Source of the DNA: a virus
Lineage: Duplodnaviria; Caudoviricetes
Strand: one strand, 5' to 3'
Length of the DNA stretch: 64,000 nt
Virus record (IMG/VR): IMGVR_UViG_3300028887_000102
Span: 16,595 to 80,594 of that record
Part shown: piece by piece, positions 1 to 64,000 of the stretch
How positions within the stretch are numbered: position 1 is the first letter of the stretch
Layout of the letters: each line of letters opens with the position of its first letter
Position numbers and translations under genes: made by a program
The notes under the pieces: generated by a model
The model's input: only the letters and a program-made list of their open reading frames with translations
Database searches by the model: none
What the model was told of the DNA's origin: nothing

Positions 1-33
1 ACACAAAGTTCCGTCCATATCAATGGCGAGGAT

Positions 34-612
34 ATGCCCGTAATCGTCACGGATGATTATATCCTTATCGACGATTCCAGTGTAGGTGGCGATGAACCCG
101 AAAAGGCTAGAAAATTGCTTGAGATGTGGGCATCCGATAACCTTTACAATGCCGCCGATGTTGAAAGGGAAAATGATAATGTCACTCCCGATGATGACTA
201 CCCGATGCGAGTGGACATCGCAGATGGCAACACCTATTCGGTCAATAGTTTCTATCCATCTAGGGAACAAATGGCAAATGCCGTTGTTCACATTTGGAGT
301 GGTAGCGGATATGATACCGCAAAGTTCTATGTAAATGTCCGTGGCGGTGCGGAAAACATCTATGATGCCCTTGACACGGCAATCGTGATGGCTGAAAAAG
401 AAGCCCCAGAACTTTTACACGACCCTGCCGAAGTTGAAGCGGAAATGGCTAAAGATGGTCATTATAACCTTGAAACTGGCGAGAGCGACGCAATTTTTGA
501 CGAAACTTGGCTTTATGAAGATGCCACGATGATGGGTGCGAAGCAACCTTATTATATTTATGTTGAAAACTTTGGAGTTCTCCCGGTAAAGGGACCACTC
601 GCAGACAATTAA
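34..612 (+). CDS. Acidic hypothetical protein (possible virion-internal protein)
   Basis: 192-aa Asp/Glu-rich ORF, co-oriented with and 15 nt upstream of the 738-aa modular protein. Confidence 0.75.
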   Translation: MPVIVTDDYILIDDSSVGGDEPEKARKLLEMWASDNLYNAADVERENDNVTPDDDYPMRVDIADGNTYSVNSFYPSREQMANAVVHIWSGSGYDTAKFYVNVRGGAENIYDALDTAIVMAEKEAPELLHDPAEVEAEMAKDGHYNLETGESDAIFDETWLYEDATMMGAKQPYYIYVENFGVLPVKGPLADN

Positions 613-627
613 ACGGAGATATACATT

Positions 628-2844
628 ATGAACATCAAAGTTAAAGAAAATGCCGGTTCTTTTGAACAATCGTTTGCCAAGATGCTTGATAAAATCTATG
701 GCAACAATGGCAATGTCAAGGTGGAAGTAAAGAAGACCCACGATGGAACTCTTTACACGGTATTAAACGATTTCGACCAAGTGGACTTTTTGTTCAAGAC
801 CGATAAGGGAACAAAAGCCCCTACTTGCGATATTACCATTGGTGGTGATACGCTCTTTACGAAAACGGGAGAACCGAAGAAGAAAGTCAAGACATACTAT
901 GGCTTGTTTGATGAAGACCCAACCATTCTCCGTTCGTTCCAGCAAATTTTGCAGAAGTACATCGACGATGTGGACTTGGATTTGCCGTGGCTCCGCTTTG
1001 AAGAATCCAAGAAGAATGAAGAAAACGAAACGGAACTTTCCAAATTGGTTAAGGCTTATTGCCTTGCTACTGGTGGTAAAGATGCCGTTCCAGATAAAGT
1101 TGAAATGGTTGATAAGACCACAATCAACGATGACGGTGATGTTCTTCTTGAATTTAATTTTGAAAACGAAAAAGAAAATGGAACATCTGGTACAACCTAT
1201 GCACTTGTTTGTGGCGATTTGTACAATAATACGGACAAGGACTTGCTCTATTTCTTACACGATTGGCAGAGTGGCGAAAAGGTCACATCGGAAGATGTCT
1301 ATGACCACGATTGGGAATTGGCTAACGACGTGATTAGACCAAGTGAAATTCTCAAAGAATCCAATAAGTCCGAAGCCAAGCGAAACTACTACGGCTACGG
1401 CAAGGATGAACCGATTGACAAAGAAGACAATGACTTTATGTACCAAGTTGCTTTAGACTGGTTCACAAAGAAATTGCGTGGTAAACTCAAGGTGTATGCA
1501 GACCAAGCCGTGAACAAGGTCATCGACAAGGATATGGATTCCTACGAAGAAATTGAAACGATGGATGACTACTATGATTACTTGGAAAAGTATGGGCCGG
1601 ACATCGTTGAAGAAATCAAGAACGACCATGCCGATGAATCCAAGAAGTCCGAAGCGGATTATAGCACATCTCGCGTGAGCAAGTCCATCGCAGATGCATA
1701 CAAGTTGCTTGATGACTATTTCTGCGATAACAACGGTGCATTGAGAAGTGATGCAATCGACAAGATGTACACCACTTTCCGCAACGAAAGTGACTTGACG
1801 GCAAGAAGCAAGTCCAAGGCTACCAAGTCTCATAGTCTTGCTTGGGAAACGCTTATCCGTGAAATCAAGGCAACACTTGAATGGGATGATGAGTTCCCCC
1901 ATGCAACGAGCCTTACATCCGAACAAGTTAAGAACTGGTTCAAGTTGAAGGGCAGGGATTTCAAAGAAGACCTTAAACCGCTTGTGGATGCTATTGATGC
2001 TTACCGCAACAAGAAAGGAGAATCTATGAAGAATGAAGCGAACATTGAAGATTTGAGAAACAAATCTATCTCTCATGGTACGATGCGTTCCGAACACTTG
2101 ATACCGGAGTTCCTTGGAGTTCTCAAGATTTATGCACCGGACAAGTACAATGCTTATGTCAAGGCGAACCCGGAAGTTCTGGATTTGGATGGTCTTGACG
2201 ATGAAACCTTGGGCTACATTGTTGAAGAACTTTTTGATGCTCTCAATGACATCGCACCGGAAGGAACTTATTTTGGCGCACATCCGGGTGATGGTTCGGA
2301 CTACGGATTCTGGGAAGTAGAACCCGATGAATCCAAGAACAAGAATCCCGAATCCAAATGTGGCGATGGCAAGGATGACAAGGGCAAGAAGCCCGAAGAA
2401 TCTGCAAAGCCGGTAAAGAACATTCTTCGCCGCCGTTTTGAAGTTCTCACGAAATCCGTTCTCCATGCTTGCGATAAACTCGTTAAGGATGCATCTCTCG
2501 CAGGGGAATTTGATGATGAAGTCATCTATGCAGAAGATGCCGTGAAGAACGCCGTTGAATCGTTCAATGCTATGGGCGATGCCATCGTTCGTCTCAAGAC
2601 CGTTCTTGAAAGCCATAAGAACGAAGACAATATGGAAATCATCGGCATCTTGTCCGATGCGATTACCAAGATTGTAGCAGACGAGCAGGGCGATGAAACC
2701 GATGCTGCCACGGCTGGGGCAGATAGTGTCATTGACCAAGTTGAAAGGGAATATGGCAACGAACCCGAAAACGAACCGGAAGCGAATGGCGAAGAAAACG
2801 AAGCCCCTAGCCCTGCCGGTGCCGAAGCCCCCGATGAATTTTAA
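628..2844 (+). CDS. Large acidic modular protein with repeated ESxK[NS]E linkers (putative capsid-packaged polyprotein)
   Basis: 738-aa ORF; RBS GGAGA; linkers start at residues 126, 244, 337, 465, 568 and 661. Confidence 0.85.
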   Translation: MNIKVKENAGSFEQSFAKMLDKIYGNNGNVKVEVKKTHDGTLYTVLNDFDQVDFLFKTDKGTKAPTCDITIGGDTLFTKTGEPKKKVKTYYGLFDEDPTILRSFQQILQKYIDDVDLDLPWLRFEESKKNEENETELSKLVKAYCLATGGKDAVPDKVEMVDKTTINDDGDVLLEFNFENEKENGTSGTTYALVCGDLYNNTDKDLLYFLHDWQSGEKVTSEDVYDHDWELANDVIRPSEILKESNKSEAKRNYYGYGKDEPIDKEDNDFMYQVALDWFTKKLRGKLKVYADQAVNKVIDKDMDSYEEIETMDDYYDYLEKYGPDIVEEIKNDHADESKKSEADYSTSRVSKSIADAYKLLDDYFCDNNGALRSDAIDKMYTTFRNESDLTARSKSKATKSHSLAWETLIREIKATLEWDDEFPHATSLTSEQVKNWFKLKGRDFKEDLKPLVDAIDAYRNKKGESMKNEANIEDLRNKSISHGTMRSEHLIPEFLGVLKIYAPDKYNAYVKANPEVLDLDGLDDETLGYIVEELFDALNDIAPEGTYFGAHPGDGSDYGFWEVEPDESKNKNPESKCGDGKDDKGKKPEESAKPVKNILRRRFEVLTKSVLHACDKLVKDASLAGEFDDEVIYAEDAVKNAVESFNAMGDAIVRLKTVLESHKNEDNMEIIGILSDAITKIVADEQGDETDAATAGADSVIDQVEREYGNEPENEPEANGEENEAPSPAGAEAPDEF

Positions 2845-2868
2845 TTCATTTCCTTTGGGTTGAGTGAG

Positions 2869-2902
2869 AATCCCTGCCATATCGGTGACAGGGATTTTTT
2901 TT
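2869..2902 (+). terminator. Intrinsic terminator
   Basis: AATCCCTG...CAGGGATT stem followed by a T-run, after the stop at 2844. Confidence 0.8.
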
Positions 2903-2923
2903 ATAAAATTTTTATGAAAAGTA

Positions 2924-2952
2924 TTGACAAGTATGTGATATTTAGTTATATT
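2924..2952 (+). promoter_or_regulatory. Sigma70-type (early) promoter, copy 1
   Basis: TTGACA-17nt-TATATT with the conserved TGATATTTAGT spacer and an upstream A/T tract. Confidence 0.85.
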
Positions 2953-2999
2953 TAGGTAGGAAAGGTGGGAGAGCCACCACAACGAAAAGGAGTCAAGAT

Positions 3000-3143
3000 A
3001 TGTTCTGCAAGATTGATTTGGTCACGAAGAAAAGATGCTACAACTGCAAGAAAAGAGTCTTTTCCGGTGGATATGCTTGGATTTTCACAAGACTCCATTT
3101 CGTGTGCGAAGAATGTGGCAAACAATATGCAACCAACGACTAA
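3000..3143 (+). CDS. 47-aa zinc-finger microprotein
   Basis: MFCKIDLVTKKRCYNCKK...VCEECGKQY; RBS AAGGAG; not in the ORF track. Confidence 0.6.
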   Translation: MFCKIDLVTKKRCYNCKKRVFSGGYAWIFTRLHFVCEECGKQYATND

Positions 3144-3156
3144 AGGGGATAATCCA

Positions 3157-3435
3157 ATGGCTAACAAGATTACAAAAAGCATCACAAAGAATCTCATTGT
3201 TGAAATTCTTTCCAACATCCAATCGGAGATGACCTCGAAAGATTATGGTGCTAGGAACACTACCGGGTATGTAGCGATTGACGCTCTCCGTATGGCACTC
3301 GTCACCGAAAAGTTCCCCAACTCCATTGAGTATATGAATAAGGCTATCGGTTCGGTTAAGAAAGCCGGTTGTCAAGATAATCTTATGCGTTCTCTTGAGA
3401 CGATGAAATCTATCGTGGATGCCCAACAAAAATGA
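3157..3435 (+). CDS. Hypothetical protein
   Basis: ATG after AAAGGGGA RBS; start reassigned within the 2965..3435 ORF. Confidence 0.65.
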   Translation: MANKITKSITKNLIVEILSNIQSEMTSKDYGARNTTGYVAIDALRMALVTEKFPNSIEYMNKAIGSVKKAGCQDNLMRSLETMKSIVDAQQK

Positions 3436-3469
3436 ACTATGCCGTATGCAACGAATAAGGAAAACCATT

Positions 3470-4090
3470 ATGTCTAATAGCAACCTCAAACTTTTCTTGA
3501 ATATCAAATCGGGATTAGCCCCGATTCTCTATGATTATAAGACGGACAAGATTCTTGGTATGCAAACTAGCCGTCCGTCCGATGATTTCAACCCCGAAAC
3601 GATTACCGTCAATGGCGTCGTGTGGATGGCAGAGAACCTTTCCGTCACGGATAGCAAGGATGGGGCTTACTGGTCCGATAAGACCCACGAATGCTATTAC
3701 ACAAGGGATGGGATGCTCCGCATCGTCAAGAATCTTGAGGGATGGCATATCCCGACACACAAGGAATGGGGCGAACTCATTCTAGCAAAGGGTGCTTATC
3801 CGATTGATGACCCGACACACCAAGGGCAGCAGGGATTCTATACCGGGGGCAGGGCTATTCGCAACGACTTGAAGATTGCCACAATCGGAAGTTGGTACGG
3901 AGAAAAAACCGGTGGTGTCACATATCAAAGCGAGTTCGTCACATTCGCTACTAGAACAAGCATTGACGAGCATTCGTATGAAGCGATGACTTTCTATAAC
4001 GATTGCCACTATATGTCTGGCGATACCATCCGCAGGGAAAAGGAATGCAACTGGGTTGGTGTTGCCGTGAGACTTGTCAAGGATTATTAA
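3470..4090 (+). CDS. Fibrobacter succinogenes major paralogous domain (Fib_succ_major/FISUMP-like) protein
   Basis: TITVNGVVWMAENL ... GWHIPTHKEWGEL ... AVRLVKD motifs match the family pattern. Confidence 0.75.
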   Translation: MSNSNLKLFLNIKSGLAPILYDYKTDKILGMQTSRPSDDFNPETITVNGVVWMAENLSVTDSKDGAYWSDKTHECYYTRDGMLRIVKNLEGWHIPTHKEWGELILAKGAYPIDDPTHQGQQGFYTGGRAIRNDLKIATIGSWYGEKTGGVTYQSEFVTFATRTSIDEHSYEAMTFYNDCHYMSGDTIRREKECNWVGVAVRLVKDY

Positions 4091-4100
4091 AGGAGACCTA

Positions 4101-4475
4101 ATGAAAGTCGATTATCCGTTCTATTCTATTGAAATTACCGGCAGACATTCATCGTATAGCATCGCCCCACGCGATGTATCTGCCGTGTACTCCCATTGTC
4201 ACGCATTCGGCACAACGAGTGTATATAGCAAAAACCAGAAAACCAAGTTATACCATCAATTTGACGAAGACTTGTACAAGGATTTGAAAGATGTTGAAGA
4301 ACACTATCCCCAAGATACTTGGCTCTCTATCACATTCTACGGCAAAGCTCTCAATGAACGAGAGACCTACGAAGCAAGTTGCGAAAACGGCTACTATTGC
4401 CCTGCATTGAGTATGAGCATCATCCGATATGTCTTGGATTTCGTCAAGGACAATCTTTTATTGGAGAAACCATAA
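4101..4475 (+). CDS. Hypothetical protein
   Basis: AAGGAG RBS; tightly packed with neighbours. Confidence 0.7.
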   Translation: MKVDYPFYSIEITGRHSSYSIAPRDVSAVYSHCHAFGTTSVYSKNQKTKLYHQFDEDLYKDLKDVEEHYPQDTWLSITFYGKALNERETYEASCENGYYCPALSMSIIRYVLDFVKDNLLLEKP

Positions 4476-5062
4476 TGTATAATGCTATCTATGCTCTTTA
4501 TGGAACGGGGGGTCGTGTTATCCAGTATTTTGATAATATGGATGCCGCAGAAAAATGGGTTTGGGATAAGGTTAATGAGAAACCCCGTGTTTCCTTGGAT
4601 ATTGACGAATTGAAGTTTTTTGCTAATATCAAGTACACCATCGTATTGGAGCATACACCGGACATCATCACGGATTTCAAGAAGTCCTTGGAATCAATCA
4701 ATCCGCTACTTACATTTCCGGGGTTTGCTTTCAATATCAAGACCGATGGCAATGCTAATTACTACAATGAACTCCGTGAATGCATCGACAAAGCGGCAAG
4801 CAAGATTACCGGGTACACGACATCATCTTATAGTGGTTTCGGATGCCCCGATGGTTCTATGACAAATAGTATTACGGCTGGCGATAAAGTAAGGCATAGC
4901 AGGGTAGATTCTTGGATTGAACCTAAAGATTCGCCATTCCCAATTTTCAAACTAGACAACCCGATTCCCGAAGATAGGCAAGAGTTCCTTTACATCGTGG
5001 CAAAGGTGGCAAACCCAAATTCATTCAAGACCAAGGAATTTGAAAGACGATTCCATATCTAG
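4475..5062 (+). CDS. Hypothetical protein
   Basis: TAATG stop/start overlap; GGAG RBS. Confidence 0.7.
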   Translation: MYNAIYALYGTGGRVIQYFDNMDAAEKWVWDKVNEKPRVSLDIDELKFFANIKYTIVLEHTPDIITDFKKSLESINPLLTFPGFAFNIKTDGNANYYNELRECIDKAASKITGYTTSSYSGFGCPDGSMTNSITAGDKVRHSRVDSWIEPKDSPFPIFKLDNPIPEDRQEFLYIVAKVANPNSFKTKEFERRFHI

Positions 5063-5110
5063 TTGAGTTTGATTAAATTGTTGATAAGTTGCCATAAAAA
5101 AAACAAAAAT

Positions 5111-5145
5111 AGCCCTTGGTCCAGTTGCCAAGGGCTTTTTCTTTT
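5111..5145 (+). terminator. Intrinsic terminator (probably bidirectional)
   Basis: AGCCCTTGG/CCAAGGGCT stem, downstream T-run, upstream A-run. Confidence 0.85.
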
Positions 5146-5278
5146 ACTATGATTGCAGATATAACAAAATATCACAAAGATATTACATAATTATCAACAA
5201 TTTATACCCCGACCGATAAAGCCGGTAAGGTTTTTTATTATATTCACAAATAGATATATCTAAAAGGAGTTAAACTCT

Positions 5279-6394
5279 ATGAATCTTACCGAATCCGCAA
5301 AGACCAAACTTTGGCAGGACATCGCATCCGGGATGAACAAGGCTTTCGGTTGCGACATTGGCGAAGCGTTCCATATTAACCAGTACAAGACCGGTTCGGT
5401 TCGCTTCACGGAATCCTTGGATGCAGGGGCTACTGCATCCGCTATCCAGGTGCTTGAAAGTGCATCTCCCGCAATTACGAAAGTCCGTATGACCCCGATT
5501 GCAAACGGCTATGAATCCGTATATGCTATTGACATTGACTTTAACCCTGCCATTGCAGAATCTTTCTATTCCGATGGCAAGAATACTCTTGCATCCATTG
5601 AAAAGGATGGCAAGAAGTATGTTGTACATAACGATGGCTCTGCCACCGAAGTTCAAGACCCCGACAAGTATGTAGATAACCTTAACAAGTCCACCGGTTC
5701 TAGGTTCAAGAAAGAATCCAAGGACGGACTTGAAGATGTGGTCAAACTCGCAAATGAAGCTCTGCAAGATACTGGGGTTTCCGTTGAACTCAACGAAAAG
5801 AAACTCATTCTTCGTGGTTCGGAAAGTCTTTTGAAACCGACCCAGAAGTATTTGCCGGCTATCGGCTACGATAGAGACACCATTGAGGGTGGCTATAACC
5901 CGGAATCGGGAGACCTTACCGTTGATATTCCCGACTACGCAAGTGACCTTGAAATGGAACTCTTGAGAACTTTCCTTGTTAATGCCGTGAACTATGTCAT
6001 CGACCAAGTTGAAAGCACACCTTGCTCCGAAGATGACGAATGGTGCAATGCCTACGCAGAAGCCGAACCCGATGAATCCTATGTGAGCAAACTGGCATAC
6101 AAGGGCGAATCTTTTGTGGGCAACGACAAGAAGAAAATCGCAACCCTTATCAAATCGGTGTGTGCCGAAGATTTTGAAAAGGGTAAGGAACTCGCAGAAC
6201 GATATATGGGCAAGAAACTTTGCGAACAGTTGCTCATCGCTCCCAAGGGTTCAAAGATTACCGAGAGTAAGAAAACGGCTCCCATCCTTGACGATGAAAT
6301 GACCTTGCTTGACAAGATGCACGAATCGGCAATGGCGGTAGCCCCCGAACATCGAACGGATTTGAAATCCCTCGTTGAAAAAAATGTAATGTAA
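5279..6394 (+). CDS. ES-motif-rich acidic protein (putative prohead core/internal head protein)
   Basis: 371 aa; many x-E-S sites (LTESAK, FTESLD, IAESFY, KKESKD, KGESFV, ITESKK, MHESAM); directly upstream of the sheath gene. Confidence 0.6.
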   Translation: MNLTESAKTKLWQDIASGMNKAFGCDIGEAFHINQYKTGSVRFTESLDAGATASAIQVLESASPAITKVRMTPIANGYESVYAIDIDFNPAIAESFYSDGKNTLASIEKDGKKYVVHNDGSATEVQDPDKYVDNLNKSTGSRFKKESKDGLEDVVKLANEALQDTGVSVELNEKKLILRGSESLLKPTQKYLPAIGYDRDTIEGGYNPESGDLTVDIPDYASDLEMELLRTFLVNAVNYVIDQVESTPCSEDDEWCNAYAEAEPDESYVSKLAYKGESFVGNDKKKIATLIKSVCAEDFEKGKELAERYMGKKLCEQLLIAPKGSKITESKKTAPILDDEMTLLDKMHESAMAVAPEHRTDLKSLVEKNVM

Positions 6395-6409
6395 AAAAGG
6401 AGACCAACA

Positions 6410-8692
6410 ATGCCTATTAACGATTCCGCTGGTGTTGGCGTATATCTTATTGACAAGTCGCAGAGGGCTTCCGTTGCTATCGGCTTCCGTTCCGCAGGAG
6501 CCATAGAAGCCGATAGGGGTCTCTGCAATACTCCCACCTTGATTTCCAGTGAAGCCGACTATGTAAAGATTTTCGGTTCTCCTAGTATGGAACGCCACGG
6601 ACTTGCCGCGATGGAAGCATATATGCTTGCCCAGCGAAAAGTTCCGCAGGTTCTTACAAGAGCAAAGAACCCGATGCTTACCCCGAATGACAATGTATTC
6701 GGCATGGTCAAATTCTTTATTGAAGACGGCAAGTTGAAGATTGACACCACGTCCCCGGCAACGGCTATCGTGGCACCGGTTGAAGAAAACGAATCCTTGC
6801 TCTTTTTCAAGGGCGAGGGTACATACCCGAAGAAACAGCCGGATGAAAGTGAACTTGTTCCGCGCAATTCTTCCAACATCGTTCTTCGTTTTAGCGAACC
6901 CATTACCCAGTCCGCTTATGCTACATCCGGTAGAACTCTCCGTGTGCAAGTCTATGACTTTGATGGTGCGAACCACATTGACAAGGACACCCACGCAGAA
7001 CTTGCATTCAACCCGGATGTAAGTAGCCTTATTGATGCCGATGGCAAGTTCAAGTTGGACGGCTACAAGGTTGGCCCGGAAGATGTTTCGGGTTCGGGTC
7101 TTGACACCCTGCCCGTAAAAATCACGGCTTTCGTCAATGGTCGTTCTTACCAGAAAATCTTTGATTACAATTCCATTGATGCTAATGGCATCTACGAATG
7201 GATTAAGACGGTTGTTTGCCAAGTTGAAGACTCTAGCAACAACCCGATAATCAAAGAAGACTGGATGCAGTATGTGCCGAACGATAGTTCCGCAAACGAT
7301 GGTCTTGGCGAAGGTGGCTACTATCTTCTTGACTCCCGCGAAGAAGACAAGGGATATGCCCAGCAACTCAACTGTTTTGGTCTTTCCGTCACTATCACGA
7401 TTGAAGCGATTCTTCCGATTTCCGAAGAAGACGAACCGGGTCATCGTAAGCTCTCCGCAGGGTTCTACGGCTATCCGTGTGGTAGCGTGAATGTGACCAA
7501 GCAGAACAACCAAGGTTCTATTACCTACTCTGCAAAGTTCAACATTAGTACGAACTTGTATCTCAAGAATCGCACCGACTATATGTATATGGGTCCGCAG
7601 AACTCCTACTGGGCTTCTTACTACCAGACCTATTGCAAGGATGATGCGGTTGTAAGTTTCTCGTATGACGATTACGATGCAAACTACATTACGATGCAGG
7701 CTGATGCCGTTCTCAACGGCTCTAACTATGTTGTACCGAAGTCTAGCGAAACCTTTGGCGATTACAGAATTGACTACGCCACGGATGAAATCACAACGAA
7801 GTTGCACTACTTTGAGGGCGAGATTGAAGAAAATACAATCGCCATCGCCCAGAAGTCCCATGCATACTCCATTGTTCTGCAAAACTTGCTTGCGGACAAC
7901 CTTGTTCGTTGGCGTTGCCTTGCAACTCCGAACCTTGGTGACGTGATGATTCAAGCGGACTTTATTGAAGCCATTACCAAAGCGGAAGAATCCACTCTTG
8001 GTATCTCCAATATCGGTCGCGCCGCATCTACCAATGTCTTCGGTACTGGCAATATGGGTGGCCGTCACGGCAACCGCTTCATCGCAGACTATGCCCAATA
8101 TGCTTATCGCACTCTTGCCGGTAAGAGAACCGCAGTCACGATGGCAAGCCTTGTCACGGACTTGCTCAACACCCACTACAACGAGGGTATTGAAGCCCGC
8201 CCGCCGTTTGGCTACAACTACGGACAAATTACTTGTTTGTCCTTGTCGCAGCAATACTCCGGGGCAGAGCGTAATATTCTTGCTCGTCAGTACAAGATTA
8301 ACCCGGTCATTGAAGATGGTGGCTTCTTTATTTGGGAAGAAAGAACATCTCAAATTACCGACACCTCGCTTTCGGACATCCATAGCATCATTTCGTTTAT
8401 CTGGATGAAGTTTGCTATCTACGATGCAATGAAAGCATTCGTTGCCGAATACAACGATGAAGAAACGGTTAATCGTGGTCTCGCAGTCTTGAACCAGTTG
8501 AACCAAACATTCATTACTCGCAAATACATTGAAGAAGGCATCGTCTCTGCCGATAAGAATGTCATCGGCGATGAAGTTCTCCGCTTTGACTATGCCGTAA
8601 GATTCAAGGGTGTTGCCCGCTTTGTGGATGTTTACATCACCGCTTACAGCCAGACTCAAACTCTTGCCGTAAGCCTTGCAGAGGAGGCTTAA
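6410..8692 (+). CDS. Contractile tail sheath protein
   Basis: 760 aa; N-terminal GVGVYLIDKS; C-terminal YKINPVIEDGGFFIWEERT...AFVAEYNDEET...VRFKGVARFVDVYIT is typical of gp18-like sheaths. Confidence 0.85.
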   Translation: MPINDSAGVGVYLIDKSQRASVAIGFRSAGAIEADRGLCNTPTLISSEADYVKIFGSPSMERHGLAAMEAYMLAQRKVPQVLTRAKNPMLTPNDNVFGMVKFFIEDGKLKIDTTSPATAIVAPVEENESLLFFKGEGTYPKKQPDESELVPRNSSNIVLRFSEPITQSAYATSGRTLRVQVYDFDGANHIDKDTHAELAFNPDVSSLIDADGKFKLDGYKVGPEDVSGSGLDTLPVKITAFVNGRSYQKIFDYNSIDANGIYEWIKTVVCQVEDSSNNPIIKEDWMQYVPNDSSANDGLGEGGYYLLDSREEDKGYAQQLNCFGLSVTITIEAILPISEEDEPGHRKLSAGFYGYPCGSVNVTKQNNQGSITYSAKFNISTNLYLKNRTDYMYMGPQNSYWASYYQTYCKDDAVVSFSYDDYDANYITMQADAVLNGSNYVVPKSSETFGDYRIDYATDEITTKLHYFEGEIEENTIAIAQKSHAYSIVLQNLLADNLVRWRCLATPNLGDVMIQADFIEAITKAEESTLGISNIGRAASTNVFGTGNMGGRHGNRFIADYAQYAYRTLAGKRTAVTMASLVTDLLNTHYNEGIEARPPFGYNYGQITCLSLSQQYSGAERNILARQYKINPVIEDGGFFIWEERTSQITDTSLSDIHSIISFIWMKFAIYDAMKAFVAEYNDEETVNRGLAVLNQLNQTFITRKYIEEGIVSADKNVIGDEVLRFDYAVRFKGVARFVDVYITAYSQTQTLAVSLAEEA

Positions 8693-8695
8693 AAT

Positions 8696-9301
8696 ATGCC
8701 GCAGAATGTCAGACTTTCGGAACTCTTGGGCGAAAACTTTAAAGCCTACAACTATATGGTTTCGTCTAACTGGCGAATCGACTTTAGCAACTGTCGTGAG
8801 TTGGTTGAGTTGATTAAGAATGCCCCACAAGGAGACTCATCCATTGGGGCATCCGTGCCGGAGCAGATGTCTTTTGCTTGCCATTCCAATTTCCAATTTG
8901 AATTGGATGTTGAATATGCGGAAGCCGAAGTCAAGGGTATGCATATCTCTCAAGCCGCTTGGCAAGACCGATTCATTGAATCCCAAGACATTGACATCTA
9001 TGAAAGCATGGACCATAGAATCTTCAAGGCTCTCGTCACGGCAGCCAACAACACGGCCGGCTACTATGAGCATAGGAACATCAATGACAAGAAAGAATAT
9101 ACTTTCTCCGGCATTACCGTTCAAGCTCTTGGCAACTCGTCTGGTGGTGGCGAACCGTCTTCGGAACTTGTCTATACACTCCTTGGTGTGCAGATTAACA
9201 CCGTGCAGTCTCCCGAATACACATCGGATTCCGCAGAAATCGGCTCCGTGAAGTTGAACATCCGCGCACACGGATGGGCAATCGTGGACGGCAAGACCTA
9301 A
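8696..9301 (+). CDS. Tail tube protein (putative)
   Basis: 201 aa, immediately after the sheath; predicted beta-rich; followed by a terminator. Confidence 0.7.
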   Translation: MPQNVRLSELLGENFKAYNYMVSSNWRIDFSNCRELVELIKNAPQGDSSIGASVPEQMSFACHSNFQFELDVEYAEAEVKGMHISQAAWQDRFIESQDIDIYESMDHRIFKALVTAANNTAGYYEHRNINDKKEYTFSGITVQALGNSSGGGEPSSELVYTLLGVQINTVQSPEYTSDSAEIGSVKLNIRAHGWAIVDGKT

Positions 9302-9328
9302 TCGGTGTCCGAGCCTTAAATAAGACTA

Positions 9329-9370
9329 CTCCTTGGCGATGCTCGTTTGCTCACCAAGGAGTTTTTATTT
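9329..9370 (+). terminator. Intrinsic terminator after sheath and tube genes
   Basis: CTCCTTGG...CCAAGGAG stem followed by TTTTTATTT. Confidence 0.7.
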
Positions 9371-9381
9371 ATATTGTAGAT

Positions 9382-9786
9382 ATGGCACTTTCCGTACAAG
9401 AAGCAATAGACACGACCTACTTGGACACGGCACACTACGATACAGTGTGTGAGTTCCCCCGTGGTTTTGAATCCTTGAATAGCATCGTAATCAAGGAAGC
9501 CGGGGGTCTTGTTCCGTTTGTAATCGTGGATGGTTCTTTGAAGACTCAAGAAGCCACTATCACGGCAATCGTGACCGCAGAGCAAGAAAACTTGCTCCGA
9601 CAACTTTACCGATTGACTGTCCATCCGAATTATATTGACCAACGATACCCCATCCTACTTACTTGGGGTCATCCCGACAAGAAAATCCAACTGAATTGCT
9701 ACTTGTCCAATTATAAAGCTCCCGATTCCGTGAACTATGGACAAGCGGAAATTCTTGATGTAGATTTAACTTTAAGAGCAATTTAA
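9382..9786 (+). CDS. Tail/baseplate-associated protein
   Basis: Position in the tail module; start reassigned to ATG 9382. Confidence 0.5.
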   Translation: MALSVQEAIDTTYLDTAHYDTVCEFPRGFESLNSIVIKEAGGLVPFVIVDGSLKTQEATITAIVTAEQENLLRQLYRLTVHPNYIDQRYPILLTWGHPDKKIQLNCYLSNYKAPDSVNYGQAEILDVDLTLRAI

Positions 9787-9806
9787 TTTCAACCGAGGAA
9801 ACCATA

Positions 9807-10514
9807 ATGCTCATACCAGTAAACAAACTCCCGTCCAATTTCAAGCCGTATGATTTCAAGTCGTTTACGATGAAAGCAATCAATGCGGAACAAGCCATCA
9901 ACTTGGGTCCAGAACCGACCCTTATGGACATCCGTAAGCTCATCCAAACTCTTGTGAACGATGAGATTGATGCAAGCAAACTTGTACCTATCGACTTGAA
10001 GTACCTTGTGGCAATGCTTGCATTCCACGCATATCCAAAGCAATCGTGGACTCTCAAATTGACTTGCCCCGAATGTGGACACCATCACACAAAGGTTGTG
10101 GAAATGAAAGACTTTCCCCCAGTGCCGAGCCTTTCGGATGATGACCCCTACCCACTTACTATTGACGATGGTAAACACGTCTATGAACTAGGCTATGCAT
10201 CGGTGGAAGCGATTAGCGGAATTGAAGTAGGCAAGTCCGAAAACATTGATGTCATTGCCGCCCACATCATTTCCATTGACGGCAATACGGATGACATCAA
10301 GAAGAAGTTGCTTGAGATTGAAGATTTCGGTGTTCTTGGTTTGATGTACCAAGCCATCTTGAAATACTTTGAAGTCGAAACCTATGCGGAGTTCAAATGC
10401 CCCAAATGCGAAAAGACTTACAAGGTCGCAATGAGTGCTATTGAGGTCACTCAATACACTCCGTTTCTTGACGAGAAAACGCCTAGCCGATATAAGACTA
10501 ATTTTAGGCTTTGA
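9807..10514 (+). CDS. Baseplate hub/tail assembly chaperone (T4 gp26/gp51-like) with two CxxC motifs
   Basis: LTCPECGHHH and FKCPKCEK; lies before the tape-measure-like gene; ends YKTNFRL. Confidence 0.7.
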   Translation: MLIPVNKLPSNFKPYDFKSFTMKAINAEQAINLGPEPTLMDIRKLIQTLVNDEIDASKLVPIDLKYLVAMLAFHAYPKQSWTLKLTCPECGHHHTKVVEMKDFPPVPSLSDDDPYPLTIDDGKHVYELGYASVEAISGIEVGKSENIDVIAAHIISIDGNTDDIKKKLLEIEDFGVLGLMYQAILKYFEVETYAEFKCPKCEKTYKVAMSAIEVTQYTPFLDEKTPSRYKTNFRL

Positions 10515-10617
10515 TTTCAATATGCAACTTTCCCTAGCCGAGATAGAAGACTATCTCCGTGCTAGAGAAGAAATGCTGGAGAAAGAAAAGCGGAACAACA
10601 ATAAGAAAAAGGTATAG
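10509..10617 (+). other. Predicted +1 frameshift site (CTT TGA) and C-terminal extension DFNMQLSLAEIEDYLRAREEMLEKEKRNNNKKKV
   Basis: The +1 frame is open across the TGA and ends 2 nt before the next ATG. Confidence 0.65.
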
Positions 10618-10619
10618 TT

Positions 10620-12638
10620 ATGGCATTGACGCTTGAACAACTTTTTGAAAATATGCGAAGCACCACGGAGTCCAAAGAAGATGGAAACCCGTTGAAAGAT
10701 ATTTTCAATCGGGCGTTCAAGTCGTTTGATGGTGTGGCTAATAGTCTCAAGAACCTTTCCGAACAAATCAAGGTCCAGAATGCCCAAAACCAAACCGCCC
10801 GATTAACCGGTGCGGCATCGGATGTTCAATCCCAAATCCGTGAATTGCTCCAAGCAAAAATCGCAGAAGACCAGATTGAATCCGAACGAAACAAAAGGAT
10901 GATGGACATTGCCGAAAGGCTCGTTCCCCAAGTGACGGAAGAACAACTCAAGGCATTCCGTATGCAACAGTTGTTGTTTAAGGAACACCAAAAGACACTT
11001 GAGAACACCCTTGACATCGAGAAGAAAAAAGCCGAAGTTCAAAAGCAAGCCGCACAAGATATGGCTAATCGGCAGATAGCCACTATCAAGGACAAGTATG
11101 GTACTTTTGAATCCGCTATCGCAGGTGCCGGTAATATGGCACAAGACTCGCTATCAAAATACTTGATTAGCGGTCTTGGTCGTTTTGTAAAAGAACGAAA
11201 AGAAGACCCCCAGATAGCACGTGCGAACACCATCACCGAAAACAAGAAGAACCTTGCGGACAAGATGCTTGCTACCCGGACGGACAATATCAAAGAAGAT
11301 TTTGCCATCCGTGCCGCAAAGCAACACATCGCAGACCCCGGCTCTGCATCCAAGCTCTATGCCGAAAGGGATTCCGATGTCAAGAGCCTTGCATCGCAGG
11401 GGGCATCCATTGAAAAGGGATTGGCTTCTGGCAAGTACAAGTTCTCATTGCCCAAGGTTGAAAAGGCAATGTCCGATGTTGCCAAGGCTATCAAGGGCGA
11501 AGACACACCCAATATTGCTAAAGCGGACATTGCCGAGATTCAAGAGATTCCGGAAATCACAAAGGATAGCATAAATAAGTTGCTTGACTTTGAGCCACCC
11601 ACCGTTGAAGCAAAGGTGGATGCACCGAACCCCCCGAAGACCGAACCTACGGCAAAGATAGAACCGAACCCCCCGAAAGCCGTACCTACGGAAAAGAAAG
11701 AACCGACACCAAAGAAAGCTCCGAAGAATGCAAAGATGCAGAAAGCCACACGGCAGAGTTCATCCTTGCTTACTCCGGCAACAAAGCGAACACCCCAGAC
11801 CACAAGGATTGCCCCCGCAACTCCTATGAAAGCGGGTGCGACTAAAAATGCCGTCAAGACGGCAAGTGTCGGTGTAAAAGCCACAAAGACCGGGGCATCC
11901 GTTGCTTCGGGAGCAAGGGCGGTTGGAGCATTCGGTAGCAAAGCCGGTGCCATCAATGTGGGTGCAATCGGTTCGGCGCTAGGCTCTATGTCTGCCAAAC
12001 TTGGTACACTCGCTAGTTCATCTCTCAAGTTCCTTGGACCCTGGGGAATGGTGGCTAGTGCCGTAATGTCTTTTGATAGACTTGTTCCTATCATAAGCCA
12101 AGGTGTAGGAGCAATCCTTGACATAACAAAAGTTATTATGCCCCTACTCGTTTCCAGTATCATAGAGGGGTTTGCTCAAGGTGTCGGCGCTTTGAATGGT
12201 CTTATCAACTTGTTAGACCACGCACCACTTTTCGGTAGAAAATGGACGGAATCGGGAGAAGTCACGAAAGCCGTAGCATCCGAAAGGGATAAAGAAGCCG
12301 AACGGCAAACCAGATTGAGTACGGCAAAGAAGCAAGCCGCCTTGGGTGGTGGTACACTTGACACGACATCTGCCGTCAAGGGTGTTAATGCAGGGTTCGC
12401 ACAAGTTGGAAAGCCCCTTGTGACGAGACAAGAAACGACTCTCACGAACCCGGCAGAAGCGGCTAGGGTCTCCGCACCCCCTCCGCAAGAACCCCAGCAG
12501 AACTTTTCTATGGACGATTGGAAACAACAAACAGAGCAAAACCAAGCGATGCGAGAAGCCGTACTCGCGGCATCCAAGAATCCGGGAACTACACCGATTA
12601 TGGTGTCTAGTCCTTATATGGAGCCGTGGCCGGCTTGA
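10620..12638 (+). CDS. Tape-measure/hub-like protein (T4 gp29-like position)
   Basis: 672 aa; coiled-coil N-terminus, Pro/Lys/Thr-rich linker, Ala/Gly-rich hydrophobic segment; follows the chaperone gene. Confidence 0.6.
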   Translation: MALTLEQLFENMRSTTESKEDGNPLKDIFNRAFKSFDGVANSLKNLSEQIKVQNAQNQTARLTGAASDVQSQIRELLQAKIAEDQIESERNKRMMDIAERLVPQVTEEQLKAFRMQQLLFKEHQKTLENTLDIEKKKAEVQKQAAQDMANRQIATIKDKYGTFESAIAGAGNMAQDSLSKYLISGLGRFVKERKEDPQIARANTITENKKNLADKMLATRTDNIKEDFAIRAAKQHIADPGSASKLYAERDSDVKSLASQGASIEKGLASGKYKFSLPKVEKAMSDVAKAIKGEDTPNIAKADIAEIQEIPEITKDSINKLLDFEPPTVEAKVDAPNPPKTEPTAKIEPNPPKAVPTEKKEPTPKKAPKNAKMQKATRQSSSLLTPATKRTPQTTRIAPATPMKAGATKNAVKTASVGVKATKTGASVASGARAVGAFGSKAGAINVGAIGSALGSMSAKLGTLASSSLKFLGPWGMVASAVMSFDRLVPIISQGVGAILDITKVIMPLLVSSIIEGFAQGVGALNGLINLLDHAPLFGRKWTESGEVTKAVASERDKEAERQTRLSTAKKQAALGGGTLDTTSAVKGVNAGFAQVGKPLVTRQETTLTNPAEAARVSAPPPQEPQQNFSMDDWKQQTEQNQAMREAVLAASKNPGTTPIMVSSPYMEPWPA

Positions 12639-12647
12639 GGGTAAACG

Positions 12648-13574
12648 ATGCCTACGATTGAATCTAAAGAATTTCGCTATGCGGCAAGAGCCAACTGTTA
12701 TCGGTATGGTTGTCTCTATGTGTATTCGGACAATCCTATTAGCCTTGATGACCATAATTTCCCATCGTACTCATCCAAAGAGAGTACCGGTGCCGTTGAG
12801 AAGTTCCTATCCTTGATTCAAAGTTTAGGTTCTCAAGCAACCGGCAACGACCCTGCGGACAAGTTGTCCAAGCCCCTGCCGGGTGTTCAATGGAACGATG
12901 GTGGTGGTACATTAAGTCAATCTATCACGCTTGACGGCACAATGTATTTCTTGAGTTATAACGACTATGTGGATTGCAAAAGGTCACTCCGCAAAGAAAT
13001 CGTTAGCCAAGGTTGGGAACAAGTCGTGTCCAGAAATGAAACTCTGGGTATGAGCCTTTCTACCTATCGCCCTGCAAAGCACGGTTCGGATGCCCTTTAC
13101 AACGATGACCCAGTGGATGCGGCAGGGATGGCTATGATGACATCCGCAATGCAACATTCGATGGACCAGACCAAGATGCTTGTCGGCTACATATCTAGCG
13201 ATTCCCAAATGTATGCCGAGGGCAAAGCAAGGTCTGAATCGTCTATGGCCGGCAAGTTGGCTGGTGTTCCGGTGGCAGGGGCTATCGGTGGCATCGGTGC
13301 AAACATCGCGGCTGGTGTTGAAGCGATGGGTTCTAACTTTAATTCGGGTATCGTAGGCAAATGGCGATTCGCTGGTCATCCGGTAGAATTGCTCATAGAG
13401 GGTGGTGTGGCAAGGGCTAGTGTAAGTGCCGTTATGTCCAAGGCTACATTCACGGAACAAGCCTATGTGGTAGATGATACATCTGGTAATCAAGTATATC
13501 CTACCGAGATGAAAGTACGGATTGAACTTGTCAATATGTATGGTTCTTTGTTCACGGCATCATCGGAGAAGTAA
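12648..13574 (+). CDS. Baseplate/tube-initiator-like protein
   Basis: 308 aa; synteny in the tail module; C-terminal VYPTEMKVRIELVNM beta strands. Confidence 0.5.
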   Translation: MPTIESKEFRYAARANCYRYGCLYVYSDNPISLDDHNFPSYSSKESTGAVEKFLSLIQSLGSQATGNDPADKLSKPLPGVQWNDGGGTLSQSITLDGTMYFLSYNDYVDCKRSLRKEIVSQGWEQVVSRNETLGMSLSTYRPAKHGSDALYNDDPVDAAGMAMMTSAMQHSMDQTKMLVGYISSDSQMYAEGKARSESSMAGKLAGVPVAGAIGGIGANIAAGVEAMGSNFNSGIVGKWRFAGHPVELLIEGGVARASVSAVMSKATFTEQAYVVDDTSGNQVYPTEMKVRIELVNMYGSLFTASSEK

Positions 13575-13577
13575 ACT

Positions 13578-13844
13578 ATGGATGAGATAAGAAGCATTGA
13601 GAGATTCCTTGAATCCAATAGTAGTGTCAATCCCCGACCGGCTGCCGGGACGGTTGTACAAGCGGACTTGAAGACCAAGTATCGCCCGGACAAGTTGTTT
13701 GTCCGTGATGGGTTGATGAAGTGGAATATGATATTCAACGGCATCGACACACCACATAGGATGGCAAACCGCAGTATGCAAGTCCGCATAGACCCTACTT
13801 GGCTCAAGACGGAACTTGCAGAAATAAAGGATTTCAAGATTTAA
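13578..13844 (+). CDS. Small baseplate wedge-like protein
   Basis: 88 aa; assigned by synteny only. Confidence 0.4.
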   Translation: MDEIRSIERFLESNSSVNPRPAAGTVVQADLKTKYRPDKLFVRDGLMKWNMIFNGIDTPHRMANRSMQVRIDPTWLKTELAEIKDFKI

Positions 13845-13847
13845 ATT

Positions 13848-14651
13848 ATGGTTGAATGCAGTATCGGACATATTGACGGAGCGATAATCCGCAAGGCTTT
13901 ATCGGGCTACACATTCGCACAAATTACCGTGCCGATGGAGAACTACAACGATTCTCCAAAGTTCACTCTTACGATAGATAAGAAAACTACCGAGTACAAG
14001 ATGGTTGGTAGCGAAGTGTTTATGCAATCTGGGTCAAAAACCGCCGTTAAGATTTCTGCAATCAAAGCCGAACAAGAAAAATGGCTTGAAGTCGTTCCGT
14101 CATCCGTTGAAGAAGCGGACATCAAAGACTTGCTCAAGGGTCTTGAGATTGAAGACGGCCCAAGTCTGCCGGTGTCTAATCTAATCAATATTTTCTTGAC
14201 CAAGGGTCAATATGCATTGATGCTTGCCAATATGACCGCGAAGAATGCTTTCATAGACTTTGACAAGCAAAAAGTTGTCTATTATTCGGAGCTTTATAAG
14301 CAAAAAGCCCAAGTCATCCAAGTTCCGTTCCGTAGAATTTATAGCCGAGTTCCAATGGCTGGTTATTTCGGATGGGAAGAAACGGCAAGTGGTTATTTCC
14401 CGGATGATGCCCAGGCCATCATACCTTTCGGTCAATTCAATAATATGGACAAGAACACCCTTGACAACCTAGTGACCAACTGCAATGACATCGCCAAAAT
14501 GTTTAGCGATTTGCAAGTGTTCACTTGGCCCGAAGAACTTGAATTGGGAACTGCGGTATTGAGTCCATTGACGATGGACAAGAAAATAATCGTAGCCGTT
14601 GAAGAACAATGGGATTCCCAGACCCCACTCAACGCTTTCTACTGCATCTAA
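13848..14651 (+). CDS. Baseplate hub-like protein
   Basis: 267 aa; last gene of the tail module; assigned by synteny only. Confidence 0.4.
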   Translation: MVECSIGHIDGAIIRKALSGYTFAQITVPMENYNDSPKFTLTIDKKTTEYKMVGSEVFMQSGSKTAVKISAIKAEQEKWLEVVPSSVEEADIKDLLKGLEIEDGPSLPVSNLINIFLTKGQYALMLANMTAKNAFIDFDKQKVVYYSELYKQKAQVIQVPFRRIYSRVPMAGYFGWEETASGYFPDDAQAIIPFGQFNNMDKNTLDNLVTNCNDIAKMFSDLQVFTWPEELELGTAVLSPLTMDKKIIVAVEEQWDSQTPLNAFYCI

Positions 14652-14691
14652 TTGTAAGTAAAATGTAAGTAATAATTTTTAAAGAAATCTA

Positions 14692-14720
14692 TTGACAAGT
14701 TTGTGATATTTACTTATATT
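14692..14720 (+). promoter_or_regulatory. Sigma70-type promoter, copy 2
   Basis: TTGACA-agtttgtgatatttact-TATATT. Confidence 0.85.
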
Positions 14721-14749
14721 CATATCGGAAAATCAAAAGGAGTTCCGAT

Positions 14750-15148
14750 ATGGCAGATACTAGGATTCTTGATAGGGATGCGGCTCTTATTGAAGCCCAC
14801 AAGTTCTTTGACAAAAAAGCCAACCATTACCATACTAAATTTGAATCCACCGAAAAGGGTTCTTTTGAAGAACTCAAGGCTTTTGCCGTATATAACGAAC
14901 TCAATGAAATTCGGAACAATCTTTGGTTATGCATAACCTATGGTTCGGGAAATACCAAAGTGTCCATTGATAGAAAGCGGATTTGGACGGCATATACAGT
15001 CTTCCAAGATAGAACAAAGAAATGTCTCAAGGTTTACGAAGCACACCCCTATGGAGATAAGGGCAAACGAGCCTACTTGAACTACAAGAATAGCGAATCC
15101 ATTGAAGATGCTCTCTGGAAGACCTACGATTCTTTAGCCCATAAATAA
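14750..15148 (+). CDS. Hypothetical protein
   Basis: AAGGAG RBS; first gene after the promoter. Confidence 0.75.
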   Translation: MADTRILDRDAALIEAHKFFDKKANHYHTKFESTEKGSFEELKAFAVYNELNEIRNNLWLCITYGSGNTKVSIDRKRIWTAYTVFQDRTKKCLKVYEAHPYGDKGKRAYLNYKNSESIEDALWKTYDSLAHK

Positions 15149-15160
15149 GGAGACCACCGT

Positions 15161-15355
15161 ATGCGAAACACTTGCAAGATTCCCACTCTCAAGGATGCGA
15201 AGTTGCACGGATGGACGGCAACAAAAAAATTCATTGACAAAGAACCCGACAAGAAAGGTAGGATGCAATACTACTATGACTTTACGGATAAAACCGGAAA
15301 GGTAATGGGCTTCTCAAAACTTGTCGTGGTCAAAGTCAAAAAGCCAATTAAATAG
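15161..15355 (+). CDS. Small basic hypothetical protein
   Basis: AAGGAG RBS. Confidence 0.65.
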   Translation: MRNTCKIPTLKDAKLHGWTATKKFIDKEPDKKGRMQYYYDFTDKTGKVMGFSKLVVVKVKKPIK

Positions 15356-15412
15356 GAGAAAACCAATATGAATAAAGAAGAACTTACCACCAACGACTAA
15401 TCGGGAGTCTAT

Positions 15413-15901
15413 ATGTACGAATACATCATTAGTGCAAGCAATTATCCTAGCAAGGGTCCAAAATGGCAAGATGTCACTAAAATCGAGCATACTGGCACTA
15501 ACTATGCGGAAGTAGCAGACACAACCCGAAAACTCGCCAAGACTGTATTCTCAAAGCGAGACATCGTTGAATATAGTGTAATGCAGAGACTCCGTAAAAC
15601 GGATGAGTGCATCGTCATCAAGTATTTCCGATACCATCCCCTGCCGAAGACCATCGCCGATTTGAAGAAAGCACCACGGGATGATTGGAACTCCAAGAAC
15701 AAGGTTAGCATCGGTGACAAAATCAAAATCGTAGGTCTTGTTCCGAATCGTGATGGTAAACTAGACCCAGCGGAAAAGCGATACATCGGAAAGGTCGGTG
15801 TCGTGACCCATATTGATAGCAAGGGTAGCATTGCCGGTACTTGGGGTGGAATCCGCTTGCTCCCCGAAGACCTTTTCAAAATCATAAAAAGAACCAAATA
15901 A
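15413..15901 (+). CDS. Hypothetical protein with a C-terminal SH3-like (DUF4314-like) domain
   Basis: IGDKIKIV...DP...GKVGVVTHIDSKGSI.GTWG.IRLLPEDLF. Confidence 0.5.
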   Translation: MYEYIISASNYPSKGPKWQDVTKIEHTGTNYAEVADTTRKLAKTVFSKRDIVEYSVMQRLRKTDECIVIKYFRYHPLPKTIADLKKAPRDDWNSKNKVSIGDKIKIVGLVPNRDGKLDPAEKRYIGKVGVVTHIDSKGSIAGTWGGIRLLPEDLFKIIKRTK

Positions 15902-15904
15902 AGG

Positions 15905-17476
15905 ATGATTATGATTGATGAAAAATTTAAAGATATTACGGAATCGTTCGACACGGAACTCTCCGAAATCATAAATAAGAAGAACACCCTCATTGAAGAT
16001 GCAAAGCAACTGCAAACAAAGATGCAGGGTGTTCAATCTGCGGAAAACGAATGCCGCAACCGCATATACAACAAGAAACTTGAGTTCGCCAAGGATTACA
16101 TTACCAACAATATCCTTACGATGCCCACACCAAAAAAGTGGGATTTTCATAGAGTTATGGAACTCCGTAAAGCTCTAGCGAATAGCAAGTGTACAACGGC
16201 AGACGAAAGGGCTGAATCATTGAAAGTCCTTCAAGAATTGAAATTGTATGTGACTACATTTCCGATTGTTGAACGAATCGCAGGGTTGCTCAAGACATGG
16301 ACTGCAAGTGCCATCGACATATCGGGCGAAAAACCTAAAGATGGAAGATACCCTTACGAATTGCAACTTACGGTCAATGGTAGCGACCCTATTCTTTTCG
16401 TGAGCAATAGGATTTGGTTTTACCGCGACTGGGAAGACCACGGCTATGAACGCCAATCCATAGCCAATTTTATGTACCGCGATTCCGATGGGTACGCCCG
16501 TTGCGGATATGTTGATTATTGGGAAATCCTATGTGCCGAAACGGTCTTGTCCGCAGAGTACATCGCCGGAGCCATAAACAAGGATAACGATAATAGTTTC
16601 CAATACCATTCGATATTGCACAAGATTGGTAGTAGAAACGGATATTGCCCGATGTCCAATGAAAGATTTTCATACGCTACGGACTACGAACTTGCCGCCA
16701 AACTCATCGCATATAATTACAAGTGGTTCAAGGTTGATGATATTCTCAAGGCACATCCGCAGATTAAAGAAACAATTATTGCGGATAATAGTGGCGTGGC
16801 TGAAAATACCCAGGAAAACGAAGTTATACTTAAACCGTGGATTGATTTGGTCTATCAAATTATAATAAGCCCCAAAGCCAAAGTAAGTGATATTATCCAC
16901 AAGACGATTGATACCAATATGCTTGCACAAGTGGATAAGATTGATTTTGACTACAAGAGCCGTTCCGTAGTATGGACGGAATATTCCGATGGCGAAATGG
17001 TCTTCGACCCGGACACTTGCGAAATGATTCACAAGCACGGAACACCCCATACCGTGAGCCTTGATGGTGTCATCGTTAAAGACATTCCAGAATACTTGAT
17101 TGAAAACATCATAGAACTTTCAAAGTATGGTGTTGCCTATGGTATGCTATATGTGTCCAAGCATACGGGTATTGGGGAATCCAGCGATGAAACCTACAAC
17201 ACGGATTATATGACCCCCAAGAACCGCAGAGTTCTTCTTGACAAGGAACTTTCGGAATATGGTGTCATTTCCCAAGTTAAGCGTGAACGAGATTACTGGG
17301 TGGTTCTCAACTTTACAATAGCCCTCAAAGTTCCCAAAACACAATTTGAAGAAAAATATAAGGACTACATTCACGGCTCAACAAACAATAATGAACCAAA
17401 GTACCGGTTTTACCCGGTGTTTGATGATAACAAGAACATCGTTGGGATTACTGCGAAGAAACCGAAGCGAAGATGA
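15905..17476 (+). CDS. Large hypothetical protein
   Basis: 523-aa ORF with an N-terminal coiled coil. Confidence 0.75.
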   Translation: MIMIDEKFKDITESFDTELSEIINKKNTLIEDAKQLQTKMQGVQSAENECRNRIYNKKLEFAKDYITNNILTMPTPKKWDFHRVMELRKALANSKCTTADERAESLKVLQELKLYVTTFPIVERIAGLLKTWTASAIDISGEKPKDGRYPYELQLTVNGSDPILFVSNRIWFYRDWEDHGYERQSIANFMYRDSDGYARCGYVDYWEILCAETVLSAEYIAGAINKDNDNSFQYHSILHKIGSRNGYCPMSNERFSYATDYELAAKLIAYNYKWFKVDDILKAHPQIKETIIADNSGVAENTQENEVILKPWIDLVYQIIISPKAKVSDIIHKTIDTNMLAQVDKIDFDYKSRSVVWTEYSDGEMVFDPDTCEMIHKHGTPHTVSLDGVIVKDIPEYLIENIIELSKYGVAYGMLYVSKHTGIGESSDETYNTDYMTPKNRRVLLDKELSEYGVISQVKRERDYWVVLNFTIALKVPKTQFEEKYKDYIHGSTNNNEPKYRFYPVFDDNKNIVGITAKKPKRR

Positions 17477-17548
17477 TTTCCCTATGCGTTTATGTGCATA
17501 ATGGAATAGAGTTTAAAGACAAATACATTGGACTCCATATAAACCCAC

Positions 17549-17573
17549 AAAAGAGCCTTTCTAGGCTCTTTTT
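17549..17573. terminator. Bidirectional intrinsic terminator
   Basis: AAAAGAGCCT-ttct-AGGCTCTTTT between convergent genes. Confidence 0.85.
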
Positions 17574-17615
17574 CCGTTTAGGGGTATAAAGGTAGCACCC
17601 CACCATACGAAACGG

Positions 17616-18098
17616 CTACGGAGAGTGGTTTTCTTTAACTGGCGTGGTCAATTCGGAACGAAGATACCAATGACCCTTGATACATTTATGGGTCTTGCAA
17701 TATTTTCGCATAGATAGCCTACTTTTCCGATTACATTTAAGTCTATTGGCAGCCCTATATGCTCGCCAATATTCGACACCATCGGAGACATGGCCATACT
17801 TGGGGAACAATACGGATTTAGAATTAGCCGATTGTTCTTTAGGTGTAGCATACCTTAAATTTTCGGGTCGGTTATCCGAACGATTTCTATTGATATGGTC
17901 AATAGAACACCCTATGGGGCATTCTCCAATAAATGTTTCTGCAACTAGACGATGGACACGAATCTTTTTTCCATTATAGCAGATATACCTATAACCCCTT
18001 GAATTTGAGCCAAACGCCCAATTTTTACCATTATTATGGCTAACAGCACCATCGGAGCGAACTAAAATGTTCAAAGATGGATGATTCTTTACAATCAT
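17616..18098 (-). CDS. Free-standing HNH homing endonuclease
   Basis: KIRVHRLVAETFIGECPIGCSIDHINRNRSDNRPENLRYAT (HNH_3-type motif). Confidence 0.9.
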   Translation of the reverse strand: MIVKNHPSLNILVRSDGAVSHNNGKNWAFGSNSRGYRYICYNGKKIRVHRLVAETFIGECPIGCSIDHINRNRSDNRPENLRYATPKEQSANSKSVLFPKYGHVSDGVEYWRAYRAANRLKCNRKSRLSMRKYCKTHKCIKGHWYLRSELTTPVKENHSP

Positions 18099-18653
18099 AC
18101 GAAAAGCCTACAAATAGAATACCCAGCATCCGCATAAAGTGGTAGTTTACGAATACTGGGCATTCCAAAAATGCAGATTCTATGAGATATGCGAACTACC
18201 ACGAACACATATCAATACACCAAAAATATATAAATTTTTCTAGTAAAGGCAACTCAATCTCAACAACCATAAGGGATTCTTTAAAAAAACAATTTAACTA
18301 ATGGGAGCTGTATGGGGAGGTGCTGGGTGTTATTAGAGTAGGTAGAATACTAGGATAGAAATAAGAGAAAGTATAGGGGGTATGTAGGCGAGATGGCGGT
18401 GTAGATTCCTAGATGCTTAAAAAAGTTTACAATCATTCCTAGCCATTTCGGAAATTTTGTGCTATATTTGTATCAACTTTGAATCCGAATCGCTTTGCGC
18501 AATTTGCGATTTGGTTCTCTTCAAAATTCGACGGGGTGGATTCCCCTAAAAAGGAGTCCACCCCAACCCATTGAATTTTGAATGGCATAAAGTTCACTAG
18601 CGGAGTTATGAAGGGCTAGTGCTAATGATGGGTCGAATTTCGTAGAGGATTCA

Positions 18654-20441
18654 ATGGATTCTTGTAGTTTAACTTTTTGCAAAAAAAAGAAAGGGCGTCC
18701 AAAGGGCATCACAACGACACGAAGCGGATGCAAGGACATAACACCTTATAGCGTACCTTTTAAAGATTCCTGCAACATATCGCAATTACCCCTAAAAGGC
18801 AAACAGAATTTGCCTATTCTCAAGAGACGCTTGCAAGGCAAGTTTAAGGGTCAATTCCGTAATATTCTTGGGCAACTTTGTATGGTGGTGGACTATGCCC
18901 GGTCGGTACATACACGTGTATCTTCCGATGGTGTAGCCCATTCTTTTTTTATTTCTTGTACTAACAAGACCTTGGCGGCTTGGTTCGGTATGGAACTGCA
19001 ATCCGTCTGGGCGGCACAACTCATCAATCGCAGATTGTGGGATTTGATGGAATTGGGAGTGCTTATTGCCGCGGATAACGGAGTGTGGCACTCTCCATTT
19101 GAAGACGAACCGAAAGCCCGGAGTTATTTCCTTGATGATGGGTTCGCCAAGAGCTTGATTTCCTTGGCTAAAAAGGAAGGTGTCTTGCCCGAATGCCGAT
19201 GGGTTTTAACACCGGTCACGGAAGAACAAGGGCGAAAAGCCGTTGTGAAAGCCGAGAAGATGGCGAAGAAGTCAAAGACCTTTGCGGAGTTCTTAAACCG
19301 TCTTCGCAAGAATTGTGTGTCCGGCAAGAATGTGATGGTTTATCGCAGAACTTACGGCAGGGGTATGGGATTGAACACCAAGGAATTTTGGCATCTTGTG
19401 AACGGCTTGTACCGCGAAGCATCCCCTTGGTATAATGACCTTGAGAAAGACATCCGTACCCTTAATTCTTATGATGAGAACCAAGGCGAATGGGCTTATA
19501 GCGGAGATATGAATGTCAAGGTCACGAATAGCAATTTCGTGTCCGGGATGTCGTTCCGTGTGAACACAAGGCTTTGTGGGATGAAAGCCCACAATGGTTC
19601 TAGGGGTAAGAAGAAAGGTTCGGATAGGGATAAGGAACTTGTTAAGGATTTGGGCAGGGATTACCTAACTTACGATTTCCATGCAAGTATCTTGAGCCTT
19701 ACAAGAGCCGTGCATCGTGGCATCTGGACAAAGCCCACAACGGACATCTACGATGAATTGTATATGCAGATGAACGGCTGCCGTATTCCTAACGGATATG
19801 CCCGAAAGAAGTTCAAGAAAGAAATTCTTTCATCATATATGCCGTTGTCACTTGACCAAGCCGTGAACTATGCATATCGCAGAGAAGTGGATGCTCTTAC
19901 GGAATCCTTGGCCGGCTGGGTTTACGGAGACAAGTTATTCGCACCCCATAGCATCAAGGGTAAGGGCAAGTTGATTCAAAAGGCTAAAAGCCGTTTTTGC
20001 GAAGATGGCGAAAGACTCATTATGAGTTATTCCATCGCAAAGAACCTTGAGAATCTTATGGGCAAGGGCAAGGCTGATTTTAATGGGTCTTCAAGAGAGC
20101 GTCTTTCGGGAATCCACGATGCTATTGTGGAAACCGTGGGCGCTCCTTTTGGTTCGGTTATATTTGAGTTTGAGTCTTGCTTGGTCACAAGGCTTTGTCT
20201 TGAACTCCGCAAGGTTCTTGGTTGTAAGGTTCGTAATGTCTTTGATGCCGTGTATATCCCGAATACCGATAAGTGTGGAAACGAGATAGACTTGAAGACT
20301 CTTGTTGAAGATACCTTGATGCCGAAGATTTTTGCAGAGTTCCATAAGAAGTGGAAGAATGCAATTCAAAGAAGAATCGACCTAGCCACCGAACGACTTG
20401 AGAAGTGGCCGGTCATCCATAAGTACCGTATGGCGATGTAG
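18654..20441 (+). CDS. Protein with a winged-helix-like N-terminus and a family A polymerase-like palm
   Basis: YLTYDFHASIL (motif A-like), ARKKFKKEIL (motif B-like), FEFES...VRNVFDAVY (motif C-like); N-terminal KKKGRPKG. Confidence 0.5.
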   Translation: MDSCSLTFCKKKKGRPKGITTTRSGCKDITPYSVPFKDSCNISQLPLKGKQNLPILKRRLQGKFKGQFRNILGQLCMVVDYARSVHTRVSSDGVAHSFFISCTNKTLAAWFGMELQSVWAAQLINRRLWDLMELGVLIAADNGVWHSPFEDEPKARSYFLDDGFAKSLISLAKKEGVLPECRWVLTPVTEEQGRKAVVKAEKMAKKSKTFAEFLNRLRKNCVSGKNVMVYRRTYGRGMGLNTKEFWHLVNGLYREASPWYNDLEKDIRTLNSYDENQGEWAYSGDMNVKVTNSNFVSGMSFRVNTRLCGMKAHNGSRGKKKGSDRDKELVKDLGRDYLTYDFHASILSLTRAVHRGIWTKPTTDIYDELYMQMNGCRIPNGYARKKFKKEILSSYMPLSLDQAVNYAYRREVDALTESLAGWVYGDKLFAPHSIKGKGKLIQKAKSRFCEDGERLIMSYSIAKNLENLMGKGKADFNGSSRERLSGIHDAIVETVGAPFGSVIFEFESCLVTRLCLELRKVLGCKVRNVFDAVYIPNTDKCGNEIDLKTLVEDTLMPKIFAEFHKKWKNAIQRRIDLATERLEKWPVIHKYRMAM

Positions 20442-20485
20442 TCCGTATATTGGATAGGTACAATAAATAAAGGAAACCAACTATT

Positions 20486-20851
20486 ATGGCACACAAGAAA
20501 GCACCTAAAGTGACTCCCGAATCTGCAAAGCTCAACTATGAAGCATTCATAACCGAAAAGGCACAAGAGTTTTCCCCGATGCTCCATGATGCATTTCCTA
20601 CGGAATCTTCATTGCTAATCGCCATCGACAACACGACACGATTTTTGCAGACTGCAAACGATACTATGCCGGGTAAGGTCACGGCAGAATACTTTATCTT
20701 GCACGGCCCATTGTCCAATTACCCGGACCAGACATTCGCATTACTCTTGCTTTTCGTAGCCACCGGTGTTTTCCGAAATACCGATGCCAATGACAAGGCG
20801 TTCAAACTTTCGGATGCCGCCAAGTGGCTTTATTTCCCGAAGAAAGAATAG
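20486..20851 (+). CDS. Hypothetical protein
   Basis: AAAGGA RBS; 121 aa. Confidence 0.7.
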   Translation: MAHKKAPKVTPESAKLNYEAFITEKAQEFSPMLHDAFPTESSLLIAIDNTTRFLQTANDTMPGKVTAEYFILHGPLSNYPDQTFALLLLFVATGVFRNTDANDKAFKLSDAAKWLYFPKKE

Positions 20852-20885
20852 TTAAAAAAATATTTAAAATTTTTACAAAATTCTC

Positions 20886-20914
20886 TTGACATCTCTTTGA
20901 TATTTAGTTATATT
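20886..20914 (+). promoter_or_regulatory. Sigma70-type promoter, copy 3
   Basis: TTGACA-tctctttgatatttagt-TATATT. Confidence 0.85.
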
Positions 20915-20939
20915 GTATAACGACAATCAAGGAGATGTT

Positions 20940-21377
20940 ATGGCAAAAAAATTAAAAGATGCCTTGAAACAACGGGAATCCAAACTTGTTCTTAATGAAA
21001 GATGCCCCAGTTTTTATAAGTCAAATTCGGAATTGAAATCAAAGATTGATTCCCAAGTTAAGTCTGTATTGTCCAAGACCGAAATTCAAGCAAGGGCAGA
21101 AGCCGAAGCGGAACATATTAGCAAGTTCGTGGTTAATGAACTCAAGAAGTTTCTTAAAGATATGGGCGTGTCTCTTGTTCTGAATAAGAACTTTAATAAA
21201 CTCTATGTCTTGCCCAATATGTTTAGTATCGTTAGTGGCTCCGGTAAAGAACCCGATGGTACTGCATTCTTGAAACTTGATAAGCATTTTGAATCCATTG
21301 ACATCTATTCGGAGTATGACCCCGATTACGATAAGGTTGTTAAGTACCCACCGGTTGAAAGGGGGAATCGCGTATGA
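20940..21377 (+). CDS. Hypothetical protein
   Basis: AAGGAG RBS. Confidence 0.7.
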   Translation: MAKKLKDALKQRESKLVLNERCPSFYKSNSELKSKIDSQVKSVLSKTEIQARAEAEAEHISKFVVNELKKFLKDMGVSLVLNKNFNKLYVLPNMFSIVSGSGKEPDGTAFLKLDKHFESIDIYSEYDPDYDKVVKYPPVERGNRV

Positions 21378-21604
21378 TGCCGTATATCTATATTACCACT
21401 TTCTCTAATAAGGAAATCTTCGGAATATTTGTTCAAATTTCTATTGATGACGATGGTAAGAGTTCCATCCAAGTTGGTTCTACCACTATACCCTGCAATG
21501 ACATCAAGTCGTTCGAGACGGAAAATTATAAGAAAGAATGGATTGTTGAAAGGGAAGATGGGTATGACCAGTATAGTGCCATATTGAATGCCTTGAGGTG
21601 CTAA
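21374..21604 (+). CDS. Hypothetical protein
   Basis: ATGA overlap with the upstream gene. Confidence 0.6.
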   Translation: MMPYIYITTFSNKEIFGIFVQISIDDDGKSSIQVGSTTIPCNDIKSFETENYKKEWIVEREDGYDQYSAILNALRC

Positions 21605-22074
21605 TGATTAAACTTGAAGATTATAAGAAGATTTGTGCATCCAAGGGTCTTGTACTTACGGATGTATCGGGGGAATCCGATTGGTTCTATGGTTATGCTA
21701 AAGACCCCTTTAACGATAAACCCGTTGCTATCACATATTATCAAAAGTCACTAGAAGCAAAGTACGCTTCAATCTGCGTGTATATGCCTACTTGGTTATC
21801 AAGGTGGTCTCATTTTGACGATAGGCGATTTAATGATGATATAACCGAAGAAGACTTTGCTACCGCTTTGGATAATGCACTTACTACTCTTGATAAGATT
21901 AAGCAAGTTTTAGATGGTCAAACCATTACATTCAAGCAACTCCATGAATTGTATGTCCAGTATGAAGCATCATCTAGTGATACACCTATCTTTATGGAGA
22001 CATCCGTAAGGTCTTTATTGCAGATTTTGAAAACGAATGCTGGTCGTTATTCATTAAACAAAAACAACCCATAA
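21604..22074 (+). CDS. Hypothetical protein
   Basis: TAATG overlap; GAGG RBS. Confidence 0.65.
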   Translation: MIKLEDYKKICASKGLVLTDVSGESDWFYGYAKDPFNDKPVAITYYQKSLEAKYASICVYMPTWLSRWSHFDDRRFNDDITEEDFATALDNALTTLDKIKQVLDGQTITFKQLHELYVQYEASSSDTPIFMETSVRSLLQILKTNAGRYSLNKNNP

Positions 22075-22094
22075 ACATAAAGGAAAAACAAACA

Positions 22095-22652
22095 ATGAAA
22101 AAAGCAATCATTTATACTGGGGCAATCTTTGTCCTTATTGGTCTCACCGCGCTTGTCTGCGTCTTTGGTGTCCAGAGTTCGCAGAACTCCGCAATCGCAA
22201 AGGAACAACTTGTGGAAAGTTCCTTGTCGGATTTGAACGCGGAATACAACCGCCGTTCGGGTCTTCTTGTGAACTTGGCAGAAGCCGTCAAGTCTTATGA
22301 TGAACACGAATCCGAAGTCATCGTGAAGTTGTCCGAAGCACGCACAACTGCGGATGGTGGCGATGTTAATGCATCCGCATACATAAAAGCGGTTGTGGAA
22401 CGATACCCACAACTCCGTTCGGTTGAGAATTATGATAGGTATATGACGGAGCTTTCGATGACGGAGAATCGCATATCTTCGCATCGTAAGTATTACAATA
22501 CAACGGTTAGGGATTATACCCGATATGTCCGCAGTTTCCCGACACGAATTTTCCTTTCGTTTTTGGGTTATCAAGTTCAAGATTATTCATACCTTGAATT
22601 TAAAAATGCCCCCGTTGATGCTCCCACTGGTCTCTTGAAAAAGGATAAGTAA
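22095..22652 (+). CDS. lemA: LemA family protein
   Basis: N-terminal TM; RRSGLLVNLAEAVKSY.EHE; YPQLRS.ENY; TENRIS..RKYYNTTVRDY....FP. Confidence 0.85.
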   Translation: MKKAIIYTGAIFVLIGLTALVCVFGVQSSQNSAIAKEQLVESSLSDLNAEYNRRSGLLVNLAEAVKSYDEHESEVIVKLSEARTTADGGDVNASAYIKAVVERYPQLRSVENYDRYMTELSMTENRISSHRKYYNTTVRDYTRYVRSFPTRIFLSFLGYQVQDYSYLEFKNAPVDAPTGLLKKDK

Positions 22653-22653
22653 T

Positions 22654-22980
22654 ATGCAAGTCTCTGGGGATAGACAATATTATTTCAAGTGTATCGACCG
22701 CTTGCTAGGTCTTGCAGAGTCTAGCAAGCTCCCGGTAAAGGGCTATGCATTTGTTGAAAAGGTTTCTTCCGATTCTAAAGAATCTCATTGCTTTGCTTAT
22801 GTCCAATTTCAGTTTGGTACGGAAACCGATACTGTTATGGCATTCAAGACTCAAGCCCAGAAATGTTTTCGCAATATGCATCTTACCATTGGAACGACCG
22901 GCAATGATACGGAGCATAAGATGTATAGGTCGATTTTTATGGAATATATTCCCCAAAGACGAAACATTCGTAGGAGATAA
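22654..22980 (+). CDS. Hypothetical protein
   Basis: Tightly packed between lemA and the membrane protein gene. Confidence 0.6.
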   Translation: MQVSGDRQYYFKCIDRLLGLAESSKLPVKGYAFVEKVSSDSKESHCFAYVQFQFGTETDTVMAFKTQAQKCFRNMHLTIGTTGNDTEHKMYRSIFMEYIPQRRNIRRR

Positions 22981-22982
22981 TT

Positions 22983-23753
22983 ATGTACCCATATCGTAGC
23001 ACACCGGATTTTGAAGTCACAAAACGAGAAGTCTATGTGTCCTTTATTGGCTTGTGCATCGCTATCATCATCGGGTTTTGCATAGCCACGGCAATTCAAA
23101 ACCACCAGGATGAATGCAATCGCAAATACCAGCAAGCCGTACAACTTGCGGATAGCACTCAATTCAATTATGCCTTTAAAACAGATGCGGGGCATACCTT
23201 GGCTTATGGCACGGTATCTGCCGTTGGTTCGGTTTCCGATGGTAAGGTGGGTCCATATATGTCGATTCATCGTAGGCTAGAAGAATACACCAAGCATTAT
23301 CGTACAGTTTGTTCTGGCGAGGGTAAGAATCGGCAATGCCATACCGAAAGTTATTGGACTTGGGATTATCGCAGTAGCAAGGATTGGTGTGTTAGTCATC
23401 TGCGATTTCTTGGTAGGACATTTAGGTTTTCGGAGTTCGCATCGCTTCCGGGGGAGATGTATGTATCTACCGATAACTTTGCGTACCACAAGCGATATGT
23501 GTATTTTGCAAGACCCCTGCAATATACCGGCACTCTCTATGGCAATATCGTAGGACACGGATTGTATGACCCAGAGTTCAAGGATAATGTTGGCTTGGAT
23601 TCCGCAGTAGATGCTTTCTCGTCAAAGTATGGTGTGGTTATATTCTGGGTTGTGTTTGTTATCGTGGTTGGTATTGTAATCATTGTATTTGTTGCCGCAG
23701 AAAATAGATGGCTCAATGGTAGCAGACACGATACATCTAGGGATTGGCTATGA
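22983..23753 (+). CDS. Two-TM membrane protein
   Basis: Hydrophobic segments near both termini; TAGGAG RBS. Confidence 0.75.
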   Translation: MYPYRSTPDFEVTKREVYVSFIGLCIAIIIGFCIATAIQNHQDECNRKYQQAVQLADSTQFNYAFKTDAGHTLAYGTVSAVGSVSDGKVGPYMSIHRRLEEYTKHYRTVCSGEGKNRQCHTESYWTWDYRSSKDWCVSHLRFLGRTFRFSEFASLPGEMYVSTDNFAYHKRYVYFARPLQYTGTLYGNIVGHGLYDPEFKDNVGLDSAVDAFSSKYGVVIFWVVFVIVVGIVIIVFVAAENRWLNGSRHDTSRDWL

Positions 23754-23956
23754 AATGGCTTTATGTCTTGTTGCATAAATCGCAATGTTATGATAGCATT
23801 CTAGGTATCTTCGAGACTAGGGATGATGCCAAAGATGCTATCCCAATATGCATAAAGAAATTGCCGTGGAAACGAAAGTCCGATTATATCATTCATAGGA
23901 ACGCATTGGGTACATTGTCTAACTGGATTCTTAAACTAAAAGGAACAAAAAAATGA
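23750..23956 (+). CDS. Hypothetical protein
   Basis: ATGA overlap. Confidence 0.55.
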   Translation: MKWLYVLLHKSQCYDSILGIFETRDDAKDAIPICIKKLPWKRKSDYIIHRNALGTLSNWILKLKGTKK

Positions 23957-24213
23957 ATCACGGATATATCTATTTTATTACCGCTAGTGTCCGTCATCAT
24001 ATTTTCTTTGAAAAGAAATTTATTGGTGCTGGCGAAACTCCTAAACAAGCATACGAAGATTTGAAGCCGAAGATTCCGCAGGGCTTGGAAAAGAAAGCAA
24101 CTTATACGGAATACTTGCATCCGGCAGATGGTGCTTACAATCGTTCCCGGTTGCACAAGCATCGGACATTAAACTATATTGAGATTGAAGAACAATCAAA
24201 GAAGTGGGATTGA
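23953..24213 (+). CDS. Hypothetical protein
   Basis: AAGGA RBS; ATGA overlap. Confidence 0.6.
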   Translation: MNHGYIYFITASVRHHIFFEKKFIGAGETPKQAYEDLKPKIPQGLEKKATYTEYLHPADGAYNRSRLHKHRTLNYIEIEEQSKKWD

Positions 24214-24216
24214 CCT

Positions 24217-24582
24217 ATGGAAAAGAGTTTGATGAATGACATTATGGCCGTTGCCGCCGAAACTTGCCATTGCAATGTAGAAGACCTTTCGGATGGCTTT
24301 CATTCGTTCAAGGATTTGTACAAGCAACGCCTTTATCTTTCGGCTGCACTTGTGAATGCTTATCCCGAAAAGTCTTGGAAGTCTTGGCTTGACGAGAATG
24401 GCGAACCTTGGTTCAATGGCGATGGCTGGTTCTTGGTATGCATTGAAACCCCTGCCGGACCCTATTCATATCATTATGAAGAAAAGGACTGGGATTTGTT
24501 TAAGTGCAAGGAACTTGAACGAGCAAAGCCTTATGATGGGCATACATCCGAAGATGTACCAAGGCTTATGTCTTTGGCATAA
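24217..24582 (+). CDS. Conserved phage protein (SDGFHSF...YDGHT; WDGH-like)
   Basis: LSDGFHSFKDLY..R, GWFLVCIETPAGPYSYHY and PYDGHTSEDV motifs. Confidence 0.7.
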   Translation: MEKSLMNDIMAVAAETCHCNVEDLSDGFHSFKDLYKQRLYLSAALVNAYPEKSWKSWLDENGEPWFNGDGWFLVCIETPAGPYSYHYEEKDWDLFKCKELERAKPYDGHTSEDVPRLMSLA

Positions 24583-24741
24583 TCGGATAATTTACCGGTT
24601 TTAGATGGCGATTTTGTAGAATTTCTGCAAAATTCGCCTTTTTGTTTACATAAATAGTGGTTTTATACGATAATACTTGAGAGTCGCGTTTGTTTTTTCT
24701 TTTGGATATATTACATTTATGCTAAACAAAGGAGTTTCACA

Positions 24742-25971
24742 ATGATTATCGACCTCATCCTTGACCGCTATGATGGCGATGCCTATGACCCTAAAGAATT
24801 TTATGATATGGTCATGGAATACGAAGAAGGCACGGATTATCCAATTTCTACCGCCTTGGATGGTGGCGAAGAAGAAGATATTCGCCGTGAACTTTGTGCC
24901 TACATTGATGACGGCAACTACAACCCGAAGATTAAGGATTTTATCAATTCCGTCAAGTGGCTTGATGGCGATGACGGAAAGGATTATAGCAAAGTGTTAA
25001 ATATCCTTGGGGAATCCAAGAAGCGCTTTGAATGCTCTATGCAGAAAAGAGTGGAATCCTTTAAGAAGAATGAAGCGGCATTCTTGGATGGCTCTATGTC
25101 CAATGCGGAATTTATGAGCAAGATTGTGGATAATGCTCCGAATAGTCTTGTTTTTAACAAGAACAACGATTCTTCAAAGAATACATACACCATTTCTGCA
25201 AATCCCGATTTTGGTAAGAGTTCCAGACACACTCTTATTGGTCTTAATGCCGATGGTGACAAGTATGAAGTGTACACATCCTTGTATAACAATGATGCTA
25301 TGACCAATCCGAGAGCCGGCAAGAGTTTCGTATTTAAGGTCGGCTCTGATTGGAACACCTTTATTACTATGGTAAAGGAACTTTTCGGATTTGTGGGCGA
25401 TTATATCAAGCGTGGTTCTCAAAAGGAATCCAAGAAGTCCGAAAGCTCCGATGAGCAGATTGAACACGGCGATTCTTGCCACATCTTCATTGAAGACGAA
25501 CCGAATTTCCAAGTAAGTTTCCGTGACGAAAACGATAAGGAATACACTTTCTATGTGAATGCCGAAAATGTGGATTCCGCTATTGATAGTGCTTATCACG
25601 AATTTTCGTTGAACCACGGTCTTTCTATTAAGGGCGAAGTTTATCTTGAAGATGACATCCCGGCTGGCGAACGCAATAATTACATCGAAGTCAATACGAA
25701 TTATGCCCCGAAAGTAAATATCGCGGCAGACCCTTACGATGGCTCCGGTATTCGTGTCACGCGAGTTCCCGATTATCTTTTGCCCGCATTTGTTAATGGC
25801 GATACAAGTGGTCTTGAAGACGAAGACCTTAATTCTTTGGAAGAACTTGAAAAGGAACTTGAAGCCGAGGGCATCAATCCATCTCTTACATTCCCGGTGT
25901 GCGGTCCAGATGGCGAATACTGGGATAATGATGAGTTTGGGGATGGCGTTCTTTGCTCTGCAAGAGTCTAA
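24742..25971 (+). CDS. Acidic modular protein with ES linkers (second putative packaged polyprotein)
   Basis: 409 aa; GESKKRFE (91), VESFKKNEA (105), KESKKSES (229). Confidence 0.8.
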   Translation: MIIDLILDRYDGDAYDPKEFYDMVMEYEEGTDYPISTALDGGEEEDIRRELCAYIDDGNYNPKIKDFINSVKWLDGDDGKDYSKVLNILGESKKRFECSMQKRVESFKKNEAAFLDGSMSNAEFMSKIVDNAPNSLVFNKNNDSSKNTYTISANPDFGKSSRHTLIGLNADGDKYEVYTSLYNNDAMTNPRAGKSFVFKVGSDWNTFITMVKELFGFVGDYIKRGSQKESKKSESSDEQIEHGDSCHIFIEDEPNFQVSFRDENDKEYTFYVNAENVDSAIDSAYHEFSLNHGLSIKGEVYLEDDIPAGERNNYIEVNTNYAPKVNIAADPYDGSGIRVTRVPDYLLPAFVNGDTSGLEDEDLNSLEELEKELEAEGINPSLTFPVCGPDGEYWDNDEFGDGVLCSARV

Positions 25972-25986
25972 ATAGGAGACAACGAT

Positions 25987-26382
25987 ATGTCCGAACAAGA
26001 ACTTAAAGATTACATCGTGAATAACGAAGATGCTTTTGGCTCTCTCGTTGAAACCTATGGCGAAGAATATTTGCAGGAAAACCAGCCCGATGACCAAGTG
26101 TTCCCGATGGATGATGAATCCATCCGTATCGCTTGTGGCGATGATTGCCTTAATGCCATTACACGTGCTTTCTTCGGTGGAAGATATAATTTCCCGCAGG
26201 ATTCGTTTAATCCCAATGACGAGTTCTTCCACTTGAACGGATATGCCAATCTTGTGTCGATTCAAGATGAATCGGACAAGAATGACTATGTTCGTGAAGC
26301 CATCAACTCTAAAGAAGACTTTGCTTCTTTCTGCGTTGATAATGGCTACTTTACCGAAGAAGATGTTGAATCCGAAGAATAG
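25987..26382 (+). CDS. Highly acidic protein (possible DNA mimic/antirestriction-like)
   Basis: 131 aa, Asp/Glu-rich; FNPNDEFFHLNGYANLVS motif. Confidence 0.6.
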   Translation: MSEQELKDYIVNNEDAFGSLVETYGEEYLQENQPDDQVFPMDDESIRIACGDDCLNAITRAFFGGRYNFPQDSFNPNDEFFHLNGYANLVSIQDESDKNDYVREAINSKEDFASFCVDNGYFTEEDVESEE

Positions 26383-26401
26383 CGATTTTCCATTGCATAG
26401 T

Positions 26402-26436
26402 AAAACCCCAACTACCTATGGTGGTTGGGGTCTTTT
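26402..26436. terminator. Bidirectional terminator between convergent blocks
   Basis: AAAACCCCAACTACC-tat-GGTGGTTGGGGTCTTTT. Confidence 0.85.
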
Positions 26437-26447
26437 ACTATTTGTGG

Positions 26448-26702
26448 CTAGTTCAACCAATCGGGCTTCGGGAATCTATCGGTGTAGGTAATTTCATCCC
26501 GGTCTTGAGTATCAATGTTGTGGGCATCATCCCAATATTTTAAAAGGTTTTCTTCTGCCGGCAGATAGCAGATGATGATGGCTTTCTTCATATCTCCGGT
26601 GTAGCCCGAAATCCAGTACGGCATCTGGATTGTCTTCAAGTCCACAAGGGGTCTTGGGTCTTCTGCGGAATTTGTATAGAAGCGATAGCGTTTGTATTTC
26701 AT
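26448..26702 (-). CDS. Hypothetical protein
   Basis: ATGA overlap with the upstream minus-strand gene. Confidence 0.7.
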   Translation of the reverse strand: MKYKRYRFYTNSAEDPRPLVDLKTIQMPYWISGYTGDMKKAIIICYLPAEENLLKYWDDAHNIDTQDRDEITYTDRFPKPDWLN

Positions 26703-27130
26703 TTGTTTAATTCCTTTTTGTAGTGAGTTGCTATTTGTGTTAATCGTCTTTCTCTTTTATTGAGTCGCATTACTTTTGTCTGCATCTTCGTGTATGCTTT
26801 TAATGTCTCGCTTGGAACCGGATATGCTTCTCTATAAGAATCCATAAGCGATGGGTACTTTCTACGATAACTAGCACATTTTGAATCTAGTACCAACCAA
26901 GCTCGTTTAGTAATGTCTATTAAGTATAGGCATCTCTTGTACTTGTATCGTAAGAGAATCTTTTTGAGTTGTGCGAAAGCGGCATCCGCATCATTGCGAG
27001 TATAGTAATCGCATTCGTCAAGATGGCGAATATCTACATCCCCTGCAACCCTTTCGACTTGCTCACAAGACCAATAGATTCTTTCGGGTGTGTAGATTTC
27101 AAGTTTATCGCAGAGCATTGGATTTTCCAT
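26699..27130 (-). CDS. Paralog family, class B (YKYKRCL)
   Basis: CDKLE...YYTRNDADAAFAQL...RYKYKRCL. Confidence 0.7.
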   Translation of the reverse strand: MENPMLCDKLEIYTPERIYWSCEQVERVAGDVDIRHLDECDYYTRNDADAAFAQLKKILLRYKYKRCLYLIDITKRAWLVLDSKCASYRRKYPSLMDSYREAYPVPSETLKAYTKMQTKVMRLNKRERRLTQIATHYKKELNK

Positions 27131-27567
27131 TATTCGTAGTTCTTCGCTTTTTCCCTACACTTATGTTCAACGACACGCATCTTCTCTGCAAAGTCATAGC
27201 ATTTCTTTGACATCTCCACATTGCCGTTGTGCAAGTGGGTCATAGATAGATTGTGATATTGATTAGACATATCCCTTGCACGGATTGCTCTTGTTATCCA
27301 GAGTGTGTGTTGCACTACATCTATCTTTTGTCTATAATGGAAAGCAATACCATACGCCATTTTTTCGGATTTATAATATCGCTCAAGTTGCGATACTAAT
27401 GTGTGGTTGTCATCCACAAGTTCCTTGATGGCTTCATCCGCATCTTTCTTTGGATAGAACTCCCCGGTCACAACAACGATATTGTCATTGGATGGCTTAT
27501 CGCTCTTGATTGATTCCGCTGGAACTTGGTATTGTGCCGTGATTGAATGTAATTCTTGGAATTTCAT
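27130..27567 (-). CDS. Paralog family, class A (LW..RA.RA...VE.KC.EKA)
   Basis: FYPKKDADEAIKEL; TLWITRAIRAR; VVEHKCREKAKNY. Confidence 0.7.
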   Translation of the reverse strand: MKFQELHSITAQYQVPAESIKSDKPSNDNIVVVTGEFYPKKDADEAIKELVDDNHTLVSQLERYYKSEKMAYGIAFHYRQKIDVVQHTLWITRAIRARDMSNQYHNLSMTHLHNGNVEMSKKCYDFAEKMRVVEHKCREKAKNYE

Positions 27568-27574
27568 AATGTAC

Positions 27575-27826
27575 CTACTTGTATGTTTCGGCTTTCTTAT
27601 GGCAGATGTCTTCTACCTTGTTGAACTTGTCTGCCCACTTGAAATTATCCTTGTATTCCAAGCGATGCATCCATACCCTAGACCAAGCATCCGCATTGCT
27701 TGCTCTAGTGAGAAACAAGGCGTGGTTCATAGTCTTAATTATTTCATCTACCTTTTCTGCCGGGTAGTAAAGTTTATCGCCATCGGGGGTGCTAATCGTG
27801 ACCGGTTTCAAATCTTCAAAAATCAT
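27575..27826 (-). CDS. Paralog family, class A
   Basis: YYPAEKVDEII; ALFLTRASNA; KVEDICHKKAETY. Confidence 0.7.
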   Translation of the reverse strand: MIFEDLKPVTISTPDGDKLYYPAEKVDEIIKTMNHALFLTRASNADAWSRVWMHRLEYKDNFKWADKFNKVEDICHKKAETYK

Positions 27827-27975
27827 TTAGCCATCCTTTCGTAGCAATCTTTGCAGACCATAACAAGTTTGCCACGCTTTGTTTTAGTTATTATGGAGTT
27901 CTGGCGATATGTAATGCTTTTGCACTTGTAGCATTTGATTTCGTTAGCCTTACGGCATCTTTCTTCAAATGTCAT
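27823..27975 (-). CDS. 50-aa zinc-finger microprotein
   Basis: IKCYKCKS...MVCKDCYER; ATGA overlap. Confidence 0.55.
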   Translation of the reverse strand: MTFEERCRKANEIKCYKCKSITYRQNSIITKTKRGKLVMVCKDCYERMAK

Positions 27976-27983
27976 TATCTGTT

Positions 27984-28358
27984 TCATTTTTGTTCCTCCA
28001 ATTTATTCTCCCAATAGTTTTGTACCTTATCCCAGAACGCACAATGTTTTTCAATATATTCTTGTTTCCAAGTTCTATCCAAAGTATCGTAGTAGTTAAA
28101 CCTCTGCCGGGCATATTCAATTCTCAAAAGACACAAAGCTCTATGGGCATCCGCTAATTTTGATTCTGCATAGTTCCTTTCGGAAAGGAACAGTTTTGCA
28201 TGGTGCTCGTGTAGGAATGCTTGTGATTCGGCAGAATCCAGTTTGACAGTCAATTCCGAAATGGCTTCATCCACATCGCCCTTTCCATACATCTGCAATG
28301 TGATGGCAGCACCTTTTGGAACGATGGTTTCGGCTTTAAGTTTTTTGTACTTGTACAT
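27984..28358 (-). CDS. Paralog family, class A (divergent)
   Basis: MYGKGDVDEAISEL; RALCLLRIEYAR; WDKVQNYW. Confidence 0.65.
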   Translation of the reverse strand: MYKYKKLKAETIVPKGAAITLQMYGKGDVDEAISELTVKLDSAESQAFLHEHHAKLFLSERNYAESKLADAHRALCLLRIEYARQRFNYYDTLDRTWKQEYIEKHCAFWDKVQNYWENKLEEQK

Positions 28359-28359
28359 A

Positions 28360-28770
28360 TTATAAATGCTCCAATTTACATTCACAAACAAATTCTACAT
28401 TATCCCAAATGTCAATCCATTCGTTAATAGTTCTTTTGGTCTTGGATGCATTCGTGTAGATGCTACCATCCGTGATGCCGTTGATGTCATATTTGGTTTT
28501 ACCATCATCTTTGTAGAAAGCATCTCGCGTTGTCCATAACGATGCGGCTATCCTAGCAACTTTTGCTCTTGATTTCCATAGGGCATATTCTTTACTTTGG
28601 CAGATACCGGCTAATTCGTCGATGACTGCATCCGTATCTTCTTTCGGGTACATCTCATAGACACCCCCATTGCATCCCCAATATTCCCCAGCAAACTTTT
28701 CGGATTCCAATTTGCTATGGGCATAGTCCACCAAGGATTGCTTGTCGCATTTGTTTATTCCTTTTTGCAT
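28360..28770 (-). CDS. Paralog family, class A
   Basis: MYPKEDTDAVIDEL; ALWKSRAKVAR; WDNVEFVCECK. Confidence 0.7.
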   Translation of the reverse strand: MQKGINKCDKQSLVDYAHSKLESEKFAGEYWGCNGGVYEMYPKEDTDAVIDELAGICQSKEYALWKSRAKVARIAASLWTTRDAFYKDDGKTKYDINGITDGSIYTNASKTKRTINEWIDIWDNVEFVCECKLEHL

Positions 28771-29102
28771 AAATATGAATCCGCTTTATCCCTGCATAGC
28801 CGTTCAACCTTGTTCCACTTTTGCTTGAGTTCTTCATATTCCTTGGCTTTTTGTAAATCGCCACGGAAGTATCTCCAACCATGTGCAAGAGTTCCGTTAT
28901 AGCAAGACATACTAAAAGCATTTTCGGCACGGACAATCCATATCGTTCGCTTGAGTTGCCGATTTTCGTCTTTCATTTCGGTAATGGCTTCATCTACCTG
29001 GGATTTCGGGTAGAAGTCTTCCACATCTTTGGATGCAAAGTTTTCGTTAATGTATCGGTTCAACCAATACACATCTTTTGCTTCAAGTTTATCGCATTTC
29101 AT
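28755..29102 (-). CDS. Paralog family, class A
   Basis: MKCDKLE; FYPKSQVDEAITEM; IWIVRAENA; WNKVERLCRDKADSY. Confidence 0.7.
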   Translation of the reverse strand: MKCDKLEAKDVYWLNRYINENFASKDVEDFYPKSQVDEAITEMKDENRQLKRTIWIVRAENAFSMSCYNGTLAHGWRYFRGDLQKAKEYEELKQKWNKVERLCRDKADSYLCKKE

Positions 29103-29439
29103 TTTTGAGTTTCCCTGCCATTTTGAGCCATCGTTTGCTTCGTTCATAATACTTATCGGATTTTTCTCTCCATCGTTTTCTTGCCGCTTCTCTATTGCTT
29201 TCCGATTCCATAGCATCTTCTTCATCTCTATCGGAATCATTGCTTACGGCTACCATTTCCATTCCATATTCCGCAGACAAGGAATGACAAATGGTTGCTT
29301 CTCGCATACAGAACTTTATCTTGTATCGTAAAAGTTCTTGTTGCAGTTTAGCCACCGTTTTATCTACGATGTCCGCTGGGTATAAGGGGCCGGCGAAACC
29401 GAGCATCCCACGATGTTCTTTTAATTCATCACCTAACAT
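29089..29439 (-). CDS. Paralog family, class B (divergent)
   Basis: LYPADIVDKTVAKL; LLRYKIKFCM; RSKRWLKM. Confidence 0.6.
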   Translation of the reverse strand: MLGDELKEHRGMLGFAGPLYPADIVDKTVAKLQQELLRYKIKFCMREATICHSLSAEYGMEMVAVSNDSDRDEEDAMESESNREAARKRWREKSDKYYERSKRWLKMAGKLKNEMR

Positions 29440-29455
29440 TTTGAATCCTTTTGAG

Positions 29456-29539
29456 TTATTTGTGTTTCTTTTTGCCGAGATTTATTACTACAAGAATAAC
29501 CAGAACGCAAATAAGCCAAACTACACCATACTTGAGCAT
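29456..29539 (-). CDS. 27-aa membrane peptide
   Basis: MLKYGVVWLICVLVILVVINLGKKKHK; AAGGAG RBS. Confidence 0.55.
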   Translation of the reverse strand: MLKYGVVWLICVLVILVVINLGKKKHK

Positions 29540-29599
29540 ATTAAACTCCTTTAAAAATTTATGTATGTGTTCATCGTGATTATATACAATCGGACTAGG

Positions 29600-30073
29600 T
29601 TATTTTTTTCTGCAATGGTCGCAGAGTTCCGTGTGGTGCTTTCTAGGATATTCATTCGTAGCATCAATTTTTAGGTAGCGCTTGTTGCACATCGGGCATA
29701 TCGGATAGAGTGAACCACCGTGAGTCAATAAATAATTTCCAAAGGGTATCAAGGATGCAGATAAGTTTTTTGAGTAGCCCCCACCGGGCTTGAACCTAAT
29801 CTCTCTCTTGGATGGCTTGTACTCGCATTCAATAGTGGTGTAGTATAACTGTTTGGTTTTTTTGTCTTTCCAACATTCTTGTATATAGGCATTCTGCCAA
29901 TCGTTAGCATTTTTCCTAGCATCCACCCAATGAAACATAGATTCCCAAGTATGTGGGATGCTATCATTCATTTCAAATTCTTTCGCCTTTTCAAGAGCTT
30001 CTTCAACGGAGTTCGCTTTAACCTGAATGACACACCTTGCTTGTGGTGTTATTTCAATATTGTATGTAGGCAT
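29600..30073 (-). CDS. Hypothetical protein with a C-terminal zinc finger
   Basis: ICPMCNKR...LCDHCRKK. Confidence 0.7.
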   Translation of the reverse strand: MPTYNIEITPQARCVIQVKANSVEEALEKAKEFEMNDSIPHTWESMFHWVDARKNANDWQNAYIQECWKDKKTKQLYYTTIECEYKPSKREIRFKPGGGYSKNLSASLIPFGNYLLTHGGSLYPICPMCNKRYLKIDATNEYPRKHHTELCDHCRKK

Positions 30074-30074
30074 A

Positions 30075-30566
30075 TTACTTTCCCCGATTCTTATTGCAGA
30101 TTCTATCCGACCTATCCTTGTAATATGCGGTAATTACGGCATTTAGACTATAATCGCCCTGCATATTCTTGAATGTCTTCGGCTTGTTTGTGAATGTCTG
30201 CAAGTCCGAAATGAACTGTTTAATTCCAGTCCATTCATCGTTTACACGCTTATAGGCTTCTTTGGTTGTTTTGATGGCACATTCTTGAGTGACGAACCAT
30301 TGAATGCTTTCATTGAGTTCCGTCAATTTTCTGCCCTCAAGTTTGAAAGGGTATCTGCCATCTCCCCAAGTTTGGGAGTTGCAACGAATCATACCCTTAC
30401 ACCACGGCAAAAGAATGTCTCCGAACTTTCCACCCGGATAGAAGTATTCAAACGGGATTTTAAGTTTCTTGAGAGCCTTTCCAAGTTCGTGAATCGCGTC
30501 GATGTACTTTGATTTTTCGCATTTGCTTTTGTCGGTGCAACCGAGGATTTCTTTCTTTTTAGCCAT
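30075..30566 (-). CDS. Hypothetical protein
   Basis: GGAG RBS; 163 aa. Confidence 0.7.
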   Translation of the reverse strand: MAKKKEILGCTDKSKCEKSKYIDAIHELGKALKKLKIPFEYFYPGGKFGDILLPWCKGMIRCNSQTWGDGRYPFKLEGRKLTELNESIQWFVTQECAIKTTKEAYKRVNDEWTGIKQFISDLQTFTNKPKTFKNMQGDYSLNAVITAYYKDRSDRICNKNRGK

Positions 30567-30858
30567 TGGTATTTTCTCCGTTTAGAAATTTTTTAAGTTG
30601 TTCGGGTGTTATCTTGGATTTGTCTATGATGAATGTTAATGGTTCTTTAAGTTCTCTTTGTACGATGAGTTCGGACACGGCATTTACTTTTTCTAAAATT
30701 TCGTTGTAGGCGATAGCCTTTTTTTCATCTGGAAGAATATTCCACTTGGCATTCAAAGCATCCCTGCGGGCTTTAATATCCCGGAGCATACTCCCAATGG
30801 GTTCAACATCCTTGTATTTTTCAAAAGGGCTTTCGTTTAAGGGAATCAATTCAATCAT
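30559..30858 (-). CDS. Hypothetical protein
   Basis: AAGGAG RBS before MIELIP. Confidence 0.65.
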   Translation of the reverse strand: MIELIPLNESPFEKYKDVEPIGSMLRDIKARRDALNAKWNILPDEKKAIAYNEILEKVNAVSELIVQRELKEPLTFIIDKSKITPEQLKKFLNGENTNG

Positions 30859-30868
30859 ATAGGTCTCC

Positions 30869-31189
30869 TTACCAGTTGCGAGTAATCCATTTCGGTACAA
30901 GAACGAACTTGACAGTGCAAGGACTACCGTCTTCATTAACATAGTGGTCGTTAATCATAACTTTGCATTTGGATTTCGGGGCATAAACGAAACGATGCTT
31001 CGATATGAAATCGTGTCGTTCGCCCATATCAAATTTCCAAGCTCTCTCCGTTTCGGAATCCACCGGGAACATTCCGCAGTCAATATCCAGATGGTCAAAA
31101 TCGGTTTCCATTCTTTTGATGGCAGACAAGTATTCGCTTACCTTTGTGATGGTGTCAAACACTTTGAGATAGGTGCTTATTTTCTTCAT
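30869..31189 (-). CDS. Hypothetical protein
   Basis: First gene after the minus-strand promoter. Confidence 0.7.
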   Translation of the reverse strand: MKKISTYLKVFDTITKVSEYLSAIKRMETDFDHLDIDCGMFPVDSETERAWKFDMGERHDFISKHRFVYAPKSKCKVMINDHYVNEDGSPCTVKFVLVPKWITRNW

Positions 31190-31219
31190 AGCGGGTGTCC
31201 TTATGATTATCCGCTAACC

Positions 31220-31248
31220 AATATAACTAAATATCACAAAGATGTCAA
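31220..31248 (-). promoter_or_regulatory. Sigma70-type promoter, copy 4 (minus strand)
   Basis: Reverse complement reads TTGACA-tctttgtgatatttagt-TATATT. Confidence 0.85.
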
Positions 31249-31316
31249 GATATTTTTGTAAAAATATTTAATTAGACATTCCCGAAAAAAAAAATCAATT
31301 ATTTTTACGAGACTAC

Positions 31317-31345
31317 TTGACAACCCTTTGATATTTAGTTATATT
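31317..31345 (+). promoter_or_regulatory. Sigma70-type promoter, copy 5
   Basis: TTGACA-accctttgatatttagt-TATATT. Confidence 0.85.
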
Positions 31346-31368
31346 CAACGATACATCATAATCAAACA

Positions 31369-31821
31369 ATGATGGAGAAAAAGATGCGTCCAGATAACTG
31401 CAATGGTAAGAATCGTGAAATTCGCTTGACCCGCGAAGAAATCTTTGATATGCTCAATTCTGAAAGGGATAAGGCATTGGGGGTGGGCGATGCTCGTCTT
31501 GTTGCGATGTATGACAATGTGATTCAAAGTTATGTCACGAAGTTAAAACATATTCGGGATATGAATGGTAGCGGATATAAGTATGTCCGGTTCTGCAATG
31601 TCCAACAACGATGGGTGCCGGCACGTGCCGCCGAAGAACTCTGCAAAGTTCCGATTAAGAAACGAAAGGTGCTTGACACTATTCTTATGGATGGAAAGAT
31701 TACACGAATGATTGCTACGGCTACCGCAAAGGATGGCTCTATCACGACTCTTGACATCAATTATAAGGATGGTACTGTTGTCATCAATGCTAGTAGTAAG
31801 CAATCGGTGGGAGATGCATAA
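31369..31821 (+). CDS. Hypothetical protein
   Basis: First ORF after the promoter. Confidence 0.65.
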   Translation: MMEKKMRPDNCNGKNREIRLTREEIFDMLNSERDKALGVGDARLVAMYDNVIQSYVTKLKHIRDMNGSGYKYVRFCNVQQRWVPARAAEELCKVPIKKRKVLDTILMDGKITRMIATATAKDGSITTLDINYKDGTVVINASSKQSVGDA

Positions 31822-32204
31822 TGCCCGAAGCAACGAAGATTTATAAGCGAAAGAAGCCGTTGAATGATGTGATGGCTACCTATATGTTAGGGGTCAATTT
31901 TGCCGCTATCGTTAAGCAACTTGTTATCGGGTTGGCTTGCAAGAAATGTACTAATGACTATAACAATCCTAAAAGTAATTTCCATCTAACTAAAGACAAG
32001 AAAACGGTTATCGTGGAATTGTGGGATGAACATTTGATGGATATGCCGTCCGAATTAGATAGGTTCAAGCGTAATTTCACGATGTACCCGAAGCCCACGG
32101 CAACCTATACTTTGGAGTTTATTGTTCGTTTGGACGCTCAAGAAGTGTTGAGTTATTTGAACTTGTATATGCCTACCATAGAAAGAATCGAGGAGTTGTT
32201 CTAA
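31821..32204 (+). CDS. Hypothetical protein
   Basis: TAATG overlap. Confidence 0.7.
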   Translation: MPEATKIYKRKKPLNDVMATYMLGVNFAAIVKQLVIGLACKKCTNDYNNPKSNFHLTKDKKTVIVELWDEHLMDMPSELDRFKRNFTMYPKPTATYTLEFIVRLDAQEVLSYLNLYMPTIERIEELF

Positions 32205-32827
32205 TGCAGTATGCTGGTGTAGAACTCATAGACTTTGAATCCGAAAAGCCGCAGATATTCGACCCACCCCGGTTGATGTTTGTATGGAACACGGAGCATT
32301 TTAAAGTTCCATCCGTACAAGAGATTCGGTGCTATGACCCAATGCTTGAAAGACCTTTTATGGAATCGGATTATGTGGGGCGATGGACTCACGGCGCGGT
32401 TATTGATGATAGTTTGATGCCGACCATAAAGAATCTTCTTGTGAATAATAATCCGTATAAGGATGATGATGTCCGTGTACAACGGAACAAGTTGGTGTGC
32501 TGGGATGATAAGGAAAAGAAATGGAATGTTATTCTGGATAACCTTCCGTTTTCGTTTGGCGATGTGTCCGTGAATGTTATCTATATGACCGGTACATTGA
32601 TTGATGGTATGAAACTTGTGTTTACCTTGTTGTTCTATGATTCGGAACATTATATTGATGGCAGGGCACGTGTTTTCCCGGTACTTGTGTTTTTAAAGGA
32701 TGATAATTCCCTTGTGTATGAACGATACCATACATCTACGGAATTGAATGTAAGAGTGGGCGATTGGAATTATCGCCGTATCATTGAATTGTCTAGGATT
32801 AACTGGAATATGAACGAGATTCGTTAA
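32204..32827 (+). CDS. Hypothetical protein (N-terminal paralog of 45409..45867)
   Basis: KPQIFDPPRLMFVWN. Confidence 0.7.
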   Translation: MQYAGVELIDFESEKPQIFDPPRLMFVWNTEHFKVPSVQEIRCYDPMLERPFMESDYVGRWTHGAVIDDSLMPTIKNLLVNNNPYKDDDVRVQRNKLVCWDDKEKKWNVILDNLPFSFGDVSVNVIYMTGTLIDGMKLVFTLLFYDSEHYIDGRARVFPVLVFLKDDNSLVYERYHTSTELNVRVGDWNYRRIIELSRINWNMNEIR

Positions 32828-32837
32828 AGGAGTTATT

Positions 32838-33221
32838 ATGGGCGTAGATTTGAATTGGGCGGGTAGTCTTTCCTACCCTCGCTTCTATGAAGAACTTGAA
32901 GCCGTTGCTACACAAGTTTTTGGGGCTACGGTATCAAAGGAATATATTGAAGCAAAGAATAAACCGGAGAATAATACTATCACTGGGTATTTCTTTGCGA
33001 ATGCTCATACATCTTGTGATAAGTTTGTGTGGCCCGATGGTACACCCGAAGTATTGAAGACTTTCTTTAGGGCACCAACGGAATATTATGACCCAGAGTT
33101 CGTTAAGGACTTGTGGGCGCTTGTTGAACCCCATGCCGAAAAGGTTGAAGCCTTGAGTGACCAATTCTATGAAGAACTCAAGTGTGATGCTATGTATGGC
33201 GAATCTTGGTGTGTCTGTTAA
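32838..33221 (+). CDS. Hypothetical protein
   Basis: AAGGAG RBS. Confidence 0.7.
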   Translation: MGVDLNWAGSLSYPRFYEELEAVATQVFGATVSKEYIEAKNKPENNTITGYFFANAHTSCDKFVWPDGTPEVLKTFFRAPTEYYDPEFVKDLWALVEPHAEKVEALSDQFYEELKCDAMYGESWCVC

Positions 33222-33230
33222 GGAGACTAT

Positions 33231-33512
33231 ATGAAATATACCGTTATTCTACCACAACTCAAGGTATATGACTTGGCTGATTCCACCGACCATCCCGACG
33301 TGGTATATGGAAAAATTGAAGTTGATGCCGTTATCCGTGACTTGATTCTTGAAAAGGAATCGTTTCATCGCAGGGCTTTGGATGCCGAACGGCGATATTA
33401 CCAGACGATTAGCCAGATTGCTTCGGAAGAACTCAAAAAATTGGAAGATGAATCCACAACTATGGAAGCATCTCTTGATACTTTGAGTAATGTCTTGGGG
33501 GGTCGTGTATGA
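33231..33512 (+). CDS. Hypothetical coiled-coil protein
   Basis: AAGGAG RBS. Confidence 0.7.
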   Translation: MKYTVILPQLKVYDLADSTDHPDVVYGKIEVDAVIRDLILEKESFHRRALDAERRYYQTISQIASEELKKLEDESTTMEASLDTLSNVLGGRV

Positions 33513-33901
33513 GTGATGCAGTCTATGACAAGTTGCGAATGGTCATCCAGACAAAAAGGGATATGGACAATCCCCTGCAACCTTATGGCGTGACGGTTCA
33601 ATATAGTATTATCAACCCGGATGATACGGAGTTCCATTCCAGAATGGATGTTTCTGATGTTCGCGTGGTTTGTGATTACGAAATTGCTAAAGCCGTATTG
33701 GATGAATCCGAACGGAAGTCCAAGAAGTTGTTGTGGATGTCTAGGGCTTTAAGGGCTTCACATATTTCTTGTCTTGCTTTTCAAGGTGAGTATATACCGT
33801 TGGATAACTACGGAAATGAACTTGATTGGCGAATTATGTATCAAAAATGGAAAAAGGTAGAAGAATTATGTCTTAAAAAGGCAAGGGAGTATGATATATG
33901 A
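33509..33901 (+). CDS. Paralog family, class A
   Basis: LLWMSRALRAS; WKKVEELCLKKAREY. Confidence 0.7.
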   Translation: MSDAVYDKLRMVIQTKRDMDNPLQPYGVTVQYSIINPDDTEFHSRMDVSDVRVVCDYEIAKAVLDESERKSKKLLWMSRALRASHISCLAFQGEYIPLDNYGNELDWRIMYQKWKKVEELCLKKAREYDI

Positions 33902-34269
33902 TGACATTGGCTCTTGATGAATATAAGGTGGTTAAAGGCAATGAGGGTTATATCATTGCTTGCAATTACGAAATGAAACGAGCTTACGATGCCGATGAAG
34001 CGGATAAGGAAATCGACCGCCTTATTTGTATGGCAGGGAATAATGCTAGGGGTTATCGTATTGCACGCAGGGCTTTGTGGCAATCCAGAGTTCGCAATGC
34101 CGAAATTATGATGAAGCACTTGTCATTCCTTGTTGAATGCTTTAGGGATTCTAACATTACCACAGAAGCCGCCATTTATAATTCCAAGTTAAATAACTGG
34201 AAATGGGTTCACGATGCTTGTTTGAAAAAGTATGAAACTCTTTGTAAGGAAAAAGGCAATGCAGTATAA
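33898..34269 (+). CDS. Paralog family, class A
   Basis: YDADEADKEIDRL; ALWQSRVRNA; WKWVHDACLKK. Confidence 0.7.
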   Translation: MMTLALDEYKVVKGNEGYIIACNYEMKRAYDADEADKEIDRLICMAGNNARGYRIARRALWQSRVRNAEIMMKHLSFLVECFRDSNITTEAAIYNSKLNNWKWVHDACLKKYETLCKEKGNAV

Positions 34270-34516
34270 ATATATGTCTTTTGTGTCATTCTGCCGTTGG
34301 TGTAATGATAGAGCATCCGATGGATTTTGGGGCGCACAATCTGCCCTTACTTGCATACGAATTGCGGATGATGTCAATAAGAAATGGTTTTCTTGGAGAC
34401 GCGAAAGATATTGGCGTAAAAACTGGGAAAAGGGTGTTCGTGAGCAAATTGTGAATCCTACCGAACGGGCTACGGCTCAATATTATAAGGCTATGGGGCT
34501 ATGCGAAGACTACTAG
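34259..34516 (+). CDS. Hypothetical protein
   Basis: MQYKYMSFVSFCRWCNDRASDGFW. Confidence 0.65.
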   Translation: MQYKYMSFVSFCRWCNDRASDGFWGAQSALTCIRIADDVNKKWFSWRRERYWRKNWEKGVREQIVNPTERATAQYYKAMGLCEDY

Positions 34517-34614
34517 CAATTCTCTTTAAACGAAATTGGCAAGAAATCCCACCCATCTTTAGTGTGTGGGATGAATTGTCCGTATTGAAACATATAGACT
34601 TTTAGAGAAAATAC

Positions 34615-34643
34615 TTGTATTTCATTAAAAACTAATCTATATT
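34615..34643 (+). promoter_or_regulatory. Putative tnpB promoter
   Basis: TTGTAT-17nt-TATATT; ATG lies 6 nt after the -10 box (probably leaderless). Confidence 0.5.
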
Positions 34644-34649
34644 ATAGTT

Positions 34650-35849
34650 ATGATGTTGAAGGCATATAAATATCGGATATACCCGACAAAGACTCAAGAA
34701 GTGCTTTTAGTTAAGCATTTCGGTTGCACCAGATACATCTATAATTATGGTCTTGAACGGAAAATAAAGTCTTACGCAGAAACAAAGAAAAGCCTTTCCA
34801 GATTCACGATTCAATCGGATTTGCCGAAGTTGAAGAAAGCCGAAGAAACAAAGTGGCTTGCAGAAGTAAACTCACTTTCGCTACAAGTGGCGTTGCTTAA
34901 TCTCGATATGGCATTCACTAGGTTCTTCAAGGAAAAGAAAGGCTTCCCCAAGTTCAAATCCAAGCACGACCACAACCAATCATTTCAAGTTCCGCAGAAT
35001 ACAACAGTCGATTACGAATGTAAACGGGTGTATATTCCAAAATTCAAGGAAGGAATCAAGTGTAAGTTTGGCAGACAATTTAGCGGAAAGATTAAGACAA
35101 GTACAGTAAGTAGAACCCCAACAGGAAAGTATTACATATCCATTCTGGTAGAAACCAATGATACCATTCCTAGCAAAGCACCGATAGACGAGAACAAAGC
35201 GGTCGGTGTGGACTTGGGCATCAAGACGTTTGCTACCTTGAGCGATGGTACTGAAATACAGAACCCCAAGAACCTAAAGAAATCCTTGAAACGATTAAAA
35301 CGGTTGCAAAGGTCTATTTCCCGAAAAATCAAAGGTAGCAACTCACGGAAGAACACCGTCAAGTTGCTTGCCCGACAATATGAGAAAGTGACCAATCGCA
35401 GAAAGGATTTCTTGCACAAGACAAGCAAGTGGTTGATTGACCACTACGATACTATTTGCCTTGAAACGCTTTCTGCCAAGAATATGATGCGGAATCATAA
35501 ACTTGCACAAGCACTGTCCGATATAAGCATAGGCACGTTCAATGCCTATATGGACTACAAAGCGGAGTGGTATGGTAAGAACATAATCCGCATAGGTCGG
35601 TTCGAGCCATCTAGCAAGATGTGTTCTTGTGGTCACATATACAAGGAACTGACCCTAAAGGATAGGGTATGGACTTGTCCTTGTTGTGGTGCTATCAACA
35701 AAAGGGATTTGTTGGCCGCTAACAACATAAAGAAGTTTGCATTTAAGCAAAACAATACGGCCCGGACGACCGGAATTTACGCCGTGGAAACAATGAACCC
35801 CACTAGGGGAGCAGCCACGGAAACCCACACATCTTTAGTGCGTGGGTAG
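34650..35849 (+). CDS. tnpB: RNA-guided endonuclease TnpB
   Basis: KAYKYRIYPT HTH; GVDLGIK (RuvC-I), ICLETL (RuvC-II), CSCG...CPCCG zinc finger, RDLLAANNI (RuvC-III). Confidence 0.95.
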   Translation: MMLKAYKYRIYPTKTQEVLLVKHFGCTRYIYNYGLERKIKSYAETKKSLSRFTIQSDLPKLKKAEETKWLAEVNSLSLQVALLNLDMAFTRFFKEKKGFPKFKSKHDHNQSFQVPQNTTVDYECKRVYIPKFKEGIKCKFGRQFSGKIKTSTVSRTPTGKYYISILVETNDTIPSKAPIDENKAVGVDLGIKTFATLSDGTEIQNPKNLKKSLKRLKRLQRSISRKIKGSNSRKNTVKLLARQYEKVTNRRKDFLHKTSKWLIDHYDTICLETLSAKNMMRNHKLAQALSDISIGTFNAYMDYKAEWYGKNIIRIGRFEPSSKMCSCGHIYKELTLKDRVWTCPCCGAINKRDLLAANNIKKFAFKQNNTARTTGIYAVETMNPTRGAATETHTSLVRG

Positions 35850-36072
35850 TTCATTATCCATCATCCAAAGGACTTGGAAACCATTGGTTATGATTTTAGG
35901 TTATACCTCAATTTATTGTCGGAACAACATAATAAACTTTATGAACTGCGGAGAGACTTGTCGGCATACCAAGATGTATGCGCTCGTTGGCACATTGGAA
36001 GCCCCGATGAACTTGATACCCGGTTGCGCAATTTGAATGATGCGATATGCAAATATCAAAAGGAGATGAAAT

Positions 36073-36570
36073 ATGAAAATTGATGCATCCGCGTATCTGC
36101 CAGTAGAACTTGTGAAAAAGATTAGTAGTTTCTTCTTTACTTGGAGTGCTTGCAGGGGCATTGACCCTAACACCCCACTTGGAGAAATTGCCAAGCACGC
36201 TCATCTTCATTGGCAGAACTATGAGCATCGTATGTCCGAAATGCGACAAAATGTTCAAACCGTAATGTCCACCAATTCCTACTTGAGAGATGAAGTTAAT
36301 TCGTTGAAGTCGAAGTTAAAGGATAGTGATGTACATTGCCATTATCTTGTGTACCGGCAGAAGTATAAGCGGTGTCTTGTGTACATTGAAAAGCATAGAT
36401 TACAAGTTGAAAATGCTCAAGATGCAGTTCGGTTAATATCGTGTAGTTCTAATGCCTTTACGGAAGAAACATTTAGAAAGACTCTTGCTTATCATCAACG
36501 AAAGCGGGATAGGTACTTGAAACATTATAACAAGTGGCTTGAACTCTCTAGGTTTTTTAAGGAGATGTAA
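36073..36570 (+). CDS. Paralog family, class B
   Basis: YRQKYKRCLVYIEK...YNKWLELSRFFKE. Confidence 0.7.
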   Translation: MKIDASAYLPVELVKKISSFFFTWSACRGIDPNTPLGEIAKHAHLHWQNYEHRMSEMRQNVQTVMSTNSYLRDEVNSLKSKLKDSDVHCHYLVYRQKYKRCLVYIEKHRLQVENAQDAVRLISCSSNAFTEETFRKTLAYHQRKRDRYLKHYNKWLELSRFFKEM

Positions 36571-36571
36571 G

Positions 36572-36784
36572 ATGGACACGGATGTTTGTATGCAAAAGTA
36601 TAAGCGGTGTTTGGCACTTATTGAAGTGTACCGACTCCGTGCCAAGTTGATGGCAGGGCTTGCTAGGGGTACTAGGGGCTTTGAGTATAGCGATGATTGG
36701 CATAATAAATCCAGACGATATATTCGCTACGCTATAAAGTGGCGAGATATATCACATAAAATCAAAGAATCAATGCATAGGTAG
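36572..36784 (+). CDS. Paralog family, class B (minimal)
   Basis: MQKYKRCLALIEV...AIKWRDIS. Confidence 0.65.
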   Translation: MDTDVCMQKYKRCLALIEVYRLRAKLMAGLARGTRGFEYSDDWHNKSRRYIRYAIKWRDISHKIKESMHR

Positions 36785-36791
36785 GCATTAT

Positions 36792-37055
36792 ATGAATATA
36801 AAAGAAGTGAGCTTGAATCTTGCGGAAATTGAAATCATCAAGCATACTCTAGGGTATGACTATTGCAACTATTCGTTCCGTAATCATTTCGTGACGAAAC
36901 CGAGTAGTTCCGATGGTGTTATCTGCGAGGGTCTTGTTAAAAAGGGTCTTATGACCCGGCATAGCGAGAAATTCTTGTTGGATGAGTGCTGTGCTTATAA
37001 TTGTACCGACGATGGGAAACTACTTATTATGCGTATTTGTGGCTATACGAAGTAG
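36792..37055 (+). CDS. Hypothetical protein (possible winged helix)
   Basis: FRNHFVT...CEGLVKKGLM. Confidence 0.6.
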   Translation: MNIKEVSLNLAEIEIIKHTLGYDYCNYSFRNHFVTKPSSSDGVICEGLVKKGLMTRHSEKFLLDECCAYNCTDDGKLLIMRICGYTK

Positions 37056-37063
37056 GCGCGACT

Positions 37064-37204
37064 ATGGGTATCTGCGAATGTTGCAAGAAGCCATCATCCC
37101 ATATTATCAAGGTGGTAGCCCGCATCTATGAACTTGGAACTATTGATGTCCGAAAAGTTAAGGTTTGCCCAGAGTGTTATGTGTTGCATAAAATAAAGAA
37201 GTGA
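37064..37204 (+). CDS. Zinc-finger microprotein
   Basis: GICECCKK...VCPECY. Confidence 0.55.
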   Translation: MGICECCKKPSSHIIKVVARIYELGTIDVRKVKVCPECYVLHKIKK

Positions 37205-37207
37205 CTT

Positions 37208-37738
37208 ATGGAACGACAAGAATTGAAAGTATATGATGCCTATATCATGGAAGTAGATTTCCACCCAGACGATGCCCCCGTCAAGTTGGATGCTATTGTG
37301 TCTAGCAATAGTTCCATAGCGGAAAACGATTGGTCTGGCGAAGCCGCTTGTTTCGCGTGCTATAAGAAAGATGAAGCGGATGCGGAGATTGATTATTGGA
37401 AGCAAGAGAACCGAATATCCAGGAATCTAGCGAATATGGCTTATTCTCTGCAACAACAAGAGAAAGCCGACTTGCAGAAGACTAGGGTAGAACTCCGTGC
37501 AACCAAGATGGCATTGTGGCATTCTAGGGCTAACCGGGCTTTTGAAAAGATTCTATTGTTTACATCCTTGATTCGGGAATACAAAACTTATGTGTATATT
37601 GATGGTCTTGAGAAGAAATTAGGCGATGGCTATTCTAGTCAATTCCGAACACCCCACGAATGGGTTAAGATATTTGAGAGAGTTGAAAAGAAGTGCCGGG
37701 AAAAAGCGGAGATATACGATGACCGAGAAGATGGTTAA
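37208..37738 (+). CDS. Paralog family, class A
   Basis: YKKDEADAEIDYW; ALWHSRANRA; ERVEKKCREKAEIY. Confidence 0.7.
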   Translation: MERQELKVYDAYIMEVDFHPDDAPVKLDAIVSSNSSIAENDWSGEAACFACYKKDEADAEIDYWKQENRISRNLANMAYSLQQQEKADLQKTRVELRATKMALWHSRANRAFEKILLFTSLIREYKTYVYIDGLEKKLGDGYSSQFRTPHEWVKIFERVEKKCREKAEIYDDREDG

Positions 37739-37907
37739 AAGAGCTTTGTGGTTGGCTAGGGCAATCCGTGCTTGTGAGAAATCGGAGATTTTAAATGAAC
37801 GGAGTCTTTTAGCCCTGCCGGAATATCGGCGTTATTGGCGGGATAAGTGTAGGGCTTGGATTCGTGTTGAAGAACTATGCCGTAAGAAAGCGGATTCGTA
37901 CCTATGA
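37719..37907 (+). CDS. Paralog family, class A (minimal core)
   Basis: RALWLARAIRACE; WIRVEELCRKKADSYL. Confidence 0.7.
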   Translation: MTEKMVKRALWLARAIRACEKSEILNERSLLALPEYRRYWRDKCRAWIRVEELCRKKADSYL

Positions 37908-38001
37908 AAATGTGTGGTCCCACCTAAATGCCTATGTCGAGAGTATAATTCCTAGTGGGCTAGATAAAGCATTAGAAAATTTGAATAAGGAATATGATAT
38001 T

Positions 38002-38538
38002 ATGCAGAACGATGAAATCCGGGAAATTCTACCTACCCAGATAACGGAATCAACCGATGTGGCATTCTTACGAACCGTCCGTGAGTATTTGGATGGTCTT
38101 GTCCAAGCGGCAAAGGACAAGGATATTACCGAGCATCTTACGGAATATCGCCCGACGTATGAGGGTAAGTTTATTTTGACCCTTGGAAAGATTTATACCA
38201 AGGCATCATTCGTGAATAACCCGAATGACATCACAATCGCAAAGATTCATAGTGTGGATTATGTTTTGTGTGGGGCATTAAAGTGTCACGCAACCATCTT
38301 CAATATCAAATATAAAGATGATGACAGCCACCGTGCCGCAGGGTTGAACACTACTAATTTTGATAGTGTTTCTATTCGGGCTTATAATCATACCGGGTAT
38401 AGTGTTGAATTGGTAGATAAACCGATATTCTTGACACAAGAACAAGTTCAAACTTATGTGGATGATGCAACGAAACGATGCCGTTTTAATGGCAGATGGT
38501 TTCTTGAAGAAACTGGAATATGGAAGAAGACCGTATGA
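38002..38538 (+). CDS. Hypothetical protein
   Basis: AAGGA RBS before MQNDEIRE. Confidence 0.65.
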   Translation: MQNDEIREILPTQITESTDVAFLRTVREYLDGLVQAAKDKDITEHLTEYRPTYEGKFILTLGKIYTKASFVNNPNDITIAKIHSVDYVLCGALKCHATIFNIKYKDDDSHRAAGLNTTNFDSVSIRAYNHTGYSVELVDKPIFLTQEQVQTYVDDATKRCRFNGRWFLEETGIWKKTV

Positions 38539-38656
38539 AGTGGACTTGGGATGACATAATCATATTTCCGTTGATTGTTCTTGCTGCTATTTTTAATGGT
38601 ATCTGCGATGCTTGGAATCGTATTAGTGGATTCTTTTACCATTTACGGCATCGGAG

Positions 38657-38887
38657 ATGATGATGTGGCACGTGGTAGAAAAAGATGGCTTACCCACGAA
38701 ACCCGGAAACTATGTTGTTGCCTATTGGGATAGTTGTTTTGGTCTCAAGTTCGGTAAACGAGTTTGGAATAACGATAAACAACGATGGTCTATTGAAGTT
38801 CCGCACAAAAAAGTTCTTGCCTACTTTTCGATAGCGGATTTGCAGAGAACTTGTAGAATCGCCTTGAATATGGAGATTGACAAATGA
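38657..38887 (+). CDS. Hypothetical protein
   Basis: MWHVVEKDGLPTKPGNYVV, a typical small phage beta domain. Confidence 0.6.
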   Translation: MMMWHVVEKDGLPTKPGNYVVAYWDSCFGLKFGKRVWNNDKQRWSIEVPHKKVLAYFSIADLQRTCRIALNMEIDK

Positions 38888-39040
38888 TATACAAGATTGA
38901 ATTGAACATTGATTCTAATAAACTTACGGATGCCGAAGTGAATGCTTTGGATGCCATCTTGGATAAGGCTATTCCTGAAATTGAGAAAGTATGCAAGTTG
39001 AAATCCGTTTCCGTAAACTCTATGCTACACTGGAGCAAAG

Positions 39041-39232
39041 ATGAAGATATTACTTGAATTACCCGATGACTTTAAGGAACATTATGACTTTGACAAGTTC
39101 AAGGATTCTCTTGGCAGAGTTTCTTGTGATTTGAAAGAACACGAAGTTCTTATGTCCGGCAATTATGAACAAGAACTTATGGATGCTCTTTACAAGGCAT
39201 TCCCTAATTCAAAGGAGATGAAAGATGGCTGA
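39041..39232 (+). CDS. Hypothetical protein
   Basis: GGAG RBS. Confidence 0.6.
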   Translation: MKILLELPDDFKEHYDFDKFKDSLGRVSCDLKEHEVLMSGNYEQELMDALYKAFPNSKEMKDG

Positions 39233-39395
39233 TTCAATTCCGTTGCCTAAAGATGATTTCGGTAATATCGCAGTTGCTTGTATTACTTGTGGTAATCCTA
39301 TTCGTATTCGTGGTACAAGAGTGTTTCCTATATGCAGAGATTGTATTGCAATGTTGAGAGATATTATTGCCGAAAGGAAAAATAAGACCGAATGA
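39225..39395 (+). CDS. Zinc-finger microprotein
   Basis: VACITCGNP...PICRDCI; overlaps both neighbours. Confidence 0.55.
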   Translation: MADSIPLPKDDFGNIAVACITCGNPIRIRGTRVFPICRDCIAMLRDIIAERKNKTE

Positions 39396-39646
39396 AAAAG
39401 TGTGACTATTGTCAATCGGGTAAATCCTTGTATCATAGTGGTGGTTGGTTTGACTCCGTTGATGTTGATATTAGGGATGGAGACCAGTTGCGATTTTCGT
39501 ACCCGGATGATGAGTGCGAAGATTATTATAGCATCACGATTGATATTAAGTTTTGCCCGATGTGTGGGAGACCACTTAAACCGGAAAACATAAAACATCG
39601 CATACACCTTAAACCATCGGATTACATTGAGCATAGTGGGAGATAG
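39392..39646 (+). CDS. CxxC...FCPMCGR zinc-ribbon protein 1
   Basis: MKKCDYC...IDIKFCPMCGRPL. Confidence 0.7.
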   Translation: MKKCDYCQSGKSLYHSGGWFDSVDVDIRDGDQLRFSYPDDECEDYYSITIDIKFCPMCGRPLKPENIKHRIHLKPSDYIEHSGR

Positions 39647-39647
39647 T

Positions 39648-39857
39648 ATGTGCCAATACTGCGAATTGAATAATCACGGAATGGGTAAGCCCCTAGCAAC
39701 TAATAACAAGGGTAATTTTAAATATCCCCTTGTTGATTTGTGGCGTGACAATGAAACAAGGGATAATAAGATTGTGCTTGTTGTCCATTATGATGAAGAA
39801 GAACCCCTTACTATCGGTATCAAATTTTGTCCGATGTGTGGCAGACCTTTGGAGTAA
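39648..39857 (+). CDS. CxxC...FCPMCGR zinc-ribbon protein 2
   Basis: MCQYC...IGIKFCPMCGRPL. Confidence 0.7.
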   Translation: MCQYCELNNHGMGKPLATNNKGNFKYPLVDLWRDNETRDNKIVLVVHYDEEEPLTIGIKFCPMCGRPLE

Positions 39858-39860
39858 TGT

Positions 39861-40070
39861 ATGTGTTGCTTCTGCGATGGTACAACATCAATGCATTCCG
39901 TCCGGGGCTATGATATTAGTCCTAGAGTAGTTAAGACGGATGCTTGGGCTAGTGCTAGTGGCTGGTGCATCGAGTTTGAGACACCCGATGATTCGGGGTG
40001 GACTACTACCCAAATTGAGATTACTAATTGTCCTATGTGCGGAAGAAAATTAGGAGAGCTCGATGTCTAA
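39861..40070 (+). CDS. CxxC...CPMCGR zinc-ribbon protein 3
   Basis: MCCFC...IEITNCPMCGRKL. Confidence 0.7.
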   Translation: MCCFCDGTTSMHSVRGYDISPRVVKTDAWASASGWCIEFETPDDSGWTTTQIEITNCPMCGRKLGELDV

Positions 40071-40296
40071 TTATTGTATTCGGTTTCAAGACATTTTTGG
40101 GAAAATAAAGAATAGGTGTATCTACAATGCCGTGGATGAAAATGATGCTATCGCAAAGTTTAATGCAGACCCCCGAAAGGATATGGCTTCCATTATCGTG
40201 GTTTCCCCACTTAAACCGATAGACATTGACGAGTGGCATAACGCAGAGATTACGAATAAGACATATATGAAAGGTTTGATTAGGAGACACGAATGA
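40063..40296 (+). CDS. Hypothetical protein
   Basis: GGAG RBS; overlaps neighbours. Confidence 0.6.
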   Translation: MSNYCIRFQDIFGKIKNRCIYNAVDENDAIAKFNADPRKDMASIIVVSPLKPIDIDEWHNAEITNKTYMKGLIRRHE

Positions 40297-40544
40297 GTTC
40301 TTATGATGACATTTTGCATTGGGTTGTAAACTATTTTGTTGATGAAACTATGACTAGCCCCGAATGTCTAGGCAAGAATACTACCTTATCTGAATTAGGT
40401 CGTGATGCGTTTGTGGATAGGGTATTGCTGGTGGTAGCCATAGAAAGTGAGTACGATGTGATTATTAACGATGACGAACGAGATTCGTGGGAAATATTAG
40501 ACGATGTAGCAAAAACAATTTTCAAAAAGGAACATAAGGTATGA
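40293..40544 (+). CDS. Acyl carrier protein-like protein lacking the phosphopantetheine serine
   Basis: TLSELGRDAFVDRVLLVVAIESEYDVIINDDE aligns with ACP [27 protein letters not shown]. Confidence 0.65.
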   Translation: MSSYDDILHWVVNYFVDETMTSPECLGKNTTLSELGRDAFVDRVLLVVAIESEYDVIINDDERDSWEILDDVAKTIFKKEHKV

Positions 40545-41743
40545 TAGAAATTAAAGGTAAATTCAACGTGGCAAAGGTTTTTACCGATAACCTTGAATCC
40601 GAAGCCTATAAGCAAATCTTGAACTTGATGAACCAAAAATTTGCGGAGGGTTCAAAGTTTGCTATTATGCCCGATGCCCATGCAGGGGTTGGGTGTGTTA
40701 TCGGTTTGACGATGAAACTTGTAGATAAGGTTGTTCCAAACCTTGTAGGCGTGGACATTGGATGCGGTATGTTGGTCTTGAAGATTGACAAGTCGTTTAA
40801 AATGGATTTGCCGAAAATGGATAAGATTTGGCATCAAGAAATTCCATCGGGTATGAACCATCGTACCAAGAAGCATCGTTTCGCAGATACCGTGCCACTC
40901 GAAGATTTGGTCACACCGGTTAATGCCGATAAGCTCCGTTTGTCGGTGGGTTCTCTTGGTAGTGGAAACCATTTCGGAGAAGTGGATGTGGATGACGATG
41001 GCAACTATTACATTGTAATCCATTCGGGGTCCAGACATCTTGGTATTGAAGTTTGCAAGTTCCACCAGAACCGAGCGATTGAATACCATCGGGGCAATCG
41101 TGACATTGAAAAGGACATCATCTTGCGATGCAAAGCCGAGGGCAGGGTCAAGGATATTGAAAAGGAACTCCGTGATTTCCACGAAGCGAAGACCCCGATT
41201 CCTAATGAGTTGGCATACCTTGAGGGTTCGTATATGCAAGATTACTTGGCAGATATGCGAATCGCTCAAGATTTCGCCATCAAGAATCGTGAAGCGATGA
41301 TGCAAGTTGTCATTGATTCTATGGGTATTAAGAACCACCATATCCTTGGTAAATTCTGCACTATCCATAACTACATTGACTTGGATGCTATGGTTCTTCG
41401 CAAGGGTTCTATTTCCCTGCAACAAGACCAAATGGCGATTATCCCGATGAATATGCGCGATGGCTCTTTGATTGTCCGTGGAAAGGGAAACCCCGAATGG
41501 AATTTCTCTGGTCCGCATGGAGCAGGGCGTTTGATGTCTCGTTCAAAGGCAAAGGAAACTTTGACGATGGAAGATTTCAAGTCTTCAATGTCCGGCATCT
41601 ACACGACTTGTGTAAGCACCAAGACTCTTGACGAATCCCCAATGGCTTATAAGCCTATGGATGAAATCGTTGAGAACATCCGGGACTCCGCAGACATTGT
41701 ACGGACTATCAAGCCCATCTATAACTTTAAGGCAGAAGAATAA
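40541..41743 (+). CDS. rtcB: RtcB-family RNA ligase
   Basis: MPDAHAG.GCVIG, GVDIGCGM, GSLGSGNHF.E, HSGSR, HNY, PHGAGR, DESPMAYK. Confidence 0.95.
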   Translation: MIEIKGKFNVAKVFTDNLESEAYKQILNLMNQKFAEGSKFAIMPDAHAGVGCVIGLTMKLVDKVVPNLVGVDIGCGMLVLKIDKSFKMDLPKMDKIWHQEIPSGMNHRTKKHRFADTVPLEDLVTPVNADKLRLSVGSLGSGNHFGEVDVDDDGNYYIVIHSGSRHLGIEVCKFHQNRAIEYHRGNRDIEKDIILRCKAEGRVKDIEKELRDFHEAKTPIPNELAYLEGSYMQDYLADMRIAQDFAIKNREAMMQVVIDSMGIKNHHILGKFCTIHNYIDLDAMVLRKGSISLQQDQMAIIPMNMRDGSLIVRGKGNPEWNFSGPHGAGRLMSRSKAKETLTMEDFKSSMSGIYTTCVSTKTLDESPMAYKPMDEIVENIRDSADIVRTIKPIYNFKAEE

Positions 41744-41769
41744 AAATTAAAAATTTTTACAAAATTGTA

Positions 41770-41798
41770 TTGACATCTCCTTGATAATTAGTTATATT
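41770..41798 (+). promoter_or_regulatory. Sigma70-type promoter, copy 6
   Basis: TTGACA-tctccttgataattagt-TATATT. Confidence 0.85.
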
Positions 41799-41834
41799 AC
41801 TAGCGAGTATAACACACAAGGAGATGTTTTTTTT

Positions 41835-41948
41835 ATGTTTTGCTATTATAACGGTATTCCGTGTTCAATTTTTGAAATTGACGAAATCCAGAAGCGGATG
41901 TCGGAAAAGAAGAAAGCCGTTAAGAAGACATCCAAATTTAAAAAGTGA
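41835..41948 (+). CDS. 37-aa basic microprotein (GIPC motif)
   Basis: MFCYYNGIPCSIFEIDEIQKRMSE; AAGGAG RBS. Confidence 0.55.
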   Translation: MFCYYNGIPCSIFEIDEIQKRMSEKKKAVKKTSKFKK

Positions 41949-41955
41949 GTTCCCT

Positions 41956-42105
41956 ATGCATTTTTATTTTCAAGGCATTCCCTGCCCGATTCCAGAGATG
42001 CTGGAACTTATTAGACGGGCTTATTCCGAAGCGAATAAATCCGGCAAGAAAGTGTCCGTACCTAAATTGATGTCGGCGTTCTCTATCGTAAAGGTTAAGA
42101 AATGA
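41956..42105 (+). CDS. 49-aa basic microprotein (GIPC motif)
   Basis: MHFYFQGIPCPIPEMLELIRRAYSE. Confidence 0.55.
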   Translation: MHFYFQGIPCPIPEMLELIRRAYSEANKSGKKVSVPKLMSAFSIVKVKK

Positions 42106-42255
42106 CAATCATCTTGAGTTCCACGGCTCCTTGGGATAAACTAGAAGATTTTAAGGATGCAAAGCTCCCGAATGAAGAAGATGTTCGGGTTGCTTTGGAA
42201 TCATACTTTAATCGTGACCACGAAAATTTTAGTGTAATCAATAACGGAGATTTAT

Positions 42256-42447
42256 ATGTCTAATTCATCAAATTTCTTGGCAGCCACATTAGGTCTTCTT
42301 TCGGGTTCTGGCTACCCGGTGGATGCCATCATTGATTCTTGTTGCAGGGAAACTGCAAAGGATAGGGCAGCGGAACGCCGTATGCATTGGCAAGAAAAAG
42401 AAAGGCTTCGTAAAGAAGAATATAATAAACGATTTGATGGTAGGTAG
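42256..42447 (+). CDS. Hypothetical protein
   Basis: GGAG RBS. Confidence 0.55.
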   Translation: MSNSSNFLAATLGLLSGSGYPVDAIIDSCCRETAKDRAAERRMHWQEKERLRKEEYNKRFDGR

Positions 42448-42551
42448 TATGCTTGGTGTATGCTTGAAAACTAATCCGGCATTTGAAAGGGCTTTGGCTC
42501 GTTTCTTGAAGATGCAAGCGAAAAAGAAATCCAAGAATAACGGATAGACCG

Positions 42552-42779
42552 ATGCCAACGGAATTGAACGATTCGGAAATTCTTGATATGCTTTATCCGC
42601 GTGTGTTGTCAAGGGAAGAATATTATGCCCCTTTTCATCTCACTAGAGACGCTTATCGCAATATGCCATATAGTAGTAAATATTGGTTGCTTTATTGCCC
42701 TGCAACCGAAACTGCGAAACGGCTAGACCCCGAAGACCCTAGAGATGTTCAAATTATGCAAAATTGGAGGCACAAATAA
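42552..42779 (+). CDS. Hypothetical protein
   Basis: Stop overlaps the next start. Confidence 0.6.
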   Translation: MPTELNDSEILDMLYPRVLSREEYYAPFHLTRDAYRNMPYSSKYWLLYCPATETAKRLDPEDPRDVQIMQNWRHK

Positions 42780-43234
42780 TGTCATCGCTTGAAGATGAAA
42801 TCGCAAAAGAAGTAGAATCCGTTATGACGGTTATTCCCAAAGTTGGTGGGGTTTACCACGTGTTCAATGATGGTAAGGTCACTTGGTCACGCCATCATCT
42901 TGAAACTTGTGTGGAAGTGATTCCGTTCAATGATTTCAAGAGCCATAAGATGTATTCCGAATGGCTCGACTGCATCAAGGAATGCGATTGGCTCTATGCC
43001 CAGACAACGGATTATATCGTGGTCTGCAAGGTTATGGATGACCCCGATGACGAATTGGTGTACTACACCCGAACTACGGATGGCGATTGGTTCGGCTTCG
43101 GTACAATGCTTGATGATGGTATTTTGGACACTGATAGAACCCGATGGAAGTATTGGATTGATTATGTGCGAAGTGGTCAAACCGAATATTCTACGGATGA
43201 AATCAAGGAAATGGAAGAAGCCGATAAATATTAG
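42779..43234 (+). CDS. Hypothetical protein
   Basis: TAATG overlap; GGAGG RBS. Confidence 0.7.
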   Translation: MSSLEDEIAKEVESVMTVIPKVGGVYHVFNDGKVTWSRHHLETCVEVIPFNDFKSHKMYSEWLDCIKECDWLYAQTTDYIVVCKVMDDPDDELVYYTRTTDGDWFGFGTMLDDGILDTDRTRWKYWIDYVRSGQTEYSTDEIKEMEEADKY

Positions 43235-43243
43235 GAGATACCT

Positions 43244-43519
43244 ATGGTTGCAAAAACACTTGTTTTGTCTAGTGATTTGGTACAAGCCATCCAGTATGAT
43301 GGCAAAAATAAAGATGAAGTTATCAATTTTTTGGGCGATTTACCTTATGTCCAACATTCCGATGATTCTCTTTGTGTAGTTGATTTGAGTATTTATCAAT
43401 CGCAAACCATTGTATGTGTAGGGGATTACATCATCCGGGATTCTAATGGTAATTATGACTGCATCTCTAAAGAACAAATTGAATCCGATTATGTTGTAGT
43501 GTCCACGGATAATGTATGA
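43244..43519 (+). CDS. Conserved phage protein (AIQYDG.N...GDYIIRD type)
   Basis: VQAIQYDGKNKDEV...VGDYIIRDSNGNY. Confidence 0.65.
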   Translation: MVAKTLVLSSDLVQAIQYDGKNKDEVINFLGDLPYVQHSDDSLCVVDLSIYQSQTIVCVGDYIIRDSNGNYDCISKEQIESDYVVVSTDNV

Positions 43520-43953
43520 AGTACAATATAGAACATCCCGAATATGCAATGAATTTCAAGTTCCTATCCAAGTATCGGAAGGTCAAAGTATCTAATCGGT
43601 TTTATTATTGGAACAAGAATGCATATAAACGAGAATGCCCTTTTTGCCATAAGACACGCAGGGCTGGGTATATCTTCGGATGCCCAGATTGCTACATCTA
43701 TCGTGAGATTGCTTTTCAACTGCGGGGTCTTTCCGAATATATGGCGAAGCAAGGTATTTCGCTTAAATGGGATATGTCGAATAAGAATGTTGCGATTCAA
43801 ACGACGGTGCTTACAACCAACGGACTCCAATACACGGCTACGGACACTTTAACGGTCAAAGAAATAAAGGAACATACACGAACGAAACCACTTGAAGAAT
43901 TGTTCGCAAAGGTAATTGCAAACCAATGTGGTTTCTCATTTAAAGGAGACTAA
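43516..43953 (+). CDS. Hypothetical protein with a zinc finger
   Basis: ECPFCHK...GCPDCY. Confidence 0.65.
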   Translation: MKYNIEHPEYAMNFKFLSKYRKVKVSNRFYYWNKNAYKRECPFCHKTRRAGYIFGCPDCYIYREIAFQLRGLSEYMAKQGISLKWDMSNKNVAIQTTVLTTNGLQYTATDTLTVKEIKEHTRTKPLEELFAKVIANQCGFSFKGD

Positions 43954-43956
43954 TAT

Positions 43957-44277
43957 ATGCCCGATGAAAATAGTAAATGGACTTTTGATGCTCTTGCCAA
44001 TAATTATCCTAATCCTAGTTTTTGGGGGCGTCACAAGTGGTACAATGCAGATGATGTTCAATGCTGGATTTTGCATTTGAAAGAAGTCCATGATAAGGAA
44101 ATGAATGAACTCCGTGAACAAATGCAGAATGAATCTAAAAAGATTCAAATGGATGTTTTTACTGCAATCCAGACAATAGAAGACCAAATCTCGTCTGGGA
44201 TTCAACCGGTCATTAGAAATTTAATTAACACATATCTTAACAATATCAAAGAAGGTATTAACAATGCCGACAAATAA
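43957..44277 (+). CDS. Hypothetical protein
   Basis: AAGGAG RBS. Confidence 0.65.
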   Translation: MPDENSKWTFDALANNYPNPSFWGRHKWYNADDVQCWILHLKEVHDKEMNELREQMQNESKKIQMDVFTAIQTIEDQISSGIQPVIRNLINTYLNNIKEGINNADK

Positions 44278-45166
44278 TAAAGTAGTTGTTCAACTTTTCT
44301 CCGGTGTTCACGGCAACGAACATTGTGCCGTACTTTCGAGCATCCGTGCAAAGGAAATCATCAAGGATGACTCTATGGACATTCGCCTTATGGATGGGGT
44401 TAATGTTCCCGGTTTGCGTGACAATGTTCGTGAAGTAGCCGACCACTCCAAGGATGTAATTACAGACCTTAATCGTAAGTTTACGATTTATAAGGAACCG
44501 GATAAGATTGATGTCATCACAAAACATATTGAAGACACCATTGAACTTGCAGACATCGTTATTGATATTCACAATTCCCCCGCTTGTATGAATTGTGTTC
44601 TTATTTCTAACAACGGATATGCCCCTGCATATATCCAGCATTGCATTAGCCATAATCTTTCGTACCTTTTATGGGAATCCGATACGGACACCATCAAGAA
44701 GTATTCTCAAGATATGAACAAGGTGGGCATTACGATTGAGCTTGGTGGTATGGGTGGCTCCGTGCATCAAAAGCATCTTATTACCGAGCAGACTCAATTC
44801 ATCATTGATGTAATTGAATCTTTCCAGGGTATGTCAAAGGATGTTCTCAAGAAAGTCTTTACACCAACAAAGCCGGGTTCGTTTGAACCTAGTTATCGGT
44901 TCTTTGATTCCAGTTTTTTGTGGCAACCGATTTTCGCACATTCCGAAGGTGTCATTGAATACCTTTATGACGTGGGCGAGTCTATTGATAAGGGTGCGGT
45001 TATTTGCCGTATTCATAGCAAGAAAGATGGTCACGCACCTTATACCGAAGTGGTTTCCCCTTGTACCGGTAAACTCGCAGAAATTTCGGATGCCTTGTAT
45101 GTAAGGGCTGCCGATTGCTTCTGCCATATCCAACCGGATATTCGTTGTAAGGATAAAGAATGTTAG
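44264..45166 (+). CDS. M14 peptidase-fold zinc hydrolase (succinylglutamate desuccinylase/aspartoacylase family)
   Basis: SGVHGNE (HxxE), DLNRKF, IDIHNS, ITIELGG; C-terminal SPCTGKL barrel-sandwich. Confidence 0.8.
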   Translation: MPTNNKVVVQLFSGVHGNEHCAVLSSIRAKEIIKDDSMDIRLMDGVNVPGLRDNVREVADHSKDVITDLNRKFTIYKEPDKIDVITKHIEDTIELADIVIDIHNSPACMNCVLISNNGYAPAYIQHCISHNLSYLLWESDTDTIKKYSQDMNKVGITIELGGMGGSVHQKHLITEQTQFIIDVIESFQGMSKDVLKKVFTPTKPGSFEPSYRFFDSSFLWQPIFAHSEGVIEYLYDVGESIDKGAVICRIHSKKDGHAPYTEVVSPCTGKLAEISDALYVRAADCFCHIQPDIRCKDKEC

Positions 45167-45399
45167 AGCATCCTATCACTGTTGTATATAAGCATCCTTT
45201 TTGTACAATGGATTCATTTGACCATGGAAATAGTGGCAAATACATAATCTTAATGAAAGATTGTTATATCCATGAAGTCACATATCATTGCTACGATGAC
45301 GTGTTCTTCTTAATGGATGGCAAGACAACTATACAACTTAAAGATGTTTATGGCTGGGCTAAAGATAGTTTAGTCATTCAACCTAGAGACTATTTATAG
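45160..45399 (+). CDS. Hypothetical protein
   Basis: Overlaps the upstream stop. Confidence 0.55.
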   Translation: MLEHPITVVYKHPFCTMDSFDHGNSGKYIILMKDCYIHEVTYHCYDDVFFLMDGKTTIQLKDVYGWAKDSLVIQPRDYL

Positions 45400-45408
45400 G
45401 AGATAATT

Positions 45409-45867
45409 ATGTCGTGGACTTGGAAAGTAGATGGCTATGAAGTTGAATGCCGACAAGTGACTAAACCACAAGTATTCGACCCACCGAAGATGATGCTAGT
45501 TAATACTCGCGGTAAACTTGTAATGAAAAAGGTGTATGCTATTCTTGCACCAACCGAACGAGCGAATTTTCCGGTAGTGTGCGATGATGACCATTATGCC
45601 ATTTGTTGTGAAATCCCGAAGCCCCGCAGGGCTACTCATCGTGAACTTTCTGAATGGTGTGCCAAGGGCAATGGTCAATGGAAGCAATCGGGCGATACTT
45701 ATTGGAGCGCCTATAATTATGATGCAAACATCAAAGAAGATGAACCGATTCGTGATGACACGATGATTCGTAAATGGGGAACATCCGAATGGATTGAACC
45801 CGATGCTATTGCGATGGGGCTTCCGAATCCGTATGGTGGGAGGGCTATTCGTGAAAGCGATACCTAA
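45409..45867 (+). CDS. Hypothetical protein (paralog of 32204..32827)
   Basis: KPQVFDPPKMMLVN; TAGGAG RBS. Confidence 0.7.
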   Translation: MSWTWKVDGYEVECRQVTKPQVFDPPKMMLVNTRGKLVMKKVYAILAPTERANFPVVCDDDHYAICCEIPKPRRATHRELSEWCAKGNGQWKQSGDTYWSAYNYDANIKEDEPIRDDTMIRKWGTSEWIEPDAIAMGLPNPYGGRAIRESDT

Positions 45868-46120
45868 AGGAAAGGTGTATGACTGCATTTACTATCGTGG
45901 CGATAACTCTTTAGAAGTTATTCGCTTTTGTGGTGGAAAGGCTCATACCCCAAGTTCGTATAATACTACTTGGCCCCCCATCTATATTACTGCAACCAAT
46001 GGTTGTTGCTATACGGCACCGGTAGGTTCGTATATTGTTAGAGATGGGGATTCTCTTGTGGTGTACGATGAGCAATCCTTTGAACAACAGTTTGACCTTT
46101 ATCAAGGTGGTGCAAATTGA
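45833..46120 (+). CDS. Conserved phage protein, paralog of 43244..43519
   Basis: CIYYRGDNSLEVIRF...VGSYIVRDG...EQSFEQQF; start uncertain. Confidence 0.55.
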   Translation: MVGGLFVKAIPKGKVYDCIYYRGDNSLEVIRFCGGKAHTPSSYNTTWPPIYITATNGCCYTAPVGSYIVRDGDSLVVYDEQSFEQQFDLYQGGAN

Positions 46121-46260
46121 GATGCGATAAATGTAATGCCCCGTTATATTGTGGTAGTTGCAGGGAAGCTCCGGGTGGTTTACCCTTGTTTGTCTGCGAT
46201 ACTTGCTACAATAAGTTAAAAGCCGAACTTGAGAAGAAACCCGAAAAGGAATCTAAATGA
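46117..46260 (+). CDS. Zinc-finger microprotein
   Basis: RCDKCNAPL...FVCDTCYNK; TTG start overlaps the upstream stop. Confidence 0.5.
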   Translation: MRCDKCNAPLYCGSCREAPGGLPLFVCDTCYNKLKAELEKKPEKESK

Positions 46261-46646
46261 TAAAATTACCATTGCCTTGCTTTGAGGCATCCGTTCATAT
46301 AACCATTGATGAACGATGTGGCTGGTTCAATAAAGAAGTGTATCTCAAGGAACACGTGGATGCTACTCTGGATGAACTATTAGCATTGAATGAGTTTTAC
46401 CGAAAGAATATGAGTCGCTTCGGTACATTAGCGGCTAGGCGATTCTTTGCCATCTATACGGCTAATCGTTCCTTGTGGTTCACTAGAATGGAACGAGCCA
46501 AGGCAATGGCAGCCATTGATAATTTTGAATCTTACAAGTGTAAACATCCCTGCGGTGTTTGGAACGGAAAGGATTATGATGATTGGGCGGTGGCTTGGAA
46601 AAATGTTGAAACCTTATGCTTAAAACAAATGGAGAAATGGAAATGA
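46257..46646 (+). CDS. Paralog family, class A
   Basis: YLKEHVDATLDEL; SLWFTRMERAK; WKNVETLCLKQ. Confidence 0.7.
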   Translation: MIKLPLPCFEASVHITIDERCGWFNKEVYLKEHVDATLDELLALNEFYRKNMSRFGTLAARRFFAIYTANRSLWFTRMERAKAMAAIDNFESYKCKHPCGVWNGKDYDDWAVAWKNVETLCLKQMEKWK

Positions 46647-46948
46647 AGCATATTTATGAAAGTTTGAAAGATTATGCCATCCATCACGGAAACGAAACCT
46701 ATTATCCTAAAGATGTAGTTTACGCGGCTATCAATGAACTAATTGCCATCAATCATCGTCAAGGTGGTGTTATTTCTAGTCTCAAGGATTTGTTCTCACG
46801 ATTCACATACAATACAACTCTCCGCAGAATCCAGTATGTGCGGAATCCCCCACATCATAAGATGTTCTCTCCGGATTGTATTCCTTTCTTCAAAAGAGAT
46901 GGCTATAAAATCTTTAAACAACTTGAAGACGATAAGCACGGTAAGTAG
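46643..46948 (+). CDS. Hypothetical protein with the paralog-family N-terminal motif
   Basis: YYPKDVVYAAINEL. Confidence 0.6.
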   Translation: MKHIYESLKDYAIHHGNETYYPKDVVYAAINELIAINHRQGGVISSLKDLFSRFTYNTTLRRIQYVRNPPHHKMFSPDCIPFFKRDGYKIFKQLEDDKHGK

Positions 46949-46949
46949 T

Positions 46950-47189
46950 ATGGATGACGCAGAATTTTGGAAAGAACAATATCATACTTGCCGAAAGATA
47001 ATCGACGAACTTGAATCCGAACGAAAGTATCTAAAGAAAGCGTTGTGGTTATCTAGGGCAGAACGAGCTAGACTAGAGATTCATAGGGCTTACCCCTATG
47101 AATGGTCTATTGAGAGTTGTAAGTGCTGGGAGAAAGCCGTACAACTTTTTACCAAGAAAGCAAGGGATGTTGATAATGGCGAAAGATAG
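46950..47189 (+). CDS. Paralog family, class A
   Basis: KALWLSRAERARL; WEKAVQLFTKKAR. Confidence 0.65.
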   Translation: MDDAEFWKEQYHTCRKIIDELESERKYLKKALWLSRAERARLEIHRAYPYEWSIESCKCWEKAVQLFTKKARDVDNGER

Positions 47190-47448
47190 ACATAGACCCG
47201 GCTACTACAAGGAGTATGCTAAACGAACCGGCAGAAAGGATAGACACCGACCGGGTTATTATCGTGAATATAATTTGAAGCATCCCGAACGAATTGCCCA
47301 CTTTATAGAAATGAAAGAAACCCACGGAAAGCCGTGGAAAGTTAAGCATCCCGATTGGTACGATGAGTATGGCAGACTTATTAAGGATTTCGGAAACGAT
47401 GAAGAATGCCATCCCGATTCTTGCGAGGGCTTGGGTCAATGGTGCTAG
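47176..47448 (+). CDS. Basic protein with a tandem KDRHRPGYY[KR]EY repeat
   Basis: Two copies of the 12-aa repeat at the N-terminus. Confidence 0.6.
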   Translation: MAKDRHRPGYYKEYAKRTGRKDRHRPGYYREYNLKHPERIAHFIEMKETHGKPWKVKHPDWYDEYGRLIKDFGNDEECHPDSCEGLGQWC

Positions 47449-47484
47449 GGGTTGAAAAATAATTAAAAATTTTACGAAAATTAC

Positions 47485-47513
47485 TTGACAACCTTGTGAT
47501 ATTTAGTTATATT
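47485..47513 (+). promoter_or_regulatory. Sigma70-type promoter, copy 7
   Basis: TTGACA-accttgtgatatttagt-TATATT. Confidence 0.85.
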
Positions 47514-47548
47514 CCATTGTGACAACACACAATGGAGTTTTTATTTCT

Positions 47549-48583
47549 ATGTCCAAGAACAAGAAGAATGAGCCGGTTGCCGTGAATCCCATCGTATTCA
47601 ACTGCAATGAACTCACGGAACGCCGTGTAGAAGCAACCATCGGTAATAAAGACCAATTCATCATCAATGGTGTCCATAAGGTTCTCCGTGACGAGAAATC
47701 GCTTTACACGAAACGCAGACTCAAGGTTCTCCCACTTTCCGTGTATGCTTACGAAAAGATTACAAAGGAAAAAGTGGACTTGGATGGTGCTTTGGGTTGC
47801 CCTATCAATTCGTATCTTTGTGATGCCTATATCTATCCTAGCCCGAACTGCAAGATTCGCAAACTCTCTGCAAGGGCTACCCAGTTCTTACTTTCTCTTG
47901 GTGTGCCGTCCGATGAACTGCGTTGCGATTACCGAACCTATCTTTGCGATATGGCATCCAAGAATCCCGAAGAATCCGTAATACCCGGTATCTCTAGTGG
48001 ATTCCACGAAGAACTCTTGGAGTTGCCCATCAATGGGCATACGGAATACATCTATGTGCTTGCTTCTACCGAGATGTGTTATGTCATCCATCGCCGTCAT
48101 CCAAAGCACGGAGAGAATGAATTTTTCAACATTCCTATTCATATTAGCAATCGTAATGGAAAGCCCGTTGGCCCTGCCCAAGAATACAATGCCGATTATA
48201 AGAATAAAGAGACCGGGGCTATCTTCGATGTGGAAGCATTACTTGCTAACTTGTGGATTTCCGAAACTCTGCGGACTTGTGAACCCCTGCCCGAACCAGA
48301 ATGGTCTAAAGTGGAATCGGATAGGCCGGTAATTTTGCACGGCAAGAAGCCGATGAAACATTCCATTGCATATCGCTACATCCATATTACGGATGATAAT
48401 TGGAAGAAGTATGAGAGTGCCTTGACTAGCACTAGAGAGTATAAAAACTTTAATGTTCCTAGTTGGCTCGTTAGAGCTCATTATGCTAGGATGCACGGCA
48501 AAACCGTTCTTATCAAGGCACATTTCGCCTATCGTAGAAAGGGTGCCGTGACCGAAGCATCTACCACGGATTACATTGTATAA
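47549..48583 (+). CDS. Hypothetical protein with a C-terminal WLVRAHYAR..GKTVLIKAH motif
   Basis: 344 aa; first gene after the promoter; GGAG RBS. Confidence 0.75.
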   Translation: MSKNKKNEPVAVNPIVFNCNELTERRVEATIGNKDQFIINGVHKVLRDEKSLYTKRRLKVLPLSVYAYEKITKEKVDLDGALGCPINSYLCDAYIYPSPNCKIRKLSARATQFLLSLGVPSDELRCDYRTYLCDMASKNPEESVIPGISSGFHEELLELPINGHTEYIYVLASTEMCYVIHRRHPKHGENEFFNIPIHISNRNGKPVGPAQEYNADYKNKETGAIFDVEALLANLWISETLRTCEPLPEPEWSKVESDRPVILHGKKPMKHSIAYRYIHITDDNWKKYESALTSTREYKNFNVPSWLVRAHYARMHGKTVLIKAHFAYRRKGAVTEASTTDYIV

Positions 48584-48591
48584 GGAGATAG

Positions 48592-48903
48592 ATGATGCTT
48601 GTATATTATCTTGAAGAAGCCAAGCCTAAAAAGTTTTCTACCGCGGATTCGCCCATCTATTACAATGGTCGAATCTCTTGTGATGCAGAGCCGTGGACTC
48701 ATCATCTGCGGGATGCTTTGTTTTACACGACTGCGGAAGAAGCCACGAAAGATATTCCTATTGCTAACGAATGGTGGCGTCCACACGATTTCCGTGTGAA
48801 GTCCATTGAACTTGAAAAGGTTATCGGTTCTGCGACACAATTCAAATTCAGTTATATCGGAGATTCTTATGAAGAAAGACGAAGCAACCCCCGAATTGGT
48901 TGA
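48592..48903 (+). CDS. Hypothetical protein
   Basis: AAGGAG RBS. Confidence 0.65.
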   Translation: MMLVYYLEEAKPKKFSTADSPIYYNGRISCDAEPWTHHLRDALFYTTAEEATKDIPIANEWWRPHDFRVKSIELEKVIGSATQFKFSYIGDSYEERRSNPRIG

Positions 48904-49411
48904 TGTCATTGCTTACGAAAAGTATAAGGCTTTTTGCAAGGCTAACCCGAATCATATCATTAAGACTCATTATGAGACATATCAATCTGCAAATCTTTCG
49001 GAGTTGCGTGACAAGTTGAATACTTTTAGCGATAGCCATGAAGTAATCCACGTGGACATCAAGCCCCATTCCTTTAGTCAAAAGGGTACGATGCTTTGCG
49101 ATAGAATCAATCCGTATTCCGATACGGCTACCATTTATATTGCTACCGTGGCTTACCTTGCGGATGTCACTCTTGAGCGTACTAATGAAGCTATGGAAAA
49201 ATGGGTTGTAGAAAAGGTCAAGGCTCATTATGGCAATGACTATGATAAGTACCCTAACAACTATTTCAATGACATAGAAACCGGCAGACTACGAAGTACC
49301 CGCGATATAATTGTGGATTTCGTGACTAAACTCCATGACTCTCCGGAGTTTGAAAAGCAACGAAAGTTATTCATTGAAAAGTATAGCATCCCGAAAACTA
49401 AAAAGGAGTAG
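48869..49411 (+). CDS. Hypothetical protein
   Basis: GGAG RBS before ATG 48869. Confidence 0.65.
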   Translation: MKKDEATPELVDVIAYEKYKAFCKANPNHIIKTHYETYQSANLSELRDKLNTFSDSHEVIHVDIKPHSFSQKGTMLCDRINPYSDTATIYIATVAYLADVTLERTNEAMEKWVVEKVKAHYGNDYDKYPNNYFNDIETGRLRSTRDIIVDFVTKLHDSPEFEKQRKLFIEKYSIPKTKKE

Positions 49412-49416
49412 AAAGT

Positions 49417-49605
49417 ATGATTTTATCGTGGTTGTTTGATGCCATCGTGGGACCGGATGGACCAGCCGTCCGTGCTATGCTGGAAGAATGTGATAGGAAA
49501 GAAAAAGAAGAAAAGAAATTTAAACGAAACAAGAATAATCGTTATTGTGGTGTATGCCCAAGGCGTGTCCATTGCAGAGATGACGAAAAATGCAAAATCT
49601 TTTAA
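49417..49605 (+). CDS. Small Cys-containing protein
   Basis: AAGGAG RBS; CGVC...C...C. Confidence 0.55.
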   Translation: MILSWLFDAIVGPDGPAVRAMLEECDRKEKEEKKFKRNKNNRYCGVCPRRVHCRDDEKCKIF

Positions 49606-49615
49606 GGATGACAAT

Positions 49616-49945
49616 ATGGATATAAATGTACATCATATTTCCGAGCAAGATTTTGAAGTGGTCTGCAAAGAGTTTGTATCAAAGCACCCGGAATGCCATT
49701 ATTGCCCTGCCGATTGGGATTGGCACGCATACCCCGATGTAGGCTTTGCTACACTATCAAATGATGCTGGTGTGTATATTACTTGGGGTCATCATAATTA
49801 TAGCTATACACCTATGGGGTCATCTATTACCGAAGATATTATTCGTGTATCGACACCTACTAATGGTATGGGCGATGAAAAAATTATTGATACTAAAGAA
49901 CAATTACTGGAACTCATCAATGCGAGTTTTGGTATTAAGGAGTGA
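49616..49945 (+). CDS. Hypothetical protein
   Basis: AAGGA RBS. Confidence 0.65.
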   Translation: MDINVHHISEQDFEVVCKEFVSKHPECHYCPADWDWHAYPDVGFATLSNDAGVYITWGHHNYSYTPMGSSITEDIIRVSTPTNGMGDEKIIDTKEQLLELINASFGIKE

Positions 49946-50229
49946 TTATGCCACAATCCGAATCGTTTAATGTCACTGGTCTTAACTCTCCGATTCTTTG
50001 GGAGCTTTGTACGGAGACTTGCCCCGAATCTTACAATGCCTATTATGCCGGTAAATTGATAGCGAATATTCGGGAACGGGATAACCACATCACTGTATGC
50101 CCTATCGTTGGCTATAAGACCGATACATCGGTTTATCTTTATGAAGCCGTGGGAAACAACTTGAAGACCCATGCAACCCAAATCAATGCCATCTTGTGCA
50201 AGCACATCAAGGCTAGGAGACATAAATGA
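49942..50229 (+). CDS. Hypothetical protein
   Basis: AAGGAG RBS. Confidence 0.6.
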   Translation: MIMPQSESFNVTGLNSPILWELCTETCPESYNAYYAGKLIANIRERDNHITVCPIVGYKTDTSVYLYEAVGNNLKTHATQINAILCKHIKARRHK

Positions 50230-50486
50230 AAAACAATAAGACGCAGTATCGCATCGTAAAAGAAGAAACCTTGAATCTTCGGGGTGGTCTTAATATCCGA
50301 TATTACCCAGAATACAAGGGATGGTTCGGATGGCATAGGTTCACGGAGTATGATGGCGATGGCTTTAGCAGGGATGCTGTTTTTGAGCAATGGGCAGATG
50401 CCAAGGCATTCATCAACAATCACGCCCGCTTGAATGGTTTCCAGAAATTGTCGGTTGTTGGCGAGTTTTATGGAACAAAGGAGTAG
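50226..50486 (+). CDS. Hypothetical protein
   Basis: ATGA overlap; YYPEYKGWFGWHRF. Confidence 0.65.
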   Translation: MKNNKTQYRIVKEETLNLRGGLNIRYYPEYKGWFGWHRFTEYDGDGFSRDAVFEQWADAKAFINNHARLNGFQKLSVVGEFYGTKE

Positions 50487-50489
50487 CAA

Positions 50490-50867
50490 ATGAAAAGAGA
50501 TACTTTGATTGGGTTGCTTGGTTATTTTGATTTTGGAGACCGTATGTTCTCCAGAAACAAAGCCGTTGTATTTAAGACTGCGGATGGTGCAATGCATCAT
50601 ATCCATAATGCATTGACATACGATAAGAAAAATAATGTGTATGTTCTCGATGAAGAACCATCCGGGGAATCCACGGAACATTGGCTTTATCGCATCCGTA
50701 GTGCCGCAGAAAGGTACGCAGAATCCTTTAAATCCGAAAGTGATGCCAATGGGTCGGGTGCATCCGATGACACGCTCCATGCAGAGTCTAACAAGTTGCT
50801 TGACGAACTTTTGAATGTAGTCAAGTGTGGTAGAATGATTAACCTTGAGGAATCCAATAATGGTTGA
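50490..50867 (+). CDS. Hypothetical protein
   Basis: AAGGAG RBS. Confidence 0.65.
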   Translation: MKRDTLIGLLGYFDFGDRMFSRNKAVVFKTADGAMHHIHNALTYDKKNNVYVLDEEPSGESTEHWLYRIRSAAERYAESFKSESDANGSGASDDTLHAESNKLLDELLNVVKCGRMINLEESNNG

Positions 50868-51264
50868 ATTGAAAGATGAAACATTCGTGAATGAGTTTTG
50901 GGTCACGGAAGTAAAGATTCTGCCGGACACGGCTCTTGTGTGTTTCTTGGGGGAACGCGAGAGTACCCATTATAGCCCGGAAGATGGTAGGATGATTGTT
51001 GATGCTATTAGGCATAATAGTCGGGCTTTGATTGAAGCCTATCGTGAACGCCAGATGTCTTATAAGGCTCTTGATACAAAGAAGATTGATGCCTTGATTG
51101 CAGATGTTCATAAGTTCAAGAAAGAACATCCGGGTAAAGCCTATATGATTGACCCTGCCAAGATGCTTGGAATCCTTAATGATTACAAGCAAGCATCCGT
51201 ATCTATCCAAAAGCGGAGACTTGCCGAGCAATCCCGAATCGCTACTAACTATAAAAATAAATAA
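50860..51264 (+). CDS. Hypothetical protein
   Basis: GAGG RBS. Confidence 0.65.
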   Translation: MVELKDETFVNEFWVTEVKILPDTALVCFLGERESTHYSPEDGRMIVDAIRHNSRALIEAYRERQMSYKALDTKKIDALIADVHKFKKEHPGKAYMIDPAKMLGILNDYKQASVSIQKRRLAEQSRIATNYKNK

Positions 51265-51279
51265 TTTTTATAAAAAGTA

Positions 51280-51308
51280 TTGACAAGATAGTGATATTTA
51301 GTTATATT
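51280..51308 (+). promoter_or_regulatory. Sigma70-type promoter, copy 8
   Basis: TTGACA-agatagtgatatttagt-TATATT. Confidence 0.85.
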
Positions 51309-51345
51309 AAGTGGTATAGAAAACAATTCAACCGAGGTACACCGG

Positions 51346-51801
51346 ATGCTTGCATATTCCACTAAAAACTATTATAACTATTTTTGGTCTTTTTATAAGG
51401 CTTACAAGAAAAGTGATAAGCCCGGTTTCATTCGTGTTTCCGGTGCGGAGAAAACAACTCTTGTTGAGTTTTGGGATTGCCTTAAAAACAAGTGCTTCTT
51501 CTTTACGATGGACTCCCAAGCCGCAAAGAACAAGTTCTTTTCGTTCGTGGTTTCGTTCGTAAAGACACATAGCATCACTGTTTGGACTACGGGTTTGTGT
51601 GTTAATTACAATCCGTGGAAAGATGCGGGTATGTTTCCTACTCACGAATCTGCGGATGCTTATGTTGCAAACGAACAGAAAAACTATATCTTGGCGAATT
51701 ATGAATCCGAACCCCCCACTTATAAGGTGGAAGAAAATAAGGTTGGAACATTCTCCGTTTCCTATAAGTTAAATTTCAAGAAGATAAGTCAAGGGGCATA
51801 G
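51346..51801 (+). CDS. Hypothetical protein
   Basis: GAGG RBS; first gene after the promoter. Confidence 0.7.
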   Translation: MLAYSTKNYYNYFWSFYKAYKKSDKPGFIRVSGAEKTTLVEFWDCLKNKCFFFTMDSQAAKNKFFSFVVSFVKTHSITVWTTGLCVNYNPWKDAGMFPTHESADAYVANEQKNYILANYESEPPTYKVEENKVGTFSVSYKLNFKKISQGA

Positions 51802-51802
51802 T

Positions 51803-52177
51803 ATGAATGAAGAAGAATTTCTCAAGATGGCAGAAACCTATGGCATCCGGGTAGGTAATGTTAAGACCTATCCGGGTTATCCCGAACGTGATTGCAAGGA
51901 ACTTTTTCTTGCCGATATTTATGTTGGTAAGATTTCGTGGCATATTCATTTCGGCTCTCCAGAAAAAGATGGTCTTTATTTTTGTGCCGAGCCGGACCCA
52001 TACAAGATTCGTACGGTAAATGATGAATTGAAGATTTCGGATGCCACCGAAGAAAAGTTTGTTGCCGTTCTTCAACGGCAAGACCTCTTTAGTTCCAAGA
52101 AATTGCTTTCAATGATGGACAAATTCGCCACCTACCTTGATGATGTTATGAATATGAAGCGGAAGTTGGGGGCATAG
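51803..52177 (+). CDS. Hypothetical protein
   Basis: Tightly packed. Confidence 0.65.
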   Translation: MNEEEFLKMAETYGIRVGNVKTYPGYPERDCKELFLADIYVGKISWHIHFGSPEKDGLYFCAEPDPYKIRTVNDELKISDATEEKFVAVLQRQDLFSSKKLLSMMDKFATYLDDVMNMKRKLGA

Positions 52178-52180
52178 TTT

Positions 52181-52435
52181 ATGAATCCATTATACCTACG
52201 AATAACGAAACGGCTCAAACTAGGTAAGGCTACTTATGAGTGGGCCAAGGATTACTTTGGCGTGTGGCATCGTAGTAAAGCCGGCATCCTTGAAGATGCC
52301 ATTGACTCTTATTCCGATTCTATCCCGGCTTGTGTGTTCAACAAGAAACTAGAGTCTTATATCGGTTCGTTCAAGGATATGCGTGACTTGTTATGTTGCG
52401 TGGCAAGCATTGCAGATTCCGAGGGATTCCAGTAA
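52181..52435 (+). CDS. Hypothetical protein
   Basis: Tightly packed. Confidence 0.6.
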   Translation: MNPLYLRITKRLKLGKATYEWAKDYFGVWHRSKAGILEDAIDSYSDSIPACVFNKKLESYIGSFKDMRDLLCCVASIADSEGFQ

Positions 52436-52444
52436 GGAGCGATT

Positions 52445-52711
52445 ATGAAGATTCGACCTGCGGCAAGTATGTTGTCCATTGATGATGCTATGAAGCAAGT
52501 CACGGAAGTACACACTCTTGACGAACTCAAGGCATACATCCGTGACAAGTTTGATGATTATTACGATTTAGATACTTTGAAATCAAAGTTCTATTGCCAC
52601 GATTCCCGAATTGGCTGGACCACATATTTGATTACCGCCGATTTGTCTAATGGTTCGTATAAGCATCAAGCCGTTTTATTCGCAGATACACCGATAAGGG
52701 ATTTAAAATGA
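52445..52711 (+). CDS. Hypothetical protein
   Basis: AAGGAG RBS. Confidence 0.65.
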   Translation: MKIRPAASMLSIDDAMKQVTEVHTLDELKAYIRDKFDDYYDLDTLKSKFYCHDSRIGWTTYLITADLSNGSYKHQAVLFADTPIRDLK

Positions 52712-53367
52712 ATAAGAAACCACCGAAGCCCCAGATGGAACAAATTTCTCCGGAAACTTGGGCTAAACTCCTAGCGATTCAAACTAGGATTGATGAGTAT
52801 AAAGCCAAGATAAAAGAATTGGAGAATGAAGCCGATGACCTTGTGCCGAAGCATACATTCGAGGAATGCAAGGCGATGGAATGTGTACACACCCATCAAA
52901 ATAGGTGGGATTGCCATTGCTATTGTGTCCGCAGAAAAGGATATTCTGGATGCTTCCATGATTACTATTCTCCCAAGAAGAAAGTATTCAAGCCAAAAGT
53001 CACATACCCAGTTCTTGGGTGGAAATCCGTTGCTTGTAAGGGTAGTTTTTGGAAGAATGAATGGCATCCTTATAAGGTAGTCAAGGAAACGGAGAAAACT
53101 TTGGTGCTTGATGATGGTACACAATTATTCAAGAGTACATTGTTTACTATCGAAGATTGTACCTATATTAAATGCCGTTCGGGTTATACTTACTTTTGCG
53201 CGGATGACCCAAGAGTTCTTGATACTTTCAAGATGTTGTTAGATGTCGTGGCTAAAGAACGCTCCGAAAAGTTTAATGCAGAAGTAAGGAAAATGCTCAA
53301 GGAGCCACCCGATTGTACATTGCCGTGGGAGAAATCTGATGAAAAGATATTCAACCCGATTCCCTAA
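52708..53367 (+). CDS. Hypothetical Cys/His-rich protein
   Basis: ATGA overlap; C..H...CHCYC...C cluster. Confidence 0.65.
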   Translation: MNKKPPKPQMEQISPETWAKLLAIQTRIDEYKAKIKELENEADDLVPKHTFEECKAMECVHTHQNRWDCHCYCVRRKGYSGCFHDYYSPKKKVFKPKVTYPVLGWKSVACKGSFWKNEWHPYKVVKETEKTLVLDDGTQLFKSTLFTIEDCTYIKCRSGYTYFCADDPRVLDTFKMLLDVVAKERSEKFNAEVRKMLKEPPDCTLPWEKSDEKIFNPIP

Positions 53368-53514
53368 AGCCTTTATGGATGTCTTGAAAAATATGCCGCC
53401 ACTATCGCCATTAGAGAAAGTGTTGGCTAGTGCTATCGCCAAATCAATGATTTATGGCGAAACGGTTGAAATCGACATTAAGAAAGAAGTTGAAATGATT
53501 ATTAAGGATAATCA

Positions 53515-53778
53515 ATGAAGACCACGAAGAAAAGCAACTATGAACACAAGCTCTATTGCTTCTTGAAAGAACTATACACGGCAGAAGATAGTAAAGCCGT
53601 ATATAGAAAATATGGTTTTACGGAAGATGATTGGCATAAAGCAATTAGACTACACCAGCATACTGGAACACATAATCTGTTTGCCGATGGTATTGGCTAC
53701 AAGAAAAGTGTAAAGATGTTGCGGGATAAGAGCCGTGACAAATCGGAATATAGAGATTTACTAGCAAAAGAATTTTAA
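53515..53778 (+). CDS. Hypothetical protein
   Basis: AAGGA RBS. Confidence 0.6.
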   Translation: MKTTKKSNYEHKLYCFLKELYTAEDSKAVYRKYGFTEDDWHKAIRLHQHTGTHNLFADGIGYKKSVKMLRDKSRDKSEYRDLLAKEF

Positions 53779-53797
53779 CTTATAAGGAGACACTATT

Positions 53798-54154
53798 ATG
53801 GCAACTACGGAGTGCGATAACTTTCTTTACATTACATCGGTAAAGAACAATGCGAACTTACACATCAATCTGGACAATATTAAAGACCATACAATCAATG
53901 CGGATAAGAATGGCAGATTCCTTGAAATCAATTCACTCAATGCCGCATACCCCGATAGGTTCTATGATGAATCTGCAATCTTCTCGATGTATGACAACGA
54001 GACGAACTTGTATGTGTCTTTGTCGTTCAATGAAGTTATGGACATCTTGCTTATGAAGAAAGAATCGCAGTTGGCTTATATCAATGCCAAGGCGAAGACC
54101 GATGTCTTGTATATGGCTGGTAAGGCTATGGAAACCTTGAAAAAGGAGAAATAG
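53798..54154 (+). CDS. Hypothetical protein
   Basis: AAGGAG RBS. Confidence 0.7.
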   Translation: MATTECDNFLYITSVKNNANLHINLDNIKDHTINADKNGRFLEINSLNAAYPDRFYDESAIFSMYDNETNLYVSLSFNEVMDILLMKKESQLAYINAKAKTDVLYMAGKAMETLKKEK

Positions 54155-54159
54155 CCTTT

Positions 54160-54528
54160 ATGTGTATCTATTGCGAAAAGATTAGGGCATTGCCCCCCGA
54201 AGAACAAATGGAGCATCTTATTGATAATCCCACCTTGAGACCCATTGTGAAGTTTAGCGATATTCCCAAGGAAAAGGAACACATCATCGGTATGCCCCTG
54301 CAAATTGTTGTCCGTGGACTTTCGGAATATGCCGATTTCTATTGTCCGCTTTGTGGCGATATGATGACTACCGATTCCGCAGAAGTCCGAAGACTCCGTA
54401 AAGAAAACGAGACGATGAAGATTCGTATGGCTTTTGAAAAGCAATATGCAGAAACTCATCGCCGTGGCAGACCCTTGAAAGGTGCGGAATGGTTAAAGGG
54501 GGAACGGAAGTTATGCACGACCGCCTAG
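54160..54528 (+). CDS. CxxC...YCPLCG zinc-ribbon protein with a C-terminal coiled coil
   Basis: MCIYCEK...DFYCPLCGD; resembles the 39.4-40.1 kb trio. Confidence 0.6.
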   Translation: MCIYCEKIRALPPEEQMEHLIDNPTLRPIVKFSDIPKEKEHIIGMPLQIVVRGLSEYADFYCPLCGDMMTTDSAEVRRLRKENETMKIRMAFEKQYAETHRRGRPLKGAEWLKGERKLCTTA

Positions 54529-54683
54529 AACCCTATCATCGTAAGAACTTGAACGGTCTCTATAAATCCTTGACCGGTAATTCCGTATTGGTTTTGACAC
54601 CCAAGGACAAGCTCTATATCCGTAATGCCCTGCGATGGGCTGGGGATGAGATTAAACATCTAAAAGAAAAGGTACACCAATGA
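54513..54683 (+). CDS. Small hypothetical protein
   Basis: Overlaps neighbours. Confidence 0.5.
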   Translation: MHDRLEPYHRKNLNGLYKSLTGNSVLVLTPKDKLYIRNALRWAGDEIKHLKEKVHQ

Positions 54684-54916
54684 ATTGCCTTGTCCACGGA
54701 GTCAATACCCACATCGTTTACCGCGATGGCAAGCGATGGAATGCTTGTTGTTGGTGGTCACACCTAGATAAGACCGGTCACACGGAATGCCCGAATCCTA
54801 ATTGCCGTAAGGAGATTTTTATTGATACGGATTCTTGCCCACAATGCGGAACGAAACTCATCTTTAGGGCTGGTCATTTCTTTTGGATGTACGGAGACAG
54901 AAACACAATTAAATAA
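54680..54916 (+). CDS. Zinc-ribbon protein
   Basis: ECPNPNCRK...SCPQCGTKL. Confidence 0.6.
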   Translation: MNCLVHGVNTHIVYRDGKRWNACCWWSHLDKTGHTECPNPNCRKEIFIDTDSCPQCGTKLIFRAGHFFWMYGDRNTIK

Positions 54917-54931
54917 TTTTACAAATTTCTC

Positions 54932-54960
54932 TTGACAACCTAGTGATATTTAGTTATATT
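54932..54960 (+). promoter_or_regulatory. Sigma70-type promoter, copy 9
   Basis: TTGACA-acctagtgatatttagt-TATATT. Confidence 0.85.
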
Positions 54961-54994
54961 GTATCAAGGAACAATCAAATAGGAGAAACCGATT

Positions 54995-55384
54995 ATGGAT
55001 TTCAAAATTAGAATCATTACGGGTGTTTGGGAGAAAAGCAATCGCAATGCTAATCTGCCGCTTGAATTTCAAGAAGTCTTGTACCCCACCGACGATTGTA
55101 GCGATAAGGCTTTTTGGGGGGATAAGGTAATCAATTACCTTCAACGAGCCGTAATGTCGTTTGAATTTAAGAATGCCAAGTTGTCCATTCACGGCAAGGC
55201 TATCCCGGCAGAAACTATTCTTCGCAATGAGTTCTTGCCCAGTTGCCATCATAGGTGGGAAACTTTTGTTTCGTTGTTCGCGGGCATTGAATCCGAATTT
55301 TTAAGTGGGCAGCATCATTTTGTTCTTTACATCCCCGATGATAAGGAACACGAAGTCTTCCACATTTATGTTCGTACCTACTAG
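54995..55384 (+). CDS. Hypothetical protein
   Basis: TAGGAG RBS. Confidence 0.7.
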   Translation: MDFKIRIITGVWEKSNRNANLPLEFQEVLYPTDDCSDKAFWGDKVINYLQRAVMSFEFKNAKLSIHGKAIPAETILRNEFLPSCHHRWETFVSLFAGIESEFLSGQHHFVLYIPDDKEHEVFHIYVRTY

Positions 55385-55393
55385 GAGTGTGCT

Positions 55394-55738
55394 ATGTCTT
55401 TTAAACGAACGGTCACACTTACTTGGCATTATTTTTCGGAAGATACACCACGCGAAGAATGGAAAATCTTTGTGAAGCAACGAGACGATGACGATGCATC
55501 AATGTTCCCCGGTTGGGTTCACGATGGTAAGTTGGTATCTCCAGAGTATTCTTTCAATCCGGTAAAGATACAACCCGAATGGTGTTGGTTCTATGCCAGC
55601 GACCTTGATGGGGGCTACCCGAAAAAAACTCCCCAGTTTATAGACTATCCTAGTTTGCTTGTGCCATCATCGGGAAAGTTGCCCGAATGTGATGAAAAGG
55701 TCTGGGATGATTTGAAAAGGATTGCCAATGAAAAATGA
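55394..55738 (+). CDS. Hypothetical protein
   Basis: TAGGAG RBS. Confidence 0.7.
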   Translation: MSFKRTVTLTWHYFSEDTPREEWKIFVKQRDDDDASMFPGWVHDGKLVSPEYSFNPVKIQPEWCWFYASDLDGGYPKKTPQFIDYPSLLVPSSGKLPECDEKVWDDLKRIANEK

Positions 55739-55907
55739 AGAAGTTAAATCCGCTTTTTGGGTTGGGTTTGTTGTGGGGTTCATTGCCTTTGCTATCCTTG
55801 GATTTGTGGTCACACATTTCTGTTTGGATAGGGTAGAAGAATGCAAGACCCTTGATGGTGTCAAAGTATGTAGAACAATTACTTATGGTAATTGGGAAAC
55901 TAAATAG
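55728..55907 (+). CDS. Small single-TM membrane protein
   Basis: AFWVGFVVGFIAFAILGFVVTHF. Confidence 0.6.
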   Translation: MKNEEVKSAFWVGFVVGFIAFAILGFVVTHFCLDRVEECKTLDGVKVCRTITYGNWETK

Positions 55908-55915
55908 GAGAGAAT

Positions 55916-56356
55916 ATGTCTGCATATCCGTTTATTGGAAAAACAAAATGGCGTATGGGTGTTCCGTACAAGATTACAAATAAAGAATGCCTTTACACCG
56001 GAAAGAACATTGAAGTCGATGAAAACACTCTTGACACGGCATCCGATATTCTTGGCGATTATGCCCGTGAGCCGTTCGCCTATATAATCCTTAATGAAGA
56101 ATCCAATAGTGTCTATCACATCGGGTTCTGGTGCAATACCCGGCAATCCGGGATGGATATGATTGTAAGTTCTTTCAATCCATCCAAGGTTGATAAGGAA
56201 AAGGCTTATGCATTGCTCGACAAGATTATGACCAAAGCCGGTGCGGTTATTGACGAGAAAGCGGTATTGAATCGTATTGCCATCTTGAATCACGACATCA
56301 ACACACTTACTTTGGGTGTTCGTGATTTGCTCAAGATTCTTGCAGAGGGAGAGTGA
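55916..56356 (+). CDS. Hypothetical protein
   Basis: TAGGAG RBS. Confidence 0.7.
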   Translation: MSAYPFIGKTKWRMGVPYKITNKECLYTGKNIEVDENTLDTASDILGDYAREPFAYIILNEESNSVYHIGFWCNTRQSGMDMIVSSFNPSKVDKEKAYALLDKIMTKAGAVIDEKAVLNRIAILNHDINTLTLGVRDLLKILAEGE

Positions 56357-56694
56357 TGAATAAATTTGAAGCGAAAGTCATTGCTCACGAAAATGGATGG
56401 GCAGAGGGTTTGGGTCATTCTATGCTGAATCCTAAATATAGAGTGAAAGTACCTACTGGCGAACTTGTCTTGTATTTGAATATCGGGTATGAATTATCAA
56501 CGGACACACCCGAAGATGGTGCTACTCTTGAGTTGCAACATTGGAAGCCCAGTACGGCACATCCATCGGTGGCATCCCGCGATTGTTGTCTTACCTATAT
56601 GACGGAATCTCGTTTCATTGAATGGCTTGAAAATACTGCATCCGAACTAATCGCATTGGGTCTTAAAGAAAGTGAACATGGAACATTACCATAG
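56353..56694 (+). CDS. Hypothetical protein
   Basis: GTGA overlap. Confidence 0.6.
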   Translation: MMNKFEAKVIAHENGWAEGLGHSMLNPKYRVKVPTGELVLYLNIGYELSTDTPEDGATLELQHWKPSTAHPSVASRDCCLTYMTESRFIEWLENTASELIALGLKESEHGTLP

Positions 56695-56868
56695 GGGTAA
56701 TTATGAATAAGGAACATTTTGATATTATCTTCAAGGTAGTCTTGTTATTTTTGTTGTTTGTCATTACGGGTGGCATCTGGTTTAATAACGGCTTAACTAA
56801 AGCCCAGTGTTCGTGGTTGGCATCCATTGATGACCAGTTGTCATCAATAAAGGAACTTGGTTTGAATA

Positions 56869-57135
56869 ATGGCAGATGAAAAACCGATTAGCGAAGCGTT
56901 CATTTTGAGAAACAAGTATGGCGCCATCATCGGTGTGTTTGTGGATGAAGACGCATTGAAAGCCAATATGCCTTATGGCGATGATTTTCACGAACGATGC
57001 GGAAAATCTATTGAGCCGGTAGATTATACTATCCAGCCGATTTCGCTTTTTAAGGATAAGAAGCGGAACTCTGCCATTAGGCAATTTATCCACTCTGCCC
57101 GAAACGAAAGAACATTCACACCGAAGTTTTACTAG
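56869..57135 (+). CDS. Hypothetical protein
   Basis: AAGGA RBS. Confidence 0.6.
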   Translation: MADEKPISEAFILRNKYGAIIGVFVDEDALKANMPYGDDFHERCGKSIEPVDYTIQPISLFKDKKRNSAIRQFIHSARNERTFTPKFY

Positions 57136-57207
57136 GACTCGTTATGCGGAACATTCCGCTATAAACAAAAACCACAACTTATCAACAAAATAAAAGGAAA
57201 TATCATT

Positions 57208-57549
57208 GTGAATCAAGATTGCCTACTCCCAGTTATTGTCTGCATCGTCATTTTGTTTTGTGTTATAATTTGGGGTGTCATCGTTATATTCCGTTCCAAG
57301 TCCAAAGCCTTGCCTAGTTTCTATGGAATCCTCCCACCACCAAAGCCGGGAGATTTCCGAATCGTTGAACTCGAAGATGGCAGATTTTCGGTACAACAAT
57401 ATGCGAATGGTTCTTGGGAAATCCCCGATTTGACTGGACCTATTGCTTATGAAAAGTATGATGATGCCGTTTCGTGGATGCACCGTTGCTATCAATGCAC
57501 ACATAAGAGATTGCCCATCAAGAGAGTTATAACTATATGCCCCAAGTAG
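57208..57549 (+). CDS. Single-TM membrane protein
   Basis: N-terminal hydrophobic helix. Confidence 0.65.
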   Translation: MNQDCLLPVIVCIVILFCVIIWGVIVIFRSKSKALPSFYGILPPPKPGDFRIVELEDGRFSVQQYANGSWEIPDLTGPIAYEKYDDAVSWMHRCYQCTHKRLPIKRVITICPK

Positions 57550-57561
57550 GAGAACAATACA

Positions 57562-57951
57562 ATGGCTACACTTACTTATGACAAGCTCCCCGAAGACTGC
57601 GATGTATATGACCTTGCCGATAAAGCGGACTATTCCCTTGATTATTTGGGAAAGTGTGTATGGCAAGCCATCTCGCAGGGAATCCGTGATACTTGCACAT
57701 TCCCACCTTTTGAAGTCACGATGCATCGTGATAGGTCGTTTGTTGTCCGTGGCTCCGTTGTGGATTTTCGCAAGTTCCCGGATATTCGCCTTGAGTACGA
57801 AGCCTATATTCGCTCTGGCAAAGACCACTACAAGATTGATTTATACTATGAGAATTATTACCTTGCCCATCGGGAATGCCCCCTAGATACTATTGCGGTA
57901 GTATCTGCAACAATGGAACTTATGGGTATTGCCGCATCCAAGTATGCCTAG
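57562..57951 (+). CDS. Hypothetical protein
   Basis: TAGGAG RBS. Confidence 0.7.
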   Translation: MATLTYDKLPEDCDVYDLADKADYSLDYLGKCVWQAISQGIRDTCTFPPFEVTMHRDRSFVVRGSVVDFRKFPDIRLEYEAYIRSGKDHYKIDLYYENYYLAHRECPLDTIAVVSATMELMGIAASKYA

Positions 57952-57991
57952 TTAGTTCATTGAAGCCACTTATAATTTTTATAAAATTGTC

Positions 57992-58020
57992 TTGACATCC
58001 TTGTGATATTTAGTTATATT
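57992..58020 (+). promoter_or_regulatory. Sigma70-type promoter, copy 10
   Basis: TTGACA-tccttgtgatatttagt-TATATT. Confidence 0.85.
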
Positions 58021-58066
58021 TGGGATAGTAAGTCGGCATAGTTAAACTTATTAAGGAGATTCCATT

Positions 58067-58231
58067 ATGCGATACAAGCCGAACACACCCCCACCCGAAT
58101 GTGGCTATCCGCTAGTGGGTAAGACAAGCCTGGTAATGGCTGACCTGCTCGCCCGTTGCTACGGATGGGAGAAACCCGAATTTAAACTGGAACCGGTATC
58201 TATCGCTGAATTAAATCATAATAAGGACTAA
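58067..58231 (+). CDS. 54-aa microprotein
   Basis: AAGGAG RBS; MRYKPNTPPPECGYPLVGK...; TAATG overlap. Confidence 0.55.
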   Translation: MRYKPNTPPPECGYPLVGKTSLVMADLLARCYGWEKPEFKLEPVSIAELNHNKD

Positions 58232-58704
58232 TGCCTATGTTCAATAAAACTTGGACGGACAATGAAATAAACTTGCTCAAGATTGGCGAGATGCCATCCC
58301 GCAGAACTATTAGTGGTGCTAGATGTAAAGCACACGAACTGGGAATACCTTTCCATCCAATAAAGAAAGATTTAGAACCCATCCAAAAAGAAGTTGCCCC
58401 CGCGAAGATAGATAACACTTGGAGCAAATATGAAATCGCTATGCTCCATAAGAAGAAAATTCCACCCGGACGGACTAGACAAGCCGCATACGAAAAGGCA
58501 CATTTTCTTGGTATTCCATTCAACCCGATTCGTAAACAAAAGGTGTCTCAAAAGGAACGCATCGCCCAGTTGCGAGAGCCGATTATTAACGAACTTGTAG
58601 CCACACATAAGATTAGGGCTACCGCTCGAAAGTTTAATGTACACTATACCGCAGTTCGGAACATTGCTTTGGAACTGGGTATTCTTATCAACAAAGGAAA
58701 ATGA
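58231..58704 (+). CDS. Putative DNA-binding protein with two Myb/SANT-like repeats and a C-terminal HTH
   Basis: TWTDNEINLL...RRT....R.KAHELGIPF and TWSKYEIAML...GRT.QA.YEKAHFLGIPF; IRATARKFNVHYTAVRNI. Confidence 0.55.
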   Translation: MPMFNKTWTDNEINLLKIGEMPSRRTISGARCKAHELGIPFHPIKKDLEPIQKEVAPAKIDNTWSKYEIAMLHKKKIPPGRTRQAAYEKAHFLGIPFNPIRKQKVSQKERIAQLREPIINELVATHKIRATARKFNVHYTAVRNIALELGILINKGK

Positions 58705-58931
58705 AAACAATGATTGATTTTATTAAAGACGCTTGGCTTCCGATTACACAATGCTACATCTGCGAAGCCTTTGGTATCTATTTTGCTTATTGCTTTTTTA
58801 AGGATAGGCTCAAGGCGAAGAATAAGGAAATTGAATCTCTCCGCTTGGAAAATGCGAAACTTAAAGAAGCCAAGGGTAATCTTTGCCGAAAGCTCTTGGA
58901 CATCGTTAATGCCCCTGCATCAAAGGACTAG
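58701..58931 (+). CDS. Small TM/coiled-coil protein
   Basis: ATGA overlap. Confidence 0.55.
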   Translation: MKTMIDFIKDAWLPITQCYICEAFGIYFAYCFFKDRLKAKNKEIESLRLENAKLKEAKGNLCRKLLDIVNAPASKD

Positions 58932-58934
58932 ATA

Positions 58935-59231
58935 TTGGCTACGAAATATCCGTACAAGGTTCATTTACTTTTGAACACGAAAGGTGCCGTCACGGAGCAT
59001 TTATGTGATTCCGATTATGATACCTTGAAAGATGCTCAAGCCTATATCAATGAACAAATAAAAGAGACAATGGATAATCTGGATAATAGTGGGGAATCCT
59101 ACACGGTATCTTGTATTGCACATAAGGATGCTTATGATATACCCAGAGCCTATCAATCTACGATGACCCCATTGTTCTGCAAGATTATAAAAACCGAAGC
59201 GTTCGTTATGGAAATGACCGCTGTAAGGTAA
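58935..59231 (+). CDS. Hypothetical protein
   Basis: AAGGA RBS. Confidence 0.6.
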   Translation: MATKYPYKVHLLLNTKGAVTEHLCDSDYDTLKDAQAYINEQIKETMDNLDNSGESYTVSCIAHKDAYDIPRAYQSTMTPLFCKIIKTEAFVMEMTAVR

Positions 59232-59247
59232 AGGAAATTCAAGACTT

Positions 59248-59973
59248 ATGGACAACTATGATTCCAGAATCGTTAAGATTTTCTTTAAAGTTTGTGTGAG
59301 TGATTCAACGGATATTGATGACATCGCCAAGCATCGTTTTATTTACCCGGACATCATTGACCGATACATCTATACCTTTAATGCTAACAATGCTCCATTG
59401 GATAATGAATATCTGCCCGATGGTGTTGAGAATGCGATGCATACTATCGTGTTCGATAAGGACAAGGGTATCTTGTTATGTTGCAGTTATCGTGTGAAGA
59501 ATGAATTATTCTATGATACGGATAAGTTCAAGGCCATCTTGAATAAAATTGTTGATGATATGGATGGTGCTATGTGCGATGGCTGGGGAGAATCCGGTAT
59601 GCAATTCCAAAGCCACGGCAATGTAATTTATCTGCATTTTGGCAACGATGTTGAAATGGTTTCTATGGACATACCCAATACCGGTTGGTTGCATATTAAA
59701 TGGGAATCCATTGATGCCATCCAGCACCTTGATTGGATTATGAATGGTATTCTTGTGTATAATTCTTTATATAAGCCAGAGTATATCACGGGTACTGTGG
59801 CTTATAAGAAGAAGTTGAGCGAAAGCCTTATGAAAGATTTGAAGAAATCCAAACTTGATGAAAAGACAAAAGCACAAATTCAAGCCGAACTTGATGATGC
59901 ATTCCCTTACAACAAGGACTTGGAAGCATACAAGTATATTACAGAAAATAAGAGCTTGTTTTTTACTGCATAA
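59248..59973 (+). CDS. Hypothetical protein
   Basis: 241 aa; AAGGA RBS. Confidence 0.7.
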   Translation: MDNYDSRIVKIFFKVCVSDSTDIDDIAKHRFIYPDIIDRYIYTFNANNAPLDNEYLPDGVENAMHTIVFDKDKGILLCCSYRVKNELFYDTDKFKAILNKIVDDMDGAMCDGWGESGMQFQSHGNVIYLHFGNDVEMVSMDIPNTGWLHIKWESIDAIQHLDWIMNGILVYNSLYKPEYITGTVAYKKKLSESLMKDLKKSKLDEKTKAQIQAELDDAFPYNKDLEAYKYITENKSLFFTA

Positions 59974-59983
59974 GGAGTTGTGT

Positions 59984-60226
59984 ATGCCACGATACAATGT
60001 ATTTGATTTGTATAAAAAACTTGAAGCCCGATACCCTAATCATTTCGTAATAGAAAAGCCCCGTGATATGGCTATATTGTATCGCCTTGCTAATGGACAA
60101 AAGGTAAAGATTGCCGATGAGACCGGCATCTTTATTGATTGGCAATCCGTGGATTGCTATACCCTGCAAAGTATTGTAGATAATAATGCCCATGTTGTAG
60201 CATCTTATTTGAGTGGATTGCTTTAG
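59984..60226 (+). CDS. Hypothetical protein
   Basis: AAGGAG RBS. Confidence 0.65.
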   Translation: MPRYNVFDLYKKLEARYPNHFVIEKPRDMAILYRLANGQKVKIADETGIFIDWQSVDCYTLQSIVDNNAHVVASYLSGLL

Positions 60227-60250
60227 GAGTTTTTAAAAAGGAATTGTAAT

Positions 60251-60673
60251 ATGAAAAAGATTGTAGCCGCTTGTGTAGCATACTATGAAGATTTGAAGCA
60301 TCCTTTTGATGTGGCAACTAATCACGGTGTTGCCTTGATGAACCTTGCCCGGTTAAATTACGATTGGAAATTTAATAGCAAGTACCCCCCAAATTGGCAG
60401 GGATTTATCGTCAAGGTTGATGACGATACTTACCAATATGCGAACCGCGAAGAAAGTTATGAGATTGCGAAAGCCGCTAATCAATTAAAGCCCGATACAC
60501 AAAAATTGCCGTATGGTCTGGATTCCTACCAGATAGTGTCCTATGACCCTGCGGAGATTGAAAAACTCCATACCATCGCTATCAATGTTGCCAAGGCATT
60601 TACCGATAGGTTTATGCATAATCAAACACCGAAACGAATTACCCACGAATCTTTAAAGGAGAATAAGGTATGA
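60251..60673 (+). CDS. Hypothetical protein
   Basis: AAGGA RBS. Confidence 0.7.
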   Translation: MKKIVAACVAYYEDLKHPFDVATNHGVALMNLARLNYDWKFNSKYPPNWQGFIVKVDDDTYQYANREESYEIAKAANQLKPDTQKLPYGLDSYQIVSYDPAEIEKLHTIAINVAKAFTDRFMHNQTPKRITHESLKENKV

Positions 60674-60930
60674 TGACACCAACTGAAAAGAAACTTGAAG
60701 AATATCTTGATGCCCATAAAAATGAATTTGGTGTATCAACGGTTAATGCCCTTGTTGATTTGTCTATTGATTGTTTTAAACTTGTTAAAGAACGTGGTGA
60801 CAAGTTGAAAGTTTGTGACATTAGCAATTACATACTTACTACATGGGATGTTGCCGTAAGACGAACAGAGAAAGCATACCTAGATATGTTATACAAGAAC
60901 AATAACAAGAGCAAGAAGAAGACAAAATGA
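60670..60930 (+). CDS. Hypothetical protein
   Basis: ATGA overlap. Confidence 0.6.
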   Translation: MMTPTEKKLEEYLDAHKNEFGVSTVNALVDLSIDCFKLVKERGDKLKVCDISNYILTTWDVAVRRTEKAYLDMLYKNNNKSKKKTK

Positions 60931-61145
60931 ATTTCGTTATTAAGAAGATTGTTGAACGAATTAAACGAAAGTTTTGTGACCATAATAACTTTAATGTTCT
61001 TGGAAAGTTTGGCCCGACATCCGGCAGACACAAGACTTGGATTTCTTGCAGATGCAGGGATTGCGGTCAATACTTTGTGTATGAAGAACACGACGGCAAG
61101 AAGTTTCTCAAGGATGGTCCCGGCTTCGGTTTTCATAAGATTTAA
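60927..61145 (+). CDS. Small zinc-binding protein
   Basis: FCDH...SCRCRDCG. Confidence 0.6.
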   Translation: MNFVIKKIVERIKRKFCDHNNFNVLGKFGPTSGRHKTWISCRCRDCGQYFVYEEHDGKKFLKDGPGFGFHKI

Positions 61146-61162
61146 CAAGAGGATTTTGTTTA

Positions 61163-62005
61163 ATGACAAAGCATCTTTATGTAATTGGACACCCTATTTC
61201 TCATAGTAAGTCCGCTATACTCCATAATGCACTTTTCAAGTATTTGGGCATTGATGCGGATTACACACCCCTTGACACAACTAATCTGCCCGATACCATC
61301 TCTATGCTCAAGGAACAAGGATTCCATGGTGCTAATGTCACGATGCCGTGGAAGAAAACAGTTTCCAAGTGTGTAGATTCTTTATCTCCAATGAGTTTTA
61401 TGTCCGAAAGTGTAAACACTCTTTATTGGGAAGACAATGAACTATGTGGCACTACAACGGATGCCGTTGGTTTTATGCGAGGGCTTGGGCCGTTCTTTAC
61501 GGCTGGCGATAAGAACATTACTATTATCGGTTCTGGTGGTGTGGCTAGGTGCTTGGCATTCGCTATGGCTCAATGCGGAAATGTTTTGATTACTAGCCGA
61601 AATGAATTTTCGTGTATGACCCTTGCGGCAGAAGTAAACGAGGTTTATAAATTCCGTAAGCCTGCAACATACATTGCTCTTGATAAGTTCACTTATGAAG
61701 CATCCGAAAAGCAAGACATCATCATCAATGCTACTCCGTGTGGAATGGAGCTTCCGGGTTATAATTACTTGCCTATTCCCGAAGATGCTATTCATCCGCA
61801 TCAAGTCATTTGCGATTGCGTTTATAATCCGATTGAAACTAAATTGGTGTCCTATGCCAAATCTATTGGTTGCAAAGTCGTGTATGGCTATGAGATGTTT
61901 ATTCATCAAGCCCTAGAAAGTTTGAAGATTTGGTTTCCCGATGTTGTTAAAGATGCAGAGTATGAAAAGCTCTATAAATTATCAAGGTCTATCTTGAATG
62001 TATAA
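61163..62005 (+). CDS. aroE: Shikimate dehydrogenase
   Basis: VIGHPISHSKS, GANVTMPWK, SVNTL, TTDAVGF, IIGSGGVAR, INATPCGM, DCVYNP.ET.L, G.EMFIHQA. Confidence 0.9.
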   Translation: MTKHLYVIGHPISHSKSAILHNALFKYLGIDADYTPLDTTNLPDTISMLKEQGFHGANVTMPWKKTVSKCVDSLSPMSFMSESVNTLYWEDNELCGTTTDAVGFMRGLGPFFTAGDKNITIIGSGGVARCLAFAMAQCGNVLITSRNEFSCMTLAAEVNEVYKFRKPATYIALDKFTYEASEKQDIIINATPCGMELPGYNYLPIPEDAIHPHQVICDCVYNPIETKLVSYAKSIGCKVVYGYEMFIHQALESLKIWFPDVVKDAEYEKLYKLSRSILNV

Positions 62006-62026
62006 TGATTAAAGGAGAACAAGACT

Positions 62027-62233
62027 ATGCCACAATACCATGTCGGTTGCGGAATTTCCGCTATCTATGCAGGTGTACTTACAAGACACGGAATTTGGAA
62101 AACAAAATCCCCGGTCACTGATGAGGCTATCGGTGCTTCGGCACAATGGTTGTTAGACAATAAACAAGATTTTTGTTTTACGAAAGGTGGTAAGCGCTAT
62201 CGTATGCAAGTAGTCGAGGAATCTAATGATTAG
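62027..62233 (+). CDS. Hypothetical protein
   Basis: AAGGAG RBS; YHVGCGISAIYAG. Confidence 0.65.
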   Translation: MPQYHVGCGISAIYAGVLTRHGIWKTKSPVTDEAIGASAQWLLDNKQDFCFTKGGKRYRMQVVEESND

Positions 62234-62414
62234 CATATCCGAAAAATCCGAATACACCGGTATGGTGGGAGTTCAACACATTTGCGATAGATGTCAAAGT
62301 ATCATTTGCTTTGCAGATACTCTTACACCACCGAAAGCGAACTATGTTGAAATCTGCCAGAAGTGCGCTATCGAGTTATACAATAAGGAACTTGAAGCCA
62401 ATGCGAGTCATTAG
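62226..62414 (+). CDS. Zinc-finger microprotein
   Basis: HICDRCQ...EICQKCA. Confidence 0.55.
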   Translation: MISISEKSEYTGMVGVQHICDRCQSIICFADTLTPPKANYVEICQKCAIELYNKELEANASH

Positions 62415-62631
62415 AAAACATTGCATCTATAAGCATTTCAAGGGCAAGTTATATATCGTAGAAGATTTTGCCACACATTCGGAAACCGGAGAGAAGATGG
62501 TCGTGTATCGCCAACTCTATGGAGACCTTGAATTATATGTTCGCCCCTACGATATGTTCAATTCTCTTGTGGATAAGGAAAAGTACCCCGATGCTACACA
62601 ACAATATCGTTTCCAGGAGTTTTACGGATGA
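62401..62631 (+). CDS. DUF1653-family protein
   Basis: YKHFKGKLY.V...ATHSETGEKMVVYRQLYG....YVRPYDMF.S.VD.EKYP...Q.YRF. Confidence 0.85.
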   Translation: MRVIRKHCIYKHFKGKLYIVEDFATHSETGEKMVVYRQLYGDLELYVRPYDMFNSLVDKEKYPDATQQYRFQEFYG

Positions 62632-62795
62632 AATTTGAATGTGACATCTGCGGAGATGTAAAGAAGACCACACGGCTTCGGCTCTGCCATATCATGGATA
62701 TAACCGATTATAATTTCATTTGCGATGATTGCTTGCCCATCCAAGAAAAAGTGGGTAAGGTTGAAGATGCTAAAGGGAATATCGGAGATATTTGA
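62628..62795 (+). CDS. Zinc-finger microprotein
   Basis: FECDICGD...FICDDCL. Confidence 0.5.
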   Translation: MKFECDICGDVKKTTRLRLCHIMDITDYNFICDDCLPIQEKVGKVEDAKGNIGDI

Positions 62796-62797
62796 TT

Positions 62798-63169
62798 ATG
62801 CCAATAGTTGATATTAAGCACCCCGGATTCACGATTAAGGGTTATGTTGAAGAAACACATAAGCACGTCTTGTGTACATACATCCAACAAAACGATGTAT
62901 TGTCTGCCGTTCTTGTATCTCCGTTTCGGTCTATAAGTGAACTCAATCGGTGTGCCTTTCGCAATCATCTTAAATCGGAAAAGGGTTTGTTCCGTGCCGT
63001 TGCGATTGACACGGATGACACACCCCCCGAAGTGGATAGGTGGCTTCGTGGATATGATGATGTGCCTAAACCCGAAAACTCTTTTGATGTCTTGGAATCC
63101 GTAAAATATACTGTATTGCACCCGAATGGTTCGGATGGCTTAACTATGGTTTTAGAACCAAAGGAATGA
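62798..63169 (+). CDS. Hypothetical protein
   Basis: GGAG RBS. Confidence 0.65.
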   Translation: MPIVDIKHPGFTIKGYVEETHKHVLCTYIQQNDVLSAVLVSPFRSISELNRCAFRNHLKSEKGLFRAVAIDTDDTPPEVDRWLRGYDDVPKPENSFDVLESVKYTVLHPNGSDGLTMVLEPKE

Positions 63170-63358
63170 ATTATGGAAGATTGGGAAACTTGTGACCTTT
63201 ATGATTTCGTAGGTTCTTGGGAATGTACGATGTCCGAAAGGGAAAAGAAACTTTATCGCATCGAGAACCTTTGCCCCGAACACGAACGAGAGCGTGAAAT
63301 GGAAAAGTTCAATGAAGAATTTGGCACGGATGACCTTTCAACATTTGATTAGTTTAAT

Positions 63359-63547
63359 ATGATTATACGAATTGAAGATGATAATGTCCGCAATGATATA
63401 TCTATCTATGTTTCCGTTTCTGGTGTAGATAAGGATAAACTTGAAATAACTATCGACCAGCAAGTTCCACCCTGCGGAGATATGAAGCAAGTTTCGTACC
63501 ATATTCTTGACTTGCCCCCGGAAACAAATCCAAAGGATTTCTTGTAA
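63359..63547 (+). CDS. Hypothetical protein
   Basis: 62 aa; abuts the next gene. Confidence 0.5.
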   Translation: MIIRIEDDNVRNDISIYVSVSGVDKDKLEITIDQQVPPCGDMKQVSYHILDLPPETNPKDFL

Positions 63548-63850
63548 ATGCGTAAAGTCTCTAAATTAAAACCGGTAGTTTATTATAATCGCCTTGTGTA
63601 TGATAGGGCTATGGCGAATGCTTATATTCGGTATCAAAAGTACAAGCGATGCCAGAATATGTGGATGTATTGTAGTGCTATGTGGCATCGGTATATGGAT
63701 GCCGAAATAAAAGAAAGGCTACGAACCGGCTACTGCGATAGTAAGGATTCCAATTTCTATTCCCGATGGCGTGACAAATGGGAACAACTTATGATGCATT
63801 TCAAGGAACTTAATAATGAATCCGTTAAAACCAATCGAACTAGAACTTAA
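63548..63850 (+). CDS. Paralog family, class B
   Basis: IRYQKYKRCQNMW...WRDKWEQLMMHFKEL. Confidence 0.65.
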   Translation: MRKVSKLKPVVYYNRLVYDRAMANAYIRYQKYKRCQNMWMYCSAMWHRYMDAEIKERLRTGYCDSKDSNFYSRWRDKWEQLMMHFKELNNESVKTNRTRT

Positions 63851-64000
63851 ATGCAGTAAGGACACCCCCGAAAAAGAATATAGGGAAAAATATCTTGGTT
63901 ATGATAAAGATGAAGCCGATTCCTATATAGACACCTTGCAGAATGAAATAGACATATACAAGGAAAAGTATAAGCAAGAGTATGATATTGCAGTTGCCAA
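63816..64000 (+). CDS. Paralog-family member, truncated by the window end
   Basis: MNPLKPIELEL...GYDKDEADSYIDTL. Confidence 0.5.
   Translation, partial: MNPLKPIELELKCSKDTPEKEYREKYLGYDKDEADSYIDTLQNEIDIYKEKYKQEYDIAVA

Follow-up and report, generated by a model that had tools for sequence, protein, structure and literature searches.

Swappable small modules linked by a standard peptide in a head-module protein of an uncultured T4-like gut phage, a candidate capsid-cargo polyprotein

The internal proteins (IPs) of phage T4, IPI, IPII and IPIII, and Alt carry a 10-residue capsid targeting sequence (CTS) which is removed by the gp21 prohead protease (PMC9026906, PMC3012670), and over 30 variants of the IPs have been described among T-even phages (PMC2839356). 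Proteases of the gp21 type cut after Glu, and a Glu-Ala bond was the first site described (PMC9026906). In phiKZ, 201phi2-1 and SPN3US, inner-body and ejection proteins are processed by gp175/gp245 (PMC10052503, PMC9026906). For polyvalent proteins, packaging into the capsid and delivery together with the DNA have been predicted, and they were likened to the polyproteins of RNA viruses (Iyer et al. 2017, PMC5512222). In genomes of the T4 type, modules are shuffled at PeSLs, which are intergenic promoter-terminator elements of ~100 bp (Arbiol et al. 2010, PMC2839356).

The protein considered here (P0001) is encoded within a block of head genes of an uncultured T4-like gut phage of ~220 kb, at the start of a window of 64,000 nt, the whole stretch of DNA that was analysed (Table 1). 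Its 738 aa were translated free of stops and the protein was acidic, with a computed pI of 4.5 and a net charge of -66. P0001 comprises six or seven blocks, which are small, unrelated modules that can be swapped and are connected by copies of a standard peptide, E-S-K-K-S/N-E. The gene is the last of its unit, ~6 kb downstream of the capsid gene, and the hairpin and T-run behind it likely end the transcription unit; this hairpin was not listed by a scan of the sequence, whose 3-8-nt limit is exceeded by the loop as read. The genomes of the clade measure ~213-230 kb, and a Fib_succ_major neighbour is a weak hint that the hosts may be Bacteroidota or Fibrobacter. The clade is without a cultured member, and the nearest isolates showed ~30% identity in the capsid protein and had no such polyproteins. 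Rhizobium phage RHph_TM30, the nearest isolate, was rejected as a model as its capsid-sheath interval holds small genes and no polyprotein. When the first 12 kb were compared by megablast with 50,697 phage records, no match was obtained.

Table 1. Coordinates of the features of P0001 and of a second linker-bearing protein in the window
Feature	Position (nt)	Strand	Remark
P0001 ORF	628..2844	+	GGAGA ribosome-binding site 8 nt upstream; start 15 nt past the stop of the preceding ORF
N-terminal leader M-N-I-K-V-K-E of P0001	628..648	+	common to five other head-module ORFs
Linker 1, ESKKNE, aa 126-131	1003..1020	+	left breakpoint of the block-2 indel vs L004
Block 2, aa 132-243	1021..1356	+	missing from close relatives P0004-P0010
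Linker 2, ESNKSE, aa 244-249	1357..1374	+	
Linker 3, ESKKSE, aa 337-342	1636..1653	+	extra blocks inserted here in P0003, P0010 and P0007
Block 4, aa 343-464	1654..2019	+	stand-alone gene in relatives
Linker 4, ESMKNE, aa 465-470	2020..2037	+	
Block 5, aa 471-567	2038..2328	+	autonomous alpha/beta domain; widespread stand-alone viral family phrog_29605
Degenerate Lys/Asp-rich spacer, aa 568-595 (ESKNKNPESK, EESAKP)	2329..2412	+	extra block inserted in P0009
Conserved C-terminal domain, aa 597-738	2416..2841	+	contains ESHKNE at 2608-2625
Hairpin then T-run past the P0001 stop codon	2871..2903	+	read from the sequence
Second linker-bearing protein, 409 aa (ESKKRFE, ESFKKNEA, ESKKSES)	24742..25971	+	

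The T4 IPs are among the closest described systems. Otherwise unrelated small proteins of the head module share a short N-terminal leader, which is analogous and not homologous to the CTS, and the genome also has genes for an S77 (gp21-family) protease and a gp23-type capsid protein. The leader ends in a Glu that may be the P1 of a protease site, and the locus is hypervariable between close relatives. Unlike the T4 IPs, P0001 concatenates several units in one frame with the processing half of the leader kept as internal linker, its blocks have no sequence similarity to IPI, IPII, IPIII or Alt, and it has a conserved C-terminal domain. The leader is M-x-I-K-V-H-E...K-S/N-E here and MKTYQEFIAE in T4, with Lys instead of Leu/Ile at P3, and P0001 is very acidic whereas the T4 internal proteins are Lys-rich DNA binders. 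Overall, the system is most likely a polyprotein-format version of a T4 internal-protein-like cargo system.

The giant myoviruses phiKZ, 201phi2-1 and SPN3US likewise have a gp21-like protease that cuts abundant internal head proteins many times after Glu, and some of its substrates have several sites. However, the cuts in these phages remove or fragment N-terminal propeptides at S/A-x-E (also S/A/G) while the P0001 linkers read K-[SN]-E, the mature part of a phiKZ-type protein is one protein and not a string of swappable modules, and there is no sequence relationship between them and P0001. Polyvalent proteins likewise hold many unrelated domains per polypeptide (two to fifteen by definition) in highly variable architectures, but they carry known conflict domains and usually an embedded cis-acting peptidase, and neither was recognised in P0001; its release would occur in trans at a standard linker, of which the polyvalent-protein paper makes no mention (PMC5512222). 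As in PeSLs, short conserved sequences flank variable cassettes as recombination sites and neighbours are left undamaged by insertion or deletion, except that the conserved patch here is a coding stretch of 10-20 nt and blocks are exchanged within a gene without loss of its reading frame.

The first-pass annotation had described six regularly spaced linkers in P0001. Five of these matched ES.K[NS]E, at aa 126, 244, 337, 465 and 661, while the copy at 568 was degenerate (DESKNKNPESK at 567-577), with a further degenerate copy, EESAKP, at 590-595. The spacings were 118, 93, 128, 103 and 93 aa, which agreed with the range of 93-128 aa given before. Among 20,000 residue shuffles of P0001, 93 contained one copy of the motif and none contained more than one, compared to the five observed. 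A likeness of four linkers at the DNA level was also recovered, at 1003 (GAATCCAAGAAGAATGAAG), 1357 (GAATCCAATAAGTCCGAAG), 1636 (GAATCCAAGAAGTCCGAAG) and 2020 (GAATCTATGAAGAATGAAG). The copy at 661, counted earlier among the linkers, was instead located inside the strongly conserved C-terminal domain. In the 120 family sequences retrieved, 262 [ED]S.K.E sites with the consensus ESKKSE-A were found, which bore out the linker as a standardised element; its Glu was invariant at these sites and was followed by A, S, G, D or E. In the linkers of P0001, Lys stands at P3 of the proposed cleavage site (K-[SN]-E), and the leader of the protein is followed by N-A-G-S-F-E, which is not a canonical site. 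The blocks had been called mutually unrelated, and no significant inter-block similarity was detected (best E 0.005-0.04 in a 7-sequence database); several weak matches, including two of the best, were anchored at linker-proximal ends.

The linker motif characterises the head module as a whole, as it was also present in five further ORFs which adjoin the genes of the gp21-type (S77) prohead protease and the gp23-type capsid protein. A search for [KR][SN]E[ASGDE] showed 24 copies in the 4556 aa of head-module ORFs and three in 18,862 aa elsewhere (Fisher p = 1e-14). For KK.E[ASG], the 21 copies observed (vs 1.9 expected) included 15 in head-module ORFs and two more within the second linker-bearing ORF. 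In the product of the latter ORF the F-x-C-S-M-Q-K leader, N-terminal in relatives, is found at an internal position; the full leader, F-x-C-S-M-Q-K...E-S-F-K-K-N-E, stands at the N-terminus in L005, a diverged relative, and inside two ORFs of the present phage. The protease which the cleavage-tag idea presupposed was found in the same head module, ~11 kb upstream of P0001 (G000 5184-6200; catalytic part at about residues 1-190), with 27.9 bits against PF03420 (Peptidase_S77; cut-off 27, E 2e-6) and E 6.6e-23 against phrog_207. Residues 57-61 of the capsid protein carry a version of the motif, N-Y-K-K-Y-E|A, with K-R-Y-E|S in the L005 counterpart. The propeptide of T4 gp23 is 65 aa long. In the proteases of L005 and L009, S-E-S-K-K-N-E follows immediately past the catalytic domain, which is where related proteases lose their C-terminal propeptide (PMC10052503); the protease of the window phage has only a degenerate T-E-S-K-Q-E-K at this expected self-cleavage point. 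The gene order of capsid protein, linker-bearing genes and tail sheath was the same in L004, L005 and L009-L014, and L016 showed the same capsid-to-sheath order with a stand-alone block-4 gene in the interval.

The leader pattern M[NQK]I[KTS]V[KH]E was found at the start of six first-ATG ORFs, each of which lies within the head module (G000 1-19.4 kb). Among first-ATG ORFs of at least 96 aa, the leader of P0001 was limited to five other head-module ORFs. The two other first-ATG matches were ORFs of 62 and 36 aa outside the head module, with MSLSVS and MMMSVY, and look like chance. Stand-alone genes for blocks 2 and 4 in relatives had the order leader, K-x-E, block and stop, with a leader of 10-14 residues of the form M-x-I-K-V-H-E...K-S/N-E. 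Block 2 was a stand-alone gene of 124-125 aa behind such a leader in other phages (P0270-P0274), and block 4 one of 135-139 aa behind a leader ending in K-S-E. In addition, blocks 2, 4 and 5 were each found as the first block right after the start of a protein, and an ORF of L010 starts with M-ANIEDL, at the residue following linker 4.

The block shuffling predicted by the first-pass annotation was found: relatives more than 85% identical differed by whole linker-bounded blocks, and the ends of BLAST alignments piled up at linkers. Cutting the family at its linkers produced 158 block families (clustered at 75% mutual coverage), and one block had up to 25 different left neighbours. Breakage in the linker core was observed in one indel, that of block 2 compared to L004, for which both breakpoints lay in a 10-nt core, AAGAATCCAA, shared by two linkers. 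The linker Ser codon in this genome was TCC in 17 of 22 cases, vs a background of 0.24-0.29, and the 12-mer GAATCCAAGAAG occurred 10 times, on the + strand throughout. Near-identical linker DNA within a genome would thus provide in-frame recombination joints, at which blocks are gained, lost and exchanged as cassettes. A purely DNA-level conservation of the linker was nevertheless rejected, because in L005 the first linker Ser is TCC, AGC or AGT, a mixture of TCN and AGY codons, while the peptide stays E-S-K-K-S/N-E, which indicated that selection acts on the protein sequence. In P0055 and P0099 an internal Met plus leader was retained after a linker, as read from the alignment; a regular expression for internal Met-leader copies after linkers gave no match to the pattern as written.

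Block 5, the HGTMRSEH...GDGSDYGFW block earlier said to resemble proteins that occur as stand-alone phage ORFs, was recovered as hundreds of separate viral proteins of ~100 aa, with more than 326 homologues shorter than 405 aa, most of them ~90-150 aa among those listed. Its model folded alone with a pLDDT of 90.4 and a pTM of 0.80, and aa 531-565 matched the phrog_29605 profile with E 7.5e-12. The homologue in Pseudomonas phage KPP25 lies in a run of small hypothetical ORFs, outside the annotated structural genes. Comparison with solved folds gave no relative (Foldseek best E 0.44, VIA best Z 5.0), a profile of 71 homologues against PDB sequences gave nothing below E 0.028, and the ESM Atlas search returned unnamed viral clusters only. 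For the whole protein and each block, Pfam, PHROGs and PADLOC showed no family of known function; phrog_29605 was the only PHROG or Pfam family matched, no block matched Pfam at E up to 0.5, and the sole PADLOC match, HamB (13.9 bits), was dismissed as noise.

Only the last 140 aa of P0001 were conserved among relatives. This C-terminal domain has three helices, two of which form a hairpin, and an acidic tail with EF as its last residues. It was invariably C-terminal and formed only 21 clusters at 50% identity, and its H-K-N-E-D-N (663-668) was invariant in 27 relatives.

We consider it somewhat probable that P0001 serves as a polyprotein of capsid cargo in a T4-type head and corresponds, in fused form, to the separate internal proteins of T4. 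Each ~100-aa block is an independent unit, and of the leader its end alone, E-S-K-K-S/N-E, is left between the blocks. P0001 would be incorporated into the prohead core, perhaps via the leader and/or the conserved C-terminal helical domain, and the gp21-type S77 prohead protease would cut past the final Glu of each linker (Glu|Ala/Gly/Ser/Asp), which would free about six pieces of 8-15 kDa that are retained in the head alongside the DNA. As the linker resembles a site at which the phage's own head protease would cut, several small proteins packed in the capsid probably derive from this one gene. We infer that P0001 is cleaved and packaged, as we do any role of its pieces in delivery or as effectors; with no block of recognisable function, the word effector is conjecture. 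The P3 Lys fits neither the T4 (L/I-x-E) nor the phiKZ (S/A-x-E) rule, so the specificity of the protease would be new.

The acidic and largely helical character of P0001, above all of its conserved C-terminal hairpin, and the position of its gene in the head module would also suit a scaffold or prohead-core polyprotein, likened to T4 gp22 or the long SPN3US propeptides, whose linker-cut pieces are assembly aids degraded and expelled before or during DNA packaging rather than cargo that reaches the host. Propeptides that are cleared from the heads of giant phages typically have several redundant cleavage sites (PMC10052503, PMC9026906), and each relative has a single positional orthologue of the C-terminal domain, as for an assembly component. 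However, an exchange of unrelated folded domains between phages more than 85% identical would not be expected of scaffold proteins, the blocks are well-folded units and not extended helices, the small stand-alone proteins of the block 5 family occur in unrelated phages, and the gene does not lie between the protease and capsid genes as for gp22; we judge such a role quite unlikely. An uncleaved multidomain virion or assembly protein, in which E-S-K-K-S-E is a flexible hydrophilic connector spread as a recombination patch and only coincidentally like a protease site, is an unlikely explanation as well. It would account for linker DNA more uniform in this genome than the peptide demands and for the indel breakpoint in the linker core, and packaging or transfer without cutting is described for the virion RNA polymerase of phage N4 and for several polyvalent proteins (PMC5512222). 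Against this, Ser codons vary in L005 while the peptide is kept, invariance at four of six positions over 262 sites is rare for passive linkers, the N-terminal leaders of single-block genes, which need no connector, end in the same peptide, and its copies in the capsid protein and in the protease occupy the usual processing positions of such proteins. Finally, leaders that are N-terminal in one phage and internal in another, and the internal Met plus leader of P0055 and P0099, could mean that the internal linkers are functionless fossils of gene fusion or internal translation starts which make the blocks separately. This is highly improbable, as the linkers of P0001 have neither a Met nor a ribosome-binding-like sequence and functionless remnants would decay, whereas the motif was kept across relatives of ~30% identity.

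A bolder extension of the cargo polyprotein, possible but doubtful as a whole, would give E-S-K-K-S/N-E a dual role as the cut site of a T4-type head protease with a new specificity (Lys at P3) and as an in-frame DNA recombination joint and make the capsid-sheath locus a 'cargo integron', in which anti-host modules, many from the ordinary early genes of other phages, would be inserted, deleted and reordered as cassettes, packaged together at a fixed ratio and injected along with the genome. Should the linkers be cut, a tailed phage would use a polyprotein strategy for virion cargo: a single promoter and a single targeting signal would give many small proteins in equal amounts, and a standard joint would admit new modules without new regulation. 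If true, gp21-type proteases would have a new substrate rule, hundreds of small and functionless-looking phage proteins, the block 5 family included, would be candidates for acting in the first seconds of infection, and a natural design would be at hand to load several foreign proteins into a T4-type head.

The AlphaFold2 model of full-length P0001, from a 27-sequence alignment, had a pLDDT of 42 and a pTM of 0.23, values too low to tell whether the linkers are exposed or the fold is continuous. A structure search with this model produced generic helical hairpins (Z ≤8.7, below the level that the tool regards as meaningful for helical proteins). The search also matched one uncharacterised viral protein with 35% identity over 112 columns, which is probably a relative of block 5.

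The gene of P0001, the modular protein under study, starts behind a ribosome-binding site 15 nt past the preceding ORF and encodes 738 aa with a pI of 4.5 and a net charge of -66. The motif ES.K[NS]E was found at residues 126, 244, 337, 465 and 661 and, in degenerate form, at 568 and 591, and when P0001 was shuffled 20,000 times, one motif copy occurred in 93 shuffles and more than one in none. The linker DNA coordinates reported in the first-pass annotation were exact on re-reading of the sequence, and comparison of the blocks agreed with its statement that they are mutually unrelated. The regular linkers that it described stood for the strict copies at 126, 244, 337 and 465, whereas the copy at 568 was degenerate and that at 661 was an invariant H-K-N-E-D-N inside a conserved C-terminal domain. 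The 661 site is not a cassette boundary but may still be a cut site. The approximately 35 residues preceding linkers 1, 2 and 3 (window 913-1020, 1261-1374 and 1531-1653) aligned weakly with each other (E 0.03-0.04, tiny database), and the similarity around these linkers may reach upstream beyond the six-residue motif. The hairpin with its T-run and the promoter 3' of the gene indicated that P0001 is the last gene of a transcription unit, and window 2871-2952 is read as a clean border that sets the head unit apart from the genes downstream.

Positions of the features in the window or in the whole IMG/VR record
Feature	Position	Basis or location
Prohead protease, Peptidase_S77 / phrog_207	record 5184-6200	family match; upstream of window
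Major capsid protein, Gp23-type	record 9332-10981	family match; upstream of window
Strict-motif ORF	record 6622	motif scan of called ORFs
Strict-motif ORF, 1030-aa polyprotein	record 11126-14218	motif scan of called ORFs; upstream of window
Strict-motif ORF	record 14469	motif scan of called ORFs
Strict-motif ORF, P0001	record 17222 (window 628-2844)	motif scan of called ORFs
Strict-motif ORF, 409-aa protein	record 41336 (window 24742-25971)	motif scan of called ORFs
Hairpin ATCCCTG...CAGGGAT, then eight T	window 2871-2903	3' of P0001 stop codon
Near-consensus sigma-70-type promoter, TTGACA-17-TATATT (11/12 matches)	window 2924-2952	downstream of hairpin
Tail sheath	window 6410-8692	family match
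Baseplate hub	window 9807-10514	family match

The source fragment in IMG/VR was 80.6 kb and 37% complete (CheckV), with the window at bases 16595-80594. Related contigs were 213-230 kb, which makes this a jumbo phage, and judged by its gene matches the phage belongs to the myoviruses and has a head of T4 type. All 12 strict motif copies among the called ORFs of the genome were in five ORFs. The 1030-aa polyprotein just past the capsid gene carried at least eight linkers, including a tandem one (E-S-K-K-S-E-S-K-K-N-E), as well as a block-5 copy of its own that was 50% identical to P0001 462-580. The core [KR][SN]E[ASGDE] was 33-fold denser in head-module ORFs (24 in 4556 aa) than elsewhere (3 in 18862 aa; p = 1e-14). 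The linker motif is a property of the head module and not of the P0001 gene alone. Residues 57-61 of the capsid protein read N-Y-K-K-Y-E|A, kept as K-R-Y-E|S in one diverged relative, near the point where T4 gp23 loses its 65-residue propeptide. The proteases of two relatives (L005 and L009) had S-E-S-K-K-N-E directly behind the catalytic domain, where a C-terminal propeptide is removed in related proteases (PMC10052503); the protease of the window's own phage had only a degenerate T-E-S-K-Q-E-K at that position. Across 120 retrieved family sequences, 262 [ED]S.K.E sites gave the consensus E-S-K-K-S-E followed by Ala. The gp21-type proteases cleave after Glu, and the earliest bond identified was Glu-Ala (PMC9026906).

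The expectation that a block would also occur as stand-alone phage ORFs was confirmed for block 5, which had more than 326 homologues shorter than 405 aa, most of those listed being approximately 90-150 aa. The homologue in Pseudomonas phage KPP25 was ORF041, within a run of small hypothetical genes. Block 5 modelled alone produced a pLDDT of 90.4, with no match of model or profile to solved structures, and the other blocks had no family match in Pfam or PHROGs. The last 140 residues of P0001 formed a conserved helical domain plus acidic tail which was always C-terminal, single-copy and syntenic in relatives, and was present in only 21 clusters at 50% identity among 1.8 billion representatives.

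Block shuffling among related phages, also proposed earlier, was seen as gains and losses of whole blocks at linkers. Ends of BLAST alignments piled up at linkers, and P0001 blocks were found at varying positions within proteins of 400-1276 aa. Relatives that were 85-96% identical over aligned blocks lacked block 2 or had extra blocks past linker 3 or past the 568 spacer. Cutting 132 proteins at linkers produced 456 segments in 158 families, with up to 25 different left neighbours for some blocks. At the DNA level, the block-2-less junction of relative L004 had the left flank of linker 1 and the right flank of linker 2, and the switch point was inside the 10-nt AAGAATCCAA common to both. Linker DNA in the window's genome was unusually uniform (Ser codon TCC in 17/22), which would favour block exchanges, and GAATCCAAGAAG occurred 10 times, on the + strand only. 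Short homology suffices for T4-type recombination (PMC2839356). In L005, TCC, AGC and AGT were all used for the first linker Ser, which shows selection on the peptide itself.

The start M-[NQK]-I-[KTS]-V-[KH]-E was found in six first-ATG ORFs, P0001 included, all in the head module; the only two other first-ATG matches were 62-aa and 36-aa ORFs outside it with unrelated starts. Upstream of the window, two + strand ORFs of 122 and 96 aa (record 1085-1453 and 1463-1753) started with M-N-I-K-V-H-E-S-K-K-[MN]-E and were near-identical in DNA there; a longer opposite-strand ORF overlapping them (1046-1924) is probably spurious. According to homologue searches, other phages carry block 4 (aa 343-462) in a separate gene of 135-139 aa, in which a leader with K-S-E at its end precedes the block and a stop follows it; block 2 forms genes of 124-125 aa in which it is preceded by M-R-I-K-V-H-E-K-Q-E or M-K-N-E. 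The block of each such gene started at, or a few residues from, the residue after the P0001 linker Glu, and one such gene of a relative was located in the same capsid-sheath interval. Block 5 began right after Met in many family members (e.g., M-ANIEDL in L010). A second leader type, F-x-C-S-M-Q-K...E-S-F-K-K-N-E, was N-terminal in two L005 genes and internal in two ORFs of the window's genome; the 409-aa protein has it internally as R-F-E-C-S-M-Q-K-R-V-E-S-F-K-K-N-E-A, a sequence that forms an N-terminal leader in relatives. This protein is approximately 22 kb from the head module and has a weak DUF6926 match at its C-terminus. Since leaders and blocks form stand-alone genes, and leaders N-terminal in some phages are internal here, the linker is interpreted as what was retained of an N-terminal leader, namely its putative processing half, and the polyproteins as fused leader-bearing genes.

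The best-supported reading, which we consider somewhat probable, is a cargo polyprotein resembling T4 internal proteins. P0001 would be targeted to the prohead, the S77 protease would cleave it behind the Glu of every linker, the released modules would be kept inside the head, and a second role of the linker would be that of a joint for in-frame recombination. Several points count against it: Lys at P3, unlike every characterised gp21-type site, the acidity of P0001, the degenerate site in the phage's own protease, and a full-length P0001 model of unusable quality. It is unlikely that P0001 is a multidomain protein left uncut, with the motif as a conserved connector, and about as unlikely that it is a polyprotein of scaffold type, the fragments of which leave the head. 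An explanation by fossils of gene fusion, or by translation starting internally, would be highly improbable. Within the cargo reading, a further step by which the modules would be injected anti-host effectors is doubtful.

The P0001 system would work like the CTS-tagged internal proteins of T4 (PMC9026906, PMC3012670), but differs in format and has no homology to them. Polyvalent proteins (PMC5512222) have a similar architecture, but their domain repertoire and cis-peptidase are absent from P0001. The linker motif did not match the phiKZ/SPN3US cleavage rule, and in literature searches no phage head polyprotein was described in which a standard linker is cleaved in trans.

In relative L016, a 318-aa PAPS_reduct-like gene (13701-14657, weak Pfam match) without counterpart in the window was located in the interval that separates the putative cargo locus from the tail-sheath gene. 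A 223-aa protein at window 3419-4090 matched Fib_succ_major (PF09603) below threshold (27.8 bits, cut-off 33.9), with an equally faint match in L004; this may point to a host of Fibrobacter or Bacteroidota type, or to a virion protein that binds carbohydrate.

Follow-up and report, generated by a model that had tools for sequence, protein, structure and literature searches.

The locus lies on the plus strand of the window, i.e., the whole 64,000-nucleotide stretch of viral DNA analyzed here. The parent record is an 80.6-kb viral sequence that is ~37% complete by estimate, which would put the genome of this uncultured phage at roughly 215 kb. The window contains no tRNA genes. Its plus strand carries, in order, a tail sheath gene, a 201-aa gene, a 170-aa ORF, the ORF at positions 9807-10514, and a 672-aa gene. 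The sheath gene (6410-8692, 760 aa) matches phrog_23 (tail sheath, E = 5e-18), and the Pfam domain Phage_sheath_1 is found at this position in the relatives. The 201-aa gene (8696-9301) is directly 3′ of the sheath gene and is probably the tail tube gene, judging from this position. Its product has no family match of its own in Pfam and PHROG searches, and its counterparts in the relatives show weak gp19 or Phage_TTP_2 matches or are annotated as “tail tube”. The 672-aa gene (10620-12638) follows the ORF at 9807-10514, as does its counterpart in every relative examined, and this position suggests that it is tape-measure-like. The 672-aa protein has neither a family match nor a match in the PDB (phmmer), and its counterparts in cultured relatives are labelled “putative tail protein”, some of them with lytic domains.

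In frame 0, the ORF at 9807-10514 encodes a 235-aa protein with two CxxC zinc ribbons. This protein matches PF12322 (T4_baseplate, the family of the T4 “baseplate hub” proteins gp26 and gp51) over residues 5-209 with 38.1 bits, which is above the Pfam gathering score of 24.5, and it also matches phrog_150 “baseplate hub”. For comparison, T4 gp26 (208 aa) and T4 gp51 (249 aa) score 216 and 178 bits against the PF12322 model. The original prediction had described a gp51-like gene located before a tape-measure-like gene, and the family match agrees with it. In both the window and its relatives, the order is sheath, tube, one further gene, the PF12322 gene and a large tail protein gene, so that the PF12322 gene sits between the tube-position gene and the gene of the large tail protein. 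The 235-aa product shows no Pfam or PHROG match to any known family of tail assembly chaperones. Pairwise BLAST of the whole product against T4 gp26 and gp51, and of the +1 extension described below against gp51, matched the zinc-ribbon motifs alone, and the region and product of the window, used as blastn and tblastn queries, returned nothing from the phage collection. The AF2 model of the 235-aa protein (pLDDT 79) is folded to approximately residue 216, and residues 217-235 have values below 50 and are disordered. In Foldseek searches of BFVD, this model matches models of gp26 and of baseplate hub subunits or assembly chaperones (E down to 4e-10, TM 0.5-0.7), many of which are predicted gp26/gp51-type proteins of large myoviruses. 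The same search against the PDB found no solved homologous structure.

The ORF ends with AAT TTT AGG CTT TGA, in which CTT occupies 10509-10511 and TGA 10512-10514. The +1 frame stays open to TAG at 10615-10617 and is followed, after two nucleotides, by the ATG at 10620; this layout had been read correctly in the original prediction. Skipping T10512 would yield DFNMQLSLAEIEDYLRAREEMLEKEKRNNNKKKV. No route of the lambda type is apparent, as the −1 frame closes within eight codons and the switch point lacks an X_XXY_YYZ heptamer. A protein search retrieved 72 relatives, and in all 30 that were aligned (47-83% identity) the stop falls in the same column, with the proteins ending in ...NFR[LIV]. 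We then collected DNA from IMG/VR and from metagenome contigs, which gave 24 distinct close sequences from independent metagenomes. In each of the 24, the +1 frame is open as far as the next gene and is conserved at the protein level. The close relatives share the +1 peptide ...LAE[VI]ED[YF]LRAREEML..., followed by a basic end. The conservation also extends 5′ of the frame-0 stop, where the +1 frame reads F[LVM]TR[KQR][RQ]LA[DSN]I[RK]LILG[FY][DN] in every close sequence. The long-form +1 coding region (10465-10617) consists of 50 codons, FLTRKRLADIRLILGFDFNMQLSLAEIEDYLRAREEMLEKEKRNNNKKKV, and TAG; it is conserved in 20 aligned relatives, among which F1, T3, R4, L7, A8, L12, I13, L14, G15, A25, E26, D29, R34 and E35 of the extension are invariant.

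An error in sequencing or assembly, or a recent mutation that inactivated a gene with a single frame, was one of the outcomes that the original prediction had named as refuting it. It accounts for the bare existence of two frames and for nothing more. The same layout recurs in independent assemblies, namely the 24 distinct close sequences, 11 distant metagenomic lineages and cultured phages of five groups, and we regard such an error as practically out of the question.

The point where the frame changes can be located by comparing selection in the two frames. We calculated Nei-Gojobori counts for all pairs of the 24 distinct close sequences, separately for each segment and frame. In the four codons before the TTT of F220, pN/pS is 0.10 in frame 0 and 6.05 in frame +1. 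Between this TTT and the frame-0 stop, the ratios are 1.12 for frame 0 and 0.14 for frame +1, and downstream of that stop they are 1.54 and 0.28, respectively. According to these ratios, purifying selection moves from frame 0 to frame +1 exactly at codon F220 (TTT, 10464-10466). Individual variants show the same pattern: AGA CTA and AGG TTA both encode R-L in the +1 frame (synonymous) and give T or V in frame 0 (non-synonymous), and the exchange of AGG and CGG (Arg) and the change of GTG to GTA in one close relative (L027) are also silent in +1. Little or no variation is seen at those third positions of +1 codons that coincide with the first positions of the frame-0 codons for Y, K, N, F, R and the stop. 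Judged from these positions, constraint on frame 0 persists close to its end, and ~45 nucleotides are read in both frames. This dual-coding overlap (10465-10514) comprises the tail of the short form in frame 0 and the first 16 residues of the extension in +1. It holds AAT TTT AGG, whose invariance can be explained by the reading, in both frames, of the ~45-48 nucleotides that separate the slip site from the frame-0 stop.

The original prediction had placed the frame change at CTT TGA (10509-10514), where, as in the RF2 gene prfB, tRNA-Leu would slip from CUU to UUU at the UGA and give the product ...YKTNFRL-DFNMQ..., in a ratio that may depend on RF2. The hexamer CTT TGA and the +1 direction are indeed those of the prfB site CUU_UGA_C. 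The window and the majority of the 24 close relatives carry CTT TGA, the ATT TGA and GTT TGA variants would also permit re-pairing on UUU, and the U that opens the stop is retained in 23 of 24. In addition, T4 gp51 contains YQINHTL, which resembles YKTNFRL and is followed in frame by more sequence. However, the purifying selection on the +1 frame over the 15 codons 5′ of the stop (pN/pS 0.14 versus 1.12) would be unexpected if ribosomes entered the +1 frame at CUU_UGA alone. The hexamer itself varies, since close relatives also carry AUU_UGA, GUU_UGA, CUA_UGA, CUA_UAA or a displaced stop. Re-pairing cannot take place in the CUA_UGA and CUA_UAA relatives (L006, L008 and L040). In L007, where the stop is displaced, the context is CTA CAA CCT TGA, and the change from TAA to CAA corresponds to the synonymous change from TAT to TAC in +1. 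CUU_UGA is absent from all 16 distant lineages, in which the stop contexts include GGG TGA, GTG TAA, GTA TAA, GGC TAG and ACG TAA. There is also no Shine-Dalgarno (SD) sequence of the prfB type 3 nt upstream of CTT, as had been noted originally, and dual coding suffices to explain why AAT TTT AGG does not vary. The T4 gp51 string that had been quoted in support differs from what the T4 sequence reads at that place. A slip at CUU_UGA is thus very unlikely; CTT TGA would be the frame-0 stop of the short form and not the point of frame change, which lies 45 nt upstream. Two products, as originally proposed, are very probable from the comparative data, but with the slip at CCG_UUU_C no dependence of their ratio on RF2 is expected.

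The same observations bear on a Ty1-like +1 slip at UUU_AGG_C (10503-10509) with AGG as a hungry codon. This heptamer resembles the Ty1 site CUU_AGG_C, and AAT TTT AGG shows 100% nucleotide conservation in all close relatives. However, dual coding explains this invariance, the +1-frame selection begins 13 codons earlier, and the corresponding bases in distant relatives are TTT GGG or TTT GGC. AGG is not rare, as it makes up 17% of the Arg codons in this phage, and the window holds no tRNA genes. The hungry-codon site was rejected, and we consider it hardly credible.

The codon at which selection changes frame has the properties of a slip site. All 24 close sequences have TTT at F220, with C as the next base in 23 and T in one, whereas seven other conserved Phe codons of the gene are TTC in 18-22 of the 24. 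The next residue in frame 0 is L, R, H or F in the close relatives, and also Q or C in more distant ones. Because the base after the F220 codon is always a pyrimidine, tRNA-Phe can always re-pair one base forward. There is a second in-frame TTT_C at F103 of the window's gene, and the tetranucleotide by itself must therefore be an insufficient signal. The frame-0 A-site codon in the window is CUU, which is the commonest Leu codon of the window (37% of Leu codons) and is not slow; therefore, the efficiency of the slip is probably low and may be very low. In 8 of the 13 lineages with UUU_Y and in four close relatives (L027, L029, L031 and L032), this codon is CGU or CGA, and we know of no indication that CGU is rare in the hosts of these phages. 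We consider a programmed +1 ribosomal frameshift at CCG_UUU_C (10461-10467) to be likely, with the P-site codon UUU (10464-10466) re-pairing on UUC (10465-10467). Since the predicted fold ends at approximately residue 216 and residues 217-235 are disordered, this site would lie at the C-terminal edge of the folded PF12322 domain, and the two tails would be alternative appendages.

The layout is not restricted to the close relatives. A profile search of 1.84 billion representative proteins identified 111 family members. Eleven distant metagenomic lineages share the gene order of the window, with a similar +1 ORF beginning within the final 14-19 codons of frame 0. tblastn with distant family members then recovered cultured phages with the same layout, of which five groups were examined. 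The sites are CCG_TTT_CGT_A in the E. coli phages vB_EcoM_IME392 and EP_H11, CCC_TTT_CGT_C in Vibrio phage GR7B and Rhizobium phage RHph_TM30, and TAT_CCC_TAG in Yersinia phage YerA41. A scan for the locus in IMG/VR with the alignment of distant relatives returned nothing. Besides the lineage of the window, 16 lineages could be tabulated: 12 have CCN_UUU_Y, three have CCC_N and one has CCC_UAG, in each case at the same domain boundary. All 16 keep the synteny, a similar +1 ORF and a codon that permits perfect re-pairing in +1. Including the window, the 17 lineages are divided into 13 CCN_UUU_Y, three CCC_N and one CCC_UAG.

These lineages are informative about whether the +1 ORF could be a separate small gene, starting at TTG 10468 or ATG 10522, perhaps by re-initiation after the TGA at 10512, and encoding a free peptide of 32-49 aa. 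In the window, TTG 10468 follows the site, so that an independent start is possible for the window lineage alone. Of 22 close relatives, 21 have TTG, ATG or GTG as the next codon after the site, as do several distant relatives, a GAGGT is present upstream, and in the RefSeq record of RHph_TM30 part of the counterpart ORF is annotated as a separate 49-aa protein. Across the family, however, this codon is start-capable in 5 of the 13 UUU_Y lineages and is GTA, GTC, AAG or GAG in the other eight, including L027 of the close family. Moreover, 10 of the 17 lineages have no ATG, GTG or TTG in the +1 frame from the upstream +1 stop to the site. For the greater part of the family, this lack of start codons rules out a small gene with its own initiation. 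The GAGGT is 20 nt from TTG 10468, a distance too large for an SD interaction under the usual spacing rules. The +1 Phe codon (TTY) just 5′ of this position is invariant, which is unlike an untranslated codon, and the +1 residues 5′ of ATG 10522 are invariant as well. There are also relatives in which the two parts are fused in frame. An HMM of the extension built from one sequence per lineage ranked three in-frame C-termini at the top of 184 family proteins, namely P0110 (E = 0.007), P0124 (E = 0.023) and P0161 (E = 0.36); these similarities are weak in score and right in location. An earlier HMM, built mostly from close relatives, had found no in-frame relative. Taken together, we judge a separate gene to be unlikely.

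Upstream of CCG_UUU_C, the RNA can form a hairpin (10432-10453, plus strand) in which TGAGTG (10432-10437) pairs with CACTCA (10448-10453) and GAGGT is in the loop, and which is a candidate 5′ stimulator. A spacer of 10 nt separates its 3′ edge from the slip codon TTT (9-11 nt across the relatives). The hairpin is predicted by alifold, and the window also permits an alternative local pairing between TATTGAG (10439-10445) and CTCAATA (10450-10456). Across 22 sequences, the codons AGT, GAG, GTC and ACT show no variation at their third positions, even where changes would be silent. Distant UUU_Y lineages have hairpins at the equivalent place with differing stems, i.e., TGGAG/CTCCA, GTAGAG/CTCTAC, GGTGGAC/GTCCACC, TGTAGAG/CTCTACA and AGTGGAT/ATCCACT, and the stem in GR7B is AACATAGAG/CTCTATGTT. 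In a gapless alignment of eight sequences, 78.6% of the cells are paired compared with 61.7% in shuffles, and none of 500 shuffles was as high. Four hairpin pairs are changed on both sides, silent third positions of Val and Ser codons included. These results suggest that the conserved upstream hairpin may stimulate the slip. Upstream hairpins are able to stimulate +1 shifts on 70S ribosomes, where the tested ones adjoined the E site (PMC6321510); the spacing of 9-11 nt found here differs from those cases. A clear hairpin was not evident in the three CCC_N lineages. On the downstream side, no consensus structure was found, and the single-sequence z-scores were ~0 to 1. The loop sequence GGAGGU is 16 nt from the P-site codon, which is too far for an effect of the prfB type.

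These observations lead to the following model, in which the slip of the ribosome is the step that we infer. Most ribosomes would stay in frame 0, add the 15-residue tail LDEKTPSRYKTNFRL (residues 221-235, specific to the short form) and end at the TGA at 10512 to give the 235-aa short form. Some ribosomes would slip with peptidyl-tRNA-Phe in the P site, from UUU to UUC, and decode 49 more +1 codons up to the TAG at 10615. The gene thus very probably yields, via a +1 shift, a long product in addition to the short one. This predicted long form has 269 aa, consisting of residues 1-219 and the 50 residues of the extension, and would end in a conserved, helical and charged segment. If the switch takes place at CCG_UUU_C, residues 221-235 of the long form should be LTRKRLADIRLILGF and not LDEKTPSRYKTNFRL. 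For the phage of the window, the predicted junction tryptic peptide is VAMSAIEVTQYTPFLTR, with the expected run ...VTQYTPFLTR. By analogy with lambda G/GT, the short and the long form could divide the labour in tail or hub assembly. A complex prediction for the tube protein with the 50-aa extension scored 0.00, below the mark, which is evidence neither way.

The frameshift of tail assembly chaperone genes exemplified by lambda gpG/gpGT is reportedly conserved, according to Xu, Hendrix and Duda in 2004. As with lambda G/GT, the gene studied here lies between the probable tube and tape-measure genes, the two predicted products share the N-terminal domain, and the shift is near the 3′ end. In contrast to lambda, the shift would be +1 rather than −1, and no X_XXY_YYZ heptamer is present. 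The proteins belong to an unrelated family, and a conserved 15-residue tail, encoded in the two-frame overlap, is particular to the short form. A +1 shift at CCC_UGA is said to occur in the tsh gene of the Listeria phages PSA, A118 and A500. The Listeria phages and the window have in common a tail gene in which a codon able to re-pair would permit a +1 shift, and among the relatives YerA41 has TAT_CCC_TAG and three metagenomic lineages have CCC_N; the Listeria product is the major tail protein and not a chaperone, however, and UUU_C in the window is far from the stop. With regard to prfB, the window differs in the lack of an SD sequence 3 nt upstream, in the unconserved hexamer, and in the +1 constraint upstream of the stop, with the frame change 45 nt upstream.

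The site itself resembles those of influenza A PA-X (UCC_UUU_CGU_C) and the UUU_CGN sites of amalgaviruses, in which P-site tRNA-Phe moves from UUU to UUC. In PA-X, P-site slippage takes place on UUU_C (PMC3498833). UUU_CGU is found exactly in many relatives, and GR7B and RHph_TM30 have CCC_UUU_CGU_C. The base that permits re-pairing at the start of the new frame is present in all 24 close relatives and in 13 of 17 lineages, the others having CCC_N or CCC_UAG. The window differs from PA-X and the amalgaviruses in being a bacterial system, in its A-site codon CUU and in the conserved upstream hairpin. The proposed site would also differ in kind as a bacterial +1 site, with UUU_C, an upstream hairpin, no stop or rare codon, and a 45-nt stretch read in two frames.

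T4 gp26 and gp51 belong to the same Pfam family as the protein of the window (PF12322), whose predicted fold matches gp26-type proteins in BFVD. According to T4 genetics, members of this family are needed for hub assembly and are absent from the virion (Leiman 2010, PMC3004832). T4 has a short gp26 and a long gp51, with ~48 residues of gp51 beyond the PF12322 domain, which is parallel to the short form of the window and a form that is ~40-50 aa longer. Unlike in the window, these are two separate genes, with no +1 ORF at the 3′ end of gene 26 or gene 51, and they are not located directly before the tape measure gene 29. No homology between the tail of T4 gp51 and the +1 extension was demonstrable in HMM searches. 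The presence of short and long PF12322 paralogs in T4, together with the lack of a +1 ORF, suggests, but does not show, that duplication replaced recoding. G-T frameshifting has been described as conserved in long-tailed phages “except T4” (Atkins 2016, PMC5009743).

A broader reading, which we put forward tentatively as plausible though somewhat short of probable, is that PF12322 proteins are the counterparts of lambda G/GT in T4-related and other large myoviruses, that recoding of one gene into a short and a long form (UUU_Y or CCC_N here) is ancestral and has been exchanged in T4 for a duplication into genes 26 and 51, and that the signal is a PA-X-like UUU_C combined with a hairpin at the mRNA exit. 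If this is true, the duplication would account for the textbook status of T4 as the exception to the tail-chaperone frameshift, and UUU_C with an exit hairpin would be a type of bacterial +1 signal so far undescribed. A conserved recoding in the gp26/gp51 family, immediately before the tape measure in many large myoviruses, would also tie the little-understood hub “catalysts” of T4 to the rule for long-tailed phages, hinting at a role for gp26 and gp51. We found no paper or database record that reports a frameshift in the PF12322 family, and none of the records examined for the cultured phages (IME392, EP_H11, GR7B, RHph_TM30 and YerA41) carries a frameshift annotation. Every record examined lacks the long form, the second part of which appears in RHph_TM30 as a separate small gene. 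The signal is shared by the E. coli phages IME392 and EP_H11, which makes it directly testable.

Both gp26 and gp51 of phage T4 (L041, AF158101) match PF12322 strongly, with 216 and 178 bits, respectively, and they are thus paralogues. The end of gp26 corresponds approximately to the position of the proposed +1 slip site in the window protein (CCG_UUU_C, 10461-10467), and gp51 runs ~48 residues further. In a cultured relative, Yersinia phage YerA41 (L059, MW570730; locus ~3200-3350), the frame-0 gene closes with TAT CCC TAG, and the conserved extension is read on in the +1 frame, starting at CCT. Judged from its sequence, this site would be a stop-codon-assisted CCC_U slip, which resembles the slip in the tsh gene of Listeria phage PSA. 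The short form in YerA41 would therefore have no tail of its own. In Rhizobium phage RHph_TM30 (L057, NC_070966; locus 3734-3883), RefSeq lists part of the +1 extension under its own entry, gp294, a hypothetical protein of 49 aa. Its ORF overlaps the PF12322 gene, which itself is named "peptidase domain-containing protein". It is probable that gp294 is a mis-annotated piece of the frameshifted long form.

A conserved hairpin lies upstream of the slip site (TGAGTG at 10432-10437, CACTCA at 10448-10453). In the window (10438-10447) and at the equivalent position in relatives, GGAGGU or GAGGU is almost always present in its loop, spanning the codons L-E-V. With 16 nt between this motif and the slip codon, the spacing is too great for a prfB-type Shine-Dalgarno (SD) effect, and also for an SD acting on a start at TTG 10468, the codon after the slip site. 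A further in-frame TTT_C is found in the same PF12322 gene (9807-10514) at F103 (GAC TTT CCC, 10111-10117), where a slip would presumably give early termination. Besides the window, 4 of the 24 distinct close relatives have it, the remainder having TTC. The presence of TTT_C at F103 shows that the tetranucleotide by itself is tolerated.

Downstream of the extension (10465-10617 in the window), an inverted repeat rich in GC, GCGGCGGCGG...CGCCGC, is found in L006, L008 and L040, which form the close family's most divergent branch. It lies just past the +1 stop, after the extension end and before the next gene. This repeat looks like a terminator or processing hairpin, and it is absent from the window. 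In the relative L051, the gene after the PF12322 gene is in the third frame, and the +1 extension of 56 aa continues beyond its called start, so there may be an overlap there between the extension and the tape-measure gene.

On the minus strand, an 859-aa ORF (6251-8830) runs antisense across the entire sheath gene (6410-8692, plus strand). This ORF is probably not a gene but a shadow of the codon bias of the sense gene.

Follow-up and report, generated by a model that had tools for sequence, protein, structure and literature searches.

A winged-helix protein with a minimal family A polymerase module in a T4-like phage: a member, probably of a separate subfamily, of the TV-Pol/divPolA2 type

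The DNA analysed here (the window; 64,000 nucleotides) comes from an 80.6-kb IMG/VR virus record with a completeness of ∼37% (CheckV). Genes for a tail sheath and for a baseplate hub of the T4 type lie in the window, and the large, uncultured T4-like phage hosting the polymerase gene has a size of ∼215–220 kb. This gene (18654–20441, + strand), delineated by its open reading frame, homologs and structure models, encodes a 595-residue protein that combines a predicted winged helix with a minimal family A polymerase of the TV-Pol type. A 555-nt gap (18099–18653) separates it from a free-standing HNH_3 homing endonuclease gene (17616–18098, − strand; PF13392, E-value 5 × 10−17), which is a neighbour and not part of the enzyme. 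The HNH gene is absent from this place in the related locus L020, and the related loci L022 and L020 instead carry an HNH gene (L022:1950–2468) and an IS1595-type DDE gene (L020:2871–3392), respectively, downstream; the upstream HNH gene is thus a mobile insertion. Mobile genes of the HNH_3, IS1595 DDE and TnsA-like types adjoin the polymerase gene variably (at the three places just given and at L007:4943–5476), and since their places differ among relatives the polymerase locus is an insertion hot spot. No other replication genes were found in the window, and neither PF00476 nor PF00136 was matched in the 80.6-kb record (∼37% complete). Genes elsewhere in the window, all on the + strand, encode a TnpB/OrfB_IS605 protein with HTH and Cas12f-like TNB domains (34650–35849; PF01385, E-value 4 × 10−30), an RtcB RNA ligase (40541–41743; E-value 4 × 10−61), a gene for which is likewise found close to the polymerase homolog P0012 on its contig, an AstE/AspA-type deacylase domain (44264–45166; E-value 3 × 10−11) and a shikimate dehydrogenase-like protein (61163–62005; E-value 1 × 10−22).

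Over the ∼230 nt directly preceding the ATG, the gap is almost the same in L020, the protein of which is 87% identical, and the distal part of the gap is only ∼60% alike. The conserved, structured leader region corresponds to 18440–18653 of the window, L020:805–1038 and L022:1–186. The conserved stretch includes a candidate σ70-like promoter read from the sequence, TAGCCA-17-(TGc)TATATT (18440–18468, + strand), which L020 retains and of which L022 retains the −10 box. A structured 5′ leader (18472–18653, + strand) is predicted to fold into three hairpins, the outer helices pairing with the RBS/AUG region; its minimum free energy of −70.9 kcal/mol corresponds to a z-score of −5.0 and was matched by none of 200 shuffled sequences. 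The leader is ∼97% identical in L020, and its main GC hairpin is kept through compensatory changes in L022, which encodes a 54% ortholog. The preliminary description had placed the gene beside a structured noncoding locus, a region that is best read as a conserved transcribed regulatory 5′ leader. The leader may act as a translational operator or attenuator, and its conserved structure suggests that translation of the polymerase is regulated. Signals of an origin were not found at the locus, which shows neither a GC-skew switch nor, within 17400–18800, iteron-like repeats beyond short chance pairs. Rfam families are absent from the window. An 11-mer, TTGAATCCGAA, present in seven + strand copies including one in the leader, was rejected as a motif because its flanks are unrelated and it encodes L-E-S-E.

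The N-terminal tail of the protein is disordered in the models (pLDDT 25–31) and carries an AT-hook-like KKKGRPKG sequence (residues 10–17; 18681–18704, + strand), the GRP of which is invariant in the three close orthologs only. The following domain (residues ∼55–177; 18816–19184, + strand) is modelled as a DNA-binding winged helix of a type that initiators and repressors possess, which agrees with the DNA-binding N-terminus initially proposed. Neither a Pfam search nor structure comparison revealed an exonuclease, the motifs of which had already been reported as lacking, and the winged helix stands in place of that domain. The thumb (residues ∼187–271; 19212–19466, + strand) consists of paired long helices (190–206/208–220 and 242–256/259–271 in the model), and the alignments to Pol ν, Klenow and apPol, which begin at model residues 184–190, include it. 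A β-hairpin (19509–19559, + strand; strands 286–290/296–301) ends at the invariant Arg302 and is the equivalent of the TGR motif (paired with Escherichia coli Arg668 by hhalign). In motif A, YLTYD341FHAS345I346LSL (19662–19700, + strand), the catalytic aspartate ends strand 338–341 and is followed by helix 346–355. The fingers (19743–19841, + strand) contain D364-x-Y366 and an O-helix with R384-x-x-x-K388...Y395 (helix 381–395 in the model), recognized by conservation and by alignment to PolA (Asp732, Arg754 and Lys758) and to divPolA2 (Asp276, Tyr278, Arg291 and Lys295). A helical insertion of ∼55 residues in the fingers (19896–20060, + strand), seen as helices in the models, is specific to the phage clade and is carried only by P0001–P0003 in the 20-sequence alignment. 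The FEFES helix and the motif C β-hairpin RNVFD531AVY (20163–20255, + strand; strands 527–529/532–535) contribute the invariant residues Glu507 and Asp531, the latter being the second catalytic aspartate at the turn of the hairpin, aligned to Asp882 of PolA and Asp394 of divPolA2. The three motifs of the preliminary description are present in the reading frame in the order given there. Its term 'stripped-down' applies to the missing exonuclease alone, as thumb, palm and fingers are all present in ∼400 residues, which equals the Klenow polymerase domain in size.

When 1.84 billion representative proteins were searched exhaustively with phmmer (E ≤ 0.001), 19 proteins were returned, only three of them below 1 × 10−10. 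The label 'orphan' was accordingly abandoned, as at least 19 representative clusters exist in this library and the protein fits the TV-Pol/divPolA2 type (PMC2579912; PMC11348598). The family occurs in T4-like phages, small phage contigs and integrase-bearing islands. Both the protein and its 20-member family are unmatched in Pfam, PHROGs, NCBIfam and PADLOC and, by sequence (phmmer and profile), in the PDB; matches in the ESM Atlas are to unnamed clusters only. A tblastn search of the protein against 50,697 phage records gave no match, nor did one of members P0008 and P0017 against 72,556 plasmids, and no related loci were found in viral contigs, a word-indexed profile search adding nothing. 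Within the alignment of 20 sequences, the identity of which to the protein is 16–87%, the invariant columns are Arg302, Arg325, Asp341, Ser345, Ile346, Asp364, Tyr366, Lys388, Gly496, Glu507 and Asp531, and Arg384 is near-invariant (at least 90%). Both putative catalytic aspartates, on the conservation of which the first proposal had been staked beforehand, are thus present in all 20 sequences.

The relation to canonical DNA polymerase I emerges from profile and structure comparisons. PF00476 (DNA_pol_A) is matched neither by the protein at E ≤ 1 nor by the 20 family members at E ≤ 0.1, and when hhalign compared the family profile with Klenow, T7 DNA polymerase and T7 RNA polymerase as single sequences, the matches were short and spurious only. 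Against a reference alignment of 12 PolA sequences (E. coli Klenow, T7 gp5 and ten phage PolAs), which recovers the canonical invariants Arg668, Asp705, Glu710, Asp732, Arg754, Lys758, Tyr766, Asn845, Gln849, His881 and Asp882, the family profile gave a single colinear alignment (E-value 0.04–0.05) with the pairs R302/R668, R325/R682, D341/D705, D364/D732, R384/R754 and K388/K758, to which greedy extension added D531/D882. The score of 21.9 compares with 12.9 ± 2.2 (maximum 19.7) for 70 column-shuffled controls, in which at most three identical invariant-on-invariant pairs occurred compared with five in the real alignment. The secondary structure around Asp341 (strand end, then helix) and Asp531 (hairpin turn) supports the motif correspondence, and two independent aligners and two models concur on the fold. 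The predicted structures contain a palm with both aspartates together with the R...K pair of the O-helix, in line with the family A fold first suspected.

The active site departs from that of canonical PolA at several positions. The steric-gate glutamate is strictly kept across all 19 PolA clusters (Czernecki et al., 2023; PMC10201439), and three residues strictly conserved in all of these clusters are replaced in the present family. At the position of Glu710 the family has the invariant Ser345 (hhalign pairs D341 with D705 and S345 with E710), followed by Ile346. Motif C, H-D-E in PolA, reads F530-D531-A532 here and Y-D-G in the family consensus, so that the aspartate alone is kept while His881 becomes Phe/Tyr and Glu883 Ala/Gly. 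Motif B keeps Arg384 and Lys388, but the fourth residue after the lysine is Leu/Met where PolA B3 is Phe/Tyr, and the eighth, at the position of Tyr766 (the B4 tyrosine), is Met/Phe, with a conserved tyrosine at the seventh instead. Equivalents of Asn845 and Gln849 are not recognizable, and both the 3′–5′ and the 5′–3′ exonucleases are absent. Identity with canonical PolA is ruled out by the unmatched PF00476 and the three replaced residues. A DNA polymerase devoid of proofreading, acting in repair, gap filling, lesion bypass or synthesis that depends on recombination, would resemble Pol ν or Pol θ in requiring a primer, and its winged helix would be no more than a DNA clamp or recruitment module. 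This alternative is unlikely given the invariant Ser345/Ile346 in place of the steric-gate glutamate and the Met/Phe in place of the B4 tyrosine; moreover, a winged helix of the sequence-specific type is unusual for a repair polymerase, and such an enzyme has no obvious use in tiny integrase islands, where a role in element replication fits better.

T7-like single-subunit RNA polymerases and mitochondrial POLRMT belong to the same superfamily and likewise carry their DNA-recognition module N-terminal to the polymerase domain. They and the present protein are alike in lacking a glutamate steric gate and in having a small residue after the motif C aspartate. T7 RNA polymerase and POLRMT also prime DNA replication, a point taken up in PMC2579912 as well. 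The protein might accordingly be a miniature RNA polymerase transcribing phage or element genes, its winged helix recognizing promoters as the N-terminal domain and specificity loop of T7 RNA polymerase do. The promoters of the phage point elsewhere. Ten near-identical sequences of the form TTGACA-N6-TGATATTTAGT-TATATT (2924, 14692, 20886, 31220 on the − strand, 31317, 41770, 47485, 51280, 54932 and 57992), of which none would be expected by chance, are σ70-type early promoters with 17-nt spacing; this is the sole strongly repeated promoter motif, and no second promoter-like one was found in the 80.6-kb record. The early-promoter motif is absent at the polymerase gene, the own promoter candidate of which is distinct from these ten. 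The conserved 11-nt spacer of the ten promoters exceeds the needs of σ70, and a phage factor may read it. Structure comparison also ranks DNA polymerases far above RNA polymerase structures, the motif B tyrosine (Tyr639) with which T7 RNA polymerase reads the 2′-hydroxyl group has no clear equivalent (the eighth residue after Lys388 being Met/Phe), and neither T4-like phages nor small integrase islands obviously need an RNA polymerase of their own. On these grounds a transcribing enzyme is unlikely.

The closest described counterparts are two groups of exonuclease-less enzymes. TV-Pol was defined by a coiled-coil thumb, a β-hairpin with an absolutely conserved arginine, two palm aspartates and fingers with a conserved aspartate and RxxxK (Iyer, Abhiman & Aravind, 2008; PMC2579912), and all four features are present here. 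The TV-Pol thumb, two helices N-terminal to the palm that form an antiparallel coiled coil, is matched by the two helix pairs of the model; the hairpin arginine by Arg302 after its two strands; the RRM-like palm with its aspartates by Asp341 and Asp531; and the fingers, inserted after the first palm strand, by Asp364 and R384-x-x-x-K388. TV-Pol proteins are stand-alone, carry a C-terminal D5 helicase or possess an N-terminal globular helical domain, and are without nuclease fusion or linkage; primase-polymerase activity was predicted for them (PMC2579912). Nuclease fusion is likewise lacking here, where residues 55–177 would form the winged helix, and the size of 400–600 residues, with an extra N-terminal helical domain in a subset, is comparable. 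In the models the N-terminal domain of the present protein, the putative counterpart of the one termed 'uncharacterized all-helical' for the TV-Pol subset in 2008, is identified as a winged helix. The subset occurs with λ-type integrases, resolvases or transposases in restriction–modification hot spots (PMC2579912), and the contexts of TV-Pol (phages, integrase/transposase/restriction–modification islands, Bacteroidetes and Verrucomicrobia) are shared by the present family. No D5-like helicase is fused to the polymerase or encoded beside it at this locus, and the likeness to the founders (Sputnik V13, Ma-LMM01, SCCmec, Brucella and Loktanella) is one of described features.

The second group, divPolA2, comprises PolA proteins of barbaviruses and further myophages that lack an exonuclease and begin with an uncharacterized globular domain; it was proposed to act as a repair DNA polymerase or an RNA polymerase (Yutin et al., 2024; PMC11348598). 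The group was assembled with PSI-BLAST, and its phages encode it alongside a regular replicative DNA polymerase (PMC11348598). Its reference is AUR84708 of Vibrio phage 1.063.O, with further members in barbaviruses, ICP1 and Aeromonas phages (PMC11348598). A Foldseek search of BFVD returned a 435-residue barbavirus protein of Rheinheimera phage Barba31A as the best match (E-value 5.4 × 10−4, probability 0.99), followed by Aeromonas phage proteins of ∼430 residues, and the predicted structure shows the same combination of an active palm, an N-terminal globular domain and no exonuclease. The family HMM gave no match at E ≤ 1 in the reference genome MG592441; with --max, AUR84708 was the best of 45 ORFs (E-value 0.09). 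Alignment of the family with five divPolA2 proteins by hhalign gave one block of 159 columns that spans motifs A to C and a stretch ahead of motif A (score 28.8, E-value 0.004) with six identical invariant pairs (R325/R242, D341/D256, D364/D276, Y366/Y278, K388/K295 and D531/D394), whereas 100 shuffles scored 13.8 ± 2.4 (maximum 21.7) and never yielded more than one pair of this kind. Judged from these profiles, the sequence relation is remote. Derived signatures common to both are the D-x-Y of the fingers (D-I-H in PolA) and the motif A sequence YD[FV]KA; RxxxK and a serine in the helix before motif C are also shared. The divPolA2 proteins have ∼430 residues, the present protein being ∼165 longer, and were described as being without a thumb homologous to other DNA polymerases (PMC11348598), whereas the paired helices here align with the PolA thumb region. 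Because of the TV-Pol features and contexts, the structural match and remote profile alignment to divPolA2 and the common signatures, the protein is assigned to the TV-Pol/divPolA2 type, probably as a distinct subfamily. This type has already been described and is known only from computational work.

The same comparisons bear on whether the protein polymerizes at all. A DNA-binding regulator with a polymerase-like fold, either catalytically dead or not a polymerase, or a merely coincidental resemblance of motifs, would accord with the unmatched sequence searches of Pfam, PHROGs, NCBIfam, PADLOC and the PDB and with the weak statistics of any single tool. Such an explanation is nevertheless highly improbable, as the invariant residues are exactly the set for two-metal catalysis and triphosphate binding over an identity range of 16–87%, the colinear placement of the motifs exceeds all shuffles against both PolA and divPolA2, and the aligners and models agree with one another. 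By its conserved residues, the polymerase looks catalytically intact.

The genomic contexts of the homologs include mobile elements and phages. Contig C10 of genome G148 (L030) contains an intact homolog with a tyrosine integrase 2.5 kb upstream, within a small integrated element (L030 6057–11551) consisting of the integrase gene, two unknown ORFs (244 and 285 residues) and the gene for the 599-residue homolog, followed by host surface-protein genes; the homolog is the sole polymerase-like gene of this element. G148 belongs to the same phylum as the Verrucomicrobia MAG in which the copy (L027/L028) is a fragmented remnant, set aside as uninformative, and 301 genomes of the phylum hold one intact copy and one remnant. 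At L024, with HsdR, DDE_Tnp_1 and a translationally coupled HTH_17, the polymerase gene directly follows the AlpA-type HTH gene, and an rve integrase lies near the homolog at L023. A recurrent placement is as the first gene after a divergent intergenic gap of ∼420–435 nt, beside gp46/47-like, UvsW or PIF1 genes. For example, the 769-residue homolog of the 116-kb T4-like contig with P0012 comes first after a 420-nt divergent gap, which is flanked by gp47/gp46-like genes (Metallophos and SMC_N) on one side and by UvsW, gp2, portal, protease and gp23 genes on the other. Neighbouring proteins of ∼154 residues beside several homologs were rejected as a common partner since they are mutually unrelated.

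The reading preferred here, held with moderate confidence, is that of a catalytically competent minimal TV-Pol/divPolA2-type polymerase, targeted by its winged helix and acting as a de novo primase-polymerase in the capacity of a replication initiator or an auxiliary origin enzyme. In this protein the winged helix, preceded by the AT-hook-like tail, sits where DNA polymerase I has its exonuclease domain, and a full thumb–palm–fingers module follows, with the putative metal-binding Asp341 and Asp531, the hairpin Arg302, the predicted triphosphate-binding Arg384 and Lys388 and the D-x-Y motif. The winged helix would direct the polymerase to a specific DNA site, where a nucleic acid chain would be started de novo and then extended, the main replicase being encoded elsewhere. 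Since the steric-gate and motif C glutamates of DNA polymerases are missing, the chain made first may consist of RNA or be of mixed composition. A primase or initiator distinct from the main replicase had been suggested at the outset; it is a function that we infer, and one also proposed for such enzymes in published computational work. Small integrase islands with the homolog as their sole polymerase-like gene would favour a site-specific primase-polymerase or initiator, as would a winged helix of the initiator and repressor kind, the adjacency to an AlpA-type HTH gene, the recurrent position after a gap and the displacement argument of 2008.

An unannotated divPolA2 homolog in ICP1 (L041; MW794162.1, 57709–58998) is 42% identical to AUR84708. 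The early θ-replication peak of ICP1 was reported 'near the 60 kb position' (Barth et al., PMC7145576), ∼1–2 kb from this homolog, with the qualification that different isolates are compared and that the peak is placed only coarsely. A bolder proposal, possible if rather doubtful, is that of a sequence-targeted, primer-independent PolA-fold polymerase that starts chains with ribonucleotides, as its lack of a glutamate steric gate would allow, at a site read by the winged helix. It would be an extant intermediate linking DNA polymerase I with RNA polymerases of the T7 type and a dedicated origin primer synthase, with leader-controlled translation, in T4-like phages and small integrative elements. 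The piPolB enzymes of pipolins (Redrejo-Rodriguez et al., 2017; PMC5695915) and the AEP prim-pols, polymerases of integrase-bearing elements or phages that are thought to start and extend DNA chains, offer a functional analogy only: piPolB belongs to family B and AEP has its own fold, both unrelated to the present protein, and the activity of piPolB has been demonstrated, whereas the role considered here is predicted.

Many phages and mobile elements carry enzymes of the TV-Pol/divPolA2 type, for which a resemblance to the common ancestor of DNA polymerase I and the T7-type RNA polymerases has been proposed. With the N-terminal domain identified in the models as a winged helix, its DNA target can be sought. 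The replacement of the steric-gate and motif C glutamates in every member makes the question of a DNA versus an RNA product sharp and testable, and the conserved structured leader provides a third experimental handle, while the ICP1 homolog is open to testing by genetics. If site-specific synthesis de novo holds true, the family would provide a PolA-fold primase-polymerase comparable to piPolB and the AEP prim-pols.

Follow-up and report, generated by a model that had tools for sequence, protein, structure and literature searches.

Three kinds of described systems come close to the proteins reported here. The T4 MobD.x/Tk.x helical-hairpin paralogues (Pfam DUF7438) are small, multi-copy early proteins of obscure function, and multi-copy families of T4-like and jumbo phages form tandem arrays behind sigma-70-like promoters in plastic early regions, combining constant and variable segments with exchange of parts. 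In beta-type prefoldin subunits (PF01920), two long helices joined by a short beta-structured connector pack against each other as an antiparallel coiled coil. The DivIVA-like domain (DivIVA, GpsB, FilP, Scy and PolyDIV; PF05103) is defined by the pattern GY[DN]xx[QE]V[DN]xx[ILV]xx[ILV], in which the Tyr and the second Asp bond across the DivIVA dimer and the Gly before the Tyr is needed for the crossed-loop contact (PMC9858780).

The window analysed here is a stretch of 64,000 nt (positions 16,595 to 80,594 of IMG/VR record IMGVR_UViG_3300028887_000102) from an uncultured jumbo phage of about 215 kb found in cattle gut. An earlier note on it had described eleven ORFs with a common helical core, and these ORFs do share the motifs Y.K..[AV]D, LW..RA.RA and W.KVE, with coordinates at or near those in that note. 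These class A members are listed below with their E-values against the A2 profile, which holds external homologues only, and with orthologues, including those on the sibling jumbo contig L011.

27130..27567, minus strand: class A member of 145 aa, with the cap MKFQELH, N-motif, long stalk and hairpin; A2 E 1.8e-16; L011 orthologue 63% identical, omega 0.22.
27575..27826, minus strand: class A member of 83 aa, minimal and nearly stalkless, with a short loop; A2 E 5e-8; public protein P0012 is 99% identical.
27984..28358, minus strand: class A member of 124 aa, with the most diverged C-terminal helix (W for C); A2 E 7e-10; orthologue P0016 of 124 aa, 77% identical; omega 0.21.
28360..28770, minus strand: class A member of 136 aa, whose long structured loop belongs to the widespread 'D-I-N-G' type; pLDDT 83.2, loop 87-114 above 90; A2 E 9e-16; omega 0.25.
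28755..29102, minus strand: class A member, probably of 115 aa from an internal M-K-C-D; orthologue P0004 of 115 aa starts M-K-C-D-E-L-K; A2 E 6e-18; groups with P0011 and P0031 (SH-aLRT 95).
33509..33901, plus strand: class A member of 130 aa with a degenerate N-motif; A2 E 2e-8; L011 orthologue 92% identical, omega 0.10.
33898..34269, plus strand: class A member of 123 aa, the most diverged copy; A2 E 5e-3, A3 profile E 2e-16; omega 0.24.
37208..37738, plus strand: class A member of 176 aa, with long N-variable part, long stalk and long loop; A2 E 8e-23; N half orthologous to the N half of a single L011 gene.
37719..37907, plus strand: bare hairpin core of 62 aa, its start overlapping the end of 37208 by 20 nt, with GGAG upstream; A2 E 3e-8; 69% identical to the C half of a 156-aa L011 gene; omega 0.26.
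46257..46646, plus strand: class A member of 129 aa; AlphaFold pLDDT 82.7; A2 E 1.4e-10.
46950..47189, plus strand: class A member of 79 aa, short, with a weak N-motif and F replacing the conserved C; A2 E 5e-4; jackhmmer E 4e-19 to 8e-15 (two seeds).

They are placed in tandem, as noted before, in a minus-strand group of five (27130-29102) and in the plus-strand pairs 33509-34269, 37208-37907 and 46257-47189. Two starts were corrected because of the orthologues and of the overlap with the upstream gene: ORF 28755, open up to 29240, most likely starts at 29102 and encodes 115 aa rather than 161, and ORF 27984, which earlier ran to a TTG at 28391, most likely begins at the ATG at 28358 and encodes 124 aa.

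The A2 profile was searched against 743 real and 7,430 shuffled ORFs, matching all eleven members with E from 8e-23 to 5e-3 and no decoy at E≤10. By jackhmmer, started from three different seeds, 10 of the 11 were recovered with none of the 7,430 shuffled decoys at E≤1, and the shared core is thus significant against shuffled controls. A search of 1.84 billion proteins returned 426 representative clusters at 50% identity (E≤1e-3), and the external member P0009 alone gave 469 matches; hundreds of these homologues carry the three motifs in register. Judged from the sequences, the eleven ORFs are members of one family of phage proteins. That they are genuine, anciently diverged paralogues of an undescribed family of small soluble phage proteins, with the architecture given below, is very probable. 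The members share only 18-32% identity pairwise within the window, individual ones weakly match several unrelated coiled-coil Pfam families, and 37719 could be a displaced gene fragment, all of which would suit a chance resemblance of low-complexity coiled coils or a set of decaying, functionless remnants. Such an origin is nevertheless extremely improbable given the profile results against decoys, the motifs kept in register by hundreds of homologues and the purifying selection on every orthologous pair, 37719 included; for the family as a whole it is already refuted.

Members were found in phages only, and the source is ruminant-gut metagenomes. Other rumen phages have one to three copies each, against eleven in the window phage, and an A2-based locus search revealed prophage-like relatives in genome bins of Fibrobacter and Kiritimatiellia. 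The earlier statement that no known family is recognisable agrees with the lack of a significant match in Pfam, NCBIfam, PHROGs and PDB; no PHROG, NCBIfam or Pfam profile matched at its curated threshold, and the weak matches are only to coiled-coil families (DivIC, ZapB, Cep57, Cnn_1N), with listed E-values of about 1e-5 or higher. There was no match in 50,697 GenBank phages by megablast with the 21.5-kb region or by tblastn with P0009. Among viral contigs, the single protein 28755 retrieved no relative, while the A2 query did find loci. Longer fused forms were not found at E≤1e-3 among proteins of 337-2000 aa, which is weak evidence, and no named cluster of the protein atlas exceeded 0.9, the structural resemblance being generic. 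Searches of the literature on rumen or Fibrobacter phages and on jumbo-phage paralogues yielded no account of the family. It accounts for hundreds of unannotated protein clusters of ruminant-gut viromes that are absent from the family databases searched.

Between the window phage and the sibling contig L011, omega ranges from 0.10 to 0.26 for every orthologous pair, with dS about 1, near saturation. All orthologous pairs being under purifying selection, the proteins have therefore a maintained function. In the same comparison, also with dS near saturation, the loops have omega of about 0.23 and the helices 0.25-0.31. The earlier note had described a hypervariable insert of 20-50 aa: the length holds, since 19-49 residues separate LW..RA.RA from W..VE in the window copies, whereas hypervariability in the sense of rapid diversification does not, given that loop omega is similar to that of the helices. 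The loops differ between copies but fall into types, several of which recur in unrelated phage contigs. As far as these alignments tell, the loops are under purifying selection between the two phages, with no excess of amino-acid change, which is not what a fast host-defence arms race predicts.

The "large paralog expansion" first reported is correct as to the eleven paralogues, but the set did not arise recently. Most copies score higher against an external homologue than against their best window paralogue, and in a quick tree the window copies are scattered, so they appear to be old lineages rather than the product of a recent burst. In that tree they lie on very long branches (2-5, against a median of 0.63), a pattern that relaxed constraint could also produce.

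Four parts make up each protein. The N-terminal cap M-K-C-D-E-L-K, with a variable piece behind it, is followed by the helix start Y-x-K-x-E-V-D-x-x-I-x-E-L; then come a heptad stalk, which differs in length between members and lies between the first and second motifs, and a C-terminal helical hairpin, conserved in its core and variable in its tip loop. The stalk is a further variable segment beyond the insert noted earlier. The N-termini had been described simply as variable. A variable piece is indeed there, but the wider family conserves the cap as M-K-x-[DQ]-[EK]-L-K, and at least five window copies still show it. AlphaFold models from two subfamilies (46257 and 28360; pLDDT 82.7 and 83.2) predict the conserved C-terminal part with confidence as a helical hairpin, in which a long helix leads through a loop into a second helix that runs back, with strands 13-28 and helices 31-85 and 107-127 in 46257, and with loop 87-114 above pLDDT 90 in 28360. 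The conserved residues of the hairpin occupy a/d-type core positions; therefore the hairpin is the scaffold and the tip loop the variable part. Both the models and this conservation favour the helical-hairpin scaffold with variable loops that had been proposed, and ORF 37719 is, as claimed, the bare core, with the hairpin alone. No transmembrane segment was found (top 19-residue hydropathy 1.2).

The chain would thus be one long helix capped by Y-x-K-x-E-V-D-x-x-I-x-E-L, continuing as the stalk, often with Asn at an 'a' position, up to A-L-W-x-x-R-A. After a tip loop of 19-49 residues, the C-terminal helix W-x-x-V-E-x-x-C-x-x-K-A would fold back on the long helix and form an alpha-hairpin. Conservation is concentrated in the hairpin core and the helix start, while three parts vary: the N-terminal stretch upstream of the Y, the length of the stalk, and the tip loop. 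Asn at the heptad 'a' position is typical of parallel dimers, and dimerisation may take place through the stalk. For annotation these modules offer a handle: the cap, the helix start Y-x3-E-V-D, the stalk, and the hairpin of the ALW/WxxVE core with its typed loops.

The helix start is the feature that recalls DivIVA. In both groups a Tyr, three residues and E-V-D open a long heptad helix (predicted in the phage family) with I and L at +9 and +12, and a short N-terminal element and a loop precede the motif. The Tyr and second Asp are nearly invariant in the phage family, and the heptad positions V(+5), I(+9) and L(+12) are kept. The pattern Yxxx[QE]V[DN]xx[ILV]xx[ILV] occurs in 95 of 261 external members, against 0.05 in shuffles. 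In contrast, the phage proteins lack the Gly at -1 (F/V/M) and the Asp/Asn at +1 (P/L). None of the 261 external and none of the 11 window members has the complete DivIVA-like pattern; when the G is dropped, 17 of the 261 match. The known families are cellular, Gram-positive cell-division proteins without a C-terminal hairpin of the ALW/WxxVE core, and the present family is phage-borne. GpsB came first when the family profile was compared with PDB (E 0.05), hhalign against one GpsB N-domain sequence gave a probability of 16%, and PF05103 is not among the Pfam families listed at E≤0.1 for 90 members scanned. A bolder proposal would see here a highly diverged, phage-borne DivIVA-like branch whose members are obligate parallel dimers. 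With their cap and exchangeable hairpin cassettes they would make up a combinatorial adaptor library, each adaptor fitting a different envelope, division or defence protein of the host, and more than 12 of them would serve the jumbo phage in taking over hosts of DivIVA-less phyla; we consider this improbable. If the resemblance does reflect common descent, the superfamily extends to phages and to hosts beyond Gram-positive bacteria.

The other structural resemblance is to prefoldin. As in the beta-type subunits, two long helices of the phage proteins are predicted to pair as an antiparallel coiled coil, linked by a short connector with beta structure; the differences are the connector, variable here and conserved in prefoldin, and the N-terminal half of the first helix, which stays unpaired in the monomer model. 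The paralogues could accordingly be subunits of a homo- or hetero-oligomeric coiled-coil assembly, either a prefoldin-like chaperone platform or a DivIVA-like scaffold, instead of independent binders. A helix, a structured loop with beta bridges and a helix reproduce the prefoldin beta topology, prefoldin chains (PF01920/PF02996) head the Foldseek results of the 28360 model, an Atlas model for P0009 can be aligned with a prefoldin cluster (TM 0.63), and the DivIVA-like helix start, the GpsB match and the copies that are often adjacent and co-transcribed point the same way. However, the structural matches are all non-significant or generic: Foldseek gave E>1 and TM 0.25-0.39, the prefoldin rows have E 1.2-3.6 and TM 0.24-0.39 (VIA Z 6.9), and neither model has a Foldseek match at E≤1e-3 in BFVD or PDB. 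In the comparison with ESCRT-III/PspA hairpins the best VIA scores are Z 8.7 (9ftl) with one model and Z 7.7 (4abm) with the second, both inside the range of unrelated helical hairpins. Neither prefoldin nor DivIVA models are among the Pfam families listed for the 90 members scanned, and the beta hairpins of prefoldin are a conserved assembly surface, while the loop is the least conserved part here. Many phages have a single copy, and therefore a hetero-oligomer cannot be the general mode. We regard the oligomeric assembly as unlikely, less so than the DivIVA-like library.

Regarding transcription, the earlier note had placed the arrays under shared early promoters. The window contains 10 copies of a promoter-like motif of 29 nt, TTGACA-N6-TGATAWTTAGTTATATT, where 0 are expected, and three of them head units with class A genes:

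31220-31248, minus strand, and 31317-31345, plus strand: divergent pair of 29-nt promoter-like motifs heading the minus- and plus-strand arrays, exact matches.
41770..41798, plus strand: promoter-like motif heading the unit with 46257 and 46950, motif match.

Shared promoters are thus supported at the level of these motifs, which resemble sigma-70 promoters and may act early in infection. Small helical proteins in tandem arrays behind such promoters are what the T4-like and jumbo-phage families also present; no sequence relation with those families was detected (no Pfam or PHROG match), and the present one extends beyond T4-like phages, since small temperate phages of the ruminant gut commonly carry it in 1-3 copies.

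The sibling jumbo contig has 8 copies in 19 kb. The loci of temperate relatives, on contigs of 20-67 kb, have 1-3 copies each, often adjacent, together with genes for integrase, YqaJ, SSB, DNA methylases and, beside the member, an Acb2/Tad1-hairpin gene. The corresponding domain, PF24729, is carried by that neighbouring gene and is not among the 25 listed of the 71 Pfam families matched by the 90 members scanned. Acb2/Tad1-like and methylase neighbours fit an accessory role, which is circumstantial. SSB alone recurs as a neighbour, being located about 2.8 kb upstream in 13 of 29 loci. The position of the gene in temperate phage contigs, downstream of the genes for a YqaJ-type exonuclease and SSB, would suit a protein that acts on nucleic acids or on the machinery of replication, recombination or transcription, for instance an SSB/recombination accessory or an RNA polymerase regulator. 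The median pI of 8.4 (9.8 in the bare core) and the Arg and Lys residues conserved in both hairpin helices are in line with this. On the other hand, net charge is not conserved (-12 to +11, several window copies being acidic), no DNA- or RNA-binding domain was detected by profile searches, the jumbo-phage arrays do not adjoin replication genes, and eleven different regulators of one machine are hard to rationalise. Such a role seems to us somewhat less likely than the oligomeric assembly. A small zinc-ribbon ORF is paired with three window copies and is found so in the sibling phage; as a general two-gene module it was rejected, the pairing being present in 14 of 74 members, mostly of one lineage, and absent from most other loci.

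Putative binding of host proteins is the most likely function of the family; neither a characterised homologue nor a conserved partner gene ties it to a target. Each protein may be an adaptor or inhibitor of a different host, possibly phage, target, contacted through the loop and the N-variable piece, and expressed early in infection. Small temperate phages would carry one to three types, and the jumbo phage would have collected at least eleven. That the proteins are adaptors or inhibitors of host targets is a tentative reading, and the explanation as a whole (old, phage-specific paralogues working as dimeric hairpin adaptors or inhibitors of host targets) is the one we favour while rating it somewhat short of probable. 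Repertoires of this kind in other phages have repeatedly yielded anti-defence and host-takeover activities, and eleven natural variants of one scaffold in one phage make a compact test set.

Five further ORFs of the window share the N-terminal module only and have a different C-module; these include:

26699..27130, minus strand: N-module only (cap and N-motif), with a C-module of the R-Y-K-Y-K-R-C type; A3 E 7e-5, at profile positions 2-51 only.
29089..29439, minus strand: N-module only, with a class B C-terminus; A3 E 5e-4 and alignment.
33231..33512, plus strand: N-module only, 93 aa; A3 E 1.5e-4, positions 10-64.
46616..46948, plus strand: N-module only, 110 aa, between two class A genes; A3 E 2e-3; N-motif profile E 0.016.

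When class A was compared with class B by hhalign, the N-motif alone was aligned (probability 86%). The sibling L011 has one gene of 156 aa where the window has 37208 and the bare core 37719, and this single gene combines the N half of 37208 with the 37719 hairpin. Modules are thus exchanged, and the gene, undivided in one strain but split in the other, shows how such repertoires grow, with hairpin cassettes being exchanged at a conserved boundary.

The eleven ORFs that the earlier note had grouped by a common helical core, here called class A and named by their start coordinates in the window, are all present and alignable over three motifs. Their pairwise identity is only 18-32%, and therefore the significance of the grouping was tested in three ways. 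Most pairs are connected directly by phmmer at E-values of 1e-9 to 1e-3. With three different seeds, jackhmmer was set to search the complete set of 743 ORFs from the six frames of the window, together with ten shuffled versions of every ORF; it converged on 10 of the 11 ORFs with no decoy at E <= 1. A profile made from forty proteins of other phages, without any window sequence (A2), recovered all 11 at E-values of 8e-23 to 5e-3, with no decoy at E <= 10. The alignment is thus significant against shuffled controls, and chance resemblance or decay is ruled out for the family as a whole. Two starts need to be shifted: gene 28755 most likely begins with M-K-C-D at 29102, encoding 115 aa like its orthologue P0004 from the public collection, and gene 27984 most likely begins at 28358, encoding 124 aa like P0016.

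Searches of Pfam, NCBIfam and PHROGs gave no class A match at or above the curated thresholds and only weak coiled-coil matches, in agreement with the earlier view that these proteins belong to no known family; the closest PDB sequence match has an E-value of 0.05. Run against 1.84 billion representative proteins, a profile made from the eleven matches 426 clusters (50% identity) at E <= 1e-3, of which 68 remain at E <= 1e-10, and one relative used as query matched 469 proteins, nearly all unnamed and metagenomic. The consensus of this wider family is sharper than the window's own. It begins with M-K-C-D-E-L-K, a variable piece and Y-x-K-x-E-V-D-A-A-I-A-E-L-K-A-E, continues through a stalk of variable length, L-K-R-A-L-W-L-A-R-A-E-R-A and a variable loop, and ends with W-x-x-x-W-x-x-V-E-R-K-C-R-A-K-A-E-E-Y-K. 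Longer fused forms were looked for among proteins of 337-2000 aa and none was found at E <= 1e-3, and tblastn detected no relative in any of 50,697 GenBank phage records.

The relatives are found on viral contigs of 20-67 kb and on contigs that encode an integrase, YqaJ exonuclease, SSB, DNA methylases, PcfJ and an Acb2/Tad1-hairpin gene; they have the appearance of temperate phages. Genome bins of Fibrobacter and Kiritimatiellia, obtained from rumen and yak omasum, contain four of the loci. Among annotated neighbours, SSB alone is recurrent, about 2.8 kb upstream. Since these loci have one to three copies each, often adjacent, and L011, a 31-kb contig of a sibling phage, has eight within 19 kb in the same order as in the window, the set of the jumbo lineage, with eleven full members, is unusually large. 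Arrays of small orphan early proteins are a known phenomenon in large phages. Class A is a genuine and widespread family of phage proteins, not described before, that is clearly modular and is expanded in the phage of the window.

The loops cannot be aligned between paralogues, and they had been described as hypervariable; comparison with the L011 orthologues does not bear out fast evolution. Every class A gene has an omega of 0.10-0.26 in this comparison, similar to the neighbouring genes. In pooled segments, dN is highest in the loops (0.32), but so is dS, resulting in an omega of 0.23, and the two hairpin helices have 0.25-0.31, these segment values being coarse because dS is near saturation. 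The same loop types are found in unrelated phages: D-I-N-G of 28360 in P0013, P0020 and P0024, G-W-K-M-F-R-G of 28755 in P0011 and P0031, and K-H-P-C-G of 46257 in P0037. For most window members, the best paralogue in the window is outscored by an external homologue, and in a quick tree the eleven copies occupy very long branches and need eight label changes. The set in the window is an assemblage of old, distinct types and does not result from a recent burst.

A helical hairpin scaffold, as proposed before, is predicted by two agreeing AlphaFold models from different subfamilies. The model of 46257 (pLDDT 82.7) has two short strands at 13-28 followed by helices at 31-85 and 107-127 that are separated by a loop. 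That of 28360 (pLDDT 83.2) has a helix at 10-25 predicted with low confidence, a long one spanning 43-86 and a last one at 115-135, the loop at 87-114 being predicted with pLDDT above 90 and beta bridges. In these models, the long helix opens with the first conserved motif and carries A-L-W-x-x-R-A in its C-terminal half, and the last helix, in which W, W, V, C, A and Y recur every 3-4 residues, packs back on it, so that the conserved residues mostly form the hairpin core. In the monomer, the long helix is unpaired in its N-terminal half, which shows a heptad pattern of V, I, L, N, L; many members have the Asn at a core position. In leucine zippers, such a pattern favours parallel dimers, and from it we predict that class A proteins dimerise. 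None of them has a hydrophobic segment, and their net charge varies from -12 to +11. Fold searches with both models returned only generic helical hairpins (best VIA Z 7.8 and 8.7, Foldseek E > 1). Prefoldin subunits top the Foldseek list for the 28360 model, and an Atlas model was aligned to a prefoldin cluster with a TM of 0.63, neither being significant.

Using the family profile against PDB, GpsB N-domains rank first (E 0.05-0.1), with G-Y-R-R-E-E-V-D of GpsB aligned to Y-x-K-x-E-V-D of class A. In the DivIVA-like domain, the Tyr of one chain bonds to the second Asp of its partner, the Gly allows the loops to cross and the Val is the first residue of the core (PMC9858780). The Tyr and the corresponding Asp are nearly invariant in class A, with V, I and L following in register, but the Gly and the first Asp/Asn are absent. 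The full DivIVA-like pattern, GY[DN]xx[QE]V[DN]xx[ILV]xx[ILV], occurs in 0 of 261 family members. Without the Gly, the core Y-x3-[QE]-V-[DN]-x2-[ILV]-x2-[ILV] occurs in 95 of the 261, against 0.05 in shuffles. Given these missing residues, the absence of PF05103 among the matches listed for 90 members scanned at E <= 0.1, and an hhalign probability of 16% against a single GpsB sequence, class A is not filed as DivIVA-like. It may work like DivIVA, as a capped parallel dimer, and the two may share a common ancestor. An ORF at 63816-64000, cut by the contig end, has the near-canonical DivIVA-like motif G-Y-D-K-D-E-A-D-x-x-I-x-x-L and matches PF05103 (E 0.0017) and, weakly, the class A N-profile (E 6e-4).

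Five ORFs have only the N-terminal module (26699, 29089, 33231, 46616 and a truncated ORF at the window end). The following ORFs, called class B, have in common an R-Y-K-Y-K-R-C-L helix and a K-W-L/basic C-terminus:
26699-27130: class B ORF
29089-29439: class B ORF
36073-36570: class B ORF
36539-36784: class B ORF

Two of them also bear the class A N-module. Because the N-motif alone is common to class A and the R-Y-K-Y-K-R-C ORFs in profile-profile comparison (probability 86%, 19 columns), this module is joined to at least two unrelated C-terminal modules; no relation was detectable between the class B C-modules and class A.

A single 156-aa gene of L011 corresponds to the first ~100 residues of 37208 (62% identity) followed by the hairpin of 37719 (69%), the junction being just before A-L-W, and the DNA match between L011 and the window stops at 37464 and restarts at 37746. 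Possibly the window's lineage gained a second hairpin cassette, with its long loop, stop and new start; alternatively, a deletion in L011 could have fused the two adjacent genes. Under either history, the 62-aa bare core 37719 represents the hairpin module of a gene that was once, or is elsewhere, full-length, and it retains GGAG and ATG and has an omega of 0.26. The early region is 72-80% identical to L011 and the adjacent structural genes 95%. By coordinates, the structural genes at 21013-26399 are 94.7% identical and the small-gene region at 26464-41139 only 72-80%, the divergence shifting sharply at the border of the two modules.

A 29-nt promoter-like motif, TTGACA-N6-TGATAWTTAGTTATATT, in which the -35 hexamer is perfect and the -10 hexamer nearly so, has ten copies in the window against 0 expected:
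2924, 14692, 20886, 31220 (minus), 31317 (plus), 41770, 47485, 51280, 54932 and 57992: copies of the 29-nt motif

The copies at 31220 and 31317 diverge, pointing at the two main class A arrays, and the one at 41770 heads the unit with 46257 and 46950, the next being at 47485. The proposal of common early promoters stands as far as motif copies head the arrays; from their sigma-70-like form, calling them early is only plausible, since the motif is found in small-gene regions and also in the structural region (2924, 14692 and 20886). A strong 12-bp stem-loop flanked by T and A runs (26405-26431), situated where the structural genes and the minus-strand array converge, is probably a bidirectional terminator.

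Class A proteins are soluble and probably dimeric, with three variable surfaces on a constant scaffold. They are encoded by phages only, as accessory genes of presumably early operons. Purifying selection maintains each type, and the genes are single in small phages and numerous in the jumbo phage. Such features fit a putative repertoire of candidate adaptors or inhibitors, each of which would bind a different host or phage target, and this is the best-supported reading. An oligomeric assembly, or action at nucleic acids or the replication machinery, would be weaker explanations.

Three small CxxC...CxxC zinc-ribbon ORFs sharing [VF]-C-x-[DET]-C-Y lie directly upstream of class A genes:
27823-27987, minus strand: zinc-ribbon ORF, upstream of 27575
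37064-37204, plus strand: zinc-ribbon ORF, upstream of 37208
46117-46260, plus strand: zinc-ribbon ORF, upstream of 46257

This pairing is retained in the sibling phage and is not general in other phages. Four small ORFs in a row at 39225-40070 form another, separate set of tandem paralogues, all of them ending in a C-P-M-C-G-R-[PK]-L zinc-ribbon motif. One of these, 39225-39395, resembles small zinc-ribbon ORFs that come after class A genes in two Fibrobacter loci, L007 and L008.

The IMG/VR contig containing the window, which covers its bases 16595-80594, has 80.6 kb and is rated 37% complete by CheckV, indicating a phage genome of roughly 215 kb. Also encoded on the contig are:
6410-8692: contractile tail sheath
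34650-35849: TnpB-type element
40541-41743: RtcB ligase

DNA near-identical to the window is present in bovine-gut metagenomes of at least 12 studies, and in 3 of these metagenomes the class A arrays are colinear with it. Two other bovine-gut strains lack the TnpB element region (34530-35854), 34529 being joined to 35855 in their contigs. L011 also lacks this element and has its own TnpB gene at 12705-13808 of that contig, between the orthologues of 26448 and 25987, so the element is mobile within the phage lineage.
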